From an uncultured bacterium (lineage in GTDB: Bacteria; Patescibacteriota; Minisyncoccia; Phycocordibacterales; UBA918), in NCBI GenBank assembly GCA_965652925.1, contig CBFGXL010000002.1, positions 4,881 to 68,880 on the forward strand: a DNA stretch of 64,000 nucleotides, given 5' to 3'. Positions 1 to 64,000 of this stretch are shown here, piece by piece. Numbering within the stretch: position 1 is the first letter of the stretch; each line of letters starts with the position of its first letter. Below the pieces are notes generated by a model. The model made no database searches and was not told where the DNA came from. It saw only the letters and a list, made by a program, of their open reading frames with translations. The position numbers and the translations under genes are program-made.

Positions 1-782
1 GGGTCCTGAGGATTCTGCCAAGTCAAAACAACGTCGTTCTCTGTCACTGATGCTTGCAGTCCAAAAACATTCGATGGCGGGATTGTGTCTGGAGCAGACA
101 GAGTTTTGAACGTACCGGAAGAAAGCACATGTCGTTTCCCCTGTCTGTCATACCCGAGAAGCTGATACTCATACACTGTTGCTGGCTCAAGATCAGTGAT
201 GACGGTCTTGTGCTCGCGTTTGAATGGTCCATTTGCAACAAAACCAAGTTCGTAGGAAGTGGTCCTCCCCCAGTGGAGTTCAAACTGAGCATACAGACTC
301 GTCTCCCATGAGACCTCTGCGCTGTATATCTCGGGGACAATATTAAAATCAACAAGATACAAATGAGTTCCACCCCCATCTGAAGATGGGGGTGGCGCAG
401 AAACGCCGGGCGTTGTAGTAGCAACAGCGGTTGAAGAAGATGAGTAATTATAAGATGAGTCGAACGCTGCTACAAAATAGGAATACGTGGTGCTTGCAAT
501 AAGCCCTGTGTCAGAATATGAGGTCAGAGAAGTTGTCGCGATCTGAACTGAATCACGGAATACTTGATACCCCCCAAGAGCCACGTCGTCAGTTGATGCA
601 TTCCATGAAAGATCTATCTGTGAAGAAGCCACAGGCGTTGCAGATAATCCTGTTGGCGTACTTGGAGCATTGATGTCCCCAATAACTTGCTGACCAACAC
701 GGAACTCATCGGTCTGCGCCTGTACAGGACCAGCGATGGTGAGAAAAAATGCAGCAGCAAAAACGAGAGCTTTCATTTTCAT
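1..782 (-). CDS. Partial CDS (5' end inside window, 3' end beyond position 1) for a secreted protein with a signal peptide and at least 2-3 fibronectin type III-like repeats.
   Basis: Reverse-strand translation from the ATG at 782 reads MKMKALVFAAAFFLTIAGPVQAQ... followed by LSATPVASSQIDLSWNASTDDVALGGYQVFRD...TTYSYFVAAFD, a classic FN3 pattern. There is no stop before the window edge, which explains why it is absent from the ORF track. Its start overlaps the upstream gene's stop by 4 bp (ATGA). Confidence 0.6.
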   Translation of the reverse strand, partial: MKMKALVFAAAFFLTIAGPVQAQTDEFRVGQQVIGDINAPSTPTGLSATPVASSQIDLSWNASTDDVALGGYQVFRDSVQIATTSLTSYSDTGLIASTTYSYFVAAFDSSYNYSSSSTAVATTTPGVSAPPPSSDGGGTHLYLVDFNIVPEIYSAEVSWETSLYAQFELHWGRTTSYELGFVANGPFKREHKTVITDLEPATVYEYQLLGYDRQGKRHVLSSGTFKTLSAPDTIPPSNVFGLQASVTENDVVLTWQNPQD

Positions 783-1540
783 AATGAGAGAGCGGTCAGT
801 GTTGTGGTCGCCACATACAGCCCAGGGGCCTGAATGACTGAGCCGCCTACCTCTACGCGGAAGCGAACAGTTGTGGTTGCTCCGGTTGGATGATTGGCAC
901 CAGTATTCGAAGCGATGATCACCGGTGACGTAGAAAGCCCGTCCCAGCATGCAAGTTCTGTGTCTTGCGAACCAGTGTTACACGCTCCTCCGTTATCTCT
1001 AAACCGTGATGTAATATCTATGCCTTCAGGTGTATAACCGAAGTGTGCATCGGCAGACCCAGAGGTGAATGTAAAATCTGGGTCTCCTGCAGGTGTGTAG
1101 TCTGCAATACTATCTGCTCCTTTTTGCATGGCAGGACTGTCTGAAGCAGCTATGGACAAAGAATACCCAGACGGACTGTCCGTTGTTACATTTACCGTAG
1201 CTGAACCATTGGAAGTTCCTCCAGAAATGCCGGGGATAGAGGGTGAAAGGCCTATATCAGATGATGCGCTTATAGCAATATAGACTTCCTGCATCTGCTG
1301 ATAACCGGCTTTGAGACTATAATTTGTGCTCGTGGATACACCGCTTGCTAATTCTCCTGCAGTAGATTCAAGTACATAGTTCGACGATGTTGAGAGACCG
1401 CCTCCGAAGTTGATGCTGTCACTCTGGATCTGATAGTTACTGCTTTGCATCACTTGCGCAATAGAAATGGACAAACTGCTGAATAACAGAACTGTTCCTA
1501 TGCCGGCGTACAGGGCTGATAAAAGAATACCCTTCCCCAT
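779..1540 (-). CDS. Secreted Ser/Thr/Gly-rich protein, paralog of 2620..3312, with a divergent WxL-like C-terminal domain.
   Basis: It has an N-terminal signal/TM segment (MGKGILLSALYAGIGTVLLFSSLSISIAQ). It shares collinear motifs with 2620..3312, including SPSIPGISGGTSNGS, DYTPAGDPDFTFTS, a C-x5-C-W pair, and the C-terminal YVATTTLTALSL, which resembles the WxL-domain end motif (tAtLTWTL). Confidence 0.55.
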   Translation of the reverse strand: MGKGILLSALYAGIGTVLLFSSLSISIAQVMQSSNYQIQSDSINFGGGLSTSSNYVLESTAGELASGVSTSTNYSLKAGYQQMQEVYIAISASSDIGLSPSIPGISGGTSNGSATVNVTTDSPSGYSLSIAASDSPAMQKGADSIADYTPAGDPDFTFTSGSADAHFGYTPEGIDITSRFRDNGGACNTGSQDTELACWDGLSTSPVIIASNTGANHPTGATTTVRFRVEVGGSVIQAPGLYVATTTLTALSL

Positions 1541-1545
1541 AGTAC

Positions 1546-2601
1546 TTACTGAGACTTACGTTTAAATTCAAAATTCTTTGCGAAGAAACGGACCAGGAAG
1601 AAGAGGACAAAGAGGACAACAAATACCGGGACAATAACCATCCATGGGAAGACCCAAAATGTTATCGTTTTCGTGTCGATCACATCATCGTACCCTCTAT
1701 TGATATGTGCTGTTGCGGTATATTTGCCGACGAGCAATTCCCTGCTCCATGAGACTTCTCGGGCACGCAGTGACTGAGGCAAAGAAAACCATGGATCAAG
1801 CTCTATAACCCCCACTTCCTCCCCAAGGAGATTGGTGATGCGGATTTCTCCGTATGGGTTAAGGTGTATATCACCCTTATTCTCATAGAGCACCTGGAAG
1901 TTGATTGGCCCTTCTGTAAAAAAAGATCTGTTTGGGATTGTCGCAAAGTCCTGCAGGATTCCTTCTGTTGCGATATCACCCGGCACCGTTACAAAGAAGA
2001 GTGTCCCCACTCTCGAGACAACCGCAGAGGCGGCTGAAGCACCAGACTGGTCCGCCACACCTGCTTCTTTTGAGACCGTAGTCACAAGAAGACTTCCGTA
2101 TCGTCCTCCCGCCTCCGCATCAGCAGGTATCGAGACAGTAACAGGAATACGTGCACGCTCATTATGCTCAAGATCAATGCTTGTATGCGGATATGAGATG
2201 TAGTCTCGGAGTGTATACGGACCACGATCATCCCCAAGAAGTACTACTGGCGTATTGGTGTTATATGAACCTTCAGCATCCTCAACTTCAAAATTGAATT
2301 GGCGCAGCTCACCCGTGCGGTTGGTCACCATGAGCTCTACAGTTTTTGACTGACCAGGTTCGATCACGAGTTCTGCTTTTCCTGGACCGACAACAAAATC
2401 TCCAGGAACAGAATCCGATGGAGAATCGAGAACTTCAGTTGTGTAGCCCAAAGGGGCACTTGAAGTTTGGTTGGCTGTTCCGCTTTCTGCACCTTCTTGA
2501 GAAAAAACGTTTTGGGGCAAAAGCATCACTCCAAGAAAGAGAAAGACTACCGCACAAACACGAGCGGTAGTCCTCTTCAGAAGTGTAGCTGAGTCATTCA
2601 T
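1546..2601 (-). CDS. Cell-surface protein with an N-terminal signal peptide and a C-terminal TM anchor plus a basic tail (DUF916/DUF3324-like architecture).
   Basis: The N-terminus is a hydrophobic signal (AVVFLFLGVMLLPQNVFSQ). The C-terminus is VFPWMVIVPVFVVLFVLFFLVRFFAKNFEFKRKSQ. It sits between two WxL-like genes, matching the arrangement of Gram-positive csc/WxL loci. Confidence 0.55.
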   Translation of the reverse strand: MNDSATLLKRTTARVCAVVFLFLGVMLLPQNVFSQEGAESGTANQTSSAPLGYTTEVLDSPSDSVPGDFVVGPGKAELVIEPGQSKTVELMVTNRTGELRQFNFEVEDAEGSYNTNTPVVLLGDDRGPYTLRDYISYPHTSIDLEHNERARIPVTVSIPADAEAGGRYGSLLVTTVSKEAGVADQSGASAASAVVSRVGTLFFVTVPGDIATEGILQDFATIPNRSFFTEGPINFQVLYENKGDIHLNPYGEIRITNLLGEEVGVIELDPWFSLPQSLRAREVSWSRELLVGKYTATAHINRGYDDVIDTKTITFWVFPWMVIVPVFVVLFVLFFLVRFFAKNFEFKRKSQ

Positions 2602-2619
2602 TATTTGAATGATTTTAAG

Positions 2620-3312
2620 CTAGTTGGTGGTAGCGGTCAACGTAGCAGTTGCAGTGTACGTGCCTGTCTGTATAGCTGGGCTTGGATTACTTGGTATGTT
2701 GACGCGGAACTGGATAGTGGTCGTTGCCCCCGATGCGGCGGTCGAAGTTGTCCTGTTTATGATAGTTTCTGCTGCATCATCAGGGTCCATCCAACACGTT
2801 CCAGAACCATCCGTTGCACCTGTCGCACAGGTATTTGACCCGTTATCAAGAAACGACGCATCGAGGTCAGCCGATGAGGAGGCAGTTACGGTGTATCCAA
2901 ACTGTGCGAATGTATCGCTGGTGAAGGTATAGTCTGGCGTACCATCAGCTGCTGGTGCGTAGTTGCTTATATAACCACCACCGCCATCGCGGATCATTGC
3001 AGTTGTGCTTGAGAAGGCAATGGTCATGTTATAGCCCGCCGCATTGTTGGTACGGACCCGTACAGCATACGAACCATTTGAAGTACCTCCTGTGATACCT
3101 GCAAGTGAAGGACTCATCGTCACATCACTTGAAGTTGCCACAAATGAGATCTCCTCAGTGACTGTCTGAGTGACTTCAAACTCATCAGTGTCAACCGCCG
3201 CTCTTCCCACAACCGGTTCGAGCATGAGAAATGATCCTGCTGCAAGCAACAGCATGAGCGTTGTTGCAGTGAGCGAACTCAGCAGCGAAGTCCTAATATT
3301 TGTAATGGTCAT
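2620..3312 (-). CDS. Secreted Thr/Ser-rich protein, paralog of 779..1540, with a WxL-like C-terminal domain (W positions substituted).
   Basis: It has a signal peptide (LLSSLTATTLMLLLAAGSFLMLEP), a collinear alignment to 779..1540, and the C-terminal YTATATLTATTN. Confidence 0.55.
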   Translation of the reverse strand: MTITNIRTSLLSSLTATTLMLLLAAGSFLMLEPVVGRAAVDTDEFEVTQTVTEEISFVATSSDVTMSPSLAGITGGTSNGSYAVRVRTNNAAGYNMTIAFSSTTAMIRDGGGGYISNYAPAADGTPDYTFTSDTFAQFGYTVTASSSADLDASFLDNGSNTCATGATDGSGTCWMDPDDAAETIINRTTSTAASGATTTIQFRVNIPSNPSPAIQTGTYTATATLTATTN

Positions 3313-3426
3313 ACGTTGTAAATTATGTGTGTTTGTTAATTACTTCTACTATTATCTCTTAATTTTCCTAGACTTTTTGATCGAACGAAGGGCTTCTGTG
3401 GATTACTTTTGCTTTGTCAAATAAGG

Positions 3427-6400
3427 CTAAATCTCTCCTCCTCCACCCCCGCCGCCGCCTCCTGCCTGGGTGTAGGGCCGCACTTGGATGGCATCAACCC
3501 GGACAGTGTTCTGATCGGGTTGTCCGATAACCCGCACTACGAAGTTTGCATCACCCAGTTCAGCAGGCGTCCATCCTCTTCCCCATGTGTCGGACGGTCC
3601 GCCGAGCGTGTAGACCGCGTCAGATCCCGTTAAGACTGAGGTTGCTTTGGTTGCAGTAACAGAACTGTCTCCATTCCATGAAAGCGCAACCTGGATAGTA
3701 CCCGCGCCAGTAGAACCAGATGCCTCGAGTTTTACTTCTATACCCTGTACGGTATTGCCGCCCGGCACATTGAATCCAAAGAGGCTATAGGATTGGCGCA
3801 GGTTTGTAGATGCTGCTGTTGCATAGACTCCGTCGGAAGAAAGAGCATTGCTTCCTCCTGTCCACTCGCTATAGAGCTCTCCAGTTGCGCTTGGAGCCTC
3901 AAAGCCTGGTTCGTTGCCAATCTCTTCCCCATTGTCTTCCTCTCCTACCCCGCCGCCGCCTTGGCTTCCGCCGCCGCCGACGTCTCCATCGCCTTCGGGC
4001 GCCTCACCTCCCACTTCGGCCGCATGCAAAGCTCCGCTTCCATTGTTTCCTCCGCGGATATGCTGCACGCTTGAGACAGACCCGAGTGGAACGATGGCCC
4101 CAGCGGTAGTAGCTCCGGTGCCAGACAAACCGGTAGTTGGCAAACTGATAGTTACATATTCATTAGTGAGTACTCCCGACACGTCGCTTGTAAGGATGTA
4201 GTCTTTGGTTGTGGTTGCACTCCATGATGTTGAGAATGTGACCGTTCCTGATTGTTCTGTAACCGAGATCTCTCCTGCCCCACCAATCTGGTTGTCCCCT
4301 GCATCTACAGACCCGTCGCTGTTGTTGTCGCGATACAGCCTCAAGTCTGAAAGGTTGCTGCTGTCTATGCGGCGGATGCCGGAGAGCGCGAACGCCGCCG
4401 ATGAGATAGTCGCATTCTCTCCTTCAGGTGCAAGCCTGAAAGTATAGAGCGGCACATCGCTCTGGTTCTGATAGCTGAATTCATTTTCCACCTGTCCCGC
4501 TGTATGTTCAGAAAGCGTTGCTGCGCCGTGAATGGCAATTGTTTTATCGTCGGTTGCGGTTATCTGCGCGACAGAACTACCTGGCGCAGTCATGACGCGG
4601 TTGGTGCCGCTATTGGCAACTGCTACGAGTGTTCCTGTTTCATAAAGATCACTTGCGTATGTGATCGAAGACCACTGATTTGCTTCAGCGGCTGTACGCA
4701 CAGTCCAGTTATTACCATCGGGTGAGGTCATAACATAGTCACTACCGCTTCCCACAGCAACAAAGAGATCGGATGCGTATACTACTGAGGCCCATGAGTC
4801 ATTATCACCAGCCGCCGAACGTGCGGTCCAGTTAATACCATCGGGGGAGGTCATGACGCGATCGCTACCGCTTCCCACAGCGACAAAGAGACCGTTGCCG
4901 TAAGTGACGCTCGTCCACCAGTCATTATCACCAGCAGCAGAACGTGGGGTCCACGTTGTACCGTCAGGAGAAGTAATAACACGGGTGTTTCCACTACCGA
5001 CTGCGACAAAGAGACCGTTGCCGTAAGTGACCGACTGCCAGTTACCTGAGACGGCTTGTGCGCTCCAAGTGATGCCATCATCTGAGCTCATGACCGACGC
5101 ATTAGTTCCACAACCATTATCGTATCCGCCGCAGCCAACTGCCACGAATTTGCCTGAACCATAAGTAACCTCTGACCATATTTGATCAGTGGCAACTGAA
5201 CGTGCAGTCCACGTGATGCCATCCGGAGAGGTCATGATCGGATCATCGCTACCTCCTGTACTCACCGCCACAAAGATACCTTCTCCATACGTTATGGAGG
5301 ACCAGGAATCATTATCACCAGCAGCCGAACGTGCGGTCCAGTTAGAACCGTCAGAGCTTGTCATGACGCGGTTGGTTCCGTTTTCGGCAACAGCAACGAG
5401 TAGTTCACTTTCGTAAGCGACTGAACTCCACGAGTTTGCTTGTGCAGCGGAGTGGGCAGTCCAGGCAGAACCTCCATCTTCTCCAGCACTCTCTGTAATT
5501 AGGACAAGTGTACTCGTTGCGGTGTTGACCGTTCCAAACTGCACGAATGAAAGTCCTGAGATAGTGAGAGTATCACTCCCAACGAAATCGTTAGAGACCG
5601 GAACAACAAGCGTCGCCCCACCATTCTCATACGAGACCGGATTTGCAACCTTGCCTGAAGCAGTGCCTCCGAAGGTAGCAGTGGTATCTGTAGTGTCCCA
5701 CAACATATCGGTTGCAGAAGTATCGATCTTAATGCGGAGGTCATTTGCTGCAGTAATTGCTGGGGTCTCCCCGTCCGTGATGGTTATGGTCGCTATTGTT
5801 GTAGTAGCTTGACCGTACCCAAAGACCTGGTTTGAAGCTGAGGAGATGGTTCCCGGCACGGGCTCACCCCCAGTAATATCCCAGCAGGTGTTATTGCCGC
5901 TGTCGGTAGAATCAGTTGCGGTTATGTTCGGGTTCCCTGAGCAGGCGTTTGAATCCTGTACGTCAACATAGGTCACCGAGATCGGGGTGGTGACATCAAG
6001 TCCCCACTGTGTCCCTTCTTTTGATGAGCGGAGTATCGCCTCACCCCCTTCTTCCCCATCAATTCTCAGAGAAGCAAAGGTTGAAGTAGCATATGCTGGA
6101 AACTCAAACGTCACCCCAGGGGTCTGTGAAATAAATTTTGATGCTTCCACGGGAGTTGAGAACCGGATGGTCCCATCCACACGAGATCCGCTGTTCGAAA
6201 TCATGACCCTGTTGCTCCCTGCTTCGATGTCGCCGACCGCCACAAACGTGCCATTGCCATAGGTGACCGAGAACCAATCATTAGCCTCCGCAGCGGCCCG
6301 CGCAGTCCACGTGATGCCGTCAGGCGAGGTCATGACGCGATTGGTGCCTGTGTCCGCAACCGCAACAAACAGACCATCGCCATAAGTAATCGCGAACCAG

Positions 6401-9400
6401 CCGCTTGCCTCCGCAGCTGCGCGGGCGGTCCACGTGATGCCGTCGGGTGAGGTCATGACGCGATTGGTGCCTGTGTGTGCTACCGCCACAAACGTGCTAT
6501 TACCATAGGCGACCGAGAACCAATCATTAGCCTCCGCAGCTGCGCGGGCGGTCCACGTGATGCCGTCGGGTGAGGTCATGACGCGATTGGTGCCGTCAGA
6601 GGCGACCGCTACAAACAGACCTTCACCATACGTGACTGATACCCACGAGTTAGCTTCCGCGGCAGAACGGGCGGTCCACGTGATGCCGTCGGGTGAAGTC
6701 ATGACACGGTTGGTCCCGTCAAAGGCGACCGCTACAAACAGACCTTCACCATACGTGACTGATATCCACGAGTTAGCTTCCGCGGCAGAACGGGCGGTCC
6801 ACGTGATGCCGTCGGGTGAGGTCATGACGCGATTGGTGCCATCTTGAGAAACGGCAACAAAGGTTCCATTGCCATAGGTAACACCGAGCCACGTCTGATT
6901 ATTGCCTGGAGTACTTCGTGCGGTCCACGTGATGCCGTCGGGTGAGGTGATGATTTGGTCATCTCCATCATACGCAACTGCAACAAAGAGACCTTCCCCG
7001 TAGGTGACTGAATACCAGCCTTGTGTTGACACGTTACTGCTTGTCCATGTTGTTCCTCCTTCAGCATTTGATCCGGAGGAAACCTTGACCACAAGATTGT
7101 TAAATGCCGAATCAGAGCTTAAAGCGCCGGTGAGCGTCTGGTCATTACCTGTAAGAGTAGTTGTCCCTGTTCCCCAGTCAATTGTTCCGTCATTGGTGTA
7201 ATCCCCTGCAATCGACATCAGCGCCGGCGCGTCGACCGTGGTCGATGCAGTGATGGTGAGGTCGCTTGTTGAAGCGTTGTTCTCAAAGACAACACCTCCT
7301 GCAAGACTGCCGCTGTTGGAGGTCATGACACGGTTGGTGCCAGTATCGGATACAGCTACAAGCATTCCATTCCCATATACCACCTCCATCCATCGATTTG
7401 CTTCTGTAGCAGGCGTACCTGTCCACGTGATGCCGTCGGGTGAGGTCATGACTCGGTTCCCTCCTGCTGTAGTGTTGCAGCTAGCGTTGCCGATTCCGCA
7501 TGCAACCGCGACAAACGTATGGCCCGTATGAGTGACCGACTCCCAGTTGTCGGCAGGCGCCGTTCGCTCGGTCCAGGTGATGCCATCGGGTGAGGTCATC
7601 GCAAGCGCAGTTCCATTTCCTACTGCAACAAAGAGTCCTTCGGCGTAGACAATACCGTGCCAAGACGACTGCGTCACAAGGGGCGTCCTTGTGGTCCACG
7701 TGATGCCATCGGGTGAGGTCATGATCGTACCATCCCATGATAAAGCCACAAAGAGGCTGTTGCCGTAGGTGACTACACTCCACTGGCTTGCCTGGGCTGC
7801 AGTTCTATTGGTCCACGTGATGCCGTCAGGAGAGGTCATGACGCGGTTGGTGCCGTCAACTGAAACGGCTACGAACATATCATTTCCAAATGCTACGCTA
7901 TACCACGAGTTAGCCTGTGAGGCGGTTCGTGCGGTCCAGGTGATTCCATCAGGCGAGGTCATCACGCGGTTGGTACCGCTTTCTGCTACTGCAACAAAGA
8001 TGCCATTGCCATATGTGACGGAGTTCCACCCAGCGGACTCGTCCGCAGACGTCCGAGCGGTCCATGTGATGCCGTCGGGAGAGGTCATTACATTATTTGT
8101 GCCTCCATTAGATACCGCAACAAAGAGTCCCTCGCCGTAGACAAGACCCTGCCACGAATTATTGGTAGCTGCACTGCGCGCGGTCCACGTGATGCCGTCC
8201 AGAGCAAGAGTCTGCGGACTATCAAGCGTCAGATCGTTGAACGCCGAAGTGCCGGTCATGTTGCCAGAGAGCGTGGTGGTACCTGTGTATACCGTTGATT
8301 CATCGTAATCAAGAGAATACGGAAACACTGTGTCTGCAGCCGCACCATATATGTATACTTTCGAGCCATCCGCATTGAACTCGATGCTGCATACGGAACT
8401 CTCCTGTGCAGATACCGATTCACCTGCTCCGTCGTATGTTGCAGTAGTTATGTCCCATGGCGTTCCGAGCGTGTACGGGAAAATGGTGTTTGAACCTGTT
8501 CCCACAACATACATCTTGGTACCATCGTCCTTAAGATGCACATCCTGCACAGCACTTTCCTGTCCGCTTATCAGGAAGGACTTGCTGTCATAGGTCGCGC
8601 TGCTGATGACCCATGGAGTTCCGAGCGTATATGAGTATATGCGATTGTTGCTGTCCCCGGATATATACATGCGAGTTCCATCCTCTGTAATGTGCATTCC
8701 GAATGGACTGACATCCTGAGCAATAGAGAAGGACGAGCTGTCATAGCTGGCTGTGGTGACATCCCATGGAGTTCCGAGCGTATAGGAGAATACAGCGTCA
8801 TTCTCTGAACCGAGCATGTACATCTTGGTGCCATCGGTCTTGAATGACACCTTCTCAACCCACTGGTCTTGAGCCAGGATACTGAAGGATTTGTTGTCAT
8901 ACACAGCTGTTGTGACGTCCCACGGGGTTGAAAGAGTGTACGAATACACCGTATCCATGTTGTACCCCGCTACGAACATCCGAGTGCCATCGGGACTGAA
9001 AGCAAGGCTTGTGATGTTATTCTCTTCGCTTGCAGTGGACTTCCCTGCGCCATCGTATACAGCAGTGGTGACGTCCCAGCCGCCGGTTACGGTGGTTGAA
9101 GCAGTAGTGGTTCCATTGATATACACAATGCCTGAGCCGCTGTTGAACGTGCCGCTGTTAGTGTAATCCCCCGTTATGGTCAAGGCGCTTGGGGCAGCCA
9201 CTGTAGAGCCCGAAGCGATCGAAAGATCGCTTGTGCTTGCATTGTCGCTGAAGGTCTTGGTGCTGTTGCCGGAGAAATAGACATCATTGAAAGCGCTCGT
9301 GCTTGCCATGTTCCCCTGGAGTGTTTGGGCCGTTGAGCCGGTGAAGTACACCGCTCCGCCGTTGTGTGTGAAGGTACCGTCGTTGGTATAGTCATCGGCA

Positions 9401-12400
9401 ATCGACAGCAGAGCAGGAGCAACAACCGTGGTCGAAGCGCTTCCGATAGTGAGATCGGTTGTTGAAGCATTGTCAGCAAAAGTGACCATGTTCTCGTACG
9501 AACCATCGCTTGAGACCAGAACCTGGTTTGTTCCGTCGGTACTTACGCCTACAAACTTACCTTCTCCATAGGTCAGGGACCTGAAGAAGTTCGTGTTTGG
9601 CGCGGTCTGTTCGGTCCAGGTGATGCCATCTTCTGAGGTCATGATATAGGTGCTTCCGGTTAATATATCGCCCAAAGATGCAAAGATACCTCCTCCATAG
9701 GCAAGTCCGTACCAGTCACTATTGCCAGGTGTAGTCCTTGCAGTCCACGTGATGCCGTCAGGCGAGGTCATCGCAGTATCGGTCTCACTGACCGCGACGA
9801 ATATACCTTCCCCGTAGACCACCCTCTGCCAGCCGGATGCGCTTGATGCACTACGAGAGGTCCAGGTGATGCCGTCTTGTGAGGTCATGACGCGGTTGGT
9901 TCCCGTATCGGAAACTGCAACATAGGTTCCATTACCGTACGTTATACCCATCCAATCATTTGCCTCTGCAGCTGTTCTGCCGGTCCACGTGATGCCGTCA
10001 GGCGAGGTCATAACGCGGCTGGTGCCGCTATACGCCACCGCAACGAATTGACCATTGCCGTAGGTGATTTCTCTCCATGTAGAGCTTTCGTCACCGGAGG
10101 TTCGCGCAGTCCACGTGATGCCGTCGGGCGAGGTCATGACGCGGCTGGTACCGGTGTTCGCAACAGCCACGAAGAGGCCGCCGCCGTACGTAACCGCTTG
10201 CCACGAATTTCCTACAGCTGGGGTGCGGCTGGTCCAGGTGATACCGACGGGTGAAGACATGACGTCTCCATCCCAGGAGACTGCGACGAAGGTCCCATTG
10301 CCATACGCAACGCCGCTCCACTGCGAGGACGCTGACGCACTTTCCTCTTCCCAGACAGCTGCTGTGTTAGCTAATTCTCCCGTTGAAGTGGCAGTAAGGT
10401 TCCCAAGCGCAGAGTTTCCGGTGAGATTACCCGAAAGGCTGCTGTTCCCTTCGATTACCATTGTGCCATCGTTGTGGTCGAACTCGCCGTTGTTCGTATA
10501 GTTGCCTTCAACCGTGATCGTCCCCGAAGGCGCAGTGACCGTCGCTGTTGCACCAATGGTCAAATCCCCCATCGCAACATCATTCGTGAAAGAAACCGTG
10601 CTGTCATCGGCGGTAATAGTGAAGTCGGCAAAAGTTGTCTCTCCGCTTCCGGTAAAATCCTTATCCGTGTCTGGAGTGCCGCCTCCTTCTGTGCCGGTGG
10701 TGAACTGGAAAACGTCCTGCTCATCAAAGCCGTACATGTACATTTTCACTCCATCGTTCCCAAAGGCAACCTGCATCGGGGAGAATTCAGTGAATGATTC
10801 TGCGCCGAAATCGAATGTCTCACCGCTGACAAGGACCGCTGTAGAGATATCCCACGCAGTGCTGAGCGCATATTCATACATGGCGGACGTAGAGTGGCCT
10901 ACCATGTACATATACATTCCGTCACTGGTGAAATGAATGCCTGTGGGGGTAGTATCCTGCGATGCAACAGAGAATGTCTGGGAAAAGACACCAGTAGAGA
11001 CATCCCATGCGACACTGAGGTTATATTGATGGACCGCATCACTGTTGCCTCCCACCACATACATCTTGGTTCCGTCAGAACTGAATTCCACTCCGTATGG
11101 GTTCGTTTCTTTTCCGCTTACGTCCAAGTAGTCAGTATATGAGGCTGAAGAGACATCCCACGGTGTGGACACAGCATATTCACCCACAGCCGCAGCGCCA
11201 TCTGCAGTTATGTAGAACTTCGTACCGGTATCATTGAAATAGAGGTCTCCAGCAAAGTCTTCCTGCGCCGCCACGCTAAAGGTATTGACCTGCGAAGCTG
11301 TTGAGAGGTCCCAGGCGCTACTGAGCGTGAACTCGCGAACGATGTCTGTTGACCAGCCGAAGGTGTACATCTTCAGTCCGTCTGAACGGAAATGGAGTCC
11401 TGCAGGTCCTGTGTCGGCAATACTTTCCAAGACACTGTCATAAGTTGCTCCGGCCACATCATAACCGACGGTATTGTTCTCAAGATCAATGGTCGTTGCT
11501 CCTGAGGCCTGCGTGAAAGTGCCGTTGTTAGTAAAGTCAGAATTGAGTGTAAGCGCGTCTGGAGCAGCCACTGTTGAGCTCGCAGTGATCGTGAATGCTC
11601 CATTCACTACTGCATCAGCAGTGAAGGTCTGTGTGGTATCTGCATAGGACCCGCTCTCTGAGGTCATGACGCGGTTAGTGCCTCCGTACGAAACTGCTAC
11701 AAAAGTATCTTTTCCGAAGGTAACAGAATTCCAGAATGTAGACTCAGCTGCGCTTCGTGCAGTCCAGGTGATGCCGTCGGGCGAGGTCATCACGCGATTG
11801 GTACCGCTCTCCGCAACGGCAACAAAGAGGCCATTGCCGTAGGTAACTGAAGTCCACGCATTTGCTTCAGCTGCTGTGCGCGCGGTCCAGGTGATGCCAT
11901 CAGGGGAGGTCATCACTTGATCCGTACCGCTTGTTGCAACAACCACAAATGTTCCCTCTCCGTGGGTAATTGAATACCACTGATGATCCCCCGCATCTGT
12001 TCGCGCGGTCCAGGTGATGCCGTCAGGACTTGTCATGACACGGTTCGTTCCATTATTTGAAACGGCTACGAAAAGGTCTTCAGCATATATAACTGAAGTC
12101 CAAGCGTTCGCTTCTGCAGCGCTTCGCGCGGTCCAGGTGATGCCGTCAGGACTTGTCATGACACGGTCAGTTCCACTTCCCACAGCAACAAAGAGGCCAT
12201 TGCCGTAAGTGACGCTGTACCACGTATCATCATTGCCTGCAGCCGAACGAGGAGTCCAATTGACCCCGTCAGACGAGGTCATAACACGATTCGTTCCCGT
12301 TTGAGCAACGGCTACGAAAAGACCATTGCCGTAAGTGACGCTGTACCAGTTATTTGCTTCAGCCTCAGCTCGAGCTGTCCACGTGATGCCGTCAGACGAG

Positions 12401-14928
12401 GTCATAACGCGGTTGGTTCCTGTTTCAGCAACAGCCACAAAGAGACCGTTGCCGTAGGTAACAGACAGCCAATTGTTTGCCGCAGATGCAGATCGCCCAG
12501 TCCATGTCACGCCATTATTTTCAAAATTGCTCACCGAGACTAAGAAACTTCCATCTGCTACCCCAGCTCTATTGACCCCATCAGAGTTGATCGCAACCAC
12601 CTTGCCGTCTCCATAGGTTATGTCTTCCCACTGCGCACTTTCTGCTTCATCGACAGGAGTCCAATTGATGCCATCAGTGGAGATCATGACCTGCTCAGCA
12701 AGATCGCCGTACCCGATCGCCACGAAATACTCGCCTGTAAAAGTAACTCCTATCCAGGACCCGTCATAGGTCGCGTCCCGCGCAGTCCAGGTTATGGCGT
12801 CAGGAGATGTCATGACATTCATGGTCCCGGCATTAAGGGATGAGACAGCTACATAGGTGCCGTTGCCATACGCGATACCATTCCACCAATTGTTTTCAGC
12901 TGCAGTGCGGTTCGTCCACGTGATACCGTCTGGAGAGGTTGCTACGCGGTTATCTCCCACAGCAACAAACTGGCTGTGTTCTTCGTTGAACATAACATTG
13001 TAAATGCCGTTGCCTGATGCGGTACCGGAAGACCACGTAAGACCATCGTCTGAATACATTGCGGTACCGTCGTACGAGAGCGCAACAAACCTCCCTTCGC
13101 CATACGCAACAGCAGACCACATATCTGCAGAAGCAGCAGTTCGGTTCGTCCACGTAATGCCGTCCTCTGAGGTCATGACGCGGTTAGTGCCATTAGGTGC
13201 CACAGCGACGAATCGGCCTTCGCCATACGCGACCTTTCTCCATTCGTTCGCCTGTGAAGCAGAGCGTCCTGTCCAGGTGATGCCGTCAGGAGAGGTCATG
13301 ACGCGAGAACCTCCCGCCGTTGCGTTACATGCGCCATCAACAGAGATGCCGCAGGCAACCGCCACAAAGAGACCTTCACCGTAGGTGACTCCTTGCCATG
13401 GGTGAGCAAGGCTCGGCGTGGAAGCGGGGATCCAGTGCGTTCCGGTGACCAGCACTCTTTGTGTCGAAGAACCAGTTACTATAGGACCATAGGAAATTTC
13501 GTTTCCGCTTATAGTCGCATCCACCGGAAACGAGGTTGTACCCGCAGTCAGGTCAAGCGTACCGTTATTTTCTAGGTCTCCTCCAAGTACTGTTGAAGTG
13601 GCACCAGTGAAAGTATCCCCGCTCCATATATAGAGCTTCTGCCCATCGTCGATTAAGAGCTCTCCATCTCCTTCCCTGACGACATAGGAAATATCCTGAT
13701 CATGCCTTCCGTCATAGGTTCCCATTTCATCAAGCGACGTAGCTCCATCATCCTCATTCCGGATGATGACGTGGTCTTGATAAAGATCCATACCACTGAG
13801 TGCCCCAGAGCCGGCAGTCAAAACAAGAGCACCCCTCGTGCTTTGGTCACCGTCCACCCAAACAACCGCAGTTTCGCCCTCAGCTGGAGCAGCAGAAATG
13901 CTCCAGTCACCGTTACTGTCGGTGGTTGCGGTGGATACTGTGCCGTCAACGTAAGCCTTTATAGTCTTGCCTGTGGTGATCGCTGTAGAGCCCTCATCAG
14001 CATATAGAGTCCCTGACAACGAGGGAGCAACTTCAAACTCTCCAGTGGAGATTGCTACCCAATCATAATTTCGCGATGCGCAGTTCGCATCCGCATCGTC
14101 CTCAAATTGAAGTGACACTCCAGTTGTTGTCTTTGTTCCAACCTCAGGAGAACACAGAGCAGCATTCACCCCTTGAGCCATGGCCACTACGATATAGCTC
14201 GTATCTGGGAATGCTGTTGAGAATGTGACCGAACCGACACCGCTGCCATTTGTAGTTGCACTGCCTGCTTTTATATTTGCCCCGTCAACCGTGTACTCCC
14301 CATGAGAAAATGCACAGTAATTGGTATCTGTCACCGCCTCTGTAGCTCCACCATCATCCTCGATGCGTATCACCGCCTGAGATGTGGTCTTGGAACCTGA
14401 ATTGAAGTTTACAACTGGAGAATCGGTGTCGGTGATAGCATTCGCAATAATTGAATAATTTGTATCCGGGAAAGCACTTGAGAATGTAACAGTGTTGTCG
14501 CCCGCGGTACCTCCGCTCACAGCACACTTCACATACTTGCTACTGCCGAGATTCCAATCTCCATATGTAAGTGCCATCCAGTTATTGCTATTGGCATTCT
14601 CTGCCGAACCCGTGTCATCTTCAGCAACAATGGTGAAGCCTCCGGCTGCTTTGTTGCTGTACGTCATGGAGTACATAACATCAGTTCCGGTCGACCCTCC
14701 ATTGAGAAGGATTGAGTAACTACTGTTGGCCATCGCTGAGCTAAAAGTGACGCCGACAGTACCTCCACTGGTGATATTTATAGCTCCTGTTTTGAATTCA
14801 AAAGATTGTGCATGTGCATGCCCAACAACGCCGAAGAAAAAGAGAGCGGCCAAAACACACCCCATCATTAACATATATATATATGAGGTGATTGATCTTG
14901 TATGAAGTTGTAAAGTGATTTTTTTCAT
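3427..14928 (-). CDS. Giant (3833 aa) secreted surface protein with three N-terminal H-type-lectin-like domains, more than 40 BNR/Asp-box-like 41-aa repeats in five blocks, two blocks of PD40/TolB-like ~55-aa repeats, beta-helix-like Thr/Asn-rich linkers, and a Gly-rich C-terminus.
   Basis: It is a single 11.5-kb ORF with an N-terminal signal (MLMMGCVLAALFFFGVVGHAHAQ). The repeated unit is NRVMTSPDGITWTARSAAEANSW.SVTYGNGLFVAVA, matching S-x-D-G-x-T-W. A second repeat class is FSSDGTKMYVVG..D.V..Y.L.TPWDVSTA. The N-terminus carries three ~90-aa VTFSSAFPDT.YSII...IRIEDD units. Confidence 0.85.
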   Translation of the reverse strand: MKKITLQLHTRSITSYIYMLMMGCVLAALFFFGVVGHAHAQSFEFKTGAINITSGGTVGVTFSSAMANSSYSILLNGGSTGTDVMYSMTYSNKAAGGFTIVAEDDTGSAENANSNNWMALTYGDWNLGSSKYVKCAVSGGTAGDNTVTFSSAFPDTNYSIIANAITDTDSPVVNFNSGSKTTSQAVIRIEDDGGATEAVTDTNYCAFSHGEYTVDGANIKAGSATTNGSGVGSVTFSTAFPDTSYIVVAMAQGVNAALCSPEVGTKTTTGVSLQFEDDADANCASRNYDWVAISTGEFEVAPSLSGTLYADEGSTAITTGKTIKAYVDGTVSTATTDSNGDWSISAAPAEGETAVVWVDGDQSTRGALVLTAGSGALSGMDLYQDHVIIRNEDDGATSLDEMGTYDGRHDQDISYVVREGDGELLIDDGQKLYIWSGDTFTGATSTVLGGDLENNGTLDLTAGTTSFPVDATISGNEISYGPIVTGSSTQRVLVTGTHWIPASTPSLAHPWQGVTYGEGLFVAVACGISVDGACNATAGGSRVMTSPDGITWTGRSASQANEWRKVAYGEGRFVAVAPNGTNRVMTSEDGITWTNRTAASADMWSAVAYGEGRFVALSYDGTAMYSDDGLTWSSGTASGNGIYNVMFNEEHSQFVAVGDNRVATSPDGITWTNRTAAENNWWNGIAYGNGTYVAVSSLNAGTMNVMTSPDAITWTARDATYDGSWIGVTFTGEYFVAIGYGDLAEQVMISTDGINWTPVDEAESAQWEDITYGDGKVVAINSDGVNRAGVADGSFLVSVSNFENNGVTWTGRSASAANNWLSVTYGNGLFVAVAETGTNRVMTSSDGITWTARAEAEANNWYSVTYGNGLFVAVAQTGTNRVMTSSDGVNWTPRSAAGNDDTWYSVTYGNGLFVAVGSGTDRVMTSPDGITWTARSAAEANAWTSVIYAEDLFVAVSNNGTNRVMTSPDGITWTARTDAGDHQWYSITHGEGTFVVVATSGTDQVMTSPDGITWTARTAAEANAWTSVTYGNGLFVAVAESGTNRVMTSPDGITWTARSAAESTFWNSVTFGKDTFVAVSYGGTNRVMTSESGSYADTTQTFTADAVVNGAFTITASSTVAAPDALTLNSDFTNNGTFTQASGATTIDLENNTVGYDVAGATYDSVLESIADTGPAGLHFRSDGLKMYTFGWSTDIVREFTLSSAWDLSTASQVNTFSVAAQEDFAGDLYFNDTGTKFYITADGAAAVGEYAVSTPWDVSSASYTDYLDVSGKETNPYGVEFSSDGTKMYVVGGNSDAVHQYNLSVAWDVSTGVFSQTFSVASQDTTPTGIHFTSDGMYMYMVGHSTSAMYEYALSTAWDISTAVLVSGETFDFGAESFTEFSPMQVAFGNDGVKMYMYGFDEQDVFQFTTGTEGGGTPDTDKDFTGSGETTFADFTITADDSTVSFTNDVAMGDLTIGATATVTAPSGTITVEGNYTNNGEFDHNDGTMVIEGNSSLSGNLTGNSALGNLTATSTGELANTAAVWEEESASASSQWSGVAYGNGTFVAVSWDGDVMSSPVGITWTSRTPAVGNSWQAVTYGGGLFVAVANTGTSRVMTSPDGITWTARTSGDESSTWREITYGNGQFVAVAYSGTSRVMTSPDGITWTGRTAAEANDWMGITYGNGTYVAVSDTGTNRVMTSQDGITWTSRSASSASGWQRVVYGEGIFVAVSETDTAMTSPDGITWTARTTPGNSDWYGLAYGGGIFASLGDILTGSTYIMTSEDGITWTEQTAPNTNFFRSLTYGEGKFVGVSTDGTNQVLVSSDGSYENMVTFADNASTTDLTIGSASTTVVAPALLSIADDYTNDGTFTHNGGAVYFTGSTAQTLQGNMASTSAFNDVYFSGNSTKTFSDNASTSDLSIASGSTVAAPSALTITGDYTNSGTFNSGSGIVYINGTTTASTTVTGGWDVTTAVYDGAGKSTASEENNITSLAFSPDGTRMFVAGYNMDTVYSYTLSTPWDVTTAVYDNKSFSILAQDQWVEKVSFKTDGTKMYMLGSENDAVFSYTLGTPWDVTTASYDSSSFSIAQDVSPFGMHITEDGTRMYISGDSNNRIYSYTLGTPWVISSATYDSKSFLISGQESAVQDVHLKDDGTKMYVVGTGSNTIFPYTLGTPWDITTATYDGAGESVSAQESSVCSIEFNADGSKVYIYGAAADTVFPYSLDYDESTVYTGTTTLSGNMTGTSAFNDLTLDSPQTLALDGITWTARSAATNNSWQGLVYGEGLFVAVSNGGTNNVMTSPDGITWTARTSADESAGWNSVTYGNGIFVAVAESGTNRVMTSPDGITWTARTASQANSWYSVAFGNDMFVAVSVDGTNRVMTSPDGITWTNRTAAQASQWSVVTYGNSLFVALSWDGTIMTSPDGITWTTRTPLVTQSSWHGIVYAEGLFVAVGNGTALAMTSPDGITWTERTAPADNWESVTHTGHTFVAVACGIGNASCNTTAGGNRVMTSPDGITWTGTPATEANRWMEVVYGNGMLVAVSDTGTNRVMTSNSGSLAGGVVFENNASTSDLTITASTTVDAPALMSIAGDYTNDGTIDWGTGTTTLTGNDQTLTGALSSDSAFNNLVVKVSSGSNAEGGTTWTSSNVSTQGWYSVTYGEGLFVAVAYDGDDQIITSPDGITWTARSTPGNNQTWLGVTYGNGTFVAVSQDGTNRVMTSPDGITWTARSAAEANSWISVTYGEGLFVAVAFDGTNRVMTSPDGITWTARSAAEANSWVSVTYGEGLFVAVASDGTNRVMTSPDGITWTARAAAEANDWFSVAYGNSTFVAVAHTGTNRVMTSPDGITWTARAAAEASGWFAITYGDGLFVAVADTGTNRVMTSPDGITWTARAAAEANDWFSVTYGNGTFVAVGDIEAGSNRVMISNSGSRVDGTIRFSTPVEASKFISQTPGVTFEFPAYATSTFASLRIDGEEGGEAILRSSKEGTQWGLDVTTPISVTYVDVQDSNACSGNPNITATDSTDSGNNTCWDITGGEPVPGTISSASNQVFGYGQATTTIATITITDGETPAITAANDLRIKIDTSATDMLWDTTDTTATFGGTASGKVANPVSYENGGATLVVPVSNDFVGSDTLTISGLSFVQFGTVNTATSTLVLITESAGEDGGSAWTAHSAAQANSWSSVAYESELLVAVAENGTNRVMTSSDGSNWTARSAAGDNDSWSSITYGEGIFVAVSTGGSDDPIMTSPDGITWTARSVATDQIWSEVTYGSGKFVAVGCGGYDNGCGTNASVMSSDDGITWSAQAVSGNWQSVTYGNGLFVAVGSGNTRVITSPDGTTWTPRSAAGDNDWWTSVTYGNGLFVAVGSGSDRVMTSPDGINWTARSAAGDNDSWASVVYASDLFVAVGSGSDYVMTSPDGNNWTVRTAAEANQWSSITYASDLYETGTLVAVANSGTNRVMTAPGSSVAQITATDDKTIAIHGAATLSEHTAGQVENEFSYQNQSDVPLYTFRLAPEGENATISSAAFALSGIRRIDSSNLSDLRLYRDNNSDGSVDAGDNQIGGAGEISVTEQSGTVTFSTSWSATTTKDYILTSDVSGVLTNEYVTISLPTTGLSGTGATTAGAIVPLGSVSSVQHIRGGNNGSGALHAAEVGGEAPEGDGDVGGGGSQGGGGVGEEDNGEEIGNEPGFEAPSATGELYSEWTGGSNALSSDGVYATAASTNLRQSYSLFGFNVPGGNTVQGIEVKLEASGSTGAGTIQVALSWNGDSSVTATKATSVLTGSDAVYTLGGPSDTWGRGWTPAELGDANFVVRVIGQPDQNTVRVDAIQVRPYTQAGGGGGGGGGEI
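6299..6913. repeat. Five or more tandem copies of a 123-bp (41-codon) unit with very high nucleotide identity inside the 3833-aa gene, encoding BNR/Asp-box repeats.
   Basis: The core cgggcggtccacgtgatgccgtcgggtgaggtcatgacgcgattggtgcc recurs starting at 6299, 6422, 6545, 6668 and 6791, an exact 123-bp period. Confidence 0.85.
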
Positions 14929-14931
14929 ACG

Positions 14932-17900
14932 CTATGGTGTTACTTCTATGCTTTGTTCTTCTGCTGTCTCGACCTGCGGTTCTTCTGCAACTTCTTCTTG
15001 TGTCCCCTCTTCTACAACTGGTTCTTCTGCTGTCTCCTCTGTTTGTGGTTCTTCTGTAGGTTCATTCTGTGGCTGTAATTCTGTTTCCTGTGGAGGTTGT
15101 TCTGTCTGCGGCTCTTCAACTGGCGGTTCTTCCTGCATGGCGTCCTCCGGAGGAGGCGGGGTTGCTTCGGTATCGCCCGTGCCACCCTCAGTCTCCCCGC
15201 CTCCTTGCGTTTCAGAAGGCGCAGGTTCCTGCGGTTCTTCCTGCGGCGGAGGTGTCTGTTCCCCGCTTCCTGAGCCATTACTTGGTCGATTGACTTCCAG
15301 CAAGAGTGCACGTAGGTCGTCTGCTGTGAGGCATACACCGTCCACACAAAGCTCGTTTTCAACATATACATTTTCTGCACGCAAGCCCGCAACATTGAGC
15401 ACACCGTCAACAAAGCCCTGCGCGAGCGTCTTGACTCGATCCCAGAGCGTTTCTTCTCCATCACTGCCAAGGACGACATCCGTTGAAGTTGACGTCAGTT
15501 CAGCAAGGAGCGACTCTGCATTAGCCGGATGCCAGCCCAAGTTTACAAACATGAGCGCCTGGCCGACTTTCACTGCCTGCCCGTCTGCGATCTCCTCTTC
15601 CCGCGCATCTTCGCGCGCCAGATCACGCAACGCATCTTGCATTTCCTCGTGTTCGTCAGCAATTGCTGTCTCAACAGACTCGAACCGCTGTGTATCGCGC
15701 GGTGTACACTCCTCCTCTTCCTCGCCGAGTGCGACGCCGCCACCGAAGTAACATCCATCGTGGATGCGCTCATCATCCTCTTGCGAAAGCGGATCGGTCT
15801 TCGGTTCTGCGATATCGTCACCGAACTGATCAATGAATCCTTCCGAATATGCATACTCGCCGTCATAGTCTTCAAGTGCCACACCTACAACCGTGCCGCT
15901 TTCTGTTGCCTTCATACCAACTCCCGGAATCGACGAGAGCATGATCTTGTCCCCTGCCTTGATCGGTCCATTCTCTGTTGAAAGCTTCACCGGCACGCGT
16001 CCTGAAAGTGCAACTGGGTAACCTTCTTGTCCAGAAGTTAAGGAGGTGTCGTCAAATCCGAGTGTGAGTCCCGGCTTGGTTGAGACCACGCCGATGATGT
16101 TCGCACTGTTCTCTTCGTCGGCGCGTTCAATACTGAGGATTCCAGCGGTAGCAATGATCTCTCCTGGCTCAAGGTCCTCTGAGGAGAAATACATTTCGGC
16201 CAAGTCAGAGTTGCCAACTGCCGATGAAACAGACGTGATCTTTCCTGTTGTTGACGCATTACAGCTACCGTCGTTGTCGACACACAAACCCCCGTAACCG
16301 ATCTGCAATCCCGCCATGTTGTTGGTAGTACCGTCTCCGATGGTCGTTGTACCGTGTGCAGTGACCGTGAACTTCGATGTCCCTGCGTTTTGGAAGTCGA
16401 CAAATTTTGAGGTAGTTGATGAGAACGATCCTCCCGAGTTGCCGAAGTTCATTACCAAGCCAGTGCCAGCAAATGCAGACGTATCTTGGAAGAGGCTTAC
16501 GAGGTCTTCGGTAGTGATCGAAGCCGAGTATGCCCGAATGGCATTTCCTTGCGTTGTGCCACGTGTCTGAGCGAAGACTCCAGCAGGCTGGAAGGTACCT
16601 CCTGCGTCACCCTCAGTAGTACCGCGCACACCGAAGGTTCGTCCGAATGCAGAGATACCGGTATTCTCTCCTTGTGTATTGGTGCCACGATGTGCCTGTA
16701 CTTCCAAGCCACGCACAGTGTTCCCAAGCGCAGTATCGTCCTCAATACGAAGCATCTTTCCTACGAGTGTTGAGGTCGCTGTTGGCGCGTTCACTATATA
16801 TGAATTGTCACCGTAGTAGACCGCGCTTGCCGATGAGTTTGTGAAGTTGAAATACTGATGAATGCCCGCAGTCCTCGAACCACTAACGCTCGTTGTCCCC
16901 ATCGCGAGCAGTGATGAAGGCGTGGTGGTACCGATGCCAACAAACCCAGTATCAAGAATACGCATCACGTCAGTTCCACTGCCCGCCTGGATCGTAACGT
17001 CAGCACCGGTGTTATGTGCACCAATTGTGAAGAGATCCGAAGTGTGATTCCAGTTTATCTGTGCACCAACACCGTCAGAAGGAGTTCCGAAGTAGATCAT
17101 CGAGTTAGACGCATCGGGTGTCATGAGGGTAAGGCCAGCATTGCCTGAACCTTCAAGGACAAGTTCATCAGCAGCACTATTCACTGCAGCCCCGCTTGCT
17201 CCACTATACACATGGAGTTTTCCATTCGGAGAGGCAGTTCCTATACCAATATTTCCCGCCCCATTGATCACAAGTCGATCATTAGTACCTAAGGCTGATG
17301 ATGATGAGATCTTGAACTTCGCTCCGTCAGAGTCATCGATACCGATACTCCACTTTTCGTTTGCACCGGAGACCGTTGAGAATTCAATTGCAGCGTCTGC
17401 GGCATTATTGAAGATAGAAAGTTTTTGGTTTGGTGTTGAGGTACCGATACCCATTCGACCATTGGTCAAAGTCGCAACACCATTCCAACCAGCAACATTG
17501 AAAGTGAGGTAGTTTGAGCCGCTCGTAATTGCATTTGCATTACTTGTTGCGTCTAACTCAATATAATCGCTCACACTAGATGGATTGGTTGAACGTATAG
17601 CGCCGTACACATCAAGTTTTGACTGAGGACTTGTAGTACCAATACCCACATTACTCGCAGGAAGAAGTGCGAGATTGCCAGCAGAGTTTCCAAACACAGT
17701 TGCACCATTGTTCTCTACCTCGAGATATGCAGAGCGGTCGTTACCAGAGTCAAAAATATTCATGCTGAAACCATTGAGAATTTCTGCATGTGATTCAATA
17801 CTTACAACATCTCCACTACCAAAGAGTGTTGGATAACCAGATGCTTCGTTCAAGCTCACAAAAAGATAATCACCGCTTGCTCCTGTCATGGTGAAGTCTC

Positions 17901-20900
17901 CATTTGAAGCAATGGATACACCCTCATCGCCTCCATCTCCTGAGAGGAAGTTGGAACCGAGCGCGATGTTGGCGGCGTTACCTGAGAGCGTGAGTGTTGA
18001 CGTAGCGCTCAATGCTGAGAATGTTGCAGTACCTGAGAATGCAGGCGAACTTGAGAACACTGCGCGTTCAGTACCTGTTTCGTCGGTGAGTATTGCCGCA
18101 AGCTCTGCTGAAGTATCGATATCAGATGAGGAAAGCCCACCCCCACCAAGACCAAGCGTCGAGGTGGCGACCCAGTTGAACCCTGAGCCGGTTGATTGCA
18201 AGATCATGCCGTTGCTTCCTGCGCTGTTACTGTTGTCGTATAAGGCTCCGGTGATACGAGCACTCCCAGCGACAGTGAGCATCTGCGACGGTGTTGAGGT
18301 ACCGATGCCAAAGCGGCTTGAGGACATGTTCACTGATGAAAGTGTATTTGCAGACGTGGTTGCCGGTATGTTTGCAAAGAGGAAGTTCCCGATGTTGAGG
18401 AAGTTTGAGGTGTTAGTAGACGTACCCAAGGTATTGTTACCGATCATGATGTTGTTGAATCCGGTAGTTATATTGCCGCCAGTTGTAGTGGTGTTGTCTT
18501 TCGATCCAAGGTAGATGTTGCCGTAGCCAGTGGTGTTGGCATAACCAGCCCGATAGCCTAAAGAGACATTATTAGATCCGGTGGTGTTATTTTGAAGACC
18601 ACTCATGCCTACTGCCGCATTGTTCCTACCCGTAGTGTTGAGGAGTAGAGCATTCCTACCAAGGCCGGTGTTTCCTATACCAGTGAGATTGCCTGAGAGG
18701 GCGTAATTGCCGAGGGCGGTGTTGTTCGAGCCGGTAGTATTGACATCAAGTGTGTCAACACCTATTGCCACATTGCTATTACCCGTGGTGTTTGAGAGAA
18801 GCGAACCACTACCGAAAGCAGTGTTAGCAATTCCTGTGGTATTGGCGAAAAGTGAAGAATAGCCAACGGCAGTGTTTTGATTTCCTGTAGTGTTAGAGTA
18901 GAGCGTATTGATACCGACAGCAGTGTTCGAACCTCCCCCAGTAATAGAAGATGGCAGTGCGTTAAAGCCGCTTGCATAGTTGGTTCCGCTCTCACCCAAA
19001 TTCATAAGCCGTGTGCCATTACGAGCAAAGAGATTGATTGATGGGGTGTAGGTAATTTCCCGAACAGAAACGTTATCGATAGTATATAAGGTGCCCTCAC
19101 TATAGTATGAGCTATCTACGAATAGCGTGTCAGTTCCCGTGTAATCAGCAGTGAAAATAACTTGATTCTGTGCAAAGTAGCTATTATTTCCTTGAAGGCT
19201 ATTATTGGTGAAATAAACAGAGGCAGAGGAGCTTGCGGCGCCGCTAAAATCATATTGGATCAGATAGGTGTGCCCTGCCACGGTAGAAATGTTTTGTGAG
19301 ACAGTCGCATCGTTACATGCAGAAACACACGATACGCGGACATTGTTGCTGTTGTATGAAGCATCAGAACCAAGCGTCCAACCAGTGGCACTACCGGTGA
19401 AGGAACCGTTCGTAATGAGCTCGCTGCCGATGATAGTGCTTGAGGCTTGAGCGGTGAGTGAGGCGTACGAGGTAGAAGTTCCTATAGTAACCGTCTTGCT
19501 GTGAAGATCATCGGTAATACGAGCACTTCCTGCAACAGTGAGGAGCTGAGATGGGGTTGTGGTGCCGATACCGACGTTGCCAGTGCCTGTAACGGTGAAG
19601 TCAACGCCTGCATCACCTCCTGTCTCGACACTTAAATTACCAGATGCATTCATATACAGAAGTGCGTAGGTTGAAGGATTATAAAGTCCGATACCAGCAT
19701 TCGAAGTGCCAGATGTCTCTGTGATCTGTAAAAATGGGTAGGTAGATGCGACCAACTCGATATCATCAGCAGGCGAGGTCGTACCAATACCTATACGTCC
19801 CGCGCTCGTAACGAAGATACCCTCATCCCCTCCATCTCCCGAGAGCCAATTAGAACCAAGTGCAATATTTGCGGAAGATCCTGAGAGCGTGAGACGTCCT
19901 GACTGTGTGGTAGTTGCAAAAGAACCTGTACCGGTAGCAGTAAGGCTCGAGAAGGTTGCCGTACCGGAGAACGCAGGAGCGTTCGAGAAGACGAGGCGGC
20001 CGGAGCCGGTTTCATCGCCAACAATGGCAAGCAGTTCGCTTGAAGTATCAAGAAGACCGTTGTGAGTGAGGGTTGCGTCTGCAACGATCGCGTCGAGTTC
20101 TGCGTAGGTGTCGATATCTGCTGAGGTGAGACCGCCCGTGATGCCGAGTGTTGAAGTCGCAACCCAGTTGAACCCTGAGCCGGTAGACTGCAAGACCATA
20201 CCGTTTGAACCTGCGCTGTTGCTGTTGTCGTAGAGAGCTCCGGTGATGCGGGCTCCTCCGGCGACCGTCAAAAGTTGAGACGGGGTTGAGGTTCCAATAC
20301 CCACATACCCCGCCCCATTGATCACTAGGCGATCATTGGTACCAAGTGCTGAAGAAGAAGAGATCTTGAACTTAGACCCGTCGCTGTCATCAATGCCGAT
20401 CGTCCACTTCTCATTTGCTCCTGAGATAGTTGAGAACTCGATCGCAGCGTCTGCGCCGTTGTTGAAGATAGAAAGCTTCTGGTTAGGAGTAGTGGTGCCG
20501 ATACCGAGGCGGCCAGTTGAGAGGATGAGTCCTGCCCTATTGTTTGATGAGAGAAGTGACGAAGAAGCAGTGCCCTCGATGGTGAGTGCGCCATTAATGA
20601 GAGCATTCTGACCGACGTTGAGTCCACCGCGCACATTCACCCCTTGGTCGAAGGTTGCAGTTTGCTTGGTGCGGAAGATGTCGAAGAGTCCAGAGCCCGC
20701 GAACATGTTGGAGACGGTGAGGCCGGAGATATCGATTATGGCGAGGTTGTTGGAGGCAGACCCTGTCACGTACACATAGTTGCCGGAGACACTGACAGAT
20801 CGGGGACCATCCATCACATTTGCGTCATTTGGATCCCAATTACCGACGGTGACCGGTGCGGCCGGATCAGAAATATTGACGATAGCGAGGTTCTGTGAGA

Positions 20901-23802
20901 GACCTCCGCTTACATACGCATAATTACCGGAAATTGCGACCCCTTGCCCGTAGTTCATCACATTTGCGTCATTTGGATCCCAATTACCGACGGTGACCGG
21001 TGCGGCCGGATCAGAAATATTGACGATAGCGAGGTTGTCCGAAACTGCACCTGATATGTATGCATAGTTGCCAGAGATGGCAGCGAACTGAGGACTATCC
21101 ATCACATTTGCGTCATTTGGATCCCAATTACCGACGGTGACGGGATTTGCGGGATTTGAGATGTCGATTATGACGAGGTTATCTGAGACGCTACCTGCTA
21201 CATACGCATAGTTGCCAGAGACCATAACGAAACCAGCATTATTCATCACGTTCGTATCATTTGGATCCCAATTACCGACGGTGACGGGGTTCGTTGGGTT
21301 GCTGATGTCGATTATAGCGAGGTTGTTAGAGACTCTTCCAGGTACATACGCATAGTTGCCTGAGACCTCAACAGAAGAAGGATAATCCATCACATTTGCG
21401 TCATTTGGATCCCAATTACCGACGGTGACCGGTGCAGTTGGGTCTGAGACATCAACGATGACGAGATTGTCAGAGTTAGCTCCCGATACATACGCATAAT
21501 TTCCAAAAACGCTAACACGAGGTCCGCCATCCATCACATTTGCGTCATTTGGATCCCAATTACCGACGGTGACCGGTGCGGCCGGGTCGCTGATATCGAC
21601 GATTGCAATATTATTAGAATTATTCCCTCCAACGTATGCATAGTTCCCTGAGATAGTGCCGTAGGTTGTCCCACTCATCACATTTACGTCATTTGGATCC
21701 CAGTTGCCAATTGTTGTTGGGGTGGAGACGTTTCCGAGAATATGCGCACTTCCCCATACGTCGAGCTTCGCAGAAGGTGTGGTCGTTCCAATACCCACAT
21801 TCCCGGCACTCGTCACATACACACCCTCATCTCCTCCATCTCCCGAAAGCCAGTTGGAGCCAAGCGCGATGTTTGCAGCTGTGCCTGAGAGCGTGAGGGT
21901 TGAGGTTGCGGTCAAGGCAGAGAATGTTGCGGTGCCCGAGAATGCAGGTGAACCTGAGAAGACAAGACGGCCTGAGCCGGTCTCATCATCCATGAGCGCA
22001 AGCAGCTCAGAAGAAGCGTCGATCTCGTCAGCATTGAGTACCGCGATGCCTGATTCCTGAAGCGCAATGCTTGAGAAGTTAACAGTACTGACGCCTGTGT
22101 TGGAAGTGATATCCACGAAGTTGGCACCACCTGTAGCATCGTCGAAATTGAATCGAAGATCCTCGTCGTTTCCATTCCCCTGTCCTTGAATGATGAGCAT
22201 ACCATCTGCATCAGTATCAAGAAGAACGCCTGTTGACGATGAATCGATACGGATCGAGGTGGCCTCGAATTGATTGTTCACCGTGAGAACTTCAGAGGAA
22301 GTTACCGACAATGTCACGTCGGTGCCTGCAGGAGAAGCCTCCCATGCAATCGATTCAGCATTCCCGAGCCGCAATACACCAGTGTCTGCAACATCAGCGT
22401 TGGTTGAGGCGAAGATGGGGCTAAGAGCGCTCGTTGTGAATGTCGGACTGGTACCAAAGACCAAGGCTCCTGAGCCGGTCTCCCCCGTCACTGCAGTAGC
22501 TAGGTTGGCGCTTGAGGGGGTCGCGAGGAACGTAGCCACGCCGGTACCAAGGCCTGAAACTCCCGTACTGATCGGAAGACCTGTTGCGTTGGTTAAGGTA
22601 CCGCTTGACGGCGTCCCGAGTGCACCGCCATTGACGACGAACGATCCAGCAGTACCGACGTTTACGCCAAGTGCTGTGAGGACTCCCGTACCTGCTCCGG
22701 TGAGTCCGGTAGAGATCGGCAACCCAGTTGCGTTGGTGAGCGTTACTGCAGACGGCGTGCCGAGGTTCGGGGTGGTGAGTGTTGGTGAAGTTGCAAAAAC
22801 AAGGGCGCCGGAGCCAGTTTCGTCAGTGAGTGCGTTCGCAAGTGCCGCCGAAGCAGCGGTTGTGGTAGCACGGCTTGAAGAATCGAGGAAAAGCGCCCGT
22901 GAAGCGGTCAGTGAGGAGAACGTGACTGCGCCAGAAAGTGATGGGGTTGCGAGGGTGGGACTCGTCCCGAAGACTGCCGCTCCTGAGCCGGTCTCGTCTC
23001 CTAGGATTGCTGCGAGTTCTGCGGAGGTATCGATGAGTCCATTGTGTGTCAGGGTGACGTCAGCAACAATAGCATCGAGTTCTGCGTAGGTGTCGAAGGC
23101 GCTTGTTGAAGCATAGAGCGTATTGAGGTAGGTGGTGTTGATGGCAAGGGTGTTTCCTGAGTTCTGGAGGCCTGTACCGGTAAGATCAGTGAACCGCTCC
23201 CCATTGACCACGAGGTTCGTGGTCGTCGCTGTTATCGCCGTAAGCTGCGTGATCGTAGACGATGCGTTGCTTATAAGTCCGCCGGTGAATGTGAGCAATC
23301 CTGAAGCAGTATCAGCTTGATCGCTGCGAAGGAGCGAGGTTGAGGCAACGCCGCCCACCGTATCGGAATCAGCGGCATGTTCTGCTTCAAAAGCGGCAGG
23401 GACTGCGCCAATGACCTTTCGTGGAGTCATTTCAGCATCACCTTCGATCGAAACCCCGAGGTACAGTGGCTGATTAAAGTCCACACTTGTTAAAGGAGTA
23501 GTGCTACCAAGCATAATGGAGAACAAACCACTGGTAACCTGCACCTCATTGGTCAGTGTCTCTGTCCAGATGGGTGAACCACCCGTTGCTTGGGTATAGA
23601 GCGAAAATTCCATGTCATAGAGACCGTCAGCAACAGCTATGCTCGTTGAGGCCGTTAATTTTCCCTGGTAGTTGATCGTGGGTGTAAATGCCGCCAAAGC
23701 GTGTACTCCAAACAAGACATACAGTGCCACCACTCCGCAGAGTATGAGCGGCAGCAGAAGAATATGCGGTTGTATATACCGGTTATTCATTTCTGTTTTC
23801 AA
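14932..23802 (-). CDS. Giant (2956 aa) membrane-anchored surface protein containing an N-terminal tail-fibre-like domain, eight LVIVD repeats, G-I-G-T-T-x-P tail-fibre-like modules, a CBM4/9-like jelly-roll domain, Hep_Hag-like N-T-T-G repeats, and an acidic Pro/Glu-rich C-terminal tail.
   Basis: It is an 8.9-kb ORF with an N-terminal TM segment (ILLLPLILCGVVALYVLFGVHALAAF). It has eight 48-aa NWDPNDANVM...GNYAYV.G..S.NLVIVDVSDPTAPVTVG repeats (the LVIVD motif). The modules ELDAIV.DETGSG and G-IGTTTPS.KL recur several times. It carries ITNGSFTGSATGWT (CBM4/9-like) and a C-terminal tail PEEPQTEQPPQE.... Confidence 0.85.
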   Translation of the reverse strand: MKTEMNNRYIQPHILLLPLILCGVVALYVLFGVHALAAFTPTINYQGKLTASTSIAVADGLYDMEFSLYTQATGGSPIWTETLTNEVQVTSGLFSIMLGSTTPLTSVDFNQPLYLGVSIEGDAEMTPRKVIGAVPAAFEAEHAADSDTVGGVASTSLLRSDQADTASGLLTFTGGLISNASSTITQLTAITATTTNLVVNGERFTDLTGTGLQNSGNTLAINTTYLNTLYASTSAFDTYAELDAIVADVTLTHNGLIDTSAELAAILGDETGSGAAVFGTSPTLATPSLSGAVTFSSLTASRALFLDSSSRATTTAASAALANALTDETGSGALVFATSPTLTTPNLGTPSAVTLTNATGLPISTGLTGAGTGVLTALGVNVGTAGSFVVNGGALGTPSSGTLTNATGLPISTGVSGLGTGVATFLATPSSANLATAVTGETGSGALVFGTSPTFTTSALSPIFASTNADVADTGVLRLGNAESIAWEASPAGTDVTLSVTSSEVLTVNNQFEATSIRIDSSSTGVLLDTDADGMLIIQGQGNGNDEDLRFNFDDATGGANFVDITSNTGVSTVNFSSIALQESGIAVLNADEIDASSELLALMDDETGSGRLVFSGSPAFSGTATFSALTATSTLTLSGTAANIALGSNWLSGDGGDEGVYVTSAGNVGIGTTTPSAKLDVWGSAHILGNVSTPTTIGNWDPNDVNVMSGTTYGTISGNYAYVGGNNSNNIAIVDISDPAAPVTVGNWDPNDANVMDGGPRVSVFGNYAYVSGANSDNLVIVDVSDPTAPVTVGNWDPNDANVMDYPSSVEVSGNYAYVPGRVSNNLAIIDISNPTNPVTVGNWDPNDTNVMNNAGFVMVSGNYAYVAGSVSDNLVIIDISNPANPVTVGNWDPNDANVMDSPQFAAISGNYAYISGAVSDNLAIVNISDPAAPVTVGNWDPNDANVMNYGQGVAISGNYAYVSGGLSQNLAIVNISDPAAPVTVGNWDPNDANVMDGPRSVSVSGNYVYVTGSASNNLAIIDISGLTVSNMFAGSGLFDIFRTKQTATFDQGVNVRGGLNVGQNALINGALTIEGTASSSLLSSNNRAGLILSTGRLGIGTTTPNQKLSIFNNGADAAIEFSTISGANEKWTIGIDDSDGSKFKISSSSALGTNDRLVINGAGYVGIGTSTPSQLLTVAGGARITGALYDNSNSAGSNGMVLQSTGSGFNWVATSTLGITGGLTSADIDTYAELDAIVADATLTHNGLLDTSSELLAIVGDETGSGRLVFSNAPAFSGTATFSSLTATGTGSFATTTQSGRLTLSGSSANIALGSNWLSGDGGDEGIFVTSAGRIGIGTTSPADDIELVASTYPFLQITETSGTSNAGIGLYNPSTYALLYMNASGNLSVETGGDAGVDFTVTGTGNVGIGTTTPSQLLTVAGSARITDDLHSKTVTIGTSTSYASLTAQASSTIIGSELITNGSFTGSATGWTLGSDASYNSNNVRVSCVSACNDATVSQNISTVAGHTYLIQYDFSGAASSSASVYFTNNSLQGNNSYFAQNQVIFTADYTGTDTLFVDSSYYSEGTLYTIDNVSVREITYTPSINLFARNGTRLMNLGESGTNYASGFNALPSSITGGGSNTAVGINTLYSNTTGNQNTAVGYSSLFANTTGIANTAFGSGSLLSNTTGNSNVAIGVDTLDVNTTGSNNTALGNYALSGNLTGIGNTGLGRNALLLNTTGRNNAAVGMSGLQNNTTGSNNVSLGYRAGYANTTGYGNIYLGSKDNTTTTGGNITTGFNNIMIGNNTLGTSTNTSNFLNIGNFLFANIPATTSANTLSSVNMSSSRFGIGTSTPSQMLTVAGSARITGALYDNSNSAGSNGMILQSTGSGFNWVATSTLGLGGGGLSSSDIDTSAELAAILTDETGTERAVFSSSPAFSGTATFSALSATSTLTLSGNAANIALGSNFLSGDGGDEGVSIASNGDFTMTGASGDYLFVSLNEASGYPTLFGSGDVVSIESHAEILNGFSMNIFDSGNDRSAYLEVENNGATVFGNSAGNLALLPASNVGIGTTSPQSKLDVYGAIRSTNPSSVSDYIELDATSNANAITSGSNYLTFNVAGWNGVATLTNGRMGIGTSTPNQKLSIFNNAADAAIEFSTVSGANEKWSIGIDDSDGAKFKISSSSALGTNDRLVINGAGNIGIGTASPNGKLHVYSGASGAAVNSAADELVLEGSGNAGLTLMTPDASNSMIYFGTPSDGVGAQINWNHTSDLFTIGAHNTGADVTIQAGSGTDVMRILDTGFVGIGTTTPSSLLAMGTTSVSGSRTAGIHQYFNFTNSSASAVYYGDNSYIVNAPTATSTLVGKMLRIEDDTALGNTVRGLEVQAHRGTNTQGENTGISAFGRTFGVRGTTEGDAGGTFQPAGVFAQTRGTTQGNAIRAYSASITTEDLVSLFQDTSAFAGTGLVMNFGNSGGSFSSTTSKFVDFQNAGTSKFTVTAHGTTTIGDGTTNNMAGLQIGYGGLCVDNDGSCNASTTGKITSVSSAVGNSDLAEMYFSSEDLEPGEIIATAGILSIERADEENSANIIGVVSTKPGLTLGFDDTSLTSGQEGYPVALSGRVPVKLSTENGPIKAGDKIMLSSIPGVGMKATESGTVVGVALEDYDGEYAYSEGFIDQFGDDIAEPKTDPLSQEDDERIHDGCYFGGGVALGEEEEECTPRDTQRFESVETAIADEHEEMQDALRDLAREDAREEEIADGQAVKVGQALMFVNLGWHPANAESLLAELTSTSTDVVLGSDGEETLWDRVKTLAQGFVDGVLNVAGLRAENVYVENELCVDGVCLTADDLRALLLEVNRPSNGSGSGEQTPPPQEEPQEPAPSETQGGGETEGGTGDTEATPPPPEDAMQEEPPVEEPQTEQPPQETELQPQNEPTEEPQTEETAEEPVVEEGTQEEVAEEPQVETAEEQSIEVTP
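20680..21830. repeat. Eight or so tandem copies of a 144-bp (48-codon) unit with high nucleotide identity inside the 2956-aa gene, encoding LVIVD repeats.
   Basis: The core catttgcgtcatttggatcccaattaccgacggtgac recurs at 20821, 20965, 21109, 21253, 21397 and 21541, with diverged copies at ~20677 and ~21685, an exact 144-bp period. Confidence 0.85.
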
Positions 23803-24511
23803 CCGGTACTAATAAAAAAGTTGTAGACCCAGAACCATTCTTGAATATTGGGCGTATCAGCGGACCACCCTCCTCATCGAAGATGATCTCCACATCATCA
23901 GAAAACTCTGCTGCCACACTTTCAACCAGAGCAGTATCCTCCTGTTCACTCCGCGGTGGAAATTGCGGCAATGTCGTAAAGATCTCGACGTCTTCGCGAA
24001 CCGTGGTGCTTCCCTCAAGCGCTGCAGAGATATGCTTTTCATCTCGAGAGAATTCCAATACGAAACTGGGGAGTGTGGCTTTAGCAACAAGCGCAACGTT
24101 CTCTGATGCGGCAGAGCTCAACTCTGTAAGTCCAACCTGTTCATGTGACACAACCCACCCAAGCATTCCCACAATCCCTCCGCATGTCAGCAATACAGCA
24201 GCCTGAGCCAATGCAAGAAATTCATGGTCCTTTGAAGCACCGCCCACATCTGTTTTTCTCTGATGAGACTCGTGTTCGATCTTGCGTACTCGTCTGAGTT
24301 CCTCCTTTCTGATCTTTTTCTCAATCTCAACTTGTGCGAGATATGTGTTGAGTGATCCGGGTTCGATGAACCACTGTCTGCCCACCTGAGTTCCAAGAAT
24401 TTTTTCCTCCCGGGCAAGCTTGCCGATGTAGTCATGACTGTACCCGCACTGCGAAGCAAGTACGTTGCTTGGAACGTACTCTTTTCCGTTTATGACAAGG
24501 CTCTGCGTCAT
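23783..24511 (-). CDS. Membrane-tethered DNA-binding protein with an N-terminal HTH_17/excisionase-family HTH, one TM helix and a ~115-aa C-terminal extracytoplasmic domain.
   Basis: The N-terminal ~55 aa (INGKEYVPSNVLASQCGYSHDYIGKLAREEKILGTQVGRQWFI) fits the excisionase-type HTH pattern (..G.S..yIgkLaR.G.i....vGrrwrI). The TM segment is LALAQAAVLLTCGGIVGMLGWVV. It is a paralog of 24555..25586. Confidence 0.6.
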   Translation of the reverse strand: MTQSLVINGKEYVPSNVLASQCGYSHDYIGKLAREEKILGTQVGRQWFIEPGSLNTYLAQVEIEKKIRKEELRRVRKIEHESHQRKTDVGGASKDHEFLALAQAAVLLTCGGIVGMLGWVVSHEQVGLTELSSAASENVALVAKATLPSFVLEFSRDEKHISAALEGSTTVREDVEIFTTLPQFPPRSEQEDTALVESVAAEFSDDVEIIFDEEGGPLIRPIFKNGSGSTTFLLVPVENRNE

Positions 24512-24554
24512 ACGATTTACCTATATATTTTATAAGTAAATCGCTAATTTTATT

Positions 24555-25586
24555 CTAAAAAATAAAGAAATTTGTGGAGAACTTTAAAAGGTCAAAAAGT
24601 GCATCAAATTCTTCCACCGAAGTATGCACAGATGCAGTCAGATGCTCGATTGCAAACTGATACGAAGTAGTGACCGTCTGCCCTTCCACTAAGTAGTTGC
24701 TCTCGAGTCCAAGCAGACCGACTACAAGCAGAATAGAAAAAGCAAAAGATGCCAGAACAAGCACTTTCGAACCTAACGAAGAATTTCCCTCCTCAGCAAC
24801 AAGAACTTTCGCACCCTCTGAAAGTCCAGCCGGTGTTTGTGCGGATTCATGTCTGACCGGAGTATGCACAGGCAAATCATGAGAATGAATATTTTTTGTT
24901 GTTGCTGTAGTGGCACCGTTTCTGTGTGCGGCATTCTGAGGAATCAATGCAGTTGTTTTTCGCATTCCATGAAATGGTTTTGACGAAATAACTATATTTT
25001 TAGTCTTTTTATGATCTTTTACTTCTTTTGGGTGGATTATCTTCTGACCTTCCATCTCCTGTATCCTCCCCTCATCAACCTCTGAAACGTGCAGTGCCCC
25101 ACGAAAGCGAATCTCGGGCAGCTTTGGGGCATCCATACGATAGCTAGGCACACTCGACGCTATGGGAAGTTGGACAGCGTCAGCCAGCTCAACTTCAAGT
25201 GAGCCATTTCTTTTCCCTTCTTTTTGAACCAGAGGTATCAACTCGGATTCATCCTCTAAATAGGCAACTTTTGAAGTTTTCTGACTGTGGTAAAAATGGG
25301 GTGATGCTACTTGCTTGTTCGTGCTCTCATTAACACGTACTTTCACTTCTTCTCGTAGAGATTCCTTTGCCTTTGTAGTAGTGCTTCTGTAACGACTCGT
25401 CTTATGCATTGAGATGGAATCACGGTCTACATACCAACTTCTCCCCACCAATTTGGCATGCACACGATGGGATCGGCAGAGCTGCCCCACATAATCAGCA
25501 GTGTACCCGAGATCTCGGGCGATAACACTAGCTTTTACATATTCTTTTCCCCCAACGTTAAGAACGTCCATACCAGAATTATACAC
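24555..25586 (-). CDS. Membrane-tethered DNA-binding protein with an N-terminal HTH_17/excisionase-family HTH, a long basic linker and a C-terminal TM helix (paralog of 23783..24511).
   Basis: The N-terminus (VGGKEYVKASVIARDLGYTADYVGQLCRSHRVHAKLVGRSWYV) matches the same HTH signature. The TM segment is VLVLASFAFSILLVVGLLGL near the C-terminus. Confidence 0.6.
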   Translation of the reverse strand: MYNSGMDVLNVGGKEYVKASVIARDLGYTADYVGQLCRSHRVHAKLVGRSWYVDRDSISMHKTSRYRSTTTKAKESLREEVKVRVNESTNKQVASPHFYHSQKTSKVAYLEDESELIPLVQKEGKRNGSLEVELADAVQLPIASSVPSYRMDAPKLPEIRFRGALHVSEVDEGRIQEMEGQKIIHPKEVKDHKKTKNIVISSKPFHGMRKTTALIPQNAAHRNGATTATTKNIHSHDLPVHTPVRHESAQTPAGLSEGAKVLVAEEGNSSLGSKVLVLASFAFSILLVVGLLGLESNYLVEGQTVTTSYQFAIEHLTASVHTSVEEFDALFDLLKFSTNFFIF

Positions 25587-25655
25587 TACATTTCACAATA
25601 TCTCGCCTAAACCAGCGTAAGCTGTGAACACGAAGATCCCTCAACTACAGATTTT

Positions 25656-27068
25656 CTACTCCTTCATCTTCTTCTCCAGTAGCTCTCTTAGAAGCGTAGG
25701 GTTTGCACTGCCCTTTGTGGCCTTCATCCCTTGTCCAACTAGATACTGGATGGATGTATCCTTCCCAGATTTGTACTCAGCAACAACGGATTCATTTTCA
25801 GCAATAATCTTTGAAACTATCTCATCAAGTGCTTCCTCAGAATTCTGTTGTGTAAGACCGCGCTCAGTTGCCAAATTTTCCGGATTTTCACCATCAAATA
25901 CCACTTCCTTCAAAAGATCTTTAGCTACTCTTGAAGTAATCTTACCTTCAGATACAAGCTGCATAAGCTTTATAAACATTTTCGGATGTGCATTCTCAAT
26001 GGTGCATCCCCCATCCGAAAGTAGACTCAATACATCTGTTATAAAATAGTTTGCTGCAAGCTTGACATCAGTTCCTTCAGGAAGCTCAGAAATCGCCTCT
26101 TCGAAGAAGGTGTTATTTGCTACATCTGAAATTATAACTTCAATTTGTTTCTCGGCTAGACCAAGTTCAGTATACTTTGAGCGCTTAGAATTTGGAGTTT
26201 CTGGCAATATCTCGGATATTCGAGAATCACTAAATTCTTCAATCTCGGAACGTTTAAACTTTGGAATGTCAGGATCAGGGAAATAACGGTAGTCTTGCGC
26301 AGTCTCTTTTGAGCGTTGCAAAAATGTTTTTCCTTTAGATTCGTCCCATCCGCGTGTTTCCTGCTTAAGCTGTCGTCCTGATTCGAGTTCTTCTATGTGC
26401 CGTTTTGTCTCATACTCTATAGCAGCCTCGACCGACTTAAAGGAATTCAGATTCTTCACCTCTACTTTTGTGCCTAGCTGATCTGTCTTGCTCACCGAGA
26501 TGTTTGCCTCAACACGCATTTCCCCACGCTCCATGTTTGCGTCAGAGACTCCGAGCGTACGGAGTAAAAGCTGTAGTTCTTTTGCAAACTCACCTGCTTT
26601 TTGTGCATCGTGTATAACCGGTTCAGTAACGAGCTCCATAAGAGGAACTCCCGCCCTGTTAAAATCAACCAAACTCTCATCTCCTTGATCGTGTGCGCTC
26701 CGAGCTGTATCCTCCTCAAGATGCACACGAGTGATAGCCACCCCCGCTATCTCACCACCTTTCACAAATGGGAATTGATACTGGCTGATCTGGTACGCCT
26801 TCGGAATATCTGGATAAAAATAATTTTTACGGTCGAACTCACTGTAGTCAGCAAGCTCACCTCCAATAGCCTTCCCAACCATCATAAGGAAGCGGACAGC
26901 CTCTTTGTTTACAACTGGTAGTGTGCCTGGATGTGCCATACACACAGGACACACATTGGCATTGGGTTCAGCAGCATGTGGATTGTTGATACAACCGCAA
27001 AACATTTTGCTTTTTGTCTTCAACTCAGCATGTACTTCGATGCCGACAGTAGTGGTGTAAGTGGACAT
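25656..27068 (-). CDS. gatB: Asp-tRNA(Asn)/Glu-tRNA(Gln) amidotransferase subunit B.
   Basis: Full-length match to the GatB family, with an N-terminal VGIEVHAEL...CGC...CPVC zinc-binding region and a C-terminal GatB/YqeY domain. Confidence 0.92.
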   Translation of the reverse strand: MSTYTTTVGIEVHAELKTKSKMFCGCINNPHAAEPNANVCPVCMAHPGTLPVVNKEAVRFLMMVGKAIGGELADYSEFDRKNYFYPDIPKAYQISQYQFPFVKGGEIAGVAITRVHLEEDTARSAHDQGDESLVDFNRAGVPLMELVTEPVIHDAQKAGEFAKELQLLLRTLGVSDANMERGEMRVEANISVSKTDQLGTKVEVKNLNSFKSVEAAIEYETKRHIEELESGRQLKQETRGWDESKGKTFLQRSKETAQDYRYFPDPDIPKFKRSEIEEFSDSRISEILPETPNSKRSKYTELGLAEKQIEVIISDVANNTFFEEAISELPEGTDVKLAANYFITDVLSLLSDGGCTIENAHPKMFIKLMQLVSEGKITSRVAKDLLKEVVFDGENPENLATERGLTQQNSEEALDEIVSKIIAENESVVAEYKSGKDTSIQYLVGQGMKATKGSANPTLLRELLEKKMKE

Positions 27069-27078
27069 GGGCGTAATA

Positions 27079-28047
27079 TTACCCTTCAGACAGTTTCTTC
27101 ACAAGCGTATCGCGCAGTTCTTTTACTCCTTCTTGAGTCAAAACTGATATTACAAACACACGATTCTTATTAATGTCAATATCAGTAAGCAGAGCGTCAA
27201 TTTTATGTTGCTCTGTAAGGTCCTTTTTAGTGAAAATAATCCACTCTTCCTTCTTCAAAAGGAGTGGGTCAAATTTAGCTAGCTCATTTCTGACGGTCAA
27301 ATATGCCTCTTTTGGGTCGTCATTTTCGAGAGATACCAGGTGGAGCAGCATTTTTGTGCGCTGGACATGCCTCAAAAATTTGTGTCCGAGCCCCTTCCCC
27401 CCCGCTGCCCCTTCGATGAGCCCTGGAATGTCAGCGATGACGTACTGATAAAGTGCACCAAGATGAGGTTCAATGGTGGTAAAAGCATACGCGCCTACAG
27501 GAGAACTTGCATTTGTAAACGCGTTAAGCAATGTAGACTTGCCTGCGTTCGGCAAGCCGATGAGTCCCACATCCACAACTAGAGATAGTTCGATCTTGAA
27601 ACTCCCCTCCTCTCCTTTTTTGCCCTCGGTTGATTCAATAGGCGATCGGTTTGTTGAGGATTTAAAGTGTTCATTCCCCAATCCACCAGCTCCGCCCTGA
27701 AGAATTTTTTCTAACTGGCCTTCCTCAAACAGTTCGTACGTTCTCTCACGCTCCAGGTCTTTGATAATCGAACCCACGGGGACATCAATAACGAGGTCCT
27801 CACTTCTCTTGCCAAACTGACTGTTACTTCTTCCGTCTCCTCCATTCTCAGCAACAAAGGTTTTAGCTCCTGTGTACTTGGCTAGGATATTGAGATCACG
27901 AACAGCACGCACGTATACATCGCCGCCTTTTCCTCCATTCCCGCCTGCGGGTCCGCCCTTCGGCACAAATTTTGCACGGAGCCAGCGTACGACGCCTTTT
28001 CCTCCATCTCCCGCTTTTGCATAAATTTCAAGTTCGTCAACAAACAT
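27079..28047 (-). CDS. obg: GTPase Obg/CgtA.
   Basis: It has the Obg N-terminal Gly-rich fold (FVDELEIYAKAGDGGKGVVRW...GGPAGGNGGKGGDVYV) and the G-domain motifs GLIGLPNAGKSTL and DIPGLIEGA. Confidence 0.92.
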   Translation of the reverse strand: MFVDELEIYAKAGDGGKGVVRWLRAKFVPKGGPAGGNGGKGGDVYVRAVRDLNILAKYTGAKTFVAENGGDGRSNSQFGKRSEDLVIDVPVGSIIKDLERERTYELFEEGQLEKILQGGAGGLGNEHFKSSTNRSPIESTEGKKGEEGSFKIELSLVVDVGLIGLPNAGKSTLLNAFTNASSPVGAYAFTTIEPHLGALYQYVIADIPGLIEGAAGGKGLGHKFLRHVQRTKMLLHLVSLENDDPKEAYLTVRNELAKFDPLLLKKEEWIIFTKKDLTEQHKIDALLTDIDINKNRVFVISVLTQEGVKELRDTLVKKLSEG

Positions 28048-28589
28048 AATATGTTACTTAATCTGAGTTTTTTGGTGCTTTAACAAATACCATTCAATGA
28101 GAAAAATAACAAGCAATAGTAAGCTCGGGACAGAGATGTCCTCTTAGTCTTACTTCTTACATGAGTAAGGCTCACTGAACAAATAAAAATAAGCTGCAAA
28201 AAAATGCTTAACTATTTTAGATAAAAGCCTTTAAAAAATAGTGATTTCGTCAACCCGAGAAGACTGATTAGCGACTAGCAGATAAGATTCTTGCGTAGTT
28301 ATGTTTGAGAAAACCTCCTATCTGCATTTTATTAACTGAAATTAGTTATTTATATATGTGAACAAAGTGGCAGACAACTAGGGATGATCCTTGGTTCTAC
28401 CTCGGTGGTCTCAGCTTAAGGTACGACATTGCCATGTATCTGTTGATACTCCCATTTTGGAGTGCAGTTTTATTCAATAACATTCTCTACACATAAATCA
28501 GATAGCGCATGTTTCCCAGTAGACGTATCTAACGAAAATCAAAATTAGCTTAGGTGGGAGATGCCAGGAGAATCAAGTAAAAGAGGCTG

Positions 28590-28958
28590 TCAATCCAGAA
28601 GTTTACTGGCAAAAGTACTTATGATGGTCACAATCAGTGAACCAAAAAAAGCGGGCCAAAAACCGGAGACTGCAAACCCATCAATAAATGATGCTGCGAA
28701 CCAGAAGAGTACCGCATTGATCACAAATAGGAATAACCCGAGTGTAAGTATGGTTATGGGGAGTGTAAGAATCACGAGCAGTGGCTTAACAAAAATATTA
28801 AGAAGCCCGAGTACGAGCGATGCGATGATTGCTATATATAAGTTTTCTACTTCAATACCCGGCACAACTTCCGCTACCAGAAGAAGTGCCAGAGCAGTTA
28901 CGATTAGTCGAGCAATAAGTTTAATCATAGTGAGCATGATACTCAATTTCCTAATCAT
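28590..28958 (-). CDS. Small four-TM membrane protein, DUF360/phage-holin-4-like (YvlD-type).
   Basis: It is 122 aa and highly hydrophobic, with PGIEVENLY...LGLLNIFVKPLLVILTLPITILTLGLF..NA typical of the family. Confidence 0.55.
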   Translation of the reverse strand: MIRKLSIMLTMIKLIARLIVTALALLLVAEVVPGIEVENLYIAIIASLVLGLLNIFVKPLLVILTLPITILTLGLFLFVINAVLFWFAASFIDGFAVSGFWPAFFGSLIVTIISTFASKLLD

Positions 28959-28969
28959 TCGCTAGTTAC

Positions 28970-29001
28970 AAAAAACCGCTCTAATGTGGGGGCGGTTTTT
29001 T
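28970..29001. terminator. Intrinsic terminator-like hairpin (stem ~6 bp, CCGCTC/GGGCGG with one G-U) flanked by an A6 tract on one side and a T6 tract on the other; it would terminate secA transcription on the minus strand.
   Basis: aaaaaaCCGCTCtaatgtggGGGCGGtttttt lies directly 3' of the secA stop (29017). It is symmetric, so it reads as hairpin + U-tract in both orientations. Confidence 0.4.
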
Positions 29002-29016
29002 GTAAACATCGTCGTG

Positions 29017-31527
29017 CTATTTTTTGATATACCACTCTCCTGTCTGGAGCAGAGACTCCGCTTTTTTATATTTTAATTCTTGTGTTTGAGTTCCATTGGT
29101 AATGACCACCGTATCATTTCTTCCATACTCTTGCTCACTCACGCGTGGAGTATTCCCTGCCTTTGGTTCACTCCCCCCTGCTCTTTGTGCCTGTACACGA
29201 GCTTTAGTGAGCTCCTCTTCTTCCCTTCTGAGTGCTTCCGGCTGCAACTGTGGAATGATTTCTGCGATCCTGTGAAGAAGTGCTTCCTGCATTTCCTTAT
29301 AGAGGCGCATGGCTTCCTTTCGGTATTCGATCAGCGGATCACGCTGACCGTATGCACGCAGATTCACACTTGAACGCGTAGCCTGCATGACTTCCAAGTG
29401 TTCCACCCATAAGATATCAATCATCTGGAGGCAGAGTCTTCGTATAAGTTCATCCCATTGGTCAGCAAACTCAGATTTCTTTTTTTCAATAGACTCTGCT
29501 GCTTCAGGAATAAGTTCTGTAAGTTCAGCCAAAATCGACTCTACTTCTTCTTTTGCTCCGAGCAACAGCTTGTGTCTACGTGCATAGACGACCTGACGCT
29601 GCTGATTAAGCACATTGTCATACGCAAGGACCTGTTTACGTGAGTCAAAGTGGAAACCTTCAATCCTTGATTGCGCCCCCTCAAGTTGTTTCGAAATTAG
29701 ACTGTTCTGTATGGGCTGATCTTCTGGGATGCCAAATGTTCCCATAAGACCACGTATACGATCGCCTCCGAATACTCGCATCAGTTGGTCCTCCATTGAG
29801 ACAAAAAATTGTGTCTCTCCTGGGTCACCCTGGCGCCCTGAACGGCCACGCAGCTGATTGTCGATACGTCGTGCCTCATGCCGTTCTGTACCCAATACAA
29901 ACAAGCCACCAAGCTCACGTATCTCCTCAGCCTCTTCTTCTGTTGCATGTGTTCCGCCAAGCTTGATGTCCACTCCACGCCCCGCCATGTTGGTTGCAAG
30001 CGTCACCCTTCCCTTCTTTCCAGCCTCAGCAATGATCTCTCCTTCACGCTCGTGATTTTTTGCGTTGAGCATCTCATGTTTCACCCCGGCTGAGGTAAGT
30101 GCTGAGGAAAGCATTTCATTTGTCTCAATGGAGGCCGTACCAATCAATACGGGTTGTCCACTCGCACTCACTTCCTTGACCTTGCGTATTACCGCCTCAT
30201 ACTTCCCTTTTGTGGTTTGGAAAATAAGATCATTCTGGTCGATACGGAGGCTTTTTTTGTTGGTTGGAACAGGGACAACCTCAAGTTTATAAACTGAGTA
30301 AAATTCCTCTTCAGAGGTAAGGGCTGTTCCTGTCATACCTGAGAGCTTCTCATACATACGGAAATAATTCTGGTATGTAATAGATGCATAGGTACGGGAT
30401 TCACGCTGGATAGCAACACCCTCCTTCGCTTCCATCGCTTGGTGGAGCCCATCGGACCATCGCCTGCCTGGCTGTAGTCGTCCTGTAAATTCATCGACAA
30501 TAACAACTTCGCCATCGCGAACCACATATTCTTTGTCTTTATGATAGAGCCCTTTTGCACGCACCGCTGTCTCAAGATGGTGCACGTATTTGATACCTCG
30601 GTCTGTGTAGATATTGTCTATCCCTAACATTTTCTCCGCCTCTTCGATTCCCGCATCAGTAAGCGTGGCACTTTTCAGTTTCTCATCAAGAGTAAAGTGT
30701 TCCCCTTCGTGGAGTTTGGTCGCTATACGCGCAAACACCTCATACAGATTTTCAGAATCCTGTGCCGGAGCAGAAATAATAAGCGGTGTACGAGCCTCAT
30801 CGATAAGGATAGAGTCGATCTCATCAACGATCGCATACGCATGACCTCGCTGTCGCAGACGAGGTGCTTCAAACTCAATATTGTCCCGGAGATAATCGAA
30901 GCCAAATTCACTGTTCGTACCATAGGTGATATCGGCAGCATAGGCTTCTTTGCGCGTACAGGGACGCAGGAACTCATAAAAGACCTTATACGAGCCTTCC
31001 GCATCACGCTCTGCATCAACCTCCTTATGTCCGGCATCATAGATATAGGAAGCATCATGGTTAATGACTCCAAGTGTGAGTCCCAGTCCGGCATAGATCT
31101 GCCCCATCCATACTGCATCGCGACGTGCAAGATAATCATTTACTGTCACTACATGTACACCCTTCCCTGTAAGCGCGTTGAGTGAAGCTGGAAGTGTACC
31201 AACAAGAGTCTTTCCTTCTCCGGTACGCATCTCTGTTATTTTTCCTTGATGCAGGAGAACGCCACCAATTAGCTGTACATCGTAATGGCGCAAACCAAGA
31301 GTACGCCGCGCAACTTCACGCGTGAGTGCGAACATGTTTGGCAAAATCTCTTCAAGAGAAGTTCCTCCGGAAACTTTCTGCCGCAGCTCCTCTACCGCAG
31401 CAACAATCTGTGACTCGGTGTATGGCTGATATGTGGCTTCCATTGCATTGATACGGTCTATCAACGGCTGCACTTCCTTAAGAGCCTTCTCATAGGTGGG
31501 CCCAAAAAAACGGTCTAAAAATGACAT
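29017..31527 (-). CDS. secA: Preprotein translocase ATPase SecA.
   Basis: It is 836 aa with DEAD motor motifs (MRTGEGKTLV, DEIDSILIDEARTPLIIS) and the SecA preprotein cross-linking and wing/scaffold regions. Confidence 0.95.
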   Translation of the reverse strand: MSFLDRFFGPTYEKALKEVQPLIDRINAMEATYQPYTESQIVAAVEELRQKVSGGTSLEEILPNMFALTREVARRTLGLRHYDVQLIGGVLLHQGKITEMRTGEGKTLVGTLPASLNALTGKGVHVVTVNDYLARRDAVWMGQIYAGLGLTLGVINHDASYIYDAGHKEVDAERDAEGSYKVFYEFLRPCTRKEAYAADITYGTNSEFGFDYLRDNIEFEAPRLRQRGHAYAIVDEIDSILIDEARTPLIISAPAQDSENLYEVFARIATKLHEGEHFTLDEKLKSATLTDAGIEEAEKMLGIDNIYTDRGIKYVHHLETAVRAKGLYHKDKEYVVRDGEVVIVDEFTGRLQPGRRWSDGLHQAMEAKEGVAIQRESRTYASITYQNYFRMYEKLSGMTGTALTSEEEFYSVYKLEVVPVPTNKKSLRIDQNDLIFQTTKGKYEAVIRKVKEVSASGQPVLIGTASIETNEMLSSALTSAGVKHEMLNAKNHEREGEIIAEAGKKGRVTLATNMAGRGVDIKLGGTHATEEEAEEIRELGGLFVLGTERHEARRIDNQLRGRSGRQGDPGETQFFVSMEDQLMRVFGGDRIRGLMGTFGIPEDQPIQNSLISKQLEGAQSRIEGFHFDSRKQVLAYDNVLNQQRQVVYARRHKLLLGAKEEVESILAELTELIPEAAESIEKKKSEFADQWDELIRRLCLQMIDILWVEHLEVMQATRSSVNLRAYGQRDPLIEYRKEAMRLYKEMQEALLHRIAEIIPQLQPEALRREEEELTKARVQAQRAGGSEPKAGNTPRVSEQEYGRNDTVVITNGTQTQELKYKKAESLLQTGEWYIKK

Positions 31528-31538
31528 AATGGCCTAGC

Positions 31539-31567
31539 ATATCACGAAACATCTCGCTTTAACACAA
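31539..31567 (-). promoter_or_regulatory. Candidate sigma70-like promoter for secA: -35 TTGTGT (31567..31562), 17-nt spacer, -10 TGATAT (31544..31539), giving a near-leaderless transcript.
   Basis: This is a sequence-only reading. secA is preceded by a terminator-like hairpin, so it needs its own promoter. No SD is present. Confidence 0.2.
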
Positions 31568-31570
31568 CGA

Positions 31571-31597
31571 AAAAACCGCCGTGGAGGGCGATTTTTT
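31571..31597 (-). terminator. Weak intrinsic terminator-like element (A5, CCGC/GGCG-type 4-bp stem, T6) downstream of the small histone-like gene.
   Basis: aaaaaCCGCCgtggagGGCGattttt has the same A-tract/hairpin/T-tract layout as the element at 28970..29001. Confidence 0.25.
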
Positions 31598-31619
31598 CCT
31601 ATCATTACGAGTGCAATGA

Positions 31620-31781
31620 TTATTTGCGTCGCTTTGCTGTTTTCTTCGCAGCCTTGCGAACAGTCTTCTTTGCAGTCTTCTTAGCAGCCTTCTTTGCTGT
31701 CTTCTTTGCAGGTCGCTTTGCGGTCTTCTTAGCAGCCTTCTTTGGTGCTGCCTTACGCACTGCTTTCTTTTTTGCTGGCAT
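31620..31781 (-). CDS. Small (53 aa) Lys/Ala-repeat basic protein of the histone H1-like / HU-C-tail-like nucleoid-protein type.
   Basis: The reverse-strand ORF translates to MPAKKKAVRKAAPKKAAKKTAKRPAKKTAKKAAKKTAKKTVRKAAKKTAKRRK*, a regular AKK/PAKK periodicity. It was missed by the ORF track, probably on length. The listed 92-aa ORF 31559..31837 is the wrong frame of the same DNA. Confidence 0.55.
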   Translation of the reverse strand: MPAKKKAVRKAAPKKAAKKTAKRPAKKTAKKAAKKTAKKTVRKAAKKTAKRRK

Positions 31782-31980
31782 GTTTTGTGATGAGAGTTAG
31801 TGAATAAAAATATTCGACCGCTGACTTCTCTTTTCAAAGAACAATTCGGGAAGAGAATGTCTGCTTACAAATATTATCGCGCTCTCTAATGTTAATGACA
31901 AGAAAAAAGAGTGCATGCATTTGTGGATAAGAAAAACAAAAAAATTTTCAAAAAAAATTTGTAAAAATTTTTTTGCAGGT

Positions 31981-33024
31981 TTATTTTAATTTCCTTACCT
32001 CCCATTCAACTGCAATGCCTGTTTCTGTTTTTATTTTTTCTGTGATTGAGTTCGCAAAGTTTTCTATCTCGTCTGCAGTTGCAGATTCATCTGCAACAAG
32101 AACAAGAGCCTGTTCTTTGTAAAGTGCAACATTTCCTGATGCATATCCCTTGAGCTTAAGCACCTTATCGAGAATCCACCCCAACGAAACTTTTGATTGC
32201 TGGTCGTTCACAGTAAATACAGGCAGTTCCGGATAACGCTGTTGCAGCAGTGCTGCAACATCTGAAGAAATGATTGGGTTCTTGAAGAATGAACCGGCTG
32301 TTCCCACCGTGTTCCAATCTGGGAATTTTCCTGCACGTATCTTCATGACTGCTTCACGAATTTCTTGTTGTGAAGGTTCTGGCACGTCTTCAAACCAAGT
32401 CGCAAGGTCTCGGTATGAAAGATGACGTCGCGGCGAAAGTGAGAGTGCGTAGATAACTTCAGTAATAATATACTTACTACCTTCGTGATGTTTAAATAGT
32501 GAGTCTCGATAAGCAAAAGAGCATGCGGCACCATCGAGTACCTGGAGTTCCTCATTCTCAATATTAAATACGCGCACACTATGCACTACGTCCTTTGCCT
32601 CAACGCCATATGCGCCAACATTCTGCACAGGTGTAGCCCCTACCGTACCAGGTATGTGCGACAGATTTTCAAGGCCCCACCACCCTTGCCCAACGGTATG
32701 GGCAATCACGGAGTCAAAGTCTTCTCCTGCAGCCACAGCGAGAAAAACCGTATCTCCCTCAATGCGTGACCTATAACCTTTCAACGCTATATGGATCACA
32801 AGACCACGCACCCCCTGTTCAGAGACTAAAACGTTTGAACCACCACCAAGGACGGTGACAGGCAGCATGTGCTCCTTAGCAAAAGCAACAGCTTCCATGA
32901 GTTCTGCGTCTTCACTCACCGATACAAAATACTCGGCTGCACCTCCAACCTTCAATGTGGTATAGGAAGAAAGCAGCGTATTCTTTTGAATATCAAGACT
33001 CATTGTGCTACTGGCATCCTTCAT
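31981..33024 (-). CDS. murB: UDP-N-acetylenolpyruvoylglucosamine reductase.
   Basis: It has an FAD-binding PCMH domain (LKVGGAAEYFV, VLGGGSNVLV) and a MurB C-terminal domain. Confidence 0.9.
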   Translation of the reverse strand: MKDASSTMSLDIQKNTLLSSYTTLKVGGAAEYFVSVSEDAELMEAVAFAKEHMLPVTVLGGGSNVLVSEQGVRGLVIHIALKGYRSRIEGDTVFLAVAAGEDFDSVIAHTVGQGWWGLENLSHIPGTVGATPVQNVGAYGVEAKDVVHSVRVFNIENEELQVLDGAACSFAYRDSLFKHHEGSKYIITEVIYALSLSPRRHLSYRDLATWFEDVPEPSQQEIREAVMKIRAGKFPDWNTVGTAGSFFKNPIISSDVAALLQQRYPELPVFTVNDQQSKVSLGWILDKVLKLKGYASGNVALYKEQALVLVADESATADEIENFANSITEKIKTETGIAVEWEVRKLK

Positions 33025-35245
33025 CAGGACGCACTCCTTTCTTCAGATTTTCTATAAAGCACTGTGAACTCTCAGCGAATGTCGGTATCTCAGTCCCGCC
33101 CTTTTCAAGCACTTTAATCGCTTTTTGTGTCTCCCCAAGCTCATAGTAAATAAAAGCGAGGCTTGCACGGTGCTGTGCAACTTCCGGCTGAACCTTTATG
33201 CGTGTCTCAAACATCTCGGAGAGCAGCTGCCTATCTCCACTTTGATCTGTCATAGCCAATGCAAAGTCATTGAAAGCAAACCGTTCAAAATATTCTTCTC
33301 CGACAAGCGCACGTGCTTCTTCTACTCTATCTGCACGTACGAGGACGCCAGCATACAAAAGACGTGCCTGTACATTTGACTCATCGAGCTCAAATGCGGT
33401 CTTCAGAAATTCAAGAGCACCTTCGATGTTATTAAGTTGTAATTCAATGATTCCCTGTTCAGTGATGATCGCCTGCTTGTTGGGAGAAAGCTCGCGTGCT
33501 TTCGCTGCCTGTTCTTTCGCCTGCGGTATGGCACCGATTGATCTATAGAAGCTCGTGAGGAACGCGTGAAGCCGGGCATCATTTGGTTTCTCCTCTATTA
33601 ACCGCAACAGTTCAAGCTCTGCACGCTGCATAATAGCTTTCTTTTCTTCTTCTGTTGCATTTTGGCTGCGAACTACACCCATCGCCTGCTGCGCAAGCTG
33701 TTCGACGATCTCCTGATCTGCAAAAGAATGGCGTTCTATTGCGTTATGGAATGCTCGCAGACGTCCCTCTACATTCTGAGACCGCATCGCATCAATGATG
33801 TCGCCCGCTGCCGCGATACCCGGGTAGTTAACGAAATATACGACTGCACCGGAAGTTAGGATCAGGATCGGCGCAACGAACTGTCCGATCATTTGCCGAT
33901 TAAGTGTGAAGGATTGTATGGCCTTGATCGGAGTTGCTATGTGCGAGTGTATAAGCGCAAGGATACTGCCATAGAATATGTAGCTGATGATGTTATCAAA
34001 CACTACAAGGTTGTGGACCAGGTACCCAGCAAGAAGGCCAAGCAGCACGCCGCGCTCAAGCACATTGAATGTCGGGTCTTCATTCTTCTTCAGTATTGGT
34101 TGCAAGAAGAGGTAATGCAAAGCTGCGAAGAAGATCGAGAAGTATGCAAGAAGTCCGAGTACACCCCCGGCAATAAGCCAATCAAGGAATATGTTGTGCG
34201 TACGGTCAAACCACGCTTCTGCAGCATACAGTGACGGATCATACTGTTTGTTAAATACGTAATTGAAATTACTCTGTCCCCAGCCAAGCAGCGGACGCTC
34301 CTTCACCCCTTCAAGCGCCATGCCCCAGATAGTACCGCGGACTGTAAGGTCGCGGGAAAGTGATATGTCTGCGATACGCTTCAAAGCCGGCTGGCTTTGT
34401 ACAAATGAACTATCGCGGAGCAACCAGAAGCTTCCTGCAGCAAGCAGAATAATTGCGCATGCTCCGATGGCGATCTTCCTGAACTCAGGATACTTGCGTC
34501 CAAAGATCGCAACGTAAATAACAGTCACTGCTGAACCGCCAATAAGCGCGAGAAATGTACCGCGGGTACCGGTAAGAAGAAGCGTGTACGCAAGGATAAC
34601 AGCAACAAGTGCATACCCGATGCGATAGCTCAGAACTTTCGTCCGAACAAACAGCCAGAAGATAATGAAGATATTGAAGAGCATGTACACCGCCATGTAT
34701 GCTGCGTTCCCCAAGAGACTATCCACGCGAGTAGTACTGCCATTGCCCGCTGCGATGAAACCGTTGTACTGAGCGAGTCCGTACAGCGCTACACACAAAG
34801 CGACAACTGCAGATGTATGAAAGAAGTATGACCAAAGCTTTGTGGTAGTGAGTACGCTGCCGGCAACCAATACATAGAGGAACAAGTGAACGAGAGTCAC
34901 GTAACCGTCCATGCGTTCGAAATTGCTCCAGAAGCTTTGCATCGGACTTTCGCCGAGTGCATTAGCAACTGCCATTACACCCAGAAGCGCGGCGAAGCCA
35001 GCAATGATCCATGAAAACTTAGGTCGATACTTTGGCTCGTAGAGTGCAAGGAGTATCCAGGAGGCAAACACAACCTCAACGATAATACGGAATGCAAAGT
35101 TTTTTCCCGTGATGTACGGGAAGAAAAAATCGTTCTCTACATACAGCGGCAAAAACGGGACAAGAAAAAGGCCTACGAAGACCAGCCCCTGAAGAATATC
35201 TTTCATATGGCAAGCATAGTACCATAACGCTTCACTCGGCCGCAC
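33008..35245 (-). CDS. Polytopic membrane protein with an O-antigen ligase/polymerase (Wzy_C-like) domain fused to C-terminal TPR repeats.
   Basis: The first ~420 aa have 10 or more TM helices including a large loop (Wzy_C-like). The C-terminal ~300 aa are helical TPR-like repeats (LEFLKTAFELDESNVQARLLYAGVL...). It overlaps the murB 5' end by 17 bp. Confidence 0.6.
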   Translation of the reverse strand: MRPSEALWYYACHMKDILQGLVFVGLFLVPFLPLYVENDFFFPYITGKNFAFRIIVEVVFASWILLALYEPKYRPKFSWIIAGFAALLGVMAVANALGESPMQSFWSNFERMDGYVTLVHLFLYVLVAGSVLTTTKLWSYFFHTSAVVALCVALYGLAQYNGFIAAGNGSTTRVDSLLGNAAYMAVYMLFNIFIIFWLFVRTKVLSYRIGYALVAVILAYTLLLTGTRGTFLALIGGSAVTVIYVAIFGRKYPEFRKIAIGACAIILLAAGSFWLLRDSSFVQSQPALKRIADISLSRDLTVRGTIWGMALEGVKERPLLGWGQSNFNYVFNKQYDPSLYAAEAWFDRTHNIFLDWLIAGGVLGLLAYFSIFFAALHYLFLQPILKKNEDPTFNVLERGVLLGLLAGYLVHNLVVFDNIISYIFYGSILALIHSHIATPIKAIQSFTLNRQMIGQFVAPILILTSGAVVYFVNYPGIAAAGDIIDAMRSQNVEGRLRAFHNAIERHSFADQEIVEQLAQQAMGVVRSQNATEEEKKAIMQRAELELLRLIEEKPNDARLHAFLTSFYRSIGAIPQAKEQAAKARELSPNKQAIITEQGIIELQLNNIEGALEFLKTAFELDESNVQARLLYAGVLVRADRVEEARALVGEEYFERFAFNDFALAMTDQSGDRQLLSEMFETRIKVQPEVAQHRASLAFIYYELGETQKAIKVLEKGGTEIPTFAESSQCFIENLKKGVRPDEGCQ

Positions 35246-35283
35246 CCATGCTTTTCAGATTACGCACAGCAGGTTGGCCTGTG

Positions 35284-36012
35284 TCAATACCTCCCCTTCG
35301 ACAGCGATTCGAGCGAAACTGGTGCCGACACGCTTATAGAGACCGTACGAGTACAGGGACATTGGTCGTCACCAATCATTTCCGGCGATCCAAGTGGGTA
35401 CGTGATACCCCGATATTCACCGAGCTTCAAAAAGCGGATCGCATTCTGACCGTGTACCGGTTGCGTATAGATGGTATCTACAGCACCCGGACCACCAGCA
35501 TGATTGAGGAGTACGTGCGCCGATAGTCCTGTACTGCTGCTTGTGAGGTACTGTGCCGGTTCATTATTCCAATTACCGACTTCAATTGCCTGCTCAACTT
35601 TTTTATCCAACTCGAAAGACTGGCCCAATGTGGTACTGCTGACGTCTGTAAGGACGTAACTCACCGTATATTGGCAGGGTGTAACATCCTGTGCCGGCAC
35701 ATCCTCCCTAAAGACCGATGCAAATGGAAAGTTAGCAGACGAGGTACCTGTACTTACGTTCAGGTGCCACGGCAATGTCTCATTTCGCAAAGCGTCCCCA
35801 AACATACGCTCTGCCATGGCTTTCTCAACACTCCAATCCCTTGCATCGCATGGAGTTGCTGATGGGCTGTCATCAGTGGTGCGCTGCGATACGGGGACCT
35901 GGATTTGCGCCACTGGAGCATTCTCTGACCGCAGACTGGTAACTACTCCATATGAACCGAGCACCACGAGGCCGGCGACGATCACAGAACCGATTAGAAT
36001 TTTTTTGTTCAC
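35284..36012 (-). CDS. Hypothetical membrane-anchored extracytoplasmic protein (N-terminal TM/signal anchor).
   Basis: MNKKILIGSVIVAGLVVLGSYGVVTSL is followed by a 215-aa hydrophilic domain containing Cys residues. I do not recognise a family. Confidence 0.45.
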   Translation of the reverse strand: MNKKILIGSVIVAGLVVLGSYGVVTSLRSENAPVAQIQVPVSQRTTDDSPSATPCDARDWSVEKAMAERMFGDALRNETLPWHLNVSTGTSSANFPFASVFREDVPAQDVTPCQYTVSYVLTDVSSTTLGQSFELDKKVEQAIEVGNWNNEPAQYLTSSSTGLSAHVLLNHAGGPGAVDTIYTQPVHGQNAIRFLKLGEYRGITYPLGSPEMIGDDQCPCTRTVSISVSAPVSLESLSKGRY

Positions 36013-36036
36013 GGTTGATGATTATATTACTGACCA

Positions 36037-38019
36037 CTACTCACGGAGGACCGCTGCTATCGCTGCACTCGTGGTGGCAAGATTATGAGTCTCAATCTTA
36101 TCTGCAATTTCATTTAATCGGGCTGCGACTTCAGGCTGGGACGTTTCTTTCTCTTGAGCAAGTGTTTGCAGACGCTCAACTGCACGGGAAGCAGAAGTAC
36201 GCTCCGGAACGCGAATAACGTACGTATCGATAGCACCATCTGTTGTATCTCCGGTCGTGTATTCTATCTGACTATCAGCAGACCCTCCTCCAGTATCAAC
36301 CGAAAGATGATACGGTCCATCACCCGTTCCTATGACCGAAAGCGTATACAGATCATCATCGGGAGCAGTGATGGTAAGTACCTTGGGTGACCCGTCAGCA
36401 TCTGTTGTTTGGCTTGTTGCTATCCCTGTTGCTTGAGCATAGCTGCTGCCGGGAATCTCCTCTACTATTGTCCCTGTCAATGGATCGTAACCTGTTTTTC
36501 TTCCCTGACTATCAGTCAGCAACAGCTCAGCCGGAGAACCGAGCTGTATCTCAACCCATCGCGGAAACGGACGCAGATTACTTGTATGGCTATACAGATT
36601 TGCCTGATCAATATCTCCACCGTAGTTTTGCACATGATTAGCAGTATCCATCAGATCGTTGGTAGTTTTGGTAAGGTACCAAAAAGGGTCATTGATAAAA
36701 TAATTTCCGCCATCAGCAAGTCCCGTGAGTAAGAAATAATGTCCCTTATCTTTCTCAAACGCGACTACGGGATTACCTTCAGAAACATACTTATCGGTAA
36801 GTGTCTTATCTGTGGTATTGAGCGCATCCAACTGTATAGTACTAAAACCCAGTTTCGAACTTAGGTACTGCAGACTGTAGAACCAGCGGACTGTATTCAA
36901 TTCTGTGTAGCCGTTGTTTGCTTTAAGCCATGCATTCATGTTCCCTGGATTGACCGCAGAACCATCAAAACCGGTATCAACGCCATATGCGAGACCCAGC
37001 ATACTCATAGAAGCAATCGCACACCCGCACCCGCCGATAGTATTTCCACACCAATCGGGAGTCCCGTCACCGTAGATATCATCAGCCCACTGCGAAGACT
37101 CAGGAGGATACGGCGATGCAATCTGAGTCATCAGAGGAACCGTGCCTTGTGAGGACGATGTCTCGATCTTTTCCTGCAAATCATTGCCGAGCTCTTGCAG
37201 TTCTTCCGCAGTTTCAGGAGAGACATCGCCCTGCTGTGCATCTTTAGTAACCTTCTTTAGAAATGCACCAATCTGATTGAGTGCAGCTTCCACTTTTTCC
37301 CCGTTGAAGAATTCCAAAAACTTCTTAATGTGCGCAAAATAAGAATTCTGCACGGCTTTCTTCTCTACCTCCCCCTCCACAATTCCTTCAATATCTTCTA
37401 CTAACTCTTCGGGTGTTGGATCAGGCACTTCATAGGTAACTACCAATTTTGGCCGAAGAGATGGATTGCCGAAATGGTCTGATGTCAAAAATCTTCTGAC
37501 GTGATTATTATTTGTATATCTTCCATCAATTTTTATTCCATAATTAGAATATCCTCCTGTAAACCAGTCTGATGTAATATCTGTTATATCGACACTCCAC
37601 CACCCAACTTCCGAAGGAGCAGGAATCCAACCCAATCCAGGATCAGAAGAATTAGGATTATTATTTTTAGTTATTCCCAATTCGGTCCATTCTTCTGTAA
37701 CTAAAAGTATTTTTGCCTCATTGTAATTCCCTCCCTGTTCCAAATCTTGAAATAAAAATAAATCAGCATCAGTTATTTCGGCATCAGTAGGAATTGTAGA
37801 TAAATCAAATTCAATGTAAGAGAAATATTCATCACTCCATCCTCCTATATGCATAAATTCAGAATCGGGACGTCCATCTTTATAATAAAAAGTACCATAG
37901 CTCGTATCCTTCCCATCTTCTGGCCCAGGTTGTATAACAACAGTTTCCGTTGCTGCCTCCACTATATTTAAACTAATACCAAAAAAGAACACTAGAAAAA
38001 GAACAAAAATATTTTTCAT
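36037..38019 (-). CDS. Secreted protein with an N-terminal DNRLRE-like beta-sandwich domain and a C39-like (papain-fold) cysteine peptidase domain.
   Basis: It has a signal peptide (MKNIFVLFLVFFFGISLNIVEAAT). KILLVTEEWTE resembles the DNRLRE-domain end. GNTIGGCGCAIASMSMLGLAYG resembles the C39_2 catalytic Cys motif, with a downstream His/Asp region (KDKGHYFLLTG...NDPFW). Confidence 0.5.
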   Translation of the reverse strand: MKNIFVLFLVFFFGISLNIVEAATETVVIQPGPEDGKDTSYGTFYYKDGRPDSEFMHIGGWSDEYFSYIEFDLSTIPTDAEITDADLFLFQDLEQGGNYNEAKILLVTEEWTELGITKNNNPNSSDPGLGWIPAPSEVGWWSVDITDITSDWFTGGYSNYGIKIDGRYTNNNHVRRFLTSDHFGNPSLRPKLVVTYEVPDPTPEELVEDIEGIVEGEVEKKAVQNSYFAHIKKFLEFFNGEKVEAALNQIGAFLKKVTKDAQQGDVSPETAEELQELGNDLQEKIETSSSQGTVPLMTQIASPYPPESSQWADDIYGDGTPDWCGNTIGGCGCAIASMSMLGLAYGVDTGFDGSAVNPGNMNAWLKANNGYTELNTVRWFYSLQYLSSKLGFSTIQLDALNTTDKTLTDKYVSEGNPVVAFEKDKGHYFLLTGLADGGNYFINDPFWYLTKTTNDLMDTANHVQNYGGDIDQANLYSHTSNLRPFPRWVEIQLGSPAELLLTDSQGRKTGYDPLTGTIVEEIPGSSYAQATGIATSQTTDADGSPKVLTITAPDDDLYTLSVIGTGDGPYHLSVDTGGGSADSQIEYTTGDTTDGAIDTYVIRVPERTSASRAVERLQTLAQEKETSQPEVAARLNEIADKIETHNLATTSAAIAAVLRE

Positions 38020-38083
38020 ATTTAGTATGTGATTGTTGACAAAGAATATATCTATAGCATAGCAAGCTCAGCTATATCTGTAA

Positions 38084-40078
38084 TTAAAGGTCTGTGATTT
38101 TCTTCTGAGAAGTAGTGGCAAACTCAAATTCTTCCACGAACCATTCATCAAAGTGGCGTGAGAGGTATTCTGAACCCTCGACACTCAAATGATCGTCATC
38201 TCTGTAGAGTAACAGTCCTTCTTCCTGCAGATAATTGATACACTTATCGTTTGGACAGATCGCTTCATAGGGATCATACACATGCACATTTTCATACTTC
38301 TTCTCTACGTTTACCAGTAGATTGCGCACCTTCTCGGAGCGCTTCATATCTTCAGATTTTTTTACCGTGCAATACTTCCCCAAGATTACACATGATTCAG
38401 GACCCGAGGTGAAAACCGGCGTGGGCGCTATGAATATAATATTGATGTCATTGTCTACTTCCTGGATATATGCATTTAAATTTTCATGGATAAGCTCCTC
38501 ATTGTACTGCTTCTGATCTAAGTAGAGAGAGACAACGTAGTAAACTTCGGCAAAAGTTTTTTTAATATTGTCCAACTCTGCAGATCTCTCCGAGAGTATG
38601 GCTTTCTCAATATCATCTTCTCTACTGTCTGTGAAAATTTCGCGGGGAAATGTCCTGAAGTACAAATTTTCTACCGCATCAGTATTGTTGAACATGGGTA
38701 CAAAATGCATTGCATGACTATCGCCCGTGAGAAAAAAGATACTACCCTCGTTTGTCTGCTCCAAACACTCTTTTTTTAGCCCGGCTTGCTCAGTTGAGCT
38801 CCCTTTTGCGGCGCATACCTCCTCAACCCTGGTCCCATTGATCTCGAAGTTCGGCTGAATCCTTTCACCCAGACTGAAATTCTTTTCGATATAGTTAAAA
38901 GAAGCTAGCCTGCTATCCAATGAGTTCAAACTTTCGTTGACCACTTTTTTTGAATTATTAAATCCGTATACCCCCACACCAATCGAGAACACGAGCAATA
39001 TCAATACGCCCAGAGCTCCAAGGTACTTCAACTTCTGATCCAGGAAAACAGAATATCTGAGTGGCTTTTCAACTACATAATAGGAAAGTAAGGCAAAAAC
39101 AATGACGGCAGTAACTGATACAAGATAAAATACAGTATCAGTGAGGTACAGATTAGCAAAGTAAATCACCGGCAAATGCCATAAGTACAGTGAGTAAGAA
39201 ATTTTGCCGGCGAAAACCAAAACCTTAGTTTCAAGCCACGCGACTACACCACTCACCCGGTTAATACCAGCATATATAATTCCCGCAGTACCAAGCGTGA
39301 TACCCAGAGTTTCAATATATAGGTTGTTTGTGTATGGTTGCAAAACAAGTACAGCAAGAACAAGGAGAAGCGACAACAACGCCAGCACATTAGTTTTTTG
39401 AGGCAGCGATCTACCTTGAGTTAAGAAGAACAGAGCACACCCTATTCCCAGTTCCCAAAAACGTGCGGTGGGGAAATAAAAATTAGAAAAGATCTCGTGT
39501 GCATGTGAGGCAAAAATTAAATAGAGAATGAGCGATAAACCACCTATAGCCCAGAACAACCACACCAGATTGAGCTTGCGACTACGCATATAGTAAAGAC
39601 CAAGTGCCAACAACATGGGATACGCAAAATAAAATTGTTCTTCCACGCCCAATGACCACGTATGCAGCAAAGGATTGATTAGGTCTTGCGCAAAGTAATC
39701 ATCCCCGTGATGCAAAAAATAAAGATTTGATACAGCGAATATTGACGAAATACTACTCTTTATAAAAAGATTCGTGTCCCAAAGAAAACCGACCAAGATA
39801 TACCCGACGGTTGTGGCACTTACCATCGTCAACAGGGCCGGATAAAGCCGCTTAAAACGCTTCTGGTAGAACTTGCCAATGTTGATCTTCCCTGTTCTTA
39901 AGTAGTCCTGATACAGAGATTGGGAAATTACGAAGCCGGAAATAACAAAAAATACATCTACTCCCAAGTATCCAGATGGAAAGAAAGTTGGTTGCAGGTG
40001 GAAGAGTATAACGAGAATAACGGCGACCGCCCGCAATCCATCAATATAAGGCTTGTATTTAAGGTCAGTTTCAAGCAT
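38084..40078 (-). CDS. OatA-like O-acyltransferase: acyltransferase-3 membrane domain fused to a C-terminal SGNH hydrolase domain.
   Basis: The N-terminal ~370 aa are polytopic with the Acyl_transf_3 start (YIDGLRAVAVILVILFHL, GVDVFFVISGF). The C-terminal domain carries GDSH (FFLTGDSHAMHF). Confidence 0.75.
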   Translation of the reverse strand: MLETDLKYKPYIDGLRAVAVILVILFHLQPTFFPSGYLGVDVFFVISGFVISQSLYQDYLRTGKINIGKFYQKRFKRLYPALLTMVSATTVGYILVGFLWDTNLFIKSSISSIFAVSNLYFLHHGDDYFAQDLINPLLHTWSLGVEEQFYFAYPMLLALGLYYMRSRKLNLVWLFWAIGGLSLILYLIFASHAHEIFSNFYFPTARFWELGIGCALFFLTQGRSLPQKTNVLALLSLLLVLAVLVLQPYTNNLYIETLGITLGTAGIIYAGINRVSGVVAWLETKVLVFAGKISYSLYLWHLPVIYFANLYLTDTVFYLVSVTAVIVFALLSYYVVEKPLRYSVFLDQKLKYLGALGVLILLVFSIGVGVYGFNNSKKVVNESLNSLDSRLASFNYIEKNFSLGERIQPNFEINGTRVEEVCAAKGSSTEQAGLKKECLEQTNEGSIFFLTGDSHAMHFVPMFNNTDAVENLYFRTFPREIFTDSREDDIEKAILSERSAELDNIKKTFAEVYYVVSLYLDQKQYNEELIHENLNAYIQEVDNDINIIFIAPTPVFTSGPESCVILGKYCTVKKSEDMKRSEKVRNLLVNVEKKYENVHVYDPYEAICPNDKCINYLQEEGLLLYRDDDHLSVEGSEYLSRHFDEWFVEEFEFATTSQKKITDL

Positions 40079-40124
40079 GGGGGATGTGATGACCCCAACA
40101 CTATAGCACGGAAGGCTCAGTAGA

Positions 40125-41783
40125 TTATCGAATCGAAATCTTCCCTTGTTCTTTCAGGTAGTCGATCACTGCCTGCGCATGTTTTTCAGGAGTACCATCT
40201 GAAGTGTCGATGGTAAGTTCCGGTTGCACAGGTACTTCGTACGGATCGCTGATACCAGTGAATTGCTTGAGAATACCTTTTCGAGCTTTTTCATAGAGCC
40301 CTTTTACATCACGCGCCTCACATACCTCAAGTGGAGTTGAAACATGCACCTCGACAAAGGTTCCATACTGTTCAACCAGTTCTCGTGCTTTTTCTCGCGC
40401 TTGAGCATATGGCGCAATGAGGGCACAGACAGCAATACCGCCATGCTTCGTAATCTCACTTGCCACATACCCTACACGCTGCACGTTAAGGTCACGGTGC
40501 TCTTTAGAGAACCCAAGCTCTGACGTGAGGTGGTTACGGATCACGTCACCATCAAGCAACGTCACCTCTCTGTCCTGAATTTCGAGGAGTTTCGTTGCAA
40601 GGATTTTTGCAAGTGTTGACTTTCCTGATCCAGAGAGGCCCGTGAAGAAAACCGTCACACCCCTCCGTTTTTGTTTTGCAACACCTATCTGCAACTCTGC
40701 GATACTCTCAGGGAATGAGAACCACGAAGGGATCTCCTCTCCTGCAAGGAGCATACGACGAAACTCTGTACCAGAAATGTTTGCAAACTCCTCCCCTTCT
40801 GTAAGTTCATCAGTACTTGCGTATGCATCACGGCTGGGTACATAGGCAAGCTCGTCACTTGAAACCACCTCGATGCCGATCTCTTGCGCATACTTGAGAG
40901 CATTCTCTCGAGCTTCATATGGTCCGTAGAACGGTTCACCTTTGCTATTCTTCCCCGGACCTGCGTGATCGCGTCCCACGATGAAGTGTGTTGCGCCATA
41001 ATTCTTCCTCACAATCATGTGCCAGAGTACTTCACGCGGACCTGCCATACGCATTGCGAGTGGCAGAAGTGAGAGAAAGGTGAAGTCCTTTCCGTATTTT
41101 TCACACACGACGCGATACGTATGCACACGGGTGATATAGTCAATATCACCCTCTTTGGTCATACCAACCACAGGATGCACCAAAACTGGAAGACCTGTCT
41201 TTTCGTGTGCGCGCTTCACAAGCTCGAAGTGTGCACGGTGCATTGGATTGCGCGTCTGAAATGCGACAACCTTATCCCAACCTTTTTCTTTAAAAACGGC
41301 TTTGAGCTCTACTGGTGTATAGCGATACTCTTTGAAGTCATGGCGTGCTTCAAGTTGTAGCTTATGAATGGTTCCGCCGATATAGAGGTCGTGCATCTGG
41401 TTCATCACATACCGCACCCCTGGATGCATAAGGTCATCAGTACCGTAGACTCCTTCCACTTCAGTCTCTTTATTGGGCGCATACCGAGACTCGATATCCA
41501 TAACGGCAAGCGGATTGCCATACTGGTCGCACAATACAATCGACTCTCCCACTTCGAATTCAGCACTATTAGGAACATCAAGCACAATTGGTATCGGAAA
41601 GAGCGTACCATCGGAGAGACGCATTTCTTTGACAACTCGATGGTAGTCAGCTTCATTCATAAAACCGGTAAGCGGAGCGAATCCACCCACCATGAGCATC
41701 TCGAGGTCAAAAAGCTGTCGATCTTTGAGGTTATATCGTTTTAGACTAAGTGTAGTTTGAATTGAATAGGCGGCCTCTGACAT
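40125..41783 (-). CDS. Bifunctional sulfate adenylyltransferase (ATP sulfurylase) / adenylylsulfate kinase, i.e. PAPS synthase.
   Basis: The N-terminal part has the ATP-sulfurylase motifs QTRNPMHRAH and VGRDHAGPG. The C-terminal ~180 aa have APS kinase motifs (FFTGLSGSGKST, LDGDVIRNHL..LGFS.EHR). Confidence 0.85.
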   Translation of the reverse strand: MSEAAYSIQTTLSLKRYNLKDRQLFDLEMLMVGGFAPLTGFMNEADYHRVVKEMRLSDGTLFPIPIVLDVPNSAEFEVGESIVLCDQYGNPLAVMDIESRYAPNKETEVEGVYGTDDLMHPGVRYVMNQMHDLYIGGTIHKLQLEARHDFKEYRYTPVELKAVFKEKGWDKVVAFQTRNPMHRAHFELVKRAHEKTGLPVLVHPVVGMTKEGDIDYITRVHTYRVVCEKYGKDFTFLSLLPLAMRMAGPREVLWHMIVRKNYGATHFIVGRDHAGPGKNSKGEPFYGPYEARENALKYAQEIGIEVVSSDELAYVPSRDAYASTDELTEGEEFANISGTEFRRMLLAGEEIPSWFSFPESIAELQIGVAKQKRRGVTVFFTGLSGSGKSTLAKILATKLLEIQDREVTLLDGDVIRNHLTSELGFSKEHRDLNVQRVGYVASEITKHGGIAVCALIAPYAQAREKARELVEQYGTFVEVHVSTPLEVCEARDVKGLYEKARKGILKQFTGISDPYEVPVQPELTIDTSDGTPEKHAQAVIDYLKEQGKISIR

Positions 41784-41902
41784 GGAACTTAAGTTTCTTA
41801 TTGATTACGTGTAGTACAACTATACCGAAAGCGAAAAGTTGCGCGAAATCATTCCAACATGAACCATTTGGCAACTTTCGTAGGTTATAGTATACGAATA
41901 TT

Positions 41903-43153
41903 ATGCCTATTGACCACCTTTTAACCTCTTTAAGCAGGAAGCTGAAACTGGATTTGCATTACTTTGCAAAAGGAGGTTTTTGGCTTCTAGTTGCACAGGG
42001 TGGAACTATTATTGGTTCACTGCTAGGAACTATTGTCTTTGCCAATATCCTTACCGAAGAAAGTTATGGAATCTACCGCTATTTGGTTGCTCTTGCTGTT
42101 TTGTTTAGCACTTTTTCTCTGACGGGAATTACTCAGTCAGTGTTGCAAACAGCAGCAAAAGGCCATACAGAATTTTTTCCTTATGCAATACGAATAAGTC
42201 TTATATACAATCTTGGCACAACTATCACAGGGCTCGGCGGATCGATCTATTATTATATAAACGAAAATTTTCTTCTCTCGACTGGGTGTATCTTAATTGC
42301 AATCTTCCAACCTCTAATAGCATCATTTCAAAACACTACTCCTCTACTCCAAGGACTGAAGATGTTCAAACAATCTGCGTTATTGCAGATTGTTAAGACA
42401 ATGGTAATTACAATAGCTGGAATTATCACGGTCTATTTTACAAAGGATGTGGTAATACTTTTTCTTGTTTTTCTTTTTTCACAAACTTTTGCAAACGTAG
42501 TTGGCTCCCTTTTTTTTATTATCAAAAATGTCTCGAGTGCTGAACTTAGAGAAGATATAAAGAATCGTTATTTAAATTATGCTCGACATTTAAGTATTCA
42601 AAACATAATTATTGGCATCTCCACTAGGATTGACAATGTCATTGTATTTCAACACTTAGGAGCTGCAAATCTTGCACTCTTTAGCATTGCAACAGTAATT
42701 CCAGATCAGATAAAAGGTGCGAGCAAAAATCTTGTTACACTTTTGATTCCAAAATTTGCTAAACATTCATCACTCGAAGAGGTGAAGTTAAAAATACCAA
42801 AGAGAAGCATACAACTATTTATTGTGCTGTTTTTGTGCAGCGCCCTTTTGATATGTATCATTCCATTTATCTATGAAGTGTTTTTCCCAAAGTACATAAA
42901 AGCTATCCCATACTCTCAGCTTTTATTGCTTTCCCTACCTGCTTCTATATACTTTGTTCCACTAACTGCTCTACAGTCACATCTCAAAGACAAGGAACTA
43001 TATTTGCTTAATGTTTATTCAGCAATGTTTCAAATATTAGTAACCTTGGTGTTGATTTATGCACTGGGCTTACTCGGAGCAATAGCATCGAGAATCATAT
43101 CTAGATACTTTCAGACTGTATTGACTTTTGTCATTATTCAGAGAACAGATTAA
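41903..43153 (+). CDS. Wzx-like polysaccharide/oligosaccharide flippase (MOP superfamily).
   Basis: It is 416 aa with ~12 predicted TM helices and the typical polysaccharide-biosynthesis-protein organisation. It is one of only two plus-strand genes. Confidence 0.65.
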   Translation: MPIDHLLTSLSRKLKLDLHYFAKGGFWLLVAQGGTIIGSLLGTIVFANILTEESYGIYRYLVALAVLFSTFSLTGITQSVLQTAAKGHTEFFPYAIRISLIYNLGTTITGLGGSIYYYINENFLLSTGCILIAIFQPLIASFQNTTPLLQGLKMFKQSALLQIVKTMVITIAGIITVYFTKDVVILFLVFLFSQTFANVVGSLFFIIKNVSSAELREDIKNRYLNYARHLSIQNIIIGISTRIDNVIVFQHLGAANLALFSIATVIPDQIKGASKNLVTLLIPKFAKHSSLEEVKLKIPKRSIQLFIVLFLCSALLICIIPFIYEVFFPKYIKAIPYSQLLLLSLPASIYFVPLTALQSHLKDKELYLLNVYSAMFQILVTLVLIYALGLLGAIASRIISRYFQTVLTFVIIQRTD

Positions 43154-43779
43154 ATTTTTGTCTTTGAATATACGACCAAATATCCAAGGGGAATTTTTTC
43201 AGTTAAGCTTCTATACTTCCTTGAAATTTTATTAAGGGATCTATCCAATGAAACTACAATTTTTTGTAAGGAATTACGCAAAAAGTTAGTCGGTACAGCG
43301 TTGCGAATAAGCTGAAAAAAAAGTGAGAGTGGCCCAAAACCTAAGGGGTATATATTTTCAACACTCAAAGCATATTTCTCTGCCAATCGTCTATAAGCTG
43401 AAACGGTATACCTTAAATAGTCATCAGGTGACCCATGTATGTGGTACATAAATGGTGCCGCAATTACAATTTTGCCTCCATTTTTCACACAACGAACCTG
43501 CTCACTGAATACATTTTCAAATTCAAATACGTGTTCCATAACATTCAAACAAATTGCATGGTCGTATGAAGCATCTTCGAAGGGAAACCTCTTTTCTATA
43601 TCTACAAAGAAATCTGGTTCGCACGCATTATCAATATTAATTACGGTAAAACTATGTTCACCTTTAATGAGTTTATGATATCCGGACCTTTTGCTTCCCC
43701 CAACGTCAAGAATGCTACCCTCTAACTGCAATTCTCCTATTAGTCGATATTCTTCATTGCGAATGATTGAGTAATTCAT
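43150..43779 (-). CDS. Class I SAM-dependent methyltransferase (Methyltransf_11-like).
   Basis: It has motif I ILDVGGSKRSGY, a post-I acidic residue, and motif II/III. Confidence 0.65.
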   Translation of the reverse strand: MNYSIIRNEEYRLIGELQLEGSILDVGGSKRSGYHKLIKGEHSFTVINIDNACEPDFFVDIEKRFPFEDASYDHAICLNVMEHVFEFENVFSEQVRCVKNGGKIVIAAPFMYHIHGSPDDYLRYTVSAYRRLAEKYALSVENIYPLGFGPLSLFFQLIRNAVPTNFLRNSLQKIVVSLDRSLNKISRKYRSLTEKIPLGYLVVYSKTKI

Positions 43780-44567
43780 TGAGTTTTCTTAACAGCTTTT
43801 ATAATAAATCGATGAGGGTTTGAGAGGTTTACTTTTTCAATGGTATGATCGCTAAACTTAGATATGAATTCCTCTGCATCTTTAATCAGATCAGCATGCA
43901 CCTCCCCAATGTAAGCATCTGCAAATTCAAGCGGGTTACTGTCACCGAAAAGAGCCTCTTCCGCTCCCTCAATGTCAAACTTAATGATATTTGCTCGATC
44001 AGTATTACATATACGTAGAAGTGATTGAAGTGTGTGGACAGGTACAGAAACGATATTCTTGACATCCGAACGGGATTTGAAAGAATTGCCAAGACTACTT
44101 GCAACGATATTCAGATCGGCAAAACCATCTTTTTCAGCAACACCCGCTTGGATTGGAGTTATTTTTGAGATGCCTGAGGTATTTTTCAGGAGTCTTTTAA
44201 AAGTTTCCGGTGCTGGCTCAACTGCGTAAATGTGCGCATCAGGGTACTTTAAATGATAGTACAAAGTTGTATCACCAAAGTGGGCCCCTAGATCCAGAAT
44301 AACCTTGGGTTCTGCTCCAAAATCCCAGTTGTACTCACCTAAAAGAAAAACCTCACTGAGTGCTGCTAAGTCAACAATTGACTCAATATAAACATTAAAA
44401 GGTTTATTCAAATAGATTAAATTAAAGCGCATTTCTTTACCACGCAAAAAAGTTTTACGAGTAAGAGCGAAGTACCACAGCTGTAAAATGAGAATCACCG
44501 TACGCAAGTACGAGCCTCCTGAAAAGGCGCTGGCAAGCCTTGGTATTAAATTAAAAAGTATGTACAT
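43776..44567 (-). CDS. FkbM-family methyltransferase.
   Basis: ILDLGAHFGDTTLYY, IYAVEPAPETFKRL and IIKFDIEGAEEAL are characteristic of Methyltransf_21/FkbM. It overlaps the upstream gene by 4 bp. Confidence 0.75.
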   Translation of the reverse strand: MYILFNLIPRLASAFSGGSYLRTVILILQLWYFALTRKTFLRGKEMRFNLIYLNKPFNVYIESIVDLAALSEVFLLGEYNWDFGAEPKVILDLGAHFGDTTLYYHLKYPDAHIYAVEPAPETFKRLLKNTSGISKITPIQAGVAEKDGFADLNIVASSLGNSFKSRSDVKNIVSVPVHTLQSLLRICNTDRANIIKFDIEGAEEALFGDSNPLEFADAYIGEVHADLIKDAEEFISKFSDHTIEKVNLSNPHRFIIKAVKKTQ

Positions 44568-44582
44568 AATTAAAATTACATC

Positions 44583-45059
44583 TTAATCGATATTCTTTAT
44601 CACACGTGCTGGAACACCCACTGCTACAACATTTGCAGGAATATCTTTTGTTACGACGGCACCAGCACCAATAACGCTATTTGCCCCAATCACTACCCCG
44701 GGATTAATGATCGCCCCTGAACCAATCCAAACCCCGTCATTGATAAGTACTCCTTTCTCAAAGTGTGCACGATCTTCCATCTTTTTTGTGTAATCTAATC
44801 CAGTGGTATTTATAACAACAAATGGTGAGATATGAACATGACTACCAATAATTATTTCAACACGTCCATTTAAAAAACAACCAGCATTTATTGATGTGTC
44901 TTCACCAATGCTAATTTTTTCGGGTGAAATAACTGTAATGGCTCCTAAAATTCTACTTCTCTTTCCAAACGAACCAAATACTATTGAGTACCCAAACGTA
45001 CGAAGCCATTTCATCCTCCCTAAATACTTTAAACGCAAGAATCTTACAATGGAATTCAT
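44583..45059 (-). CDS. Hexapeptide-repeat (LbH) sugar O-acetyltransferase.
   Basis: The C-terminal hexapeptide repeats GSGAIINPGVVIGANSVIGAGAVVTKDIPANVVAVGVPARVI mark a WbbJ/NeuD-like acetyltransferase. Confidence 0.75.
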   Translation of the reverse strand: MNSIVRFLRLKYLGRMKWLRTFGYSIVFGSFGKRSRILGAITVISPEKISIGEDTSINAGCFLNGRVEIIIGSHVHISPFVVINTTGLDYTKKMEDRAHFEKGVLINDGVWIGSGAIINPGVVIGANSVIGAGAVVTKDIPANVVAVGVPARVIKNID

Positions 45060-45065
45060 TTAAAT

Positions 45066-45881
45066 TTATTGCTTAGAGATTAAAAATAACTTAAAGAGAT
45101 CATACCCCCCATCGACCCACTTTTTGACGGAACGGGTGCTTTGGTTCTTTTCGATAAGGGTTCGAAAAAGTATATCTAAACTTGGTCTATAAAAGCCAGT
45201 AATTGCAGAATACTGCTTTGTGTACCCTGCCCGGGCAACCTCGTTCATTGTTTCTTGAGTGAAATATCGAGCCGTACCGAACGGATACGCAAAATCTGTA
45301 ATTTCAATGCCGAGCTCTGATTCGAGCTTGCTCTTATCGCCCAATACCTCTCCGTATACTTCTTTTGCGGTAAGGAGGGCGAGATTTGGATGGGTAACTG
45401 TATGCCCCCCAACACTATGTCCTTCTACAACCAGTTGATGCGCCCCATTCCACGTAAGCGGCTTTTTGGGAGAAATAAGCAACCTGTCGCGCATGTACAC
45501 CTCAATTTTTTGTTCGTCATGTGCAATATCAAGTAGGGTTGAGTTTATAAAAAATAACCCTTTGAGGTTGAATGATTCCAAAATCGGTAAACAAGTATCT
45601 ATCCATGATTGATACCCATCATCGAATGTGAGGAGGATATTGATCCTGTTCTGATTGAATTCTTGATTATGAAATTGTGTTGGAGTAATTACCGTGTAGT
45701 TTTTAACGAGCATTCCGACAACTTCTTCAAACCACTTTTTGTCAGAAACGTCATGGAAACACAGCACACGCACGAGTGGACCTTTTCTCCTTTTAATTTT
45801 CTGATACACAAAAGTAACTCCTGATATGGAGATAACAGATACAAGAAAATCTCTTATTATATGTTTCATGATATTCCCCAC
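45066..45881 (-). CDS. Polysaccharide deacetylase (NodB-homology / CE4 domain) with an N-terminal TM anchor.
   Basis: It has the TFDDGY motif, a downstream H..H metal-binding region, and an N-terminal hydrophobic segment. Confidence 0.7.
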   Translation of the reverse strand: MGNIMKHIIRDFLVSVISISGVTFVYQKIKRRKGPLVRVLCFHDVSDKKWFEEVVGMLVKNYTVITPTQFHNQEFNQNRINILLTFDDGYQSWIDTCLPILESFNLKGLFFINSTLLDIAHDEQKIEVYMRDRLLISPKKPLTWNGAHQLVVEGHSVGGHTVTHPNLALLTAKEVYGEVLGDKSKLESELGIEITDFAYPFGTARYFTQETMNEVARAGYTKQYSAITGFYRPSLDILFRTLIEKNQSTRSVKKWVDGGYDLFKLFLISKQ

Positions 45882-46696
45882 TCTGTATTAAGATCACGAT
45901 CCAGAAGTCCTGATAGTTTTTTTGTGTCTTCAACAAAATACTTTGCGAGCTCTTTGGTATCAATTTCTTTTCCAAGATCTGTATTTTTTGTATTAAGAGA
46001 ATGTATGAAATCTGGAAAACCAGTCTTACGTATTGTATGTACAAATTTGTCTAAGCCAATCCCTCTTAAGTATTCTGCACTGTAGTGCATGACTCTACCA
46101 AGAAATATACTTTTGGGGACTCGGGCAATGTTTACTTGCGAATAGAGCATAGAAGCTTCAAACTTGTCATCAACACCAAGAAATTGGTATATTCTTTTCA
46201 TAAACGTTTTTGGGTCTTTCTGTATATCTTCATAGATAAGTACCAGAAGCTGCCCTTTTGGAAAGAACGTGAAATATCGTTGCAGTTGTTCAGAATAACG
46301 ACCTTGTTCTACGACACTTTTTTCTTGCGCCATAAACGCTTCAAACGAAACAGTCTCTGTGATCTCACCGGACTTGATAGAATTTTTATATTGAGAAATT
46401 GCGCGATCCACTGGGTTGCGAAGAATGGCAATAAGTTTTACCTCTGGATACATCTCTTTAATACGAGGAGGTGCCTCTTTGCTAAACAAGTACGAGGTTG
46501 AGAACTCACCTTTTTTTAAGCCCACTTTGCAATTTTTAAAATGTGCTTCATACCACTCCCGTCCTTCCTTAAACCGCGGCCTGCTGAAGAAATGAATCTC
46601 TTTTATAGGGGCGCATATTTCTGGATGCTCATATAAACATGCGTATACCCACGAGGTCCCCGACTTCTGTGCACCTAAACCGATAAAATTGATCAT
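45866..46696 (-). CDS. PAPS-dependent sulfotransferase.
   Basis: It has the 5'-PSB motif GAQKSGTSW and the 3'-PB motif RNPVDRAISQ. It is 276 aa, the typical size for this family. Confidence 0.8.
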   Translation of the reverse strand: MINFIGLGAQKSGTSWVYACLYEHPEICAPIKEIHFFSRPRFKEGREWYEAHFKNCKVGLKKGEFSTSYLFSKEAPPRIKEMYPEVKLIAILRNPVDRAISQYKNSIKSGEITETVSFEAFMAQEKSVVEQGRYSEQLQRYFTFFPKGQLLVLIYEDIQKDPKTFMKRIYQFLGVDDKFEASMLYSQVNIARVPKSIFLGRVMHYSAEYLRGIGLDKFVHTIRKTGFPDFIHSLNTKNTDLGKEIDTKELAKYFVEDTKKLSGLLDRDLNTEWGIS

Positions 46697-47724
46697 ATGT
46701 TGAATATACGGTGTGTAAACGTATCAAGACTGTGCGCAGCAATTACTTTTTCTCTAAGCTTCAACCGAAGATATGAGACATCTTCATTTAAAAGCTTGTG
46801 TATCACACCAGCATAACGTTCGGGGGTTGGATTTTCCAGATATAATCCATCACTCAGCAAAAGATCAACAAACGCCTTGTTACCGGTCACCGGCACGCAG
46901 CCGCACAAAGATGACTCAAGAACAGTCTTGTCCATACTGTGAGTCATTGAAGTGTTCAAAAAGACTGAAGCATTTTGATATATATGTACTAACTCTTCCT
47001 GCGTTTTCGGTCCAGTAAATTTTATGTGGTCACTAACATTTTCGGAAATACATTTTTCCTTTAATTGCGAGTAGTAGATGTCATCATCCCTATAAGGGCC
47101 AATAACAGTAAATTTAAGATCACTATTTTCAGATAAAAGTATTTTTGCCGTATCTATAAAATCTTCAAGGTGCTTCACTGGCATTATTCTTCCCACAAAA
47201 ACAACCTCCTTTTTTCTATTACTTTGACTCCCAAAACTGAACAGTTCAGTATCAATAGCCTGTCCAACAATTCTTTTCTTTTTTGTTTTCACAGCAAAAC
47301 CAGTCTCAGTAGAAGTTAGGACAGTATCCACAAACAACAATCCGAGTCTCGCAGTTATGCTTATATATCCATGAGCTTTCCACCAATAAAATCTTGTCCC
47401 AAACAACGTGCGAACAAAATAAAAAGGCGCGCCGATGATGTTATAAATTGCGCCCATGTGGTAGAAAACATATTCAACTTTTGACACAAAAAATACACGT
47501 GCAAAATACTTGTAAAATCTAAATAGATATTTGATCTTGCTCTCTCCTCCCTCTTTCCCGAGCGAATACACATACACATGAGGAGGGAAAGAAAAAACTC
47601 CTTTCTGTAGGCAGATGATGTGGACCTCATCAAAATGTTTTGCAAACTCTTCTATCCACCGATGAAAAAAGCCCAATATGGGATGGTTTTTATCTACCGC
47701 CTGCGTACAGATAAGAAGCTTCAT
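46693..47724 (-). CDS. GT4-family glycosyltransferase.
   Basis: It has a Glycos_transf_1 C-terminal domain (VFVGRIMPVKHL...LNTSMTHSMDKTVLESSLCGCVPV) and a 4-bp overlap with the sulfotransferase gene. Confidence 0.75.
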   Translation of the reverse strand: MKLLICTQAVDKNHPILGFFHRWIEEFAKHFDEVHIICLQKGVFSFPPHVYVYSLGKEGGESKIKYLFRFYKYFARVFFVSKVEYVFYHMGAIYNIIGAPFYFVRTLFGTRFYWWKAHGYISITARLGLLFVDTVLTSTETGFAVKTKKKRIVGQAIDTELFSFGSQSNRKKEVVFVGRIMPVKHLEDFIDTAKILLSENSDLKFTVIGPYRDDDIYYSQLKEKCISENVSDHIKFTGPKTQEELVHIYQNASVFLNTSMTHSMDKTVLESSLCGCVPVTGNKAFVDLLLSDGLYLENPTPERYAGVIHKLLNEDVSYLRLKLREKVIAAHSLDTFTHRIFNI

Positions 47725-47779
47725 GGATTTTGAATATCCTTTATAACACGCGGGAACGCGCGACTGTTACCTTGACAGA

Positions 47780-49150
47780 CTACGCTTGTTGGGGTGCGCT
47801 CAAGGGAGCTGCAGTTGCTGGCTCGCTATCTTCCGAAAAAACGACCTCGATGGAGTCCCTGTAGGCCAGCTTATAGGCGTTGGGATCTTCGTGGAGGCGG
47901 GTTTTGATGACATCCCGTGCGTTACGGGAGAGCTGTATGCGCAAAGAATTTGCATTGAGAATATCTACCAATTTCTGACTGAAGCTCACGACATCCTCAG
48001 CATGGCACAGTAAGGCCGACTCCCCATCAGTAAAAAGGTCTTTCCTGAGCTCGGTCTGTGCAGCGAGAATCGGTAGTCCTGCCGCTGCAGCTTTTATAAC
48101 CAGCTCGTCGCTTGCCTCAGTAGTGTCTGTGCAGATGAGCACGTCTGCGGATTTCATATAGGAAATCAAAAACGACATATCCTTCTGAAAGAGCACCTGC
48201 TGCTGAATGCCAAGTATCTCAGCACGCTTCTCAAATTCCTTTTTATTTGGACCATCACCCAAAACAACCAAACCAATACGATGTGAGTTGAGAATGGTCC
48301 GGCATGCATCCATCGCACGAAACAGCGTACTCTCATGGTCAAGCTTTCCCGCAAAAAGTGCCACAAAAGAGAACTGGGGAAATGCATCCGCATCTGAGCT
48401 CTCTTCGGACGCTTTTAAGATCGCATGAATATCAAAATGTCGAGGAAGCAATGAGAGATCCTTTATGCGCGGGTATCGTTTAATGATCTGCGCTTTTATT
48501 GCTTCAGTTGCCACACGCACACTGCCAGTACGCTTCAGTACATGTCTAGCGATGCGGAGCCGCCAGGCAGTGCCTTGTGATTTTGCTCTAAATTCCGGCG
48601 TGGTAAAATCCTCAGTGATGTGGAGCTGAAACTCACGGTCATACTTTTCGGCGATCAGCAAGCCACAAAGGCCTGATTCAAAAGGATCAAGCGCTACGAC
48701 AATATCCGGCCGAAACCCGCCTGAGAATTGTAGCTGGGAATCTGCGAGCGCAAGCGACGCATACGTCTGCAGTGGCCAGAATCGGACACTCGTGGTGTAT
48801 GCCCAGACATTGATGTGCAAACGCTCAATGCGTGGCTTTCCCTGCCAAGCCTCACACAGGATGATGATATGAATCTCGTTAAATACCTCACTGATATTAA
48901 AAAAATGAAGCTGTGAAGTAGAACCCTTTTCTAGTATGGAAGCGTCTTTTGTGACAAACAAAACACGGGACTCTGAACGGTCAGACTCGAGTATCACAAT
49001 AGGGTCCTTTTGAAGCTCAGCTTCAACCGAAGACTCCATCAGTTTTTCTTTGAGGGATTCTTCAGTAGTTGATTCAAGCACCTCATCAAGAACATGCTCC
49101 GCTCTTTTGGAGGGATCGATCCATGAGGACTTCGGGGAAGGAACAGCCAT
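47780..49150 (-). CDS. GT4-like glycosyltransferase with an extended N-terminal region.
   Basis: The C-terminal half has a Glycos_transf_1 pattern (FVALFAGKLDHESTL..., GLPILAAQT). The N-terminal ~230 aa are not assignable. Confidence 0.6.
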   Translation of the reverse strand: MAVPSPKSSWIDPSKRAEHVLDEVLESTTEESLKEKLMESSVEAELQKDPIVILESDRSESRVLFVTKDASILEKGSTSQLHFFNISEVFNEIHIIILCEAWQGKPRIERLHINVWAYTTSVRFWPLQTYASLALADSQLQFSGGFRPDIVVALDPFESGLCGLLIAEKYDREFQLHITEDFTTPEFRAKSQGTAWRLRIARHVLKRTGSVRVATEAIKAQIIKRYPRIKDLSLLPRHFDIHAILKASEESSDADAFPQFSFVALFAGKLDHESTLFRAMDACRTILNSHRIGLVVLGDGPNKKEFEKRAEILGIQQQVLFQKDMSFLISYMKSADVLICTDTTEASDELVIKAAAAGLPILAAQTELRKDLFTDGESALLCHAEDVVSFSQKLVDILNANSLRIQLSRNARDVIKTRLHEDPNAYKLAYRDSIEVVFSEDSEPATAAPLSAPQQA

Positions 49151-49189
49151 ATGTGCCTATTGTATCGCACATAATGACTCGCACGGAAG

Positions 49190-50125
49190 CTATTTATCCA
49201 AAGGCTGCTGTTTCGCCCATGCTATGTAGCGGTCGATACCTTCCCATATGCCAACCTTGGGTTCAAAACCAATACTTCGCGCAAGAGAGATGTCAGCCGG
49301 GAAACGGGAGACTTCGCCCGGTCGAGCTGGCCCATGCTCAATGTTTGCCCCAAATGCTTTTGCAATATATTGTGCAATATCTTTTATGGAAGTATTTGTT
49401 CCGCTGGCAAAATTGATCGCCTTCCCTGCTAGCTCTGGATGATGAAGCACCAAAACATATGCATCGACCAGATCATCGATATTAAGATAATCCCGGGTTG
49501 CTGTCCCCTCACCAAAAACAGTGAGAGTTTCTCCAGCAAGCGCCCTGCGGACAAGAATAGGTATGAGTGCTCCGCCTTTGCCGCTTTTCTGCCGTTCTCC
49601 ATAAATATTGAATGGGCGGACGATCGTTACGTTCACGCCGAACGATTTATAATATGCATTGCACCAACGATCTGCAGCTGCTTTAGAAGCGGCATAGGGA
49701 CTGTTAGGCGAAAGTTCTGCAGTCTCATCAAGGAGTTCTCCCTCCTTCAATGTGTGTCCGTCACCGTACACTTCGCAGGTTGAGGCATATATCATTCTGC
49801 AATGATTTTCGCGCACCGCTTCAAGGATATTATGCGTACCCATCACATTTACCTCAAGAAAGCTCAGAGGGTCTTTAAGTGACTCATCAACATTGATGTT
49901 GGCAGCGAGGTGAAAGACAACATCCTGTCCACGGACAACCTTGTCCACAACGGTTCTGTCGGTAATTGAACCATAGACCATCCGCGCACCACTAAGGGCC
50001 TCAACATTGGGTTCGATCTCCTTGGAATACGTATTGAGCACGGTCACATCATGTCCATCTGCCAAAAGGCGTTCCGAAAGATGGCTTCCCTGAAATCCTG
50101 CCCCACCGGTTATAAGTATTTTCAT
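49190..50125 (-). CDS. NAD-dependent sugar epimerase/dehydratase (extended SDR).
   Basis: MKILITGGAGFQGSHL is a GxxGxxG Rossmann motif, and there are YxxxK catalytic residues (YAASKAAAD). The ORF-track start at 50179 adds 18 non-conserved residues, so 50125 is the likelier start. Confidence 0.8.
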   Translation of the reverse strand: MKILITGGAGFQGSHLSERLLADGHDVTVLNTYSKEIEPNVEALSGARMVYGSITDRTVVDKVVRGQDVVFHLAANINVDESLKDPLSFLEVNVMGTHNILEAVRENHCRMIYASTCEVYGDGHTLKEGELLDETAELSPNSPYAASKAAADRWCNAYYKSFGVNVTIVRPFNIYGERQKSGKGGALIPILVRRALAGETLTVFGEGTATRDYLNIDDLVDAYVLVLHHPELAGKAINFASGTNTSIKDIAQYIAKAFGANIEHGPARPGEVSRFPADISLARSIGFEPKVGIWEGIDRYIAWAKQQPLDK

Positions 50126-50141
50126 GTGCTGTACTGAATGA

Positions 50142-51281
50142 TTAATGTTTGTTCCGCAATGCCTGCTCCCACGAGGCACGGTACTTGTCTAAAACCATAT
50201 CAAAAGTCGGCAGTTCTGCAATGGAACGCTGGGCGTTCTGCCCGAGACGAGTGCGAAGTTCCTCATCCTCTATTACATGCAGAAGAACTTGCGTGAATGC
50301 TTCTTCGTCTTTTGGCTCCACAATAAGCGCACTCACCCGATCTTCCACTACCTCACCTGCACAACCAACATTGGTCATCACAATGGGAGTGCCTGCTGTT
50401 GCCGCTTCAACAACCACCATGCCGAAGCCCTCAAAGTCCGAGGTAAGGACGAAACAGTCACTTTGTGTGAAGAATGCACTCAGCTCTGAACCGAATTTTG
50501 CCCCGTGGAGTATGACATGTGATGAAAGTCCGTGCTCTTTGATCTCTTTTTCCAAACTTTCCTTCTCCGGCCCATCACCGACTATGTGAAGCAATACCTC
50601 AGGATGCTTCTGCGCGATCTCCTTGATCGCACACAGCTGCATAGGAATGTTCTTAATAGGAACCAACCGATTGACGCTCACAATATTGAAGCGCGATCCA
50701 TACTGCTGATCAAAGTGTGATGTGTAATGAACAAGCTCTGCCTTCTGTTCCTCACTTTTAATTCCGGACAATCCAAGCGAAGAGACATCAACATAGATTG
50801 GTACAAGCACCATACGGTCTTCTGATATGCCGAACTCGGTTACCAGACGCTTCCAGAGTCCTTTGCTCAGTACGCGTATGGAACCAGCTCTCTTGAGAGT
50901 GAATTGGGATAGCGCTTTGCGGAAAAAGTTGAGCTTCTCAATACCCAAGACCTGCACCTCAAGCCCGCAGTGGAAGTATCGGGAAAGCAACACTCCTAAT
51001 AGACCCAGGAAGTACGTATCCTGTGCAGTGATCACGTCACACTTCTCTTCGTGCACGCGCTGCCACGCCAGCACAGCCATGCGCACAAACTGAGCAATCT
51101 TAGTGCGACCGCCGGTACCGTACACTGTAGTATTCGAAGAAAGCTGCACATGCTTCTTCTCAGGCGACGGAACAATAATCGAAAGAGATTCAAGCACTTC
51201 TCCGTACCGCACATTACGTGCAGCGACAACACTGTCTTTATTGAGTATCTGCGGGTCTAGACTGAAGCTGAGTATTTTCAT
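50142..51281 (-). CDS. GT4-family glycosyltransferase.
   Basis: It shows a Glycos_transf_1 pattern (SVNRLVPIKNIP..., EGFGMVVVEAATAGTPIV). Confidence 0.72.
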   Translation of the reverse strand: MKILSFSLDPQILNKDSVVAARNVRYGEVLESLSIIVPSPEKKHVQLSSNTTVYGTGGRTKIAQFVRMAVLAWQRVHEEKCDVITAQDTYFLGLLGVLLSRYFHCGLEVQVLGIEKLNFFRKALSQFTLKRAGSIRVLSKGLWKRLVTEFGISEDRMVLVPIYVDVSSLGLSGIKSEEQKAELVHYTSHFDQQYGSRFNIVSVNRLVPIKNIPMQLCAIKEIAQKHPEVLLHIVGDGPEKESLEKEIKEHGLSSHVILHGAKFGSELSAFFTQSDCFVLTSDFEGFGMVVVEAATAGTPIVMTNVGCAGEVVEDRVSALIVEPKDEEAFTQVLLHVIEDEELRTRLGQNAQRSIAELPTFDMVLDKYRASWEQALRNKH

Positions 51282-51286
51282 ATATG

Positions 51287-52426
51287 CTAGTGAGTAACTA
51301 TACGCGAAAGCAGCTCTACAAAATGAGCAGCTTCCCGTTCCTGTGTAAAGTCCTGAAGACGCACGCGGGCATTCTGCACCATCCGTTGGCGGAGCTGCTC
51401 ATTATCAAGAAGTCGGGCTATTACTTTAGAGAGCACTTCAGTGTCGCATGGTTCAACAAGAATACCTGAAATTTCGTCTCGTATGAGTTCAGGATTGCCT
51501 CCCACACGTGTAGACACAATAGGAACCCCCAGTTCCATGACCTCAAGCAGCTGATGTGAAAGACCTTCGTATGATGTATTGAGCACAAAGAGGTCTGACG
51601 CCTTGATGGACTCACCAAGCGCTTTTTTATCTAATCTTCCCAAGAAACGCACCTTACCCTCCAGATGCAAATTGCGTACCTTCTTTTCAAGCGCTTCGCG
51701 CTCTGGACCGTCGCCAATAATGAGAAGTGTAGTTTGAGGTCGCTCCCGCAACAAGAATGAAAACGCATCCATAAGCTCAGCAAAACCTTTCCACGGCACA
51801 AGCCTGCCTGCTGAGGTGATAACAGCACCTTCATACCCCAATGACTCTCTCAGAGCTGTTTTTGACTCAGGGATAGCAAGAGGCGAAAGTGCACTGTATA
51901 CCACATGTACATAAGAGGGTTCTACTCCCCACGTTACAATGATGTTCTTGAGGTACTCGCTTGGCGCAATCACCAGACGTGCTCTTTTAACCACAAAGCT
52001 CTGTATGGCTGCAAGCAGCCTCACCTGCAGCGGCGCTTCTTTGCGTACGTGCGTATACTCGTCGAGTGTCTGTGTGAGTCCAAAACGCTGCTGCCCTTGC
52101 TCCCATGCGTAATCGCCCCCCAGACGGATAATGAATTTCTTGCCCAGGAGCACACTTACAAGGTAGGTAGGCACACCGACACTCACTGGATCAAGTGCAT
52201 ACAGTACATCGGCTTCCCTACCTGCTCTCAGTACAGACCAGAAAAATGTAGCATGGCGCACGATCTTCGGCAGGTGACGCACCGAACTGAACGCAATAAC
52301 TTCCACAGTGCAACCGAGCCCAGGAAGCTTTTCTTCAAGCATACGTGTGTACGTAGCGGGACCGCCGATCTCAGGCGGGTAGAGTCCGGTAGCTATCAGT
52401 ACTCGTATGTTTGTAGTGTCTTTCAT
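51287..52426 (-). CDS. GT4-family glycosyltransferase.
   Basis: It has the classic E-x7-E (SYEGLSHQLLEVMELGVPIVSTRVGG) and the N-terminal Glyco_trans_4 domain. Confidence 0.8.
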   Translation of the reverse strand: MKDTTNIRVLIATGLYPPEIGGPATYTRMLEEKLPGLGCTVEVIAFSSVRHLPKIVRHATFFWSVLRAGREADVLYALDPVSVGVPTYLVSVLLGKKFIIRLGGDYAWEQGQQRFGLTQTLDEYTHVRKEAPLQVRLLAAIQSFVVKRARLVIAPSEYLKNIIVTWGVEPSYVHVVYSALSPLAIPESKTALRESLGYEGAVITSAGRLVPWKGFAELMDAFSFLLRERPQTTLLIIGDGPEREALEKKVRNLHLEGKVRFLGRLDKKALGESIKASDLFVLNTSYEGLSHQLLEVMELGVPIVSTRVGGNPELIRDEISGILVEPCDTEVLSKVIARLLDNEQLRQRMVQNARVRLQDFTQEREAAHFVELLSRIVTH

Positions 52427-52977
52427 ATGTGTAGCTGTTCGACATCATCAAAAGAACGGACGCGCACAAAGGAATCGTCAGCCTCATCCATCTGCGTATA
52501 TCGATCCATAAGCACAGCCTTGATCCCCAATTGCAGTGCTTCTTCCACATAGACCTTCCGATCATCGATAAACAGACATGCCTCTTGACGTTCTGTACAA
52601 GCATCTTTAAGCATCTGCAACGCCTGTGACTTAGAAGCACCCACTATATGCACCCGATCATCACCCACAATATCCATAACTCCTGAGATTTCTATCTTTC
52701 GTCGCTGATATAATTCCTGTACATCTTCTGCCTGATTATTAAGCGGATTGCTGCTTATATACGAGGAAACGATATCGCATGCAGTTCGATGACGTAGAAG
52801 AAAGGCATACGCGTCAGGATACACAAGCAAAGTCGCATCAAAGTGCGGGTCATGTGCAGTGAGCTCATCAAAAAGCGACGCTGAACGTTCTGCTTCTTCC
52901 AAATGAAGCGCACTCATTCGCCCCTTGAGCGCTTCTGTATTAAATATGACTCCGTCAAAATCAAGAAGGTATCTCAT
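52423..52977 (-). CDS. HAD-superfamily hydrolase/phosphatase.
   Basis: It has motif I LLDFDGVIF and motif IV FIDDR, and is small at 184 aa. Confidence 0.65.
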   Translation of the reverse strand: MRYLLDFDGVIFNTEALKGRMSALHLEEAERSASLFDELTAHDPHFDATLLVYPDAYAFLLRHRTACDIVSSYISSNPLNNQAEDVQELYQRRKIEISGVMDIVGDDRVHIVGASKSQALQMLKDACTERQEACLFIDDRKVYVEEALQLGIKAVLMDRYTQMDEADDSFVRVRSFDDVEQLHI

Positions 52978-52980
52978 AGC

Positions 52981-53991
52981 TTATACAAGAAGCTGCAGAA
53001 GAAGTGCCGCGAATTTGTCTCCATCTCCTCGCACGAGACTTCGTTGTAACACATCTCCTTTCCGCTTTATGACCTCCTCGGAACTCAGAAGATCAGCGCG
53101 GACCACTGTATACTCGCACTCATCGCAGTCATCAACAACCGGGTACTGAAATGCCTGTGCATACTTCTCAAGAAGGTGCTTCGGCACGTTGCCGGTGTTC
53201 ACGATCACACAGTCAGGTGTGCGTCCGACATACCGCGCAACTTCCTTCACATGGTCGCACGCGGACATGTTATACGTCTGTCCGGGACGCGTCATCAAGT
53301 TGGACGCAAAAACGAATTTTGCTTGTGAGGCCTGTATTGCTTCCGGCACACCTTCGACCACACAATTTGCGAGCAAGCTTGAATACAGATCTCCAGGACC
53401 AAGCAATATAAGGTCCGCATGGATGAGTGCTTCTTTTACATCATTAGTGATGTGGCCTTTTGGATTCGTTGTAAGCGAAACGATCCTCCGTTCGTAGCGA
53501 TCTTCTGGCGGTTCATCGATCTCATGCTCTCCTGCAATTACCAGACCATCGTCGTACGTTGCGACAATATGGATATCATCTTCAGTAACGGGCAGGACCC
53601 GTCCTTTAATGCGGAGCAAACGCGAAGCAGCTTTCACCGCCTCCGCTTCGCTGCCAAGTATTTGAGTGAGCGCCACCATGAAGAGATTGCCGAAGTTGTG
53701 ACCATTAAGCCCTTCCCCTTTATCAAAGCGATGCAAGAACAGCTCACGCAACAAAAGGTCGTCTTCATTGACCTCGCTTGCAAGTGCAGTAAGCGCCATC
53801 CGGACGTCCCCCACGGGCAACTGTCCAAACTCGTCCCGCAAGCGTCCCGTTGAACCTCCAGAGTCTGCCATGGTGATCACTGCCGTGATATCGACCGTGT
53901 CAGCGTATTTCTTGAGGCCCCGGAGGATAGGGTGCGTCCCCGTGCCACCCCCAATGACGACAATTGATTTCTTCCCACCCGATTTTTGCAT
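52981..53991 (-). CDS. YvcK/CofD-family protein (gluconeogenesis factor, UDP-sugar-binding).
   Basis: It has IVVIGGGTGT and ADSGGSTGRLR, the hallmark UPF0052 motifs. Confidence 0.8.
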   Translation of the reverse strand: MQKSGGKKSIVVIGGGTGTHPILRGLKKYADTVDITAVITMADSGGSTGRLRDEFGQLPVGDVRMALTALASEVNEDDLLLRELFLHRFDKGEGLNGHNFGNLFMVALTQILGSEAEAVKAASRLLRIKGRVLPVTEDDIHIVATYDDGLVIAGEHEIDEPPEDRYERRIVSLTTNPKGHITNDVKEALIHADLILLGPGDLYSSLLANCVVEGVPEAIQASQAKFVFASNLMTRPGQTYNMSACDHVKEVARYVGRTPDCVIVNTGNVPKHLLEKYAQAFQYPVVDDCDECEYTVVRADLLSSEEVIKRKGDVLQRSLVRGDGDKFAALLLQLLV

Positions 53992-54072
53992 ACCATAAAT
54001 CTAACCATATCTTTGAGATAAAAGGTACGCAGACCGTATACAGAATGGTCTATTCACTGTATATTTCTCTGT

Positions 54073-55086
54073 ATGTCAAATAGGCCGCTTTTTGTGGTTT
54101 CCCTTGATTTTGAACTGTATTGGGGCATGTTCGACAAGGTGACACTCGATACGTACGGAGAGAACATCAAGGGAGTCCACGAAGCTATCCCTGAGCTTCT
54201 CTCGCTCTTCGAAAAATACGGTGTGCACGCCACCTGGGCAGTGGTTGGCATGCTCATGTGTAGAAGCAAAGACGAACTGATGAGCCTTTTGCCCGAACCC
54301 TCTTTGCGTCCGCAGTACGACGATATGCGGTTATCGGCGTATGAACATATTCTTCATACAAACATCGGCGAAAACGAACAGAACGACCCATATCACTACG
54401 GACACTCATTGGTTGAGATGATCCTCCGTACGCAACACCAAGAACTCGGCAGTCACACCTTTTCGCACTACTATGCGCAAGATGGCAGCAATAATGGCGA
54501 AGCCATTTTTGCTGCCGACTGCGCAGCATTCAGAAACGTTTCGGAACGCTTCGGCGCGAAGATCACCTCGATTGTCTTCCCTCGCAATCAGACAAGTCCT
54601 GAGGCGCTTCGTGTCTGTAAACAATTCGGTTATCAGGTCTACCGAGGCACACCTGATCATTTCCTCTACACCGGCAAAAAGGAAAAAGAACAAACAAATA
54701 TTTTCCTGCGGATCCTGCGCTTGATCGACGCTTACATCAATATCAGCGGTCACCACAGCTATCCCATTAACAGCGTCAGTGAACCAATTCTCAGTAACGT
54801 GCCCGGCAGCAGATTCCTGCGGCCGTATTCACATTCGCTGCGTCTTATAGAGCGCCTGCGCATTGCGCGCATCAAGAAAAGCATGACTTATGCTGCAACA
54901 CATGGTGAGGTATTTCATCTCTGGTGGCACCCGCACAACTTTGGAACCAACCGCAAAGAGAATCTCGCAAATCTCATTGAGATCCTGGAACACTTTAAAG
55001 ACCTACAAACTTTGTACGGTATGGAGAGCGCAACTATGCAGGAGGTTGCTACACGCGCGAACGAATCAGCTGCTTCAGTTTCTTAG
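54073..55086 (+). CDS. Polysaccharide deacetylase-family protein (CE4-like, WalW/PEP-CTERM-locus type).
   Basis: FVVSLDFELYWGMFD plus His-rich downstream motifs. Its 3' end overlaps the convergent PHP gene by 38 bp. Confidence 0.55.
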   Translation: MSNRPLFVVSLDFELYWGMFDKVTLDTYGENIKGVHEAIPELLSLFEKYGVHATWAVVGMLMCRSKDELMSLLPEPSLRPQYDDMRLSAYEHILHTNIGENEQNDPYHYGHSLVEMILRTQHQELGSHTFSHYYAQDGSNNGEAIFAADCAAFRNVSERFGAKITSIVFPRNQTSPEALRVCKQFGYQVYRGTPDHFLYTGKKEKEQTNIFLRILRLIDAYINISGHHSYPINSVSEPILSNVPGSRFLRPYSHSLRLIERLRIARIKKSMTYAATHGEVFHLWWHPHNFGTNRKENLANLIEILEHFKDLQTLYGMESATMQEVATRANESAASVS

Positions 55087-55846
55087 GAAGCCGCAGTCCG
55101 AATAGAGCCAAGAAGGCATTGGTTCGTTTACCCAGCCCAATAACAGTGAGCGAAATAAAACTGAGCAGATTATGTTGAATGCTACCACTACCTCTCCACA
55201 GCCCTGTTGGCGAGACCGCTATTTTGGATGTTCCAAAGACATATTGCCCCTCTTTAAGCGCCCTGATGATAGCATCCGAGGTCACGTGTTCTACATCTAT
55301 GGAAATAAGCGGGGCACCGAAATGTTCTCTGCGATGGAAATCTAAACCTCCCGTTGCGAAAAGCCCTTCGTTCTTTTCCTGCAAGGATCGTAAAAGCTGA
55401 GCAGCTCGTGGACGAGGGACGAGCTTGCCATCGTACTGCTGATTCCAGATCTCAACTCCATCAATCACATCTTTGAGTACCTGATCCACTACAAAGCGAT
55501 TACGAACCGGGTGTGCCAAGACGGTCAGTGCCGCGCGCTCTGCCCATTGAGCAAGAGTGTACTCATCAGCAACTTGTCCCAGAAATGTCTCCGTACCCAA
55601 AAACAGAACATGCGCATCCTTGTACGGTACCTCAAATCCAGGAATAAAAACAAACTGGCTTCCCGAAAGCGACTTACATTCCTGCACAAACAGCTGAGCT
55701 TCCTCTATGGTCAGTTTGTCTGTGTGTTCTGTTAAAAAACAGAATGTTATACCTTCTTTCTGCAGAAAGGATTTCAGAGCAGAAAGGTTCTCTTTCCCAT
55801 CATATGAGTAGGTTGAATGCACATGCGCTACGCCTTTGATTTCCAT
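55049..55846 (-). CDS. PHP-domain metal-dependent phosphoesterase.
   Basis: The N-terminal GVAHVHSTYSYDG (HxH...D) and the later TEHTD/H motifs are typical of the PHP family. Confidence 0.55.
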   Translation of the reverse strand: MEIKGVAHVHSTYSYDGKENLSALKSFLQKEGITFCFLTEHTDKLTIEEAQLFVQECKSLSGSQFVFIPGFEVPYKDAHVLFLGTETFLGQVADEYTLAQWAERAALTVLAHPVRNRFVVDQVLKDVIDGVEIWNQQYDGKLVPRPRAAQLLRSLQEKNEGLFATGGLDFHRREHFGAPLISIDVEHVTSDAIIRALKEGQYVFGTSKIAVSPTGLWRGSGSIQHNLLSFISLTVIGLGKRTNAFLALFGLRLPKKLKQLIRSRV

Positions 55847-57021
55847 TTGTTCAGTATATCAAGATATTCAAAAAGAGCGGGCACCGGGTCAGACCACGAG
55901 AAAATATCATCTTTTGAAATGAAAAATTCTTTTTTAAAATCATAGAGTGCCCGCAGGCGTGATGGATAGAGTATTTTTCGCAACGGATCGCGAGCAAAAA
56001 GAACGGCAATAAGCCATTTACAGTCGCCAAGAAAATGACGGGTACGAACGCGGCGCGGCAACGAAGTCTGCAGCTTACTTACCGCACCGCGTGCAAGCGC
56101 GTAGGTGATCAAAGGAAAATCGACGCCTGCTCTAACAGCAAGCGGCAAAGAGCCCCAAAACCGTCCATTGATCTCCATCAAGAGTACTTGCCCTGTTTCC
56201 GTATCGATCTTAAACTCGACCATTGCTGGCCCAGTCCATGCTAAACGACGCATAAGCGCATATGCATATTCGTGCATCATGCGCACTTCATCAGTTTCAG
56301 ACGCCGTTTCCTTCACCACTGCTGCGCCCCCGCGTGGTGAGAGACTTCGAATACGTTTATGTGCGAACGAAGCGAGCACTTCCCCACGATCGCACACCAC
56401 CTCAATACCATACTCATCACCCTCCACAAATTTCATTACCAAAGGTGCTTCTCCGGTTGCTTTGTAGACCGTATTGTATGTTGATTCAAGTTCATTACGA
56501 GAAAACACGAATGCAGCAGAACCAGAAACCGGCTTCTCTTCTTTCCAAACAAGACTGTGCCGATTTTTCACAACCGCTGGATACAAAATTGTGTCCCATG
56601 CCTCCTTATTGTAGATATTGATAGTGGGTATAGAAAGTTCTGAAGCAAGTGCGTAAGTTCTTTCTTTATCTGCAGCGATCTCTACTGATTCGAGGCTTGG
56701 CATGGGCATAACCGCGTACGGAGTTATACGGTCATACTCCCTTGCAAGTAAAAGAGATGTAGCATCGCTAAAAGCAAATATAACTGGCTTTTCTCCAGAC
56801 TCATCATATAGCTTCTTGGACTGGGCGATGATGTCTTCTACAAAGCCTACTGGGTCAGTCTTTGCTGATGAATATATGAAATGACGACGAACGAATCGGC
56901 TGTGACAAGCCATGGCTGTACTACGCTCAGCTGCGCACACAACACTAACGCCCTGTGCCCCCAACGAACGAACAGCACAGAGCGCGCTTTTGAGTTGACC
57001 ATCGAGAACAATCGCCGTCAT
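55828..57021 (-). CDS. ATP-grasp domain protein (likely a glycan-modifying ligase).
   Basis: It has a central ATP-grasp fold (YPAVVKNRHS..., PAMVEFKIDTETGQVLLMEINGRFWGS). The ORF-track start at 57078 adds 19 residues that would overlap the upstream gene by 55 bp; the ATG at 57021 gives a 4-bp overlap instead. Confidence 0.65.
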   Translation of the reverse strand: MTAIVLDGQLKSALCAVRSLGAQGVSVVCAAERSTAMACHSRFVRRHFIYSSAKTDPVGFVEDIIAQSKKLYDESGEKPVIFAFSDATSLLLAREYDRITPYAVMPMPSLESVEIAADKERTYALASELSIPTINIYNKEAWDTILYPAVVKNRHSLVWKEEKPVSGSAAFVFSRNELESTYNTVYKATGEAPLVMKFVEGDEYGIEVVCDRGEVLASFAHKRIRSLSPRGGAAVVKETASETDEVRMMHEYAYALMRRLAWTGPAMVEFKIDTETGQVLLMEINGRFWGSLPLAVRAGVDFPLITYALARGAVSKLQTSLPRRVRTRHFLGDCKWLIAVLFARDPLRKILYPSRLRALYDFKKEFFISKDDIFSWSDPVPALFEYLDILNKWKSKA

Positions 57022-57023
57022 AT

Positions 57024-58172
57024 CTATTGCGTTAGAGCATTGAACATGTCTTCCATGTCCCTTGAAACAATATCCCAATTGTACTTTGCAATTACCATTT
57101 CTTGTGCCTGACTCAACATACTCTCTCTATGCTGTGCATCAAGAGTCTGTATCTTTCGCACTGCGCTAGCAATACTCTCTGGATTTTCAATCTCGACCAT
57201 GAATCCAGTCTTGCCATCCGTGAGGAAATCTGGGATTCCACCTGCATTGGTTCCGATAACTATCATACGAGCAGCCATGGCTTCCAAGAACGCGTTGCCG
57301 AGCCCTTCTGACAAAGATGGGCGAATAAAAATATCAGATGCCTTCATTAGAAGTGGCAGTTCTTTCGGGTCGACAAAGCCCATGAACTTGACCCGACGAG
57401 TAAGACCCATGCGTTCCACCTGCGCTTTGATCTCCCCATCAAGTGATCCACTTCCGCACACCACAAAACATACATTTTCAGGCAACAGAGCCAGAGCAGA
57501 GACGACATCACCTATGCCATTTTTCTTCTCAAGCCGAGAACTTGTGAAGAGAATAAGCGCATCATCTGGAAAACCAAAAGACGAGCGCTTTGCCTGGATA
57601 TCTTCAGGGGAAAATGACCGTGTGAACGCATCAACAGCAACGCCATTGGGTATCACCTTTCCTGCTTTACCCTTAAAACCCATCTGTGTACCCCAGTTCA
57701 AGAGGTAGTTCGATATCGCCTGAATGCCATCTGCTGAAGCAAAGATATTGTTGAACGATTTCCGTACAAACCGAACTCGATTGTAAATATAATCAAAGGA
57801 GTCACCCTCTTGAAGCGTAAGTAAAAGCGGGACGCCGGTCTTTTTCTTGACACGAACTGCAGCGAATGCTCCATAGCTCGCCATGATAGACCACAAGAGA
57901 TCGTATCTCTGTTTTCGCATAAGCTTGTAAGCACAGAAGTGTCCGAACAACGCGAGAATAAAACCATCAACTTTAGGGATACCAAATCCCATACGGTAGA
58001 TGTTTACGTTGCCTACTTTTTCAAAATCCTTCACGTTCTTGCGGAGCTTTGCACAGATAAGATCGAATTCGATATGCGGCAGGCGTTGTGTGATATTGCC
58101 AAACGCCTGTTCTGCCCCGCCTGCTGGGACCAAATGGTCGTCAGTAGAGAAAATAAGTATCCGTTTTGCCAT
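57024..58172 (-). CDS. GT4-family glycosyltransferase.
   Basis: It has a Glycos_transf_1 domain (SSRLEKKNGIGDVV...SLSEGLGNAFLEAMAARMIVIGTNAGGIPD). Confidence 0.8.
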   Translation of the reverse strand: MAKRILIFSTDDHLVPAGGAEQAFGNITQRLPHIEFDLICAKLRKNVKDFEKVGNVNIYRMGFGIPKVDGFILALFGHFCAYKLMRKQRYDLLWSIMASYGAFAAVRVKKKTGVPLLLTLQEGDSFDYIYNRVRFVRKSFNNIFASADGIQAISNYLLNWGTQMGFKGKAGKVIPNGVAVDAFTRSFSPEDIQAKRSSFGFPDDALILFTSSRLEKKNGIGDVVSALALLPENVCFVVCGSGSLDGEIKAQVERMGLTRRVKFMGFVDPKELPLLMKASDIFIRPSLSEGLGNAFLEAMAARMIVIGTNAGGIPDFLTDGKTGFMVEIENPESIASAVRKIQTLDAQHRESMLSQAQEMVIAKYNWDIVSRDMEDMFNALTQ

Positions 58173-58184
58173 AGAGAAACTCTA

Positions 58185-58227
58185 GCATAAAAAGAAAAAC
58201 ACCACGATACGGACGTATCGCGGTGTT
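58185..58227 (-). terminator. Rho-independent terminator on the minus strand with a 12-13 bp stem (AACACCGCGATAC...GTATCGTGGTGTT) followed by a T-rich run, 3' of the Nudix gene. A second perfect 9-bp hairpin (58230..58253, GATGCGGGC-tcttaa-GCCCGCATC) lies immediately upstream.
   Basis: Inverted repeats read directly from the sequence. The U-tract (rc of aaaaagaaaaa at 58189..58199) follows the stem in the minus orientation. Confidence 0.5.
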
Positions 58228-58268
58228 GGGATGCGGGCTCTTAAGCCCGCATCAGGTTTGGCAGAAGG

Positions 58269-58919
58269 TCAGAAATCGCTGGAGAAGAGGCGGTAGGCCG
58301 AAAGCGTGGCGATAAGCACCATGCTTCTGGTTGATGCATCCTCGAATGATCCGGCCTTGATCATCTCCTCGATCTCTTCGGGGAAGAAGAACTTGGCCTT
58401 GTAGATCTTCTCCCCGCGCTCAGGCGCGATCGCCTGGAGCTTGGACAGGTCTGCCTCGAGAGCGACAAACGGGCTCCACGAAGCTGTGGTCGTCTCGTTC
58501 GTGATGAACTTGCCGAGATCGTGGGTCTCTTTGATGACCCCTGCACCGGCTTCTTCGCCCGCCTCGCGGAGTGCGCCCTCCACCACCGACTCGCCTTCAT
58601 TGACGAACCCCCGCGGAGGTCCCCAGAACGCAAGCGAAGTCTCCCCGTCTGCCGGCGCCGCCGTGTCCCTGGCTTCCTTCACCAAGCCGATCTTCATGCC
58701 GAAGTCGACGGGGTCATGGCCATAGAGGACGGTGATGACGTGGGGCCCTTCAACCGTGATCAGACGGTCGAAGATGGCTGTGCCGTCGGGTTTGCACACC
58801 ACTGCGTGCTCGATGCGGCCATAACGGCCGCCGTCGTAGCCTTCTGGGGTCGGGACCCATTTGGGAGCCACTCCCTCCGGCCACTTCACGAGTGGGTCAG
58901 TTATCAGTCGTTTAGGCAC
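58269..58919 (-). CDS. Nudix hydrolase (NDP-sugar / ADP-ribose pyrophosphatase-like), high-GC and probably horizontally acquired.
   Basis: It carries the Nudix box GFVNEGESVVEGALREAGEEAGAGV. It has an apparent GTG start at 58919 preceded by AAAGGAGGT (rc of 58923..58931). It is about 60% GC against roughly 40-48% elsewhere. Confidence 0.75.
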   Translation of the reverse strand: MPKRLITDPLVKWPEGVAPKWVPTPEGYDGGRYGRIEHAVVCKPDGTAIFDRLITVEGPHVITVLYGHDPVDFGMKIGLVKEARDTAAPADGETSLAFWGPPRGFVNEGESVVEGALREAGEEAGAGVIKETHDLGKFITNETTTASWSPFVALEADLSKLQAIAPERGEKIYKAKFFFPEEIEEMIKAGSFEDASTRSMVLIATLSAYRLFSSDF

Positions 58920-58967
58920 TGCTACCTCCTTTGAACAGATTCAACTAATATGATACTACAAAAATGC

Positions 58968-60425
58968 TTATTTGTCAATACTCTGTGTTCGCTTCCGAAG
59001 CATGTTCGAATAGGCAAAACGGACTTGGTTTGCGAACGCGTCCCCTTGTCCGATCGAACGGATCAGCGTTGTGCGCTTGCTGATAGAGATGGCAGCATGC
59101 GCTTCGTGCGTATCGTCGGCGTACACCTGATCCGCCCGGCCGAGAATGTGCTTCAGTACCAAGCGTACATGCCAAGGTATATTGCCGAGCTTCTGGTCGG
59201 CAAGCGTAATGAGGAGAGGAGCTCTCTCTCTTCCCCGCGCAAAGAGTGCAGCAAGTGCTCCGTAACTTGCAAACAGCGCCCACTTGAACATATAGCTGTG
59301 CTCTTTCTGCAGCTGTCGAGCTATGCGCGCACCCGCAAAAGGCAGTAGGAACTTATCAGAAACATGGCCGCGCCCCACTCTGTAAAGCTTCACATTAGGA
59401 AGCGCGCATTCATCAGCCATTGCGCCTTTGGAGAATTTTGTCGTAATGACATCGAAATGGATGTTGGGCATTGCGGACATGAGGTCGCACAGTGCATACT
59501 CGGCCCCTCCTGCATCCGGGAAAAAAGTGGTTGAAAAGACGAGTACTCTTTTTTCGGTCTGTTGCACAGAACCAACTTCGGCCTTGATCTCCTGTATATA
59601 TGTCGGAAGATCGCGCTTTGCCTCCCACCCAAGCGCTTTTGTCTGCGCGTTATCGACTCCGCCATGTATGCGGTTCCCTTTGCGCTCAGGCATCATGATC
59701 ACTTCCCCGCCGAACATGGAAGCCACCTGAAGTACGCTGTATGCAGTATCAGCACCGATCCCATAACCATCACCCTGCCCTTTTTCGGACACGAGGAGCA
59801 ATCCGTCGACGATATCGGAAACATGCGTGAAGTTTCGCTCCTGCGTACCTGGACTCGTGACCGTCAGCGGCTGTCCGTTGCGGTAAAGCTCGGTGAAAAT
59901 GCGTATGAGCGTACCGTATGGGCCCGACATCTCACGCGGACCGTACACGTTGTAGAAATAAGCTATGGCATACTCAAGGCCGAACCATTGTGCGTAGTTG
60001 CACACGAGCTCTGTGTTCGTTGCCTTCATCCATGCGTAGGGACTTTGGTTGCGCCCGTCGCCTCCATCGGCAAACTTCGTTGACGACCCTGCGTATACAA
60101 GCTTGCATCCCTTGCGGCGGCAGAACTCCAGCACTGCAAATGTCCCTGGTTTGTTGAGGTCCCATACCAGTTCTATGTCTTCAAAGCTTTTTTCAGTGCG
60201 TGCATATTCTCCAAGATGAAATACGAGGTCAGGCGTCTCAGGGATAAGTGCTGCTATATCCTTCGTATGTCCAGTTCGATACTCTACTCCCTCAACATGG
60301 TTATTGGGTGTACCGGTGAAATAATTATCGAGTGAGATGACTGTATGACCATCACCAACAAGCCGCTCGCATAAATGCGATCCAATAAATCCAGCTCCTC
60401 CTGTGACCAAAATAGTTTTTGCCAT
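58968..60425 (-). CDS. Fusion ORF: extended-SDR NDP-sugar epimerase/dehydratase (UDP-glucuronate decarboxylase/dTDP-glucose dehydratase-like, ~300 aa) joined in-frame to a ~185-aa GT4 N-terminal (Glyco_trans_4-like) domain that lacks the catalytic C-terminal half.
   Basis: The N-terminal part reads MAKTILVTGGAGFIGSHLCERL...YAGSS...Y..YG. From ~aa 300 it reads KRVLVFSTTFFPDAGGAEYA, a GT4 N-domain signature, then terminates after ~185 aa. Confidence 0.65.
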   Translation of the reverse strand: MAKTILVTGGAGFIGSHLCERLVGDGHTVISLDNYFTGTPNNHVEGVEYRTGHTKDIAALIPETPDLVFHLGEYARTEKSFEDIELVWDLNKPGTFAVLEFCRRKGCKLVYAGSSTKFADGGDGRNQSPYAWMKATNTELVCNYAQWFGLEYAIAYFYNVYGPREMSGPYGTLIRIFTELYRNGQPLTVTSPGTQERNFTHVSDIVDGLLLVSEKGQGDGYGIGADTAYSVLQVASMFGGEVIMMPERKGNRIHGGVDNAQTKALGWEAKRDLPTYIQEIKAEVGSVQQTEKRVLVFSTTFFPDAGGAEYALCDLMSAMPNIHFDVITTKFSKGAMADECALPNVKLYRVGRGHVSDKFLLPFAGARIARQLQKEHSYMFKWALFASYGALAALFARGRERAPLLITLADQKLGNIPWHVRLVLKHILGRADQVYADDTHEAHAAISISKRTTLIRSIGQGDAFANQVRFAYSNMLRKRTQSIDK

Positions 60426-60433
60426 ACAATCAT

Positions 60434-61819
60434 CTATTCCGCTTTCTTTTTACCCAGCAACACAGCAATAATCCCTAATGTAACAATTCCAAAGAGACCA
60501 AGCAACGGCAGGGATTCTTTGGGGAAAGACGCAGCTTGCTCAACTGAAGCCAAGGCCAGAGCTGTTGATGAGGGTGTCTTCCTCACCACCTCATCCTTCA
60601 CCCGTGTCACCTCCTCTGTGAATGAAAAGTTGCTTGACATAAGCTCTTGTGTCACATCTTCTGTATTGCGTGCAACCGATTCTTCTTTTCTCACACTCGT
60701 TTGCGTATCCTGCGCAACGGCGGGCATTGGCTCATTCTGATCGAGGGTTGCCACAAGCTCACCCTCCTGGTCATACAGGAATACCGAAGCGAAGCTGCCT
60801 CCGAGTCGCTTGCGTTCAATGGTGATCGTACTATTGGGCAAAATGATACTGCGCAATGGAAATTGCAGTCGTTCCCTTCCTTTGAGCGTGTAACCCGATA
60901 CATTAACCTCATACTTGGCGTTATTTTTCAGAAGTACATCACCTTCGGCATTACGCGACAAAGAAAAAGTCACCGGAAGTATTGTGATCGTCGTGCGTTC
61001 AACAGCCTCATGCCGTGTATAAGTGCCGTGGAGTGTGACCACATACTCTCCAGGGTGTGTAAACACATGTGTTACCTTTTTGCCGGCATGTGTGGTGAAG
61101 TCACCGAAATTCCACGTGTACTCAAGCGAGTCAAGGAATGTCTTCCCGAGCCCAGACGGTTCTACATCAAACACAACCGGCTGGTTGACATACGCGATAT
61201 CAGGAGCACGAAGCGAGAGATCGAGTGAATTGTTCGGCAACTGCAGCTCAATGATCTTTTCATCCTCTTTGGCATCATGCTCCGCACCTTCCTCCTCCTC
61301 TTCTTCTGTATGCACCACAAAAGCATCGGGGCCAGAACCGGGAGTTGCCACAGCAGTACGCCATCCAGCATCGGTCTTCTGCGCAGTTTCTTTTGTCGTA
61401 TTATCGCCACCAATATTTTCCCAAGCATCACCACCGGCGACCTGATCCTCAAGTGTCTGATCTGCCGTGCGCAAAGACAGCGTTGCACCGTCATTGGAAA
61501 GCGAACCAGTGTAGATAAGAAAGGCTTTCCCTTCTACAGTCGCATCGTCAGTGCGTTCAAGCACCACATACTCCTTCTGATCAATCGTTCCCATCAGCTC
61601 AATGGAAAAATCTGCATGATCAGTGAGCGTCCAGCCATCAAGCGATACTGGGGCATCGCCGGTGTTATACAGTTCAATCCACTCATCGTTGGGTGAAACC
61701 GCACTTCCCATCCAGGCAATTTCACTGATGATAACTGCGCCATGCGCAATACACGGGAAAACCAGGAAGATAGACGCGGCAAGGAATCTCATGTTTCTAT
61801 GCAAGTGGCGATCTGTCAC
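60434..61819 (-). CDS. Membrane-anchored extracytoplasmic protein with a lamin-tail domain (LTD), a PKD-like domain and a C-terminal TM helix plus basic tail.
   Basis: It has a signal peptide. The LTD signature is VIISEIAWMGSAVSPNDEWIELYNTGDAPVSLDGWTL. The PKD-like signature is YTWNFGDFTTHAGKKVTHVFTHPGEYVVTLHGTY. The C-terminus is LPLLGLFGIVTLGIIAVLLGKKKAE. Confidence 0.65.
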   Translation of the reverse strand: MTDRHLHRNMRFLAASIFLVFPCIAHGAVIISEIAWMGSAVSPNDEWIELYNTGDAPVSLDGWTLTDHADFSIELMGTIDQKEYVVLERTDDATVEGKAFLIYTGSLSNDGATLSLRTADQTLEDQVAGGDAWENIGGDNTTKETAQKTDAGWRTAVATPGSGPDAFVVHTEEEEEEGAEHDAKEDEKIIELQLPNNSLDLSLRAPDIAYVNQPVVFDVEPSGLGKTFLDSLEYTWNFGDFTTHAGKKVTHVFTHPGEYVVTLHGTYTRHEAVERTTITILPVTFSLSRNAEGDVLLKNNAKYEVNVSGYTLKGRERLQFPLRSIILPNSTITIERKRLGGSFASVFLYDQEGELVATLDQNEPMPAVAQDTQTSVRKEESVARNTEDVTQELMSSNFSFTEEVTRVKDEVVRKTPSSTALALASVEQAASFPKESLPLLGLFGIVTLGIIAVLLGKKKAE

Positions 61820-63761
61820 TCGTGTTGATGCGCATCATCCTTTCAAGACGCTTCGGTGATAACGGATCGTCAATGTTCTTTTTTTCAGCGTATTCCTGGG
61901 CACCTTCCGGTACCGCTGCCTTTTCAGGCTTTTCTGCTATTGGATGCTTCGGCTGTTGGGGAGTTGCTGCTGGTTGTGAACTGTGTTCGGGTTGCACAAT
62001 CGAAGCGAGTGCCTCGCGCAAGGAAGGACTAGGCACTTCTTTAGATATATCTTTTTTATGCTCAGAGGTTTCTACGTTTTTTGTTTTCTTGTCGCTCTCA
62101 TGTGACTTATCTCTCGGTTCATGTGCAGATATAGATCGAAGCACTTCCCGCAACTCATCAAGACTTCGTGTAGATCTGCTTTGTTCCACATTACGACGGT
62201 CGGAGTTACTTGTCCCATGATTGTTTGCGTGTTCACGGGGGCGTTTTTGTCCGTCTTTATTGCCCGGGTTTTCTTTGCGCGGAGGTCTCTCATAATGCTG
62301 CTCCTTTTGCGGTTTGCTATCTGTGCTGTCTATTTTTTTCTCTGTGTCAATTTTTGCAGGAATAGAACCAGCAGTCGCGGGTGAATCAGGCATTCGTACG
62401 TCAGTTTTTTCAGCAGCGGTAGTCTGCGATTCTTTCTTAACTTCATTTCCAGGAAGAAACTCCTGCATGCCGTGCCATTGATAGATCATACGTTCTACTT
62501 CCGACCGAGGATGAGCAAATTGCTTGCGGCTTTGATGGATGATGACATTCTTGTAGGAGATCTGCGCCGGCTTGATGGGCGGTAGCGTCGTTGCCGAAAA
62601 AGGTTGCGACCCAATCCCGTCGATCATAAGCGTGAGGTAGACTTGGGCAAAACCGAGATTGACGATGTCAGGCGCCAAGAATTTTGGGGTAAAAATAGTC
62701 TCAAGCACCTCAGCATCAAAAGGCCCGACGCGGAATGACACAATTGTACCGACGTTTCCGAAAACCGCGTTGCGCACCTCTTCCTCCATCTGTTCAATGT
62801 ACTGGTGTGCGATCGTGAGGTTGAGTTTGTACTTGCGCGCTTCAGAAAGGATATTAGCAAATGTGGCGTTGGCAAATGATTGGAACTCGTCCACATAGAA
62901 ATAAAAGTTCGGCGCAGCCTGCAGTGCCTCCTGTCCCATATCTGCCCGGCTCATTGCCGCAAGATAAATGCGAGTGGTGAGCATTGATCCCAAAAGATTC
63001 GCGTTTGATTCGCCCACCAAGCCTTTGGAAAGGTTCATGATGAGAATCTTCTTCTCGTCCATTATCTTGCGGATATCGAAGCTCGACTTCGGCTGGCCGA
63101 CAATATTGCGGATAAGCGGATTTGCTGTGAACTGTCCGATCTTGTTCTTAATCGCGTCTCCCGCCTCCTGCATGTATCGCTCGTTGTACTTTGCAAATTC
63201 ATCTACCCAGAAGGACCGCACCGAGGGGTCTTTGATGTTATCCACCACCTTCTTGCGGTAGTTTTTATCAGAAAGCATGCGGTTAACTCCAAGGAGGGTT
63301 GAGTCAGGATATTCCAACAGCGCCATGAGCGTATTCTGAAGAATGTACGCCATACGCGCGCTCCATGCGTCCACCCAGATCTTCTCAAACACCGACATCA
63401 AACCCGACACCACCAAGTGGCGTTTATCGGGCCCAACGTCCTCCATGACGTTGAATGACACAGGATACTCCATATCAAACGGTGCAAAGTAGAGCACATC
63501 GTCTTTCCGTTCTTCTGGGATGTAGTCGAGGAGCGTTTCGGCTGTCTGGCCGTGCGGGTCGATGAAAGCAAGTCCGTTGCCATTCTTTATGTCCTGGATG
63601 GCCATATTCTCAAGGAGGGTCGACTTACCCATTCCTGTTTTTCCAATCACGTAAACGTGCCGGGTACGGTCTTTCGCCTTAATGCCAAAAGGCACGCTTT
63701 GCCCACGCGCATCGGTCTGTGCAAAAAAAGTGATCTGTTCAGGATCAAAACTCATTACCAA
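61797..63761 (-). CDS. P-loop ATPase of the VirD4/TraG/TraD (type IV coupling protein) or HerA/FtsK-like family, with a ~230-aa disordered charged C-terminal tail.
   Basis: It has Walker A VIGKTGMGKSTL, then FIDPHGQ, Walker B FYFYVDEFQSF, and TIAHQYIEQM (a TraG-D_C-like motif). The C-terminal tail is low-complexity K/E/R/S/P-rich. Confidence 0.55.
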   Translation of the reverse strand: MVMSFDPEQITFFAQTDARGQSVPFGIKAKDRTRHVYVIGKTGMGKSTLLENMAIQDIKNGNGLAFIDPHGQTAETLLDYIPEERKDDVLYFAPFDMEYPVSFNVMEDVGPDKRHLVVSGLMSVFEKIWVDAWSARMAYILQNTLMALLEYPDSTLLGVNRMLSDKNYRKKVVDNIKDPSVRSFWVDEFAKYNERYMQEAGDAIKNKIGQFTANPLIRNIVGQPKSSFDIRKIMDEKKILIMNLSKGLVGESNANLLGSMLTTRIYLAAMSRADMGQEALQAAPNFYFYVDEFQSFANATFANILSEARKYKLNLTIAHQYIEQMEEEVRNAVFGNVGTIVSFRVGPFDAEVLETIFTPKFLAPDIVNLGFAQVYLTLMIDGIGSQPFSATTLPPIKPAQISYKNVIIHQSRKQFAHPRSEVERMIYQWHGMQEFLPGNEVKKESQTTAAEKTDVRMPDSPATAGSIPAKIDTEKKIDSTDSKPQKEQHYERPPRKENPGNKDGQKRPREHANNHGTSNSDRRNVEQSRSTRSLDELREVLRSISAHEPRDKSHESDKKTKNVETSEHKKDISKEVPSPSLREALASIVQPEHSSQPAATPQQPKHPIAEKPEKAAVPEGAQEYAEKKNIDDPLSPKRLERMMRINTSDRSPLA

Positions 63762-63814
63762 AAGTATAACAGAATGTGCACTAAAGTAAGCGCCGTATAG
63801 TCAGCGAACATCAA

Positions 63815-64000
63815 TCACTGCCGGAAATAACTGTGGTACCAATGGACGAACTTCTGTACGCCCTCTGAAACCGACACCCTCGCTTCGAAGCCCAACAGTT
63901 CCCTTGCTTTAGCAGTGTCTGCATACGTTTCATACACATCGCCGTCCTGCATAGGCAGCATATTCTTCTTTGCTACCATGTTAAGTTCTTTTTCAAGAAT
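63815..64000 (-). CDS. Partial CDS (3' end only): C-terminus of an NAD-dependent NDP-sugar epimerase (WcaG/CapI-like).
   Basis: Reverse translation gives ...MLPMQDGDVYETYADTAKARELLGFEARVSVSEGVQKFVHWYHSYFRQ*, the conserved C-terminal epimerase signature (D..T.AD..KA...LG..P...L.EG....WY). Confidence 0.5.
   Translation of the reverse strand: MLEKELNMVAKKNMLPMQDGDVYETYADTAKARELLGFEARVSVSEGVQKFVHWYHSYFRQ

What the first reader, a model, noticed from the sequence alone, without database searches (positions are those of the whole stretch)
38084..60425. Large surface-glycan locus that includes PAPS synthesis plus a sulfotransferase, implying a sulfated, methylated, acetylated cell-surface polysaccharide
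Within ~22 kb are six GT4 glycosyltransferases, two or three NDP-sugar epimerase/dehydratases, a Wzx-like flippase, an OatA-like acyltransferase, FkbM and class-I methyltransferases, a hexapeptide acetyltransferase, two deacetylases, HAD/Nudix/YvcK sugar-nucleotide housekeeping genes and a PHP/ATP-grasp pair. A fused ATP-sulfurylase/APS-kinase (40125..41783) lies 4 kb from a canonical PAPS-dependent sulfotransferase (45866..46696). No other sulfur-assimilation genes such as cysH, cysI or cysJ are visible, so the PAPS is probably made as a sulfate donor. Sulfated glycans are uncommon in bacteria; known examples are rhizobial Nod factors/LPS, mycobacterial sulfolipids and some cyanobacterial EPS. 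The 42-48 kb core is markedly AT-rich, as expected for a variable O-antigen-like island.
Basis: partly seen in the sequence, partly recalled or inferred. Interest (0 to 1): 0.75.

Follow-up and report, generated by a model that had tools for sequence, protein, structure and literature searches.

The report
Sulfated surface-glycan locus in a CPR bacterium
An ultra-small, reduced-genome (CPR/Patescibacteria) bacterium carries, inside its cell-surface sugar-chain gene cluster, its own factory for the activated sulfate donor PAPS and a heparan-sulfate-type sulfotransferase; the arrangement is conserved across its relatives, so these poorly known bacteria probably coat themselves with sulfated sugars.

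Summary
40125-41783(-) is an intact bifunctional ATP sulfurylase/APS kinase. 45866-46696(-) is a PAPS-type sulfotransferase (ST) with all catalytic residues. Both sit in a glycan locus; the only correction is five complete GT4 genes, not six.

New findings:
- **Organism:** the window comes from a Patescibacteria (CPR) genome, Paceibacteria/Kaiserbacteria-like.
- **Not a one-off island:** the gene order ATP-grasp, PHP, YvcK, four GT4 genes with an SDR, ST, CE4 deacetylase, variable block, Wzx, Sat/CysC, Wzy_C-TPR, MurB, SecA recurs in at least three other genomes. There the ST lies 9-13 kb from Sat/CysC.
- **Conserved pair:** in 19 CPR loci the ST is followed directly by a PgaB/PplD-like CE4 deacetylase. 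In the window the two genes share an ATGA overlap.
- **ST type:** it belongs to the heparan-sulfate 3-OST/NST branch.
- **Natural fusions:** the ST occurs fused to GT4 glycosyltransferases, once also with a deacetylase-like domain and a methyltransferase.

No sulfate-reduction gene occurs in the window or in the gene tables of the related loci.

Best reading: PAPS is made as a donor to sulfate a lipid-linked glycan in the cytoplasm. This is a known kind of system, as in rhizobia, Vibrio and cyanobacteria, but I found no report of it in CPR. Sulfation itself, N- versus O-sulfation and the final acceptor remain untested.

The parts
40125..41783 (-). Bifunctional ATP sulfurylase/APS kinase (Sat/CysC), the PAPS synthase. 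It is the first gene of the minus-strand run Sat/CysC, AT3-SGNH, CBM96 protein, hypothetical, Wzy_C-TPR, MurB.
   Evidence: NCBIfam NF004040 scores 804.6 bits (cut-off 669). Pfam finds PUA_2, ATP-sulfurylase and APS_kinase. The motifs QTRNPMHRAH, GRDHAG, GLSGSGKST, LDGDVIR and KGLYEKARKG...FTGISDPYE are intact. GC is 0.480, typical of the genome. Orthologues of 77-85% identity occupy the same position next to Wzx and Wzy_C-TPR/MurB/SecA in L053-L055.
45866..46696 (-). PAPS-dependent sulfotransferase (ST) of the heparan-sulfate 3-OST/NST branch; soluble, with no signal peptide or membrane segment.
   Evidence: Pfam Sulfotransfer_1 scores 87.6 bits. PDB sequence hits are 3rnl at 3e-23, 3-OST-3 at 1.5e-18 and NDST1 at 4e-13. 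The AF2 model has pLDDT 83 and the same Foldseek ranking. K10 (GAQKSGTS), E32-x-H34, R92 and S100 are invariant in 21 orthologues. Maximum hydropathy is 0.66.
45066..45869 (-). CE4 polysaccharide deacetylase (PDA1), translationally coupled to the ST. Its closest solved relatives de-N-acetylate GlcNAc in glycans.
   Evidence: The ATGA overlap with the ST stop codon is at 45866-45869. Pfam Polysacc_deac_1 scores 72.7 bits. TFDDGY, H156, H160 and FAYPFG are invariant. The AF2 model has pLDDT 96.7; Foldseek finds PplD 6dq3 at 2e-15, then PgaB, IcaB and BpsB. It lies immediately downstream of the ST in 19 CPR loci.
46693..52426 (-). Conserved backbone block: GT4a (46693-47724), GT4b (47780-49150), SDR1 sugar-nucleotide epimerase/dehydratase (49190-50179, probable start 50125), GT4c (50142-51281) and GT4d (51287-52426).
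   Evidence: Pfam results are. The same order occurs upstream of the ST in L008, L019, L046, L056 and L057 and in most CPR loci. GT4a overlaps the ST by 4 nt.
41903..45059 (.). Variable, AT-rich decoration block: Wzx-like flippase (41903-43153, +), Methyltransf_11 (43150-43779, -), FkbM methyltransferase (43776-44567, -) and hexapeptide acyltransferase (44583-45059, -).
   Evidence: Pfam results are. GC is 0.35-0.39. In the three relatives resolved end to end the matching interval between PDA1 and Sat/CysC is about 9-13 kb and holds different genes, such as AsnB, a sugar C-methyltransferase, a cupin and extra GT4 genes.
38084..40078 (-). AT3+SGNH (OatA/OafA-type) membrane O-acyltransferase, an accessory gene in this genome.
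   Evidence: Pfam Acyl_transf_3 scores 107 bits and SGNH 78 bits. It is missing at this position in L053-L055.
52423..58172 (.). Second conserved block: weak HAD-like gene (52423-52977, -), YvcK (52981-53991, -), divergent CE4-like deacetylase PDA2 (54073-55086, +), PHP metallo-phosphoesterase (55049-55846, -), ATP-grasp ligase (55828-57078, probable start 57021, -) and GT4e (57024-58172, -).
   Evidence: Pfam and NCBIfam results are. The PDA2/PHP/ATP-grasp trio recurs at 42-56% identity in 10 or more CPR loci. The PHP metal ligands H8, H10, E40, H41, H79, H112, D169 and H171 are invariant. The chemical role of this block is not resolved.
58269..60425 (-). Peripheral genes: Nudix hydrolase (58269-58919) and an SDR fused to a GT4 N-terminal-half paralogue (58968-60425).
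   Evidence: Pfam results are and the fusion. Nudix has GC 0.611 and GC3 0.756, and it is absent from all related loci. A 13-bp terminator-like hairpin at 58227-58198 separates Nudix from GT4e.
33008..35245 (-). Wzy_C (O-antigen ligase/polymerase/O-oligosaccharyltransferase family) membrane protein with C-terminal TPR repeats.
   Evidence: Pfam Wzy_C scores 70.4 bits, plus TPR. Orthologues of 49-63% identity lie directly downstream of Sat/CysC in L054 and L055, and two small genes further on in L053.

Best explanation
The locus is a lineage-conserved cell-surface glycan cluster of a Patescibacteria (CPR; Paceibacteria/Kaiserbacteria-like) bacterium, with its own sulfation module.

**Proposed mechanism**
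1. Sat/CysC converts sulfate and two ATP to PAPS in the cytoplasm.
2. The GT4 enzymes build an oligosaccharide on a lipid carrier at the inner face of the membrane. Precursors are tailored by the SDR enzymes.
3. The soluble sulfotransferase, working next to GT4a, transfers sulfate from PAPS to a hexosamine-type residue of this intermediate. Most likely this is an O-sulfate.
4. The translationally coupled CE4 enzyme de-N-acetylates a GlcNAc-type residue of the same intermediate.
5. The variable block adds strain-specific methyl and acyl groups.
6. Wzx flips the finished unit across the membrane.
7. The Wzy_C-TPR protein polymerises it or transfers it to its final acceptor. The AT3-SGNH enzyme O-acetylates it outside the cell.

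**Status of each step**
- Shown here: gene identities, intact catalytic motifs, synteny, translational coupling and natural fusions.
- Inferred: the acceptor, the position of the sulfate, the order of steps, and the absence of sulfate assimilation elsewhere in the genome.
For: **Enzymes are intact**
- Sat/CysC exceeds the curated equivalog cut-off and keeps all motifs.
- The ST has invariant K10, E32/H34, R92 and S100. Its AF2 model matches 3rnl, HS 3-OSTs and the NDST1 sulfotransferase domain at E 5e-14 to 5e-10. Cytosolic SULTs and TPSTs score only about 1e-5 to 1e-6.

**Lineage**
- 25 of the 27 genome loci with 42% or more ST identity are CPR MAGs.
- Database names on Sat/CysC and PDA1 homologues read Kaiserbacteria or Pacebacteria.
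- MurB, Wzy_C-TPR and SecA synteny ties the window to these MAGs.

**Linkage is conserved**
- The same frame, with the ST 9-13 kb from Sat/CysC, occurs in CAYGKO010000003, JAWVHH010000938 and Ga0395784_0000128.
- Ten further pairs of ST and Sat/CysC homologues share an identical longest-contig length.
- A stand-alone APS kinase lies 7.5 kb from the ST in L020.

**A glycan is the acceptor**
- GT4-ST fusions occur in L026, P0375 and P0380, and an ST-GT4 fusion in P0383.
- P0384 combines deacetylase-like, methyltransferase, GT4 and ST domains in one 1150-aa protein.
- GT4a/ST and ST/PDA1 each overlap by 4 nt.

**Not assimilation**
- No sulfate-reduction domain occurs in the window or in the gene tables of L001-L006 and L053-L057.
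- CPR genomes are reported to hold almost no sulfur-cycle genes, sat being one of the few detected (PMC12153355).

**Precedent**
Against: - There are no biochemical data, so sulfation of any glycan in CPR is untested.
- Only 64 kb of the genome was seen. cysH or sir elsewhere cannot be excluded.
- No sulfate transporter and no recognisable PAP phosphatase (CysQ or NrnA type) lies in the window.
- No initiating phosphoglycosyl transferase or chain-length regulator lies in the window, so the assembly route (Wzx/Wzy-type) is incomplete as seen.
- In most of the genome loci, Sat/CysC is not within 10 kb of the ST. For those genomes co-occurrence is unknown.
- The solved relatives of PDA1 are, to my knowledge, all extracytoplasmic (recalled, not checked here). 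Its proposed cytoplasmic action rests on a weak hydropathy argument (only 3 of 18 orthologues exceed the membrane-helix threshold), a two-helix N-terminus in the AF2 model and the P0384 fusion.
Confidence: 0.72

Rival explanations
1. Split NDST-like route. The CE4 enzyme removes the N-acetyl group of a GlcNAc residue, and the coupled sulfotransferase sulfates the freed amine to give N-sulfoglucosamine, as heparan-sulfate NDST does in animals. This is a special case of the best explanation, not an alternative to sulfation.
For: - ST and CE4 are an invariant adjacent pair in 19 CPR loci, with an ATGA overlap in the window.
- The ST falls in the branch that holds the NDST N-sulfotransferase domain.
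- PDA1's nearest solved relatives are GlcNAc de-N-acetylases: PplD, PgaB and IcaB.
- P0384 joins a deacetylase-like domain and the ST in one polypeptide.
- NDST deacetylases use the same Asp-His-His metal mechanism as CE-family deacetylases (PMC13353177).
Against: - The ST scores higher against 3-O-sulfotransferases than against NST (70 vs 53 bits). To my recollection its E-x-H-F-F motif matches 3-OSTs where NST has Gln at the His position; the alignment shows the His in 3-OST-3 only.
- PDA1 shows no specific similarity to the NDST deacetylase domain, which is absent.
- Adjacency is equally explained by two independent modifications of the same unit.
- I know of no N-sulfated bacterial glycan.
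Confidence: 0.15
2. The sulfated glycan is not a polysaccharide. It is a short O-linked glycan that the Wzy_C-TPR protein, acting as a PglL-like oligosaccharyltransferase, transfers to surface proteins such as pilins, S-layer proteins or the giant adhesin-like proteins encoded nearby.
For: - The Wzy_C family includes O-oligosaccharyltransferases (family knowledge).
- No separate polymerase, ligase or chain-length regulator was found.
- The window encodes two giant repeat proteins (3833 and 2956 aa) and other secreted proteins.
Against: No feature separates a polymerase from a ligase or an O-oligosaccharyltransferase at this level of similarity. Five GT4 genes plus a variable block fit a repeat-unit polymer equally well.
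Confidence: 0.25
3. The sulfotransferase acts on a non-glycan acceptor, such as a small metabolite, lipid, peptide or peptidoglycan precursor, and lies in the glycan cluster only by linkage.
For: The acceptor is not determined. The closest solved structure, 3rnl, has no recorded function in the PDB entry title.
Against: - Four independent fusions join the ST to GT4 glycosyltransferases.
- The position between GT4a and a polysaccharide deacetylase is constant.
- The nearest characterised relatives all sulfate glucosamine residues of a glycan.
Confidence: 0.07
4. Sat/CysC serves assimilatory sulfate reduction (PAPS to sulfite to sulfide), using genes elsewhere in the genome. Its nearness to the sulfotransferase is incidental.
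For: Only 64 kb of the genome was seen. Sat/CysC is in a different transcription unit from the ST, separated by the divergent 119-nt region 41784-41902.
Against: - The position at the edge of the glycan locus is conserved in four genomes.
- No reductase domain occurs in the window or in the gene tables of L001-L006 and L053-L057.
- CPR genomes are reported to lack sulfur-cycle genes other than an occasional sat (PMC12153355), and they generally lack amino-acid biosynthesis (general knowledge).
Confidence: 0.05

Closest known systems
Sulfated capsular/O-antigen clusters of marine Gammaproteobacteria, e.g. Vibrio sp. KMM 8419 (PMC11641403)
   Same: A polysaccharide gene cluster holds extra PAPS-synthesis genes, sulfotransferases, glycosyltransferases, an acyltransferase and a Wzx flippase. 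The sulfated product was confirmed by NMR in that system.
   Different: - PAPS is made there by CysDN plus CysC, as second copies beside housekeeping assimilation genes. Here it is made by one fused homo-oligomeric-type Sat/CysC, and no assimilation genes are seen.
- Export there is by an ABC/Kps system in a diderm cell.
- That locus was not found in other public genomes. Here the frame recurs in at least three further genomes, and ST/Sat-CysC co-occurrence is inferred on ten more contigs.
Rhizobial Nod-factor sulfation: NodPQ (dedicated ATP sulfurylase/APS kinase), NodH (sulfotransferase), NodB (CE4 deacetylase)
   Same: A dedicated PAPS supply, a carbohydrate sulfotransferase and a cytoplasmic CE4 de-N-acetylase act on a GlcNAc-based oligosaccharide for a symbiosis-related surface or signal molecule.
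   Different: - NodPQ is of the CysDN/CysC type.
- NodH is picked up by the Sulfotransfer_3 model, not Sulfotransfer_1 (PMC11625862), and sulfates O-6.
- NodB serves N-acylation, and the product is a secreted lipochitooligosaccharide.
- No NodC-type GT2 is present here.
Animal heparan-sulfate sulfotransferases (3-OST-1/3/5 and the NST domain of NDST1)
   Same: These are the closest characterised relatives by sequence and by predicted fold. They share the 5'-PSB Lys, the 3'-PB Arg/Ser and a Glu catalytic base. In NDST the sulfotransferase is physically coupled to a metal-dependent GlcNAc de-N-acetylase.
   Different: - Those enzymes are Golgi-lumenal type II membrane proteins acting on a finished polymer. 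This one is a soluble cytoplasmic protein.
- The partner deacetylase here is a separate CE4 protein of PgaB/PplD type, not the NDST deacetylase domain.
- The acceptor and the regiochemistry are unknown.
Cyanobacterial sulfated exopolysaccharide (synechan, xss cluster; PMC13125312)
   Same: It is a bacterial Wzx/Wzy-type polysaccharide cluster with dedicated sulfotransferases.
   Different: The host is a free-living phototroph with full sulfur assimilation. I did not test here whether its sulfotransferases belong to the same branch.

Membership tests
PAPS-dependent sulfotransferase superfamily (Pfam Sulfotransfer_1), heparan-sulfate 3-OST/NST branch | 5'-phosphosulfate-binding loop with the catalytic Lys | tested here: met
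   GAQKSGTS with K10, invariant in 21 orthologues. It aligns with GVKKGGTR of 3-OST-3.
PAPS-dependent sulfotransferase superfamily (Pfam Sulfotransfer_1), heparan-sulfate 3-OST/NST branch | 3'-phosphate-binding motif with conserved Arg and Ser | tested here: met
   RNPVDRAIS, with R92 and S100 invariant. It aligns with RDPVTRAIS of 3-OST-3.
PAPS-dependent sulfotransferase superfamily (Pfam Sulfotransfer_1), heparan-sulfate 3-OST/NST branch | Catalytic base (Glu in 3-OST and NST, per PMC11625862) | tested here: met
   E32-I-H34-F-F is invariant and aligns with E-P-H-F-F of 3-OST-3.
PAPS-dependent sulfotransferase superfamily (Pfam Sulfotransfer_1), heparan-sulfate 3-OST/NST branch | Sulfotransferase fold closest to the 3-OST/NST group | tested here: met
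   The AF2 model has pLDDT 83.3 and pTM 0.81. Foldseek gives 3rnl at 4.7e-14, 3-OST-3 at 3e-11 and NDST1 at 3.5e-10, against about 1e-5 to 1e-6 for SULTs and TPSTs.
PAPS-dependent sulfotransferase superfamily (Pfam Sulfotransfer_1), heparan-sulfate 3-OST/NST branch | PAPS-dependent sulfate transfer to a glucosamine residue | not testable with these tools
   This needs an enzyme assay.
Bifunctional sulfate adenylyltransferase/adenylylsulfate kinase (NCBIfam NF004040) | Whole-protein score above the curated equivalog cut-off | tested here: met
   804.6 bits against 669.
Bifunctional sulfate adenylyltransferase/adenylylsulfate kinase (NCBIfam NF004040) | Catalytic motifs intact in both domains, i.e. 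the kinase domain is not a degenerate regulatory copy | tested here: met
   QTRNPMHRAH and GRDHAG are present in the sulfurylase domain. The P-loop GLSGSGKST, LDGDVIR and FTGISDPYE are present in the kinase domain. Motif definitions come from general knowledge of the families.
Wzx/Wzy-dependent surface-glycan pathway | Wzx-type flippase | tested here: met
   Polysacc_synt scores 53.5 bits against a cut-off of 28.2.
Wzx/Wzy-dependent surface-glycan pathway | Wzy polymerase or ligase | tested here: inconclusive
   The Wzy_C domain protein at 33008-35245 scores 70.4 bits. The family does not separate polymerase, ligase and O-oligosaccharyltransferase.
Wzx/Wzy-dependent surface-glycan pathway | Initiating phosphoglycosyl transferase and chain-length regulator in the locus | tested here: not met
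   No Bac_transf, Glycos_transf_4 (WecA/MraY) or Wzz domain occurs in any major ORF of the window. They may lie elsewhere in the genome.
NDST-type N-deacetylase/N-sulfotransferase | Sulfotransferase of the NST type | tested here: inconclusive
   It lies in the same branch as NST but scores higher against 3-OSTs.
NDST-type N-deacetylase/N-sulfotransferase | Deacetylase homologous to the NDST deacetylase domain | tested here: not met
   A PDA1 profile and the AF2 model both hit CE4 enzymes (PplD, PgaB, IcaB). NDST1 entries are absent.
NDST-type N-deacetylase/N-sulfotransferase | Physical or genetic coupling of deacetylase and sulfotransferase | tested here: met
   There is an ATGA overlap in the window, adjacency in 19 CPR loci and one multidomain fusion, P0384.
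NDST-type N-deacetylase/N-sulfotransferase | N-sulfoglucosamine product | not testable with these tools
   This needs product analysis.
CE4 (NodB-homology) metal-dependent deacetylases | Asp-Asp motif plus His-His metal ligands, and the CE4 fold | tested here: met
   TFDDGY (D83, D84), H156 and H160 are invariant. The AF2 model has pLDDT 96.7 and TM-scores of 0.67-0.72 to PplD and PgaB.

The most novel reading that the evidence does not exclude
The translationally coupled CE4 deacetylase and 3-OST/NST-like sulfotransferase form a natural prokaryotic, split equivalent of animal NDST. Together they would make N-sulfoglucosamine (heparan-sulfate-like chemistry) on the surface glycan of a whole clade of CPR episymbionts. 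Such a glycan could serve in attachment to, or mimicry towards, host cells.
Probability: 0.15. Interest if true: 0.85.

Novelty: new member of a known kind. Interest (0 to 1): 0.55.

Why it matters
CPR/Patescibacteria are a large, mostly uncultured part of bacterial diversity. They are thought to live attached to host cells, and almost nothing is known about their surface chemistry.

- **Cost implies function.** A conserved module that spends two ATP per sulfate, in genomes that have shed most biosynthesis, suggests that a sulfated and strongly anionic surface glycan matters for their lifestyle, for example in adhesion, protection or host recognition.
- **It explains stray sat genes.** Metagenomic surveys record sat genes in CPR genomes as 'sulfur-cycle' genes (PMC12153355). 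They are more likely PAPS suppliers for glycan sulfation.
- **Possible tool for heparin engineering.** The ST family is large: more than 120 clusters (at 90% identity) share 59% or more identity with the window ST, and about 3,000 clusters (at 50% identity) match at E ≤ 1e-30. It is bacterial, soluble and related to heparan-sulfate sulfotransferases. That field currently lacks a natural prokaryotic N-deacetylase/N-sulfotransferase (PMC13353177).

Tried and rejected
1. **PHP protein (55049-55846) as the missing PAP phosphatase.** A single-sequence PDB search gave only chance-level hits (E ≥ 0.06). A profile of 11 orthologues hit only TM0559 (2anu), a PHP protein of unknown function. The idea is neither supported nor excluded and is left as speculation.
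2. **PDA1 as a homologue of the NDST deacetylase domain.** Not supported.
3. **PDA1 as a membrane-anchored exported enzyme.** Only 3 of 18 orthologues exceed the hydropathy threshold, and the AF2 model shows two short N-terminal helices. Topology stays unresolved, leaning cytoplasmic.
4. **Function of PDA2 and the ATP-grasp.** PDB sequence searches gave nothing for PDA2 and only carbamoyl-phosphate-synthase-type hits for the ATP-grasp.
5. **Literature.** Searches for sulfotransferases or sulfated glycans in CPR/Patescibacteria found no relevant paper. Two CPR papers that mention sat do so only for other organisms or in a figure abbreviation list.
6. **RNA genes.** There are no tRNA genes and no Rfam matches in the window.
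7. **Promoter and terminator scans.** They gave no more sites than shuffled sequence. Only the 13-bp hairpin at 58227-58198 is worth noting.
8. **Source names.** An exact-sequence cluster look-up gave no organism names for window proteins.
9. **Whole-genome checks.** I therefore could not check related genomes for cysH, cysQ or sulfate permeases.

Full report
**1. Observation**

The 38-60.4 kb stretch is packed with genes, almost all on the minus strand. Confirmed are the AT3+SGNH acyltransferase, the fused ATP sulfurylase/APS kinase (NF004040, 804.6 bits against a curated cut-off of 669) and a Wzx-type flippase. Also confirmed are two methyltransferases, a hexapeptide transferase, two CE4-type deacetylases, a Sulfotransfer_1 protein, two SDR sugar-nucleotide enzymes, YvcK, a PHP/ATP-grasp pair and a Nudix hydrolase.

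There are three corrections. First, there are five complete GT4 genes, not six. The apparent sixth is a 194-residue C-terminal extension of the SDR at 58968-60425. This extension is a paralogue of the N-terminal half of the GT4 at 57024-58172 (37% identity, E 4e-21). Second, the HAD assignment of 52423-52977 is weak. Third, there are two SDR genes, not three.

The AT-rich core is real. Genes from Wzx to GT4a have GC 0.35-0.40, against 0.479 for the window. No domain of assimilatory sulfate reduction occurs in any major ORF of the window.

**2. The two key enzymes look functional**

Sat/CysC keeps the sulfurylase motifs QTRNPMHRAH and GRDHAG. It also keeps the kinase P-loop GLSGSGKST, LDGDVIR and the KGLY...FTGISDPYE segment. 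The kinase domain is therefore not a degenerate regulatory copy.

The sulfotransferase (ST) has GAQKSGTS (K10), E32-I-H34-F-F and RNPVDRAIS (R92, S100). All are invariant in an alignment of 21 orthologues of 59-73% identity. These are the residues a recent review lists as catalytic: Lys in the 5'-PSB loop, Ser in the 3'-PB motif, and Glu as base in 3-OST and NST (PMC11625862).

By sequence, the closest solved structures are a bacterial sulfotransferase with no recorded function (3rnl, 3e-23), then heparan-sulfate 3-OST-3, 3-OST-1 and 3-OST-5, then the NDST1 N-sulfotransferase domain. An AlphaFold model (pLDDT 83.3) gives the same ranking with Foldseek. Cytosolic SULTs and tyrosylprotein sulfotransferases score four to eight orders of magnitude worse. 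The ST has no hydrophobic segment, so it is a soluble cytoplasmic enzyme, as PAPS use requires.

**3. Whose genome this is**

A scan of one genome per species with the ST profile returned 46 loci. Of the 27 with 42% or more identity, 25 are Patescibacteria (CPR) MAGs. They are labelled Kaiserbacteria, Paceibacteria/Paceibacterota, Magasanikbacteria, Patescibacteria group or 'uncultured Saccharibacteria'. Source names on Sat/CysC and deacetylase homologues say the same.

The window shares housekeeping synteny (Wzy_C-TPR, MurB, SecA, Obg) with these MAGs. Identities are 47-63% for Wzy_C-TPR and MurB; SecA and Obg were matched by domain annotation. The exact locus also occurs on 22 metagenome contigs. 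This context matters because CPR genomes are reported to hold almost no sulfur-cycle genes, sat being one of the few detected (PMC12153355). They also generally lack amino-acid biosynthesis (general knowledge).

**4. The linkage is conserved, not accidental**

Comparison of the window genes with all fetched loci and the gene tables of five further contigs gives a common frame:

ATP-grasp, PHP, (PDA2 on the opposite strand), YvcK, [HAD-like], GT4d, GT4c, SDR1, GT4b, GT4a, ST, CE4 deacetylase (PDA1), [variable block], Wzx (opposite strand), Sat/CysC, Wzy_C-TPR, MurB, SecA.

The distance from the ST to Sat/CysC varies with the variable block:

| Contig | ST to Sat/CysC |
|---|---|
| Window | 4 kb |
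| CAYGKO010000003 | about 9.3 kb |
| JAWVHH010000938 | about 12 kb |
| Ga0395784_0000128 | about 13.4 kb |

The variable block holds different methyltransferases, GT4 genes, an asparagine-synthase-like gene, a sugar C-methyltransferase and cupins. Ten further ST and Sat/CysC homologue pairs have identical longest-contig lengths. This is an inference of co-residence, not a direct observation. A stand-alone APS kinase lies near the ST in L020 and L030.

Sat/CysC has the genome's typical GC (0.480). The block from Wzx to GT4a is AT-rich. So the AT-rich segment is wider than the segment that varies in gene content (41.9-45.06 kb). It includes the conserved genes ST, PDA1 and GT4a, which suggests replacement of the whole block by recombination with a lower-GC relative (inference).

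**5. What the sulfotransferase acts on**

Three kinds of evidence point to the GT4-built glycan:
- **Tight coupling.** GT4a and the ST overlap by 4 nt. The ST stop and the PDA1 start share ATGA.
- **Constant position.** The ST sits between GT4a and PDA1 in 19 CPR loci.
- **Natural fusions.** GT4-ST fusions occur in L026 (673 aa), P0375 and P0380, and an ST-GT4 fusion in P0383. P0384 is a 1150-aa protein with deacetylase-like (DUF2334/CE4), methyltransferase, GT4 and ST domains.

All characterised relatives of the ST sulfate glucosamine residues of a glycan.

PDA1 has the CE4 Asp-Asp and His-His ligands. Its confident model (pLDDT 96.7) is closest to PplD, PgaB, IcaB and BpsB, which de-N-acetylate GlcNAc in glycans. 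To my knowledge those enzymes are extracytoplasmic (recalled, not checked here). PDA1 has no clear signal peptide or membrane helix: only 3 of 18 orthologues exceed the hydropathy threshold, and the model shows two short N-terminal helices. The P0384 fusion also places a deacetylase-like domain in the same polypeptide as cytoplasmic enzymes. I therefore lean towards cytoplasmic action, but this is not settled.

**6. Mechanism proposed**

1. Sat/CysC makes PAPS.
2. The GT4 enzymes assemble a hexosamine-containing unit on a lipid carrier.
3. The ST sulfates it and PDA1 de-N-acetylates it.
4. The variable block methylates and acylates it.
5. Wzx flips it across the membrane.
6. The Wzy_C-TPR protein polymerises or transfers it, and the AT3-SGNH enzyme O-acetylates it outside the cell.

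Gene identities, motifs, coupling, synteny and fusions are shown here. The acceptor, the regiochemistry and the final carrier are inferred.

Gaps remain. No initiating transferase, chain-length regulator, sulfate transporter or recognisable PAP phosphatase is in the window. I tested whether the conserved PHP protein might be the PAP phosphatase. A profile of 11 orthologues found only TM0559, a PHP protein of unknown function, so this stays a guess.

**7. Rivals**

- **Assimilation (0.05).** It is disfavoured by the conserved position of Sat/CysC at the edge of the glycan locus, by the absence of reductase domains in the window and in the related gene tables, and by the CPR background. It cannot be excluded without the whole genome.
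- **A non-glycan acceptor (0.07).** The fusions argue against it.
- **A protein-linked glycan rather than a polymer (0.25).** This stays open, because Wzy_C proteins include O-oligosaccharyltransferases and the window encodes giant surface proteins.
- **N-sulfation after de-N-acetylation, a split NDST equivalent (0.15).** This is the most novel reading. In its favour are the invariant ST/CE4 pairing and the ST's branch. Against it, similarity to 3-O-sulfotransferases is higher, the deacetylase is unrelated to the NDST deacetylase domain, and I know of no precedent.

**8. Comparison with what is known**

PAPS genes together with sulfotransferases inside a polysaccharide cluster are an accepted hallmark of sulfated polysaccharide synthesis (Vibrio sp. 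KMM 8419, PMC11641403). Rhizobial NodPQ/NodH/NodB and cyanobacterial synechan are further precedents. This locus is therefore a new member of a known kind.

It differs in several ways:
- The host lineage is CPR. Four literature searches found nothing on CPR sulfotransferases or sulfated glycans.
- The PAPS synthase is a single fused protein.
- The ST is of the 3-OST/NST type and is coupled to a CE4 enzyme.
- The frame is conserved across a clade, with a hypervariable insert.

The ST family is large. More than 120 clusters (at 90% identity) share 59% or more identity with the window ST. About 3,057 clusters (at 50% identity) match at E ≤ 1e-30.

**9. Verdict**

The novelty is moderate: a known kind of system in an unexpected, little-studied lineage, where it appears to be a conserved trait.

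- Interest: 0.55
- N-sulfation reading: probability about 0.15, interest about 0.85 if true

Noticed in passing
window 3427-14928 (-) and 14932-23802 (-): Two adjacent giant ORFs of 3833 and 2956 aa. The first has DUF6242, EPTP and a tail-fibre gp53-like C-terminal match. The second has seven LVIVD repeat matches. They are probably giant surface or adhesin proteins and are possible carriers of the glycan.
   Followed up: partly
window 36037-38019 (-): A secreted 660-aa protein with CBM96, FIMAH and Peptidase_C39_2-like domains lies between the acyltransferase and the Wzy_C-TPR gene. It is absent at this position in L053-L055.
   Followed up: no
window 58269-58919 (-): The Nudix gene has GC 0.611 and GC3 0.756, far above the window mean of 0.479. 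It has a GTG start and no counterpart in any related locus. It is probably a recent foreign insertion. A 13-bp terminator-like hairpin follows it at 58227-58198.
   Followed up: partly
window 58968-60425 (-): This is an unusual fusion of an SDR epimerase/dehydratase domain with a copy of only the N-terminal half of a GT4 glycosyltransferase. Homologues of 58-65% identity exist in L017 and L031, so it is not an assembly artefact.
   Followed up: partly
window 54073-57078; L007, L009, L012, L014, L017-L019, L027, L031: The trio of a divergent CE4-like deacetylase (SLDFELYWG motif), a PHP metallo-phosphoesterase and an ATP-grasp ligase is conserved. PHP and ATP-grasp overlap, and the deacetylase converges on PHP with a 38-nt overlap. 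By analogy with deacetylase-plus-ligase pairs in mycothiol and bacillithiol synthesis, it might re-acylate a freed sugar amine. No solved homologue was informative.
   Followed up: partly
L026 8813-10834; proteins P0375, P0380, P0383, P0384, P0407: Multidomain sulfotransferase proteins occur in metagenomes: GT4-ST, ST-GT4, and a 1150-aa protein with deacetylase-like, methyltransferase, GT4 and ST domains. A 1235-aa protein carries several sulfotransferase domains.
   Followed up: yes
window 60434-61819 (-) and 61797-63761 (-): A Lamin-tail-domain plus PKD surface protein with a C-terminal membrane anchor is followed by a VirD4/TraG/HerA-like coupling ATPase with a long, low-complexity C-terminal tail.
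   Followed up: no
window 28048-29016: An AT-rich gap (GC 0.38) lies between Obg and SecA. The minus-strand ORF 28590-28958 (122 aa) looks like the small Phage_holin_4_2/DUF360-type membrane protein found after SecA in L053 and L054. About 540 nt remain unassigned, with no tRNA or Rfam match.
   Followed up: partly
L020 9224-9745; L030 6901-7416; L041 9276-9797: Stand-alone APS-kinase genes (43-56% identity to the CysC domain) lie within about 10 kb of ST homologues in two other CPR MAGs and in a Kuenenia (anammox) MAG. This hints that ST/PAPS-gene linkage extends beyond the clade studied.
   Followed up: no

Follow-up and report, generated by a model that had tools for sequence, protein, structure and literature searches.

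The window (the whole 64-kb stretch of DNA analysed), from a Paceibacteria-type CPR bacterium, carries on its minus strand a gene for a P-loop ATPase and, 4 nt downstream on the same strand, a gene for a predicted surface protein, here termed the receptor, both of which belong to one tightly packed transcription unit. Between the two genes there is no terminator-like site beyond chance expectation, and the first strong terminator was located at 58227..58198. Both genes were detected in the original prediction as ORFs with the domains described below (60434..61819, minus strand, 461 aa from a GTG; 61797..63761, minus strand, 654 aa from a TTG), but the 23-bp overlap reported between them is an artefact of taking the longest ORF. 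The receptor starts at ATG 61792 (MRFLAAS..., the beginning of a signal peptide), as placed by gene calls on four independent identical contigs (L001–L004), by the N-termini of 45 homologues and by the junction sequence; its lamin-tail domain (LTD) and PKD domain are borne out, with a corrected length of 452 aa. For the ATPase, the start codon is ATG 63755 and not TTG 63761, for a length of 652 aa, and the identical protein (P0001) is present on 17 or more contigs. The features of the pair are as follows.

61797..63755, minus strand: ATPase gene, 652 aa (stop codon 61797-61799), orphan type IV coupling protein (T4CP) family member (VirD4/TraD/TrwB-like) with no transmembrane (TM) segment
62466..63755, minus strand: motor domain, residues 1-430, a nucleotide-binding domain that probably contains an all-alpha insertion
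63618..63644, minus strand: Walker A GKTGMGKST, residues 38-46, from sequence; G38-G43, K44, S45 and T46 invariant in alignments
62883..62906, minus strand: Walker B FYFYVDEF, residues 284-291, from sequence; F284-F286 and V288-F291 invariant, Y287 nearly so
62802..62840, minus strand: ARKYKLNLTIAHQ, residues 306-318, inside the TraG-D_C match; mostly invariant, A306 and K310 nearly so
61800..62465, minus strand: disordered charged tail, residues 431-652, 222 aa; no conserved columns save two motifs
62130..62165, minus strand: tail motif 1, SLDELREVLRSI, consensus LxELRxVL; conserved columns amid an unalignable tail
61800..61868, minus strand: tail motif 2, DPLSPKRLERMMRINTSDRSPLA, at the extreme C-terminus; related motif across species loci
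60434..61792, minus strand: receptor gene, type-I surface protein, 452 aa (stop codon 60434-60436); GTG 61819 extension unused
61742..61792, minus strand: signal peptide MRFLAASIFLVFPCIAH, of SPase I type; the family alignment shows conservation of P13 and of the A-A-V junction
61337..61741, minus strand: LTD head, residues 18-152, acidic (pI 4.1); Pfam LTD E = 1.4e-20, AF2 pLDDT mostly 85-94
61241..61336, minus strand: poly-Glu acidic linker, residues 153-184, from sequence; AF2 pLDDT < 50
60974..61240, minus strand: PKD domain, residues 185-273; Pfam PKD_4 E = 4e-11, AF2 pLDDT > 93
60737..60973, minus strand: third beta-sandwich, divergent and LTD-like, residues 274-352; AF2 pLDDT > 92, second Pfam LTD stretch
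60530..60736, minus strand: disordered stalk, residues 353-421; AF2 pLDDT ~40, unconserved
60437..60520, minus strand: TM helix from LPLLGL, residues 425-447, and KKKAE cytoplasmic tail; Kyte-Doolittle 19-residue value 2.61

The ATPase is a soluble member of the T4CP (VirD4/TraD/TrwB) family without the usual N-terminal membrane anchor. Matches to Pfam DUF87, T4SS-DNA_transf, TrwB_AAD_bind and TraG-D_C (residues 286-352, 23.8 bits, cutoff 22) were each only slightly above cutoff, and the NCBIfam model conju_CD1115 matched residues 29-343 (E = 9e-11). Amongst the homologues, TrwB_AAD_bind, TraG-D_C and DUF87 recurred in 39/39 and T4SS-DNA_transf in 29/39, all barely above gathering scores, in agreement with the original description of a coupling-protein-like ATPase with Walker A/B motifs and a TraG-D_C region. 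The grouping with FtsK/SpoIIIE translocases that had been named as evidence to the contrary was not observed, with FtsK_SpoIIIE (PF01580, E ≤ 0.01) found in 0/39 family members against 39/39 for the T4CP profiles. An N-terminal anchor is absent from the window ATPase, with Walker A beginning at residue 38, and the peak 19-residue Kyte-Doolittle hydrophobicity anywhere in the protein is 1.39, so that no TM segment is predicted. Assignment as a HerA helicase was also rejected (weak DUF87 match of 32.7 bits, HerA_C unmatched, and nothing NurA-like among the neighbouring genes). The probable all-alpha domain would fall inside the TrwB_AAD_bind match (residues 28-336), and the helices that AF2 places at ~103-216 belong to a model (pLDDT 51) that is not trustworthy.

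The motor domain is hyper-conserved, with 81-97% identity to 38 homologues and, over 75 species, a median pairwise identity of 73% (minimum, 65%; range, 65-100%). Best-HSP pairwise identities calculated on the same locus pairs had a median of 70% for the ATPase, compared to 46-54% for RsmI, the Mur ligases and DUF4015, and 34% for the receptor. The long disordered tail, charged as originally described (41 K+R, 39 D+E) and 222 aa rather than 230 aa long after residue ~430, ends in a conserved short motif; a form related to tail motif 2, P(E/K)xxL(E/R)(R/K)(M/L)(L/M), occurs at nearly all of the 81 species loci, whatever gene lies downstream. Published surveys describe about two coupling-protein-like ATPases per CPR genome without T4SS context; T4CP homologues are known from 2,918 of 3,035 Patescibacteria genomes, and only 148 of 5,713 such homologues lie near virB4, for which exaptation has been suggested (PMC12102498). 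This top conservation, together with a presence in about 96% of Patescibacteria genomes (PMC12102498), identifies the ATPase as a core CPR gene and not a relic. The suggestion that the locus is the remnant of a T4SS or competence system is not supported: few genes in these genomes are as conserved as that of the ATPase, and VirB4, VirB6, relaxase and ComEC were not found among the scanned ORFs ≥150 aa of the window or, in L001, among genes with Pfam annotation up to 10 kb away, although a partner might act in trans. The ATPase-receptor pair is not a T4SS remnant.

The receptor is a single-pass surface protein composed of a variable head (an LTD here), a PKD domain, a second LTD-like domain and a flexible stalk, predicted to be extracytoplasmic and membrane-tethered from its signal peptide and C-terminal TM helix. 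A lipobox was considered and rejected, as the Cys is not conserved in the family alignment, consistent with an SPase I type signal peptide. In the 461-aa ORF, Pfam LTD (PF00932) covers residues 25-127 (74.1 bits, cutoff 34.3; confident AF2 beta-sandwich) and PKD_4/PKD (PF18911/PF00801) residues 209-276 (43/36 bits); the PKD motif is WNFGDF (family motif WxFGDG), and Foldseek aligned this domain to the PKD domains of ColG (TM 0.8). The counterpart of the LTD-like third domain at L077 matched LTD with E = 7e-9. The head is strongly acidic (pI 4.1), as in 45/45 homologues, and is followed by the poly-Glu linker; the ectodomain as a whole is acidic, with S/T/P/E-rich linkers. The proposed C-terminal TM segment with a KKK tail was recovered as a hydrophobic helix, LPLLGLFGIVTLGIIAVLLG, followed by KKKAE (AF2 helix 425-451; hydrophobicity 2.61). 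The likeness of its LPLLG to a sortase LPxTG signal was not sustained: the family consensus is LP[YL][LF]GL, with no Thr in 45/45 homologues, and the motif coincides with the opening turn of the TM helix. Nor does the one further ORF of the window with a C-terminal anchor carry an LPXTG-type signal.

The head is exchangeable. Pfam and NCBIfam profile searches found no ComEA helix-hairpin-helix (HhH) repeat (TIGR00426/PF12836) in the window receptor, but homologous proteins encoded in the same gene slot at L008, L046, L057, L059, L066, L070 and L075 carry a ComEA-type HhH head (Pfam HHH_3, E about 1e-21; TIGR00426, 73.7 and 63.4 bits, cutoff 53.1). The remaining core is homologous between HhH- and LTD-headed proteins (hhalign probability 99.6%, E = 1e-24), and the two head types are interleaved on the ATPase tree. 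Exchange between LTD and HhH heads occurred at least three times in separate lineages, with retention of the PKD-LTD2-TM core. Replacement of the LTD by a ComEA-type HhH in the same slot lends support to a link between the receptor and DNA.

Receptor family members occupied the +1 position of the ATPase, on the same strand, at no fewer than 42 of 77 species loci (35 LTD and 7 HhH), with spacers of 2-13 nt at most LTD-type loci and a few longest-ORF calls that overlap or reach 62 nt. In the reverse direction, an ATPase lay upstream at 35 of 54 LTD loci. The pairing is not a chance neighbourhood and recurs in dozens of species. The receptor is missing from ~45% of ATPase loci, with a mosaic distribution on the ATPase tree; the ATPase directly adjoins GT4 genes without a receptor at 20 loci, and distant receptor homologues adjoin GT4 arrays with no ATPase nearby at L131, L148 and L155. 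Both genes belong to a conserved one-strand envelope synteny block of Mur ligases, RsmI, a small TM protein, DUF4015, ATPase, receptor, GT4 arrays, Wzy and MurB. Across 80 annotated species loci the recurrent neighbour families were cell-wall and glycan genes, a pilin and the small TM protein; at six loci without a receptor, the gene immediately upstream of the ATPase encodes a type IV pilin. A DUF8128 paralogue of the ATPase occurs near ftsQ and murC-murB.

Together, the ComEA-domain head swaps and the conserved ATPase suggest a DNA-handling pair, without proving one. That the two proteins constitute a DNA-capture and translocation module, as the original prediction of a DNA uptake or transfer module would have it, is plausible though short of probable, in view of the T4CP family membership, the linkage, the ComEA head swap and the pilin gene next to the ATPase at the six receptor-less loci. 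Under such a model, the receptor head would be a ligand-capture module for extracellular nucleic acid, and the receptor would assume the role that ComEA has in competent Gram-positive bacteria; ComEA is missing from many CPR genomes (ComEC occurs in most CPR MAGs, ComEA in only some; PMC13293708). The ATPase, probably a hexameric translocase like its relatives, would serve as the cytoplasmic motor or hub of the receptor's pathway and, having no anchor of its own, would be brought to the membrane by its tail motifs. The membrane channel would be encoded elsewhere, with ComEC or the TM-anchored DUF8128 paralogue as candidates, and the pathway would most likely be DNA uptake (transformation or nucleotide salvage), DNA donation being less likely.

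Several observations weaken this model. The strongly acidic head, with its pI of 4.1, is unfavourable to dsDNA binding. The function of bacterial LTDs is unproven and none has been demonstrated to bind DNA in the literature; the earlier statement that they are proposed to do so was too strong, given that ExeM does not need its LTD to degrade extracellular DNA in vivo (PMC6085458). The module is further weakened by the ~45% of ATPase loci without a receptor, by the distant receptor homologues that flank GT4 arrays away from any ATPase, by the retention of the ATPase tail motif with or without a receptor and by the lack of a channel, nuclease, ComEC or T4SS gene in the window. A T4CP homologue of S. 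epibionticum, which may or may not be the orthologue of the window ATPase, has been reported as non-essential, which also counts against the module. The more specific proposal of a lineage-specific, T4SS-independent CPR machine for DNA import (or donation), in which an anchor-less, tail-tethered motor operates with a modular LTD/ComEA-head DNA receptor, is unlikely.

As the pair lies in a long, packed, one-strand envelope block, its adjacency may be inherited and not functional, in which case the receptor would be a glycosylated adhesin or envelope protein and the ATPase a core motor of CPR bacteria whose role is unrelated. This explanation is tentative but a genuine possibility: the entire block, from the Mur ligases to the GT4 arrays, Wzy and MurB, is syntenic over the same loci, each gene of the pair retains its GT4 adjacency in the absence of the other, the acidic ectodomain and S/T/P/E-rich linkers are typical of glycosylated surface proteins, and adhesins and surface enzymes commonly carry PKD and LTD domains. 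However, the 2-13 nt adjacency at most LTD-type loci has outlasted divergence of the receptor to 23-30% identity and several head replacements, and an adhesin leaves the repeated substitution of the head by a ComEA HhH unexplained.

Two further roles for the ATPase were weighed. The profile matches to the T4CP family would fit a genuine coupling protein of a CPR-specific T4SS (VirB4 clade nested in MPF-FATA) encoded elsewhere. In support of such an arrangement, Gram-positive systems include coupling proteins that lack a TM segment and are recruited by a membrane partner, e.g. pIP501 TraJ/TraI. T4CP genes are often distant from virB4, and VirB4 has been described from about 80% of CPR genomes. 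Delivery of protein or DNA into host cells, with the receptor as a contact or adhesion factor, would then be the function. Both the T4SS assignment and this version of its function are improbable, as T4CP homologues are more widespread in the literature than VirB4 (2,918 vs 2,417 of 3,035 genomes), relaxases are almost absent from Patescibacteria genomes, and in S. epibionticum the T4SS is reported as essential and a T4CP homologue as non-essential; moreover, no T4SS gene occurs in the window or among the L001 Pfam-annotated genes within 10 kb, and the recurrent neighbours in 80 loci are cell-wall and glycan genes. The position of the ATPase among mur genes, the DUF8128 paralogue near ftsQ and murC-murB, and an extreme conservation typical of core cell-cycle proteins could instead indicate a division or chromosome DNA translocase, with an FtsK-like role on a T4CP-like fold in a dcw-like cluster and an unrelated receptor. 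This is very unlikely considering the 0/39 matches to FtsK_SpoIIIE, the annotated ftsK in at least one CPR genome (TM7x), the lack of a TM anchor and of a gamma-domain-like region, and the dispensability reported for the S. epibionticum homologue.

Patescibacteria are unable to make nucleotides and are reliant on hosts and scavenging. One of the CPR coupling-protein-like ATPases is now tied to a partner that recurs beside it and whose head can be exchanged for the ComEA DNA-binding domain, a testable two-gene hypothesis now that some CPR strains are genetically tractable, and the head swap provides the first comparative argument on what bacterial LTDs may bind. If the T4SS-independent machine were real, it would fill the 'missing' ComEA and ComFA roles in reduced CPR genomes, and bacterial lamin-tail domains would gain a first defined function as nucleic-acid capture modules. 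If the coupling is synteny only, a soluble ATPase that is among the most conserved CPR proteins is still functionally orphan.

Compared to known systems, the ATPase shares with the T4CPs (VirD4/TraD/TraG/TrwB; PF10412, PF02534, PF12696; NCBIfam conju_CD1115, SXT_TraD) the P-loop motor, Walker A/B and TraG-D_C, has a profile match that covers the region of the probable all-alpha domain and, as in F TraD, possesses a long C-terminal tail whose end is a short motif of the recognition type. Unlike the T4CPs, it has no N-terminal transmembrane domain, is encoded apart from VirB4, relaxase and other T4SS genes, and is a superphylum-wide chromosomal core gene with a motor domain 65-100% identical; none of its T4CP profile matches is strong (24-33 bits), and alignment with TrwB in the PDB is confined to the P-loop (E = 0.03). 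It is more closely related to the DUF8128-fused CPR paralogues and to phrog_5156 (SPO1 gp27.4, phage G gp156). The receptor resembles the ExeM/Xds-type LTD extracellular nucleases in having an LTD directly behind the N-terminal signal peptide and a hydrophobic anchor at the C-terminus (residues 10-108 match NCBIfam ExeM-GG), but contains no OB-fold, EEP or other nuclease domain and so cannot be an enzyme of that kind. In comparison to ComEA, the DNA receptor of Gram-positive competence, it has the opposite topology (signal peptide and head at the N-terminus, anchor at the C-terminus), an acidic LTD where ComEA has the HhH, additional PKD and LTD-like domains, no ComEA oligomerisation domain and a position outside any comE operon with ComEC. 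Like ComEA, it is membrane-anchored and extracytoplasmic, and in some of its slot relatives the distal domain is a bona fide ComEA HhH repeat, which in most of these retains the GIGxxKA lysine. With the HerA/FtsK-superfamily ATPases of DNA import or donation (archaeal Ced, Thermus TdtA; B. subtilis ComFA as a functional analogue), there is no sequence kinship beyond the P-loop (CedD matches at Walker A only), and a CedA-like channel is absent here. The likeness would be conceptual only, in that these systems pair a cytoplasmic ATPase with envelope proteins and move DNA across a monoderm envelope with no canonical conjugation apparatus.

The two minus-strand ORFs of the original prediction were found where it had placed them, encoding a soluble ATPase of the T4SS coupling protein (T4CP) family and, directly downstream, a lamin-tail-domain (LTD) protein, hereafter the receptor:

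61797..63761 (-), ATPase ORF, longest form, 654 aa
60434..61819 (-), receptor ORF, longest form, 461 aa

For the receptor, gene calling on four independent contigs that encode identical proteins gave a start at ATG 61792, in agreement with the N-termini of 45 homologues; the product has 452 aa, with a signal peptide beginning MRFLAAS. The ATPase begins at ATG 63755 and has 652 aa. Hence 4 nt (tag-aaac-ATG) lie between the two genes, and the predicted 23-bp overlap falls away. ATPase and receptor form a conserved, co-oriented, tightly spaced pair, and spacers of a few nucleotides mark the close packing of the genes around it. The first strong terminator-like hairpin past the pair (58227..58198; 58198..58227 on the minus strand, 13 pairs and a T-run) lies 3' of a NUDIX gene, with a sigma-70-like promoter match (11/12) at 58950..58978 (-) just upstream; the two may bound the transcription unit holding the pair. 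Overall, the promoter and terminator scan gave no excess over shuffled expectation.

Linkage was assessed by retrieving 80 species loci through the ATPase and classing the gene that comes next downstream of it on its own strand. An LTD-headed receptor homologue holds this position in 35 loci, a receptor bearing another head in 7, a GT4 glycosyltransferase in 20 and a Wzy-TPR protein in 3–4; a further 12 were put under 'other', and these include at least one receptor core (PKD-LTD2-TM) with a third type of head (locus L077). The alternative head matches Pfam HHH_3 (E about 1e-21) and the ComEA helix-hairpin-helix (HhH) model TIGR00426 (73.7 and 63.4 bits, cutoff 53.1); the GIGxxKA lysine is retained in most HhH-headed copies. 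Beneath the heads, the PKD-LTD2 cores of both forms are homologous (hhalign probability 99.6%, E = 1e-24, 171 columns). In the tree built from the motor domains of the ATPase, loci with LTD-headed and HhH-headed neighbours are intermixed at three or more points (L008; L066/L070/L057; L075/L059/L046), so that LTD and ComEA-type HhH heads must have been swapped repeatedly within one gene slot. In the reverse direction, 80 metagenome loci were retrieved with the LTD protein. Upstream sequence reached 1.5 kb or more in 54 of them, and in 35 of these the ATPase lay upstream on the same strand; the 35 take in almost all loci that are 37% or more identical to the query. More distant homologues of the LTD protein often lack the ATPase, yet still border GT4 arrays.

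The LTD and PKD domains predicted for the downstream protein were both matched by Pfam (LTD, residues 25-127, 74 bits, cutoff 34; PKD, residues 209-276). The AF2 model of the receptor was confident (mean pLDDT 78, domains >90) and resolved it as follows:

N-terminal, signal peptide
residues 18-152, LTD sandwich
between LTD and PKD, poly-Glu linker
residues 185-273, PKD domain
residues 274-352, third, LTD-like sandwich
between third sandwich and TM helix, disordered stalk
residues 425-451, TM helix

The receptor is organised as a modular type-I surface protein; a Foldseek search of the PDB with the model returned generic PKD and Ig-like matches and nothing further. The LPLLG sequence, originally read as resembling an LPXTG signal, forms the opening turn of the TM helix, and the family consensus LP[YL][LF]GL has Thr in none of 45 homologues, so the likeness does not hold. 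The only other C-terminally anchored ORF of the window has no such motif, and a sortase or sorting signal was rejected on these three grounds. In eight loci (L037, L038, L057, L066, L070, L077, L083 and L084) the cytoplasmic tail is longer, and the longer tails end in a conserved acidic motif (EEFDIE, EYEILEDE, LYEITEVEE) that could be a docking peptide; the receptor of the window has KKKAE alone.

For the upstream protein, the predicted Walker A (GKTGMGKST), Walker B (FYFYVDEF) and TraG-D_C motifs are present, with scores just over the Pfam threshold for DUF87, T4SS-DNA_transf, TrwB_AAD_bind and TraG-D_C, and NCBIfam matches to SXT_TraD and to CD1115, a VirD4-like family. Each of 39 family members tested matched TrwB_AAD_bind, TraG-D_C and DUF87 and none the FtsK_SpoIIIE profile, which groups the ATPase with T4SS coupling proteins, as had been proposed, and led to rejection of an FtsK assignment; the ATPase thereby withstands the refutation by FtsK/SpoIIIE grouping that the original prediction had set. 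More than 8,000 database clusters match the ATPase; the best 120 share 58-87% identity over the best local alignment, most covering the full length. A search against 1.84 billion representatives gave 21,753 matching clusters at E <= 1e-3, with 5,878 reaching E <= 1e-30. Residues 1-430, the motor domain, are 81-97% identical to 38 homologues, with a median pairwise identity of 73% (minimum 65%) across 75 species-level loci. Over the same pairs of loci, identity was 70% for the ATPase (best HSP), 54% for RsmI, 48% for DUF4015, 46% for the Mur ligases and 34% for the LTD protein. The AF2 model of the motor domain (pLDDT 51, from a very shallow alignment of 39 sequences) was unusable for fold search. 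The 222-aa tail is unalignable apart from two motifs, LxELRxVL (residues 531-542) and a C-terminal P(E/K)xxL(E/R)(R/K)(M/L)(L/M) (residues 630-652). The latter was tested for tracking of receptor presence and does not track it, being kept in nearly all loci whichever gene is the neighbour.

The ATPase is an anchor-less T4CP-family motor under exceptional constraint, and its extreme conservation and ubiquity rule out the T4SS remnant entertained in the original prediction. Patescibacteria carry 5,713 VirD4-like homologues, spread over 2,918 of 3,035 genomes. Just 148 of these homologues are close to virB4, and VirB4 itself occurs in only 2,417 genomes; in S. epibionticum a T4CP homologue is non-essential, and the authors state that exaptation cannot be ruled out (PMC12102498). 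The ATPase thus belongs to a known yet functionally orphan family and is clearly no decaying remnant.

Outside its orthologous group, the ATPase is most closely related to CPR paralogues with an N-terminal TM segment and a DUF8128 domain (PF26449), often in tandem pairs behind a Sigma70_r4 protein and in contexts unrelated to those of the ATPase. In three such loci (L165, 4851..10988; L167, 3373..11543; L166, 8001..10730), the pairs follow a Sigma70_r4/HARE-HTH protein and adjoin ribosomal, SecDF or ftsQ/mur genes; neither T4SS genes nor the receptor were found beside them. The only DUF8128-type ATPase near an LTD-family gene is that of the metagenome locus L121 (1654..4031), where this type, and not the soluble one, lies two small genes upstream of the receptor gene (~6001..7125). 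Next closest are phrog_5156 proteins of large Bacillus phages, 825-906-aa homologues of the DUF8128-type ATPase (SPO1 gp27.4, L168; phage G gp156, L169, which spans gp155-gp156), and SPO1 gp27.4 and phage G gp156 have no annotated function transferable to the ATPase. In phage G, the gene adjoining the homologue is annotated as VirB-like.

The nearest named relatives are Kaiserbacteria, Pacebacteria, Nomurabacteria and one MAG labelled Saccharibacteria; going by these names, the window belongs to the CPR/Patescibacteria, apparently to the Parcubacteria (Paceibacteria) group. The window has no tRNA genes. Upstream of the ATPase, beyond the window end, identical contigs carry an epimerase, DUF4015, RsmI and Mur ligases. 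Downstream of the pair runs a long minus-strand surface-glycan and cell-wall cluster:

first part: epimerase fusion, NUDIX protein, several GT4, ATP-grasp protein, deacetylases
next part: CofD, sulfotransferase, PAPS synthase, Wzx, AT3-SGNH acyltransferase, Wzy-TPR, MurB
after these: SecA, Obg, GatB, and two giant repeat proteins

Across the 80 species loci, the recurrent neighbour families of the ATPase are cell-wall and glycan genes. The epimerase fusion (58968..60425, -), directly after the receptor, has an NAD-dependent epimerase match within residues 1-250, and its C-terminal ~200 aa, with no Pfam match, are weakly similar to the N-terminal half of the neighbouring GT4 (VLVFSTTFFPDAGGAEY...); in L049, too, an epimerase/GT4-like fusion comes after the ATPase. 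Within the glycan cluster lies a gene of the CofD family (2-phospho-L-lactate transferase-like; 52981..53991, -), which is met again in 10 species loci, at a distance of 2-6 genes on the downstream side of the ATPase. A sulfated surface-glycan cluster at ~38000..52500, with many GT4 genes, an FkbM methyltransferase, a hexapeptide acyltransferase and deacetylases, includes:

38084..40078, AT3-SGNH
40125..41783, ATP-sulfurylase/APS-kinase fusion
41903..43153, opposite strand, Wzx
45866..46696, sulfotransferase

At 42-48 kb the GC content, about 0.50 before, is lowered to 0.355-0.40, suggestive of an island that is variable or acquired. The giant ORFs presumably encode surface proteins:

3427..14928 (-), 3,833 aa, DUF6242/EPTP-type beta-propeller repeats
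14932..23802 (-), 2,956 aa, adjoining, LVIVD repeats

A DNA-handling module, as originally proposed, is a tentative reading of the pair. The receptor head would capture extracellular nucleic acid and the ATPase, recruited through tail motifs, would act as cytoplasmic translocase of the same pathway, putatively DNA uptake. ComEC is reported in most CPR MAGs and ComEA only in some (PMC13293708), so the receptor family could be the missing ComEA analogue. In six loci (L030, L033, L041, L051, L061, L062) that lack the receptor and continue with GT4 genes, a type IV pilin/pseudopilin gene (GFTLIELLVVIAIIGIL...) directly precedes the ATPase, fitting a competence-like theme weakly. Five points hold this reading somewhat below an even chance: the LTD head is acidic, all 45 homologues having a pI of 4.1; bacterial LTDs have no established biochemical role, and that of ExeM is dispensable for DNA degradation in vivo (PMC6085458); the pair sits inside a larger syntenic envelope block; the receptor is missing, in a mosaic pattern, from about 45% of ATPase loci; and no channel is encoded near the pair.

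Given that envelope block, the adjacency may be inherited and the receptor of adhesin type, an explanation slightly less likely than the DNA-handling module. That the T4CP-family motor serves as a coupling protein for a T4SS in trans is unlikely, and a division or segregation translocase is more improbable still, with ftsK already annotated in TM7x.

That this ATPase family exists and is an orphan has been published before; the literature consulted yielded no account of its being paired, in a conserved manner, with a PKD-LTD2-TM receptor, nor of the interchange of LTD and ComEA heads, of how strongly the motor domain is conserved or of the conserved tail motifs. The pair gives a sharp hypothesis that is genetically testable in culturable Saccharibacteria. 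Compared with T4CPs, the ATPase lacks a TM segment (its hydropathy peaks at 1.39), has no gene for a T4SS, a relaxase or ComEC beside it (scanned ORFs of the window, and within 10 kb in locus L001), and resembles solved TrwB at the P-loop only, the sole match of a PDB profile search (E = 0.03). A T4CP-like ATPase and a ComEA-like receptor are nonetheless both of known kinds and constitute no new category.
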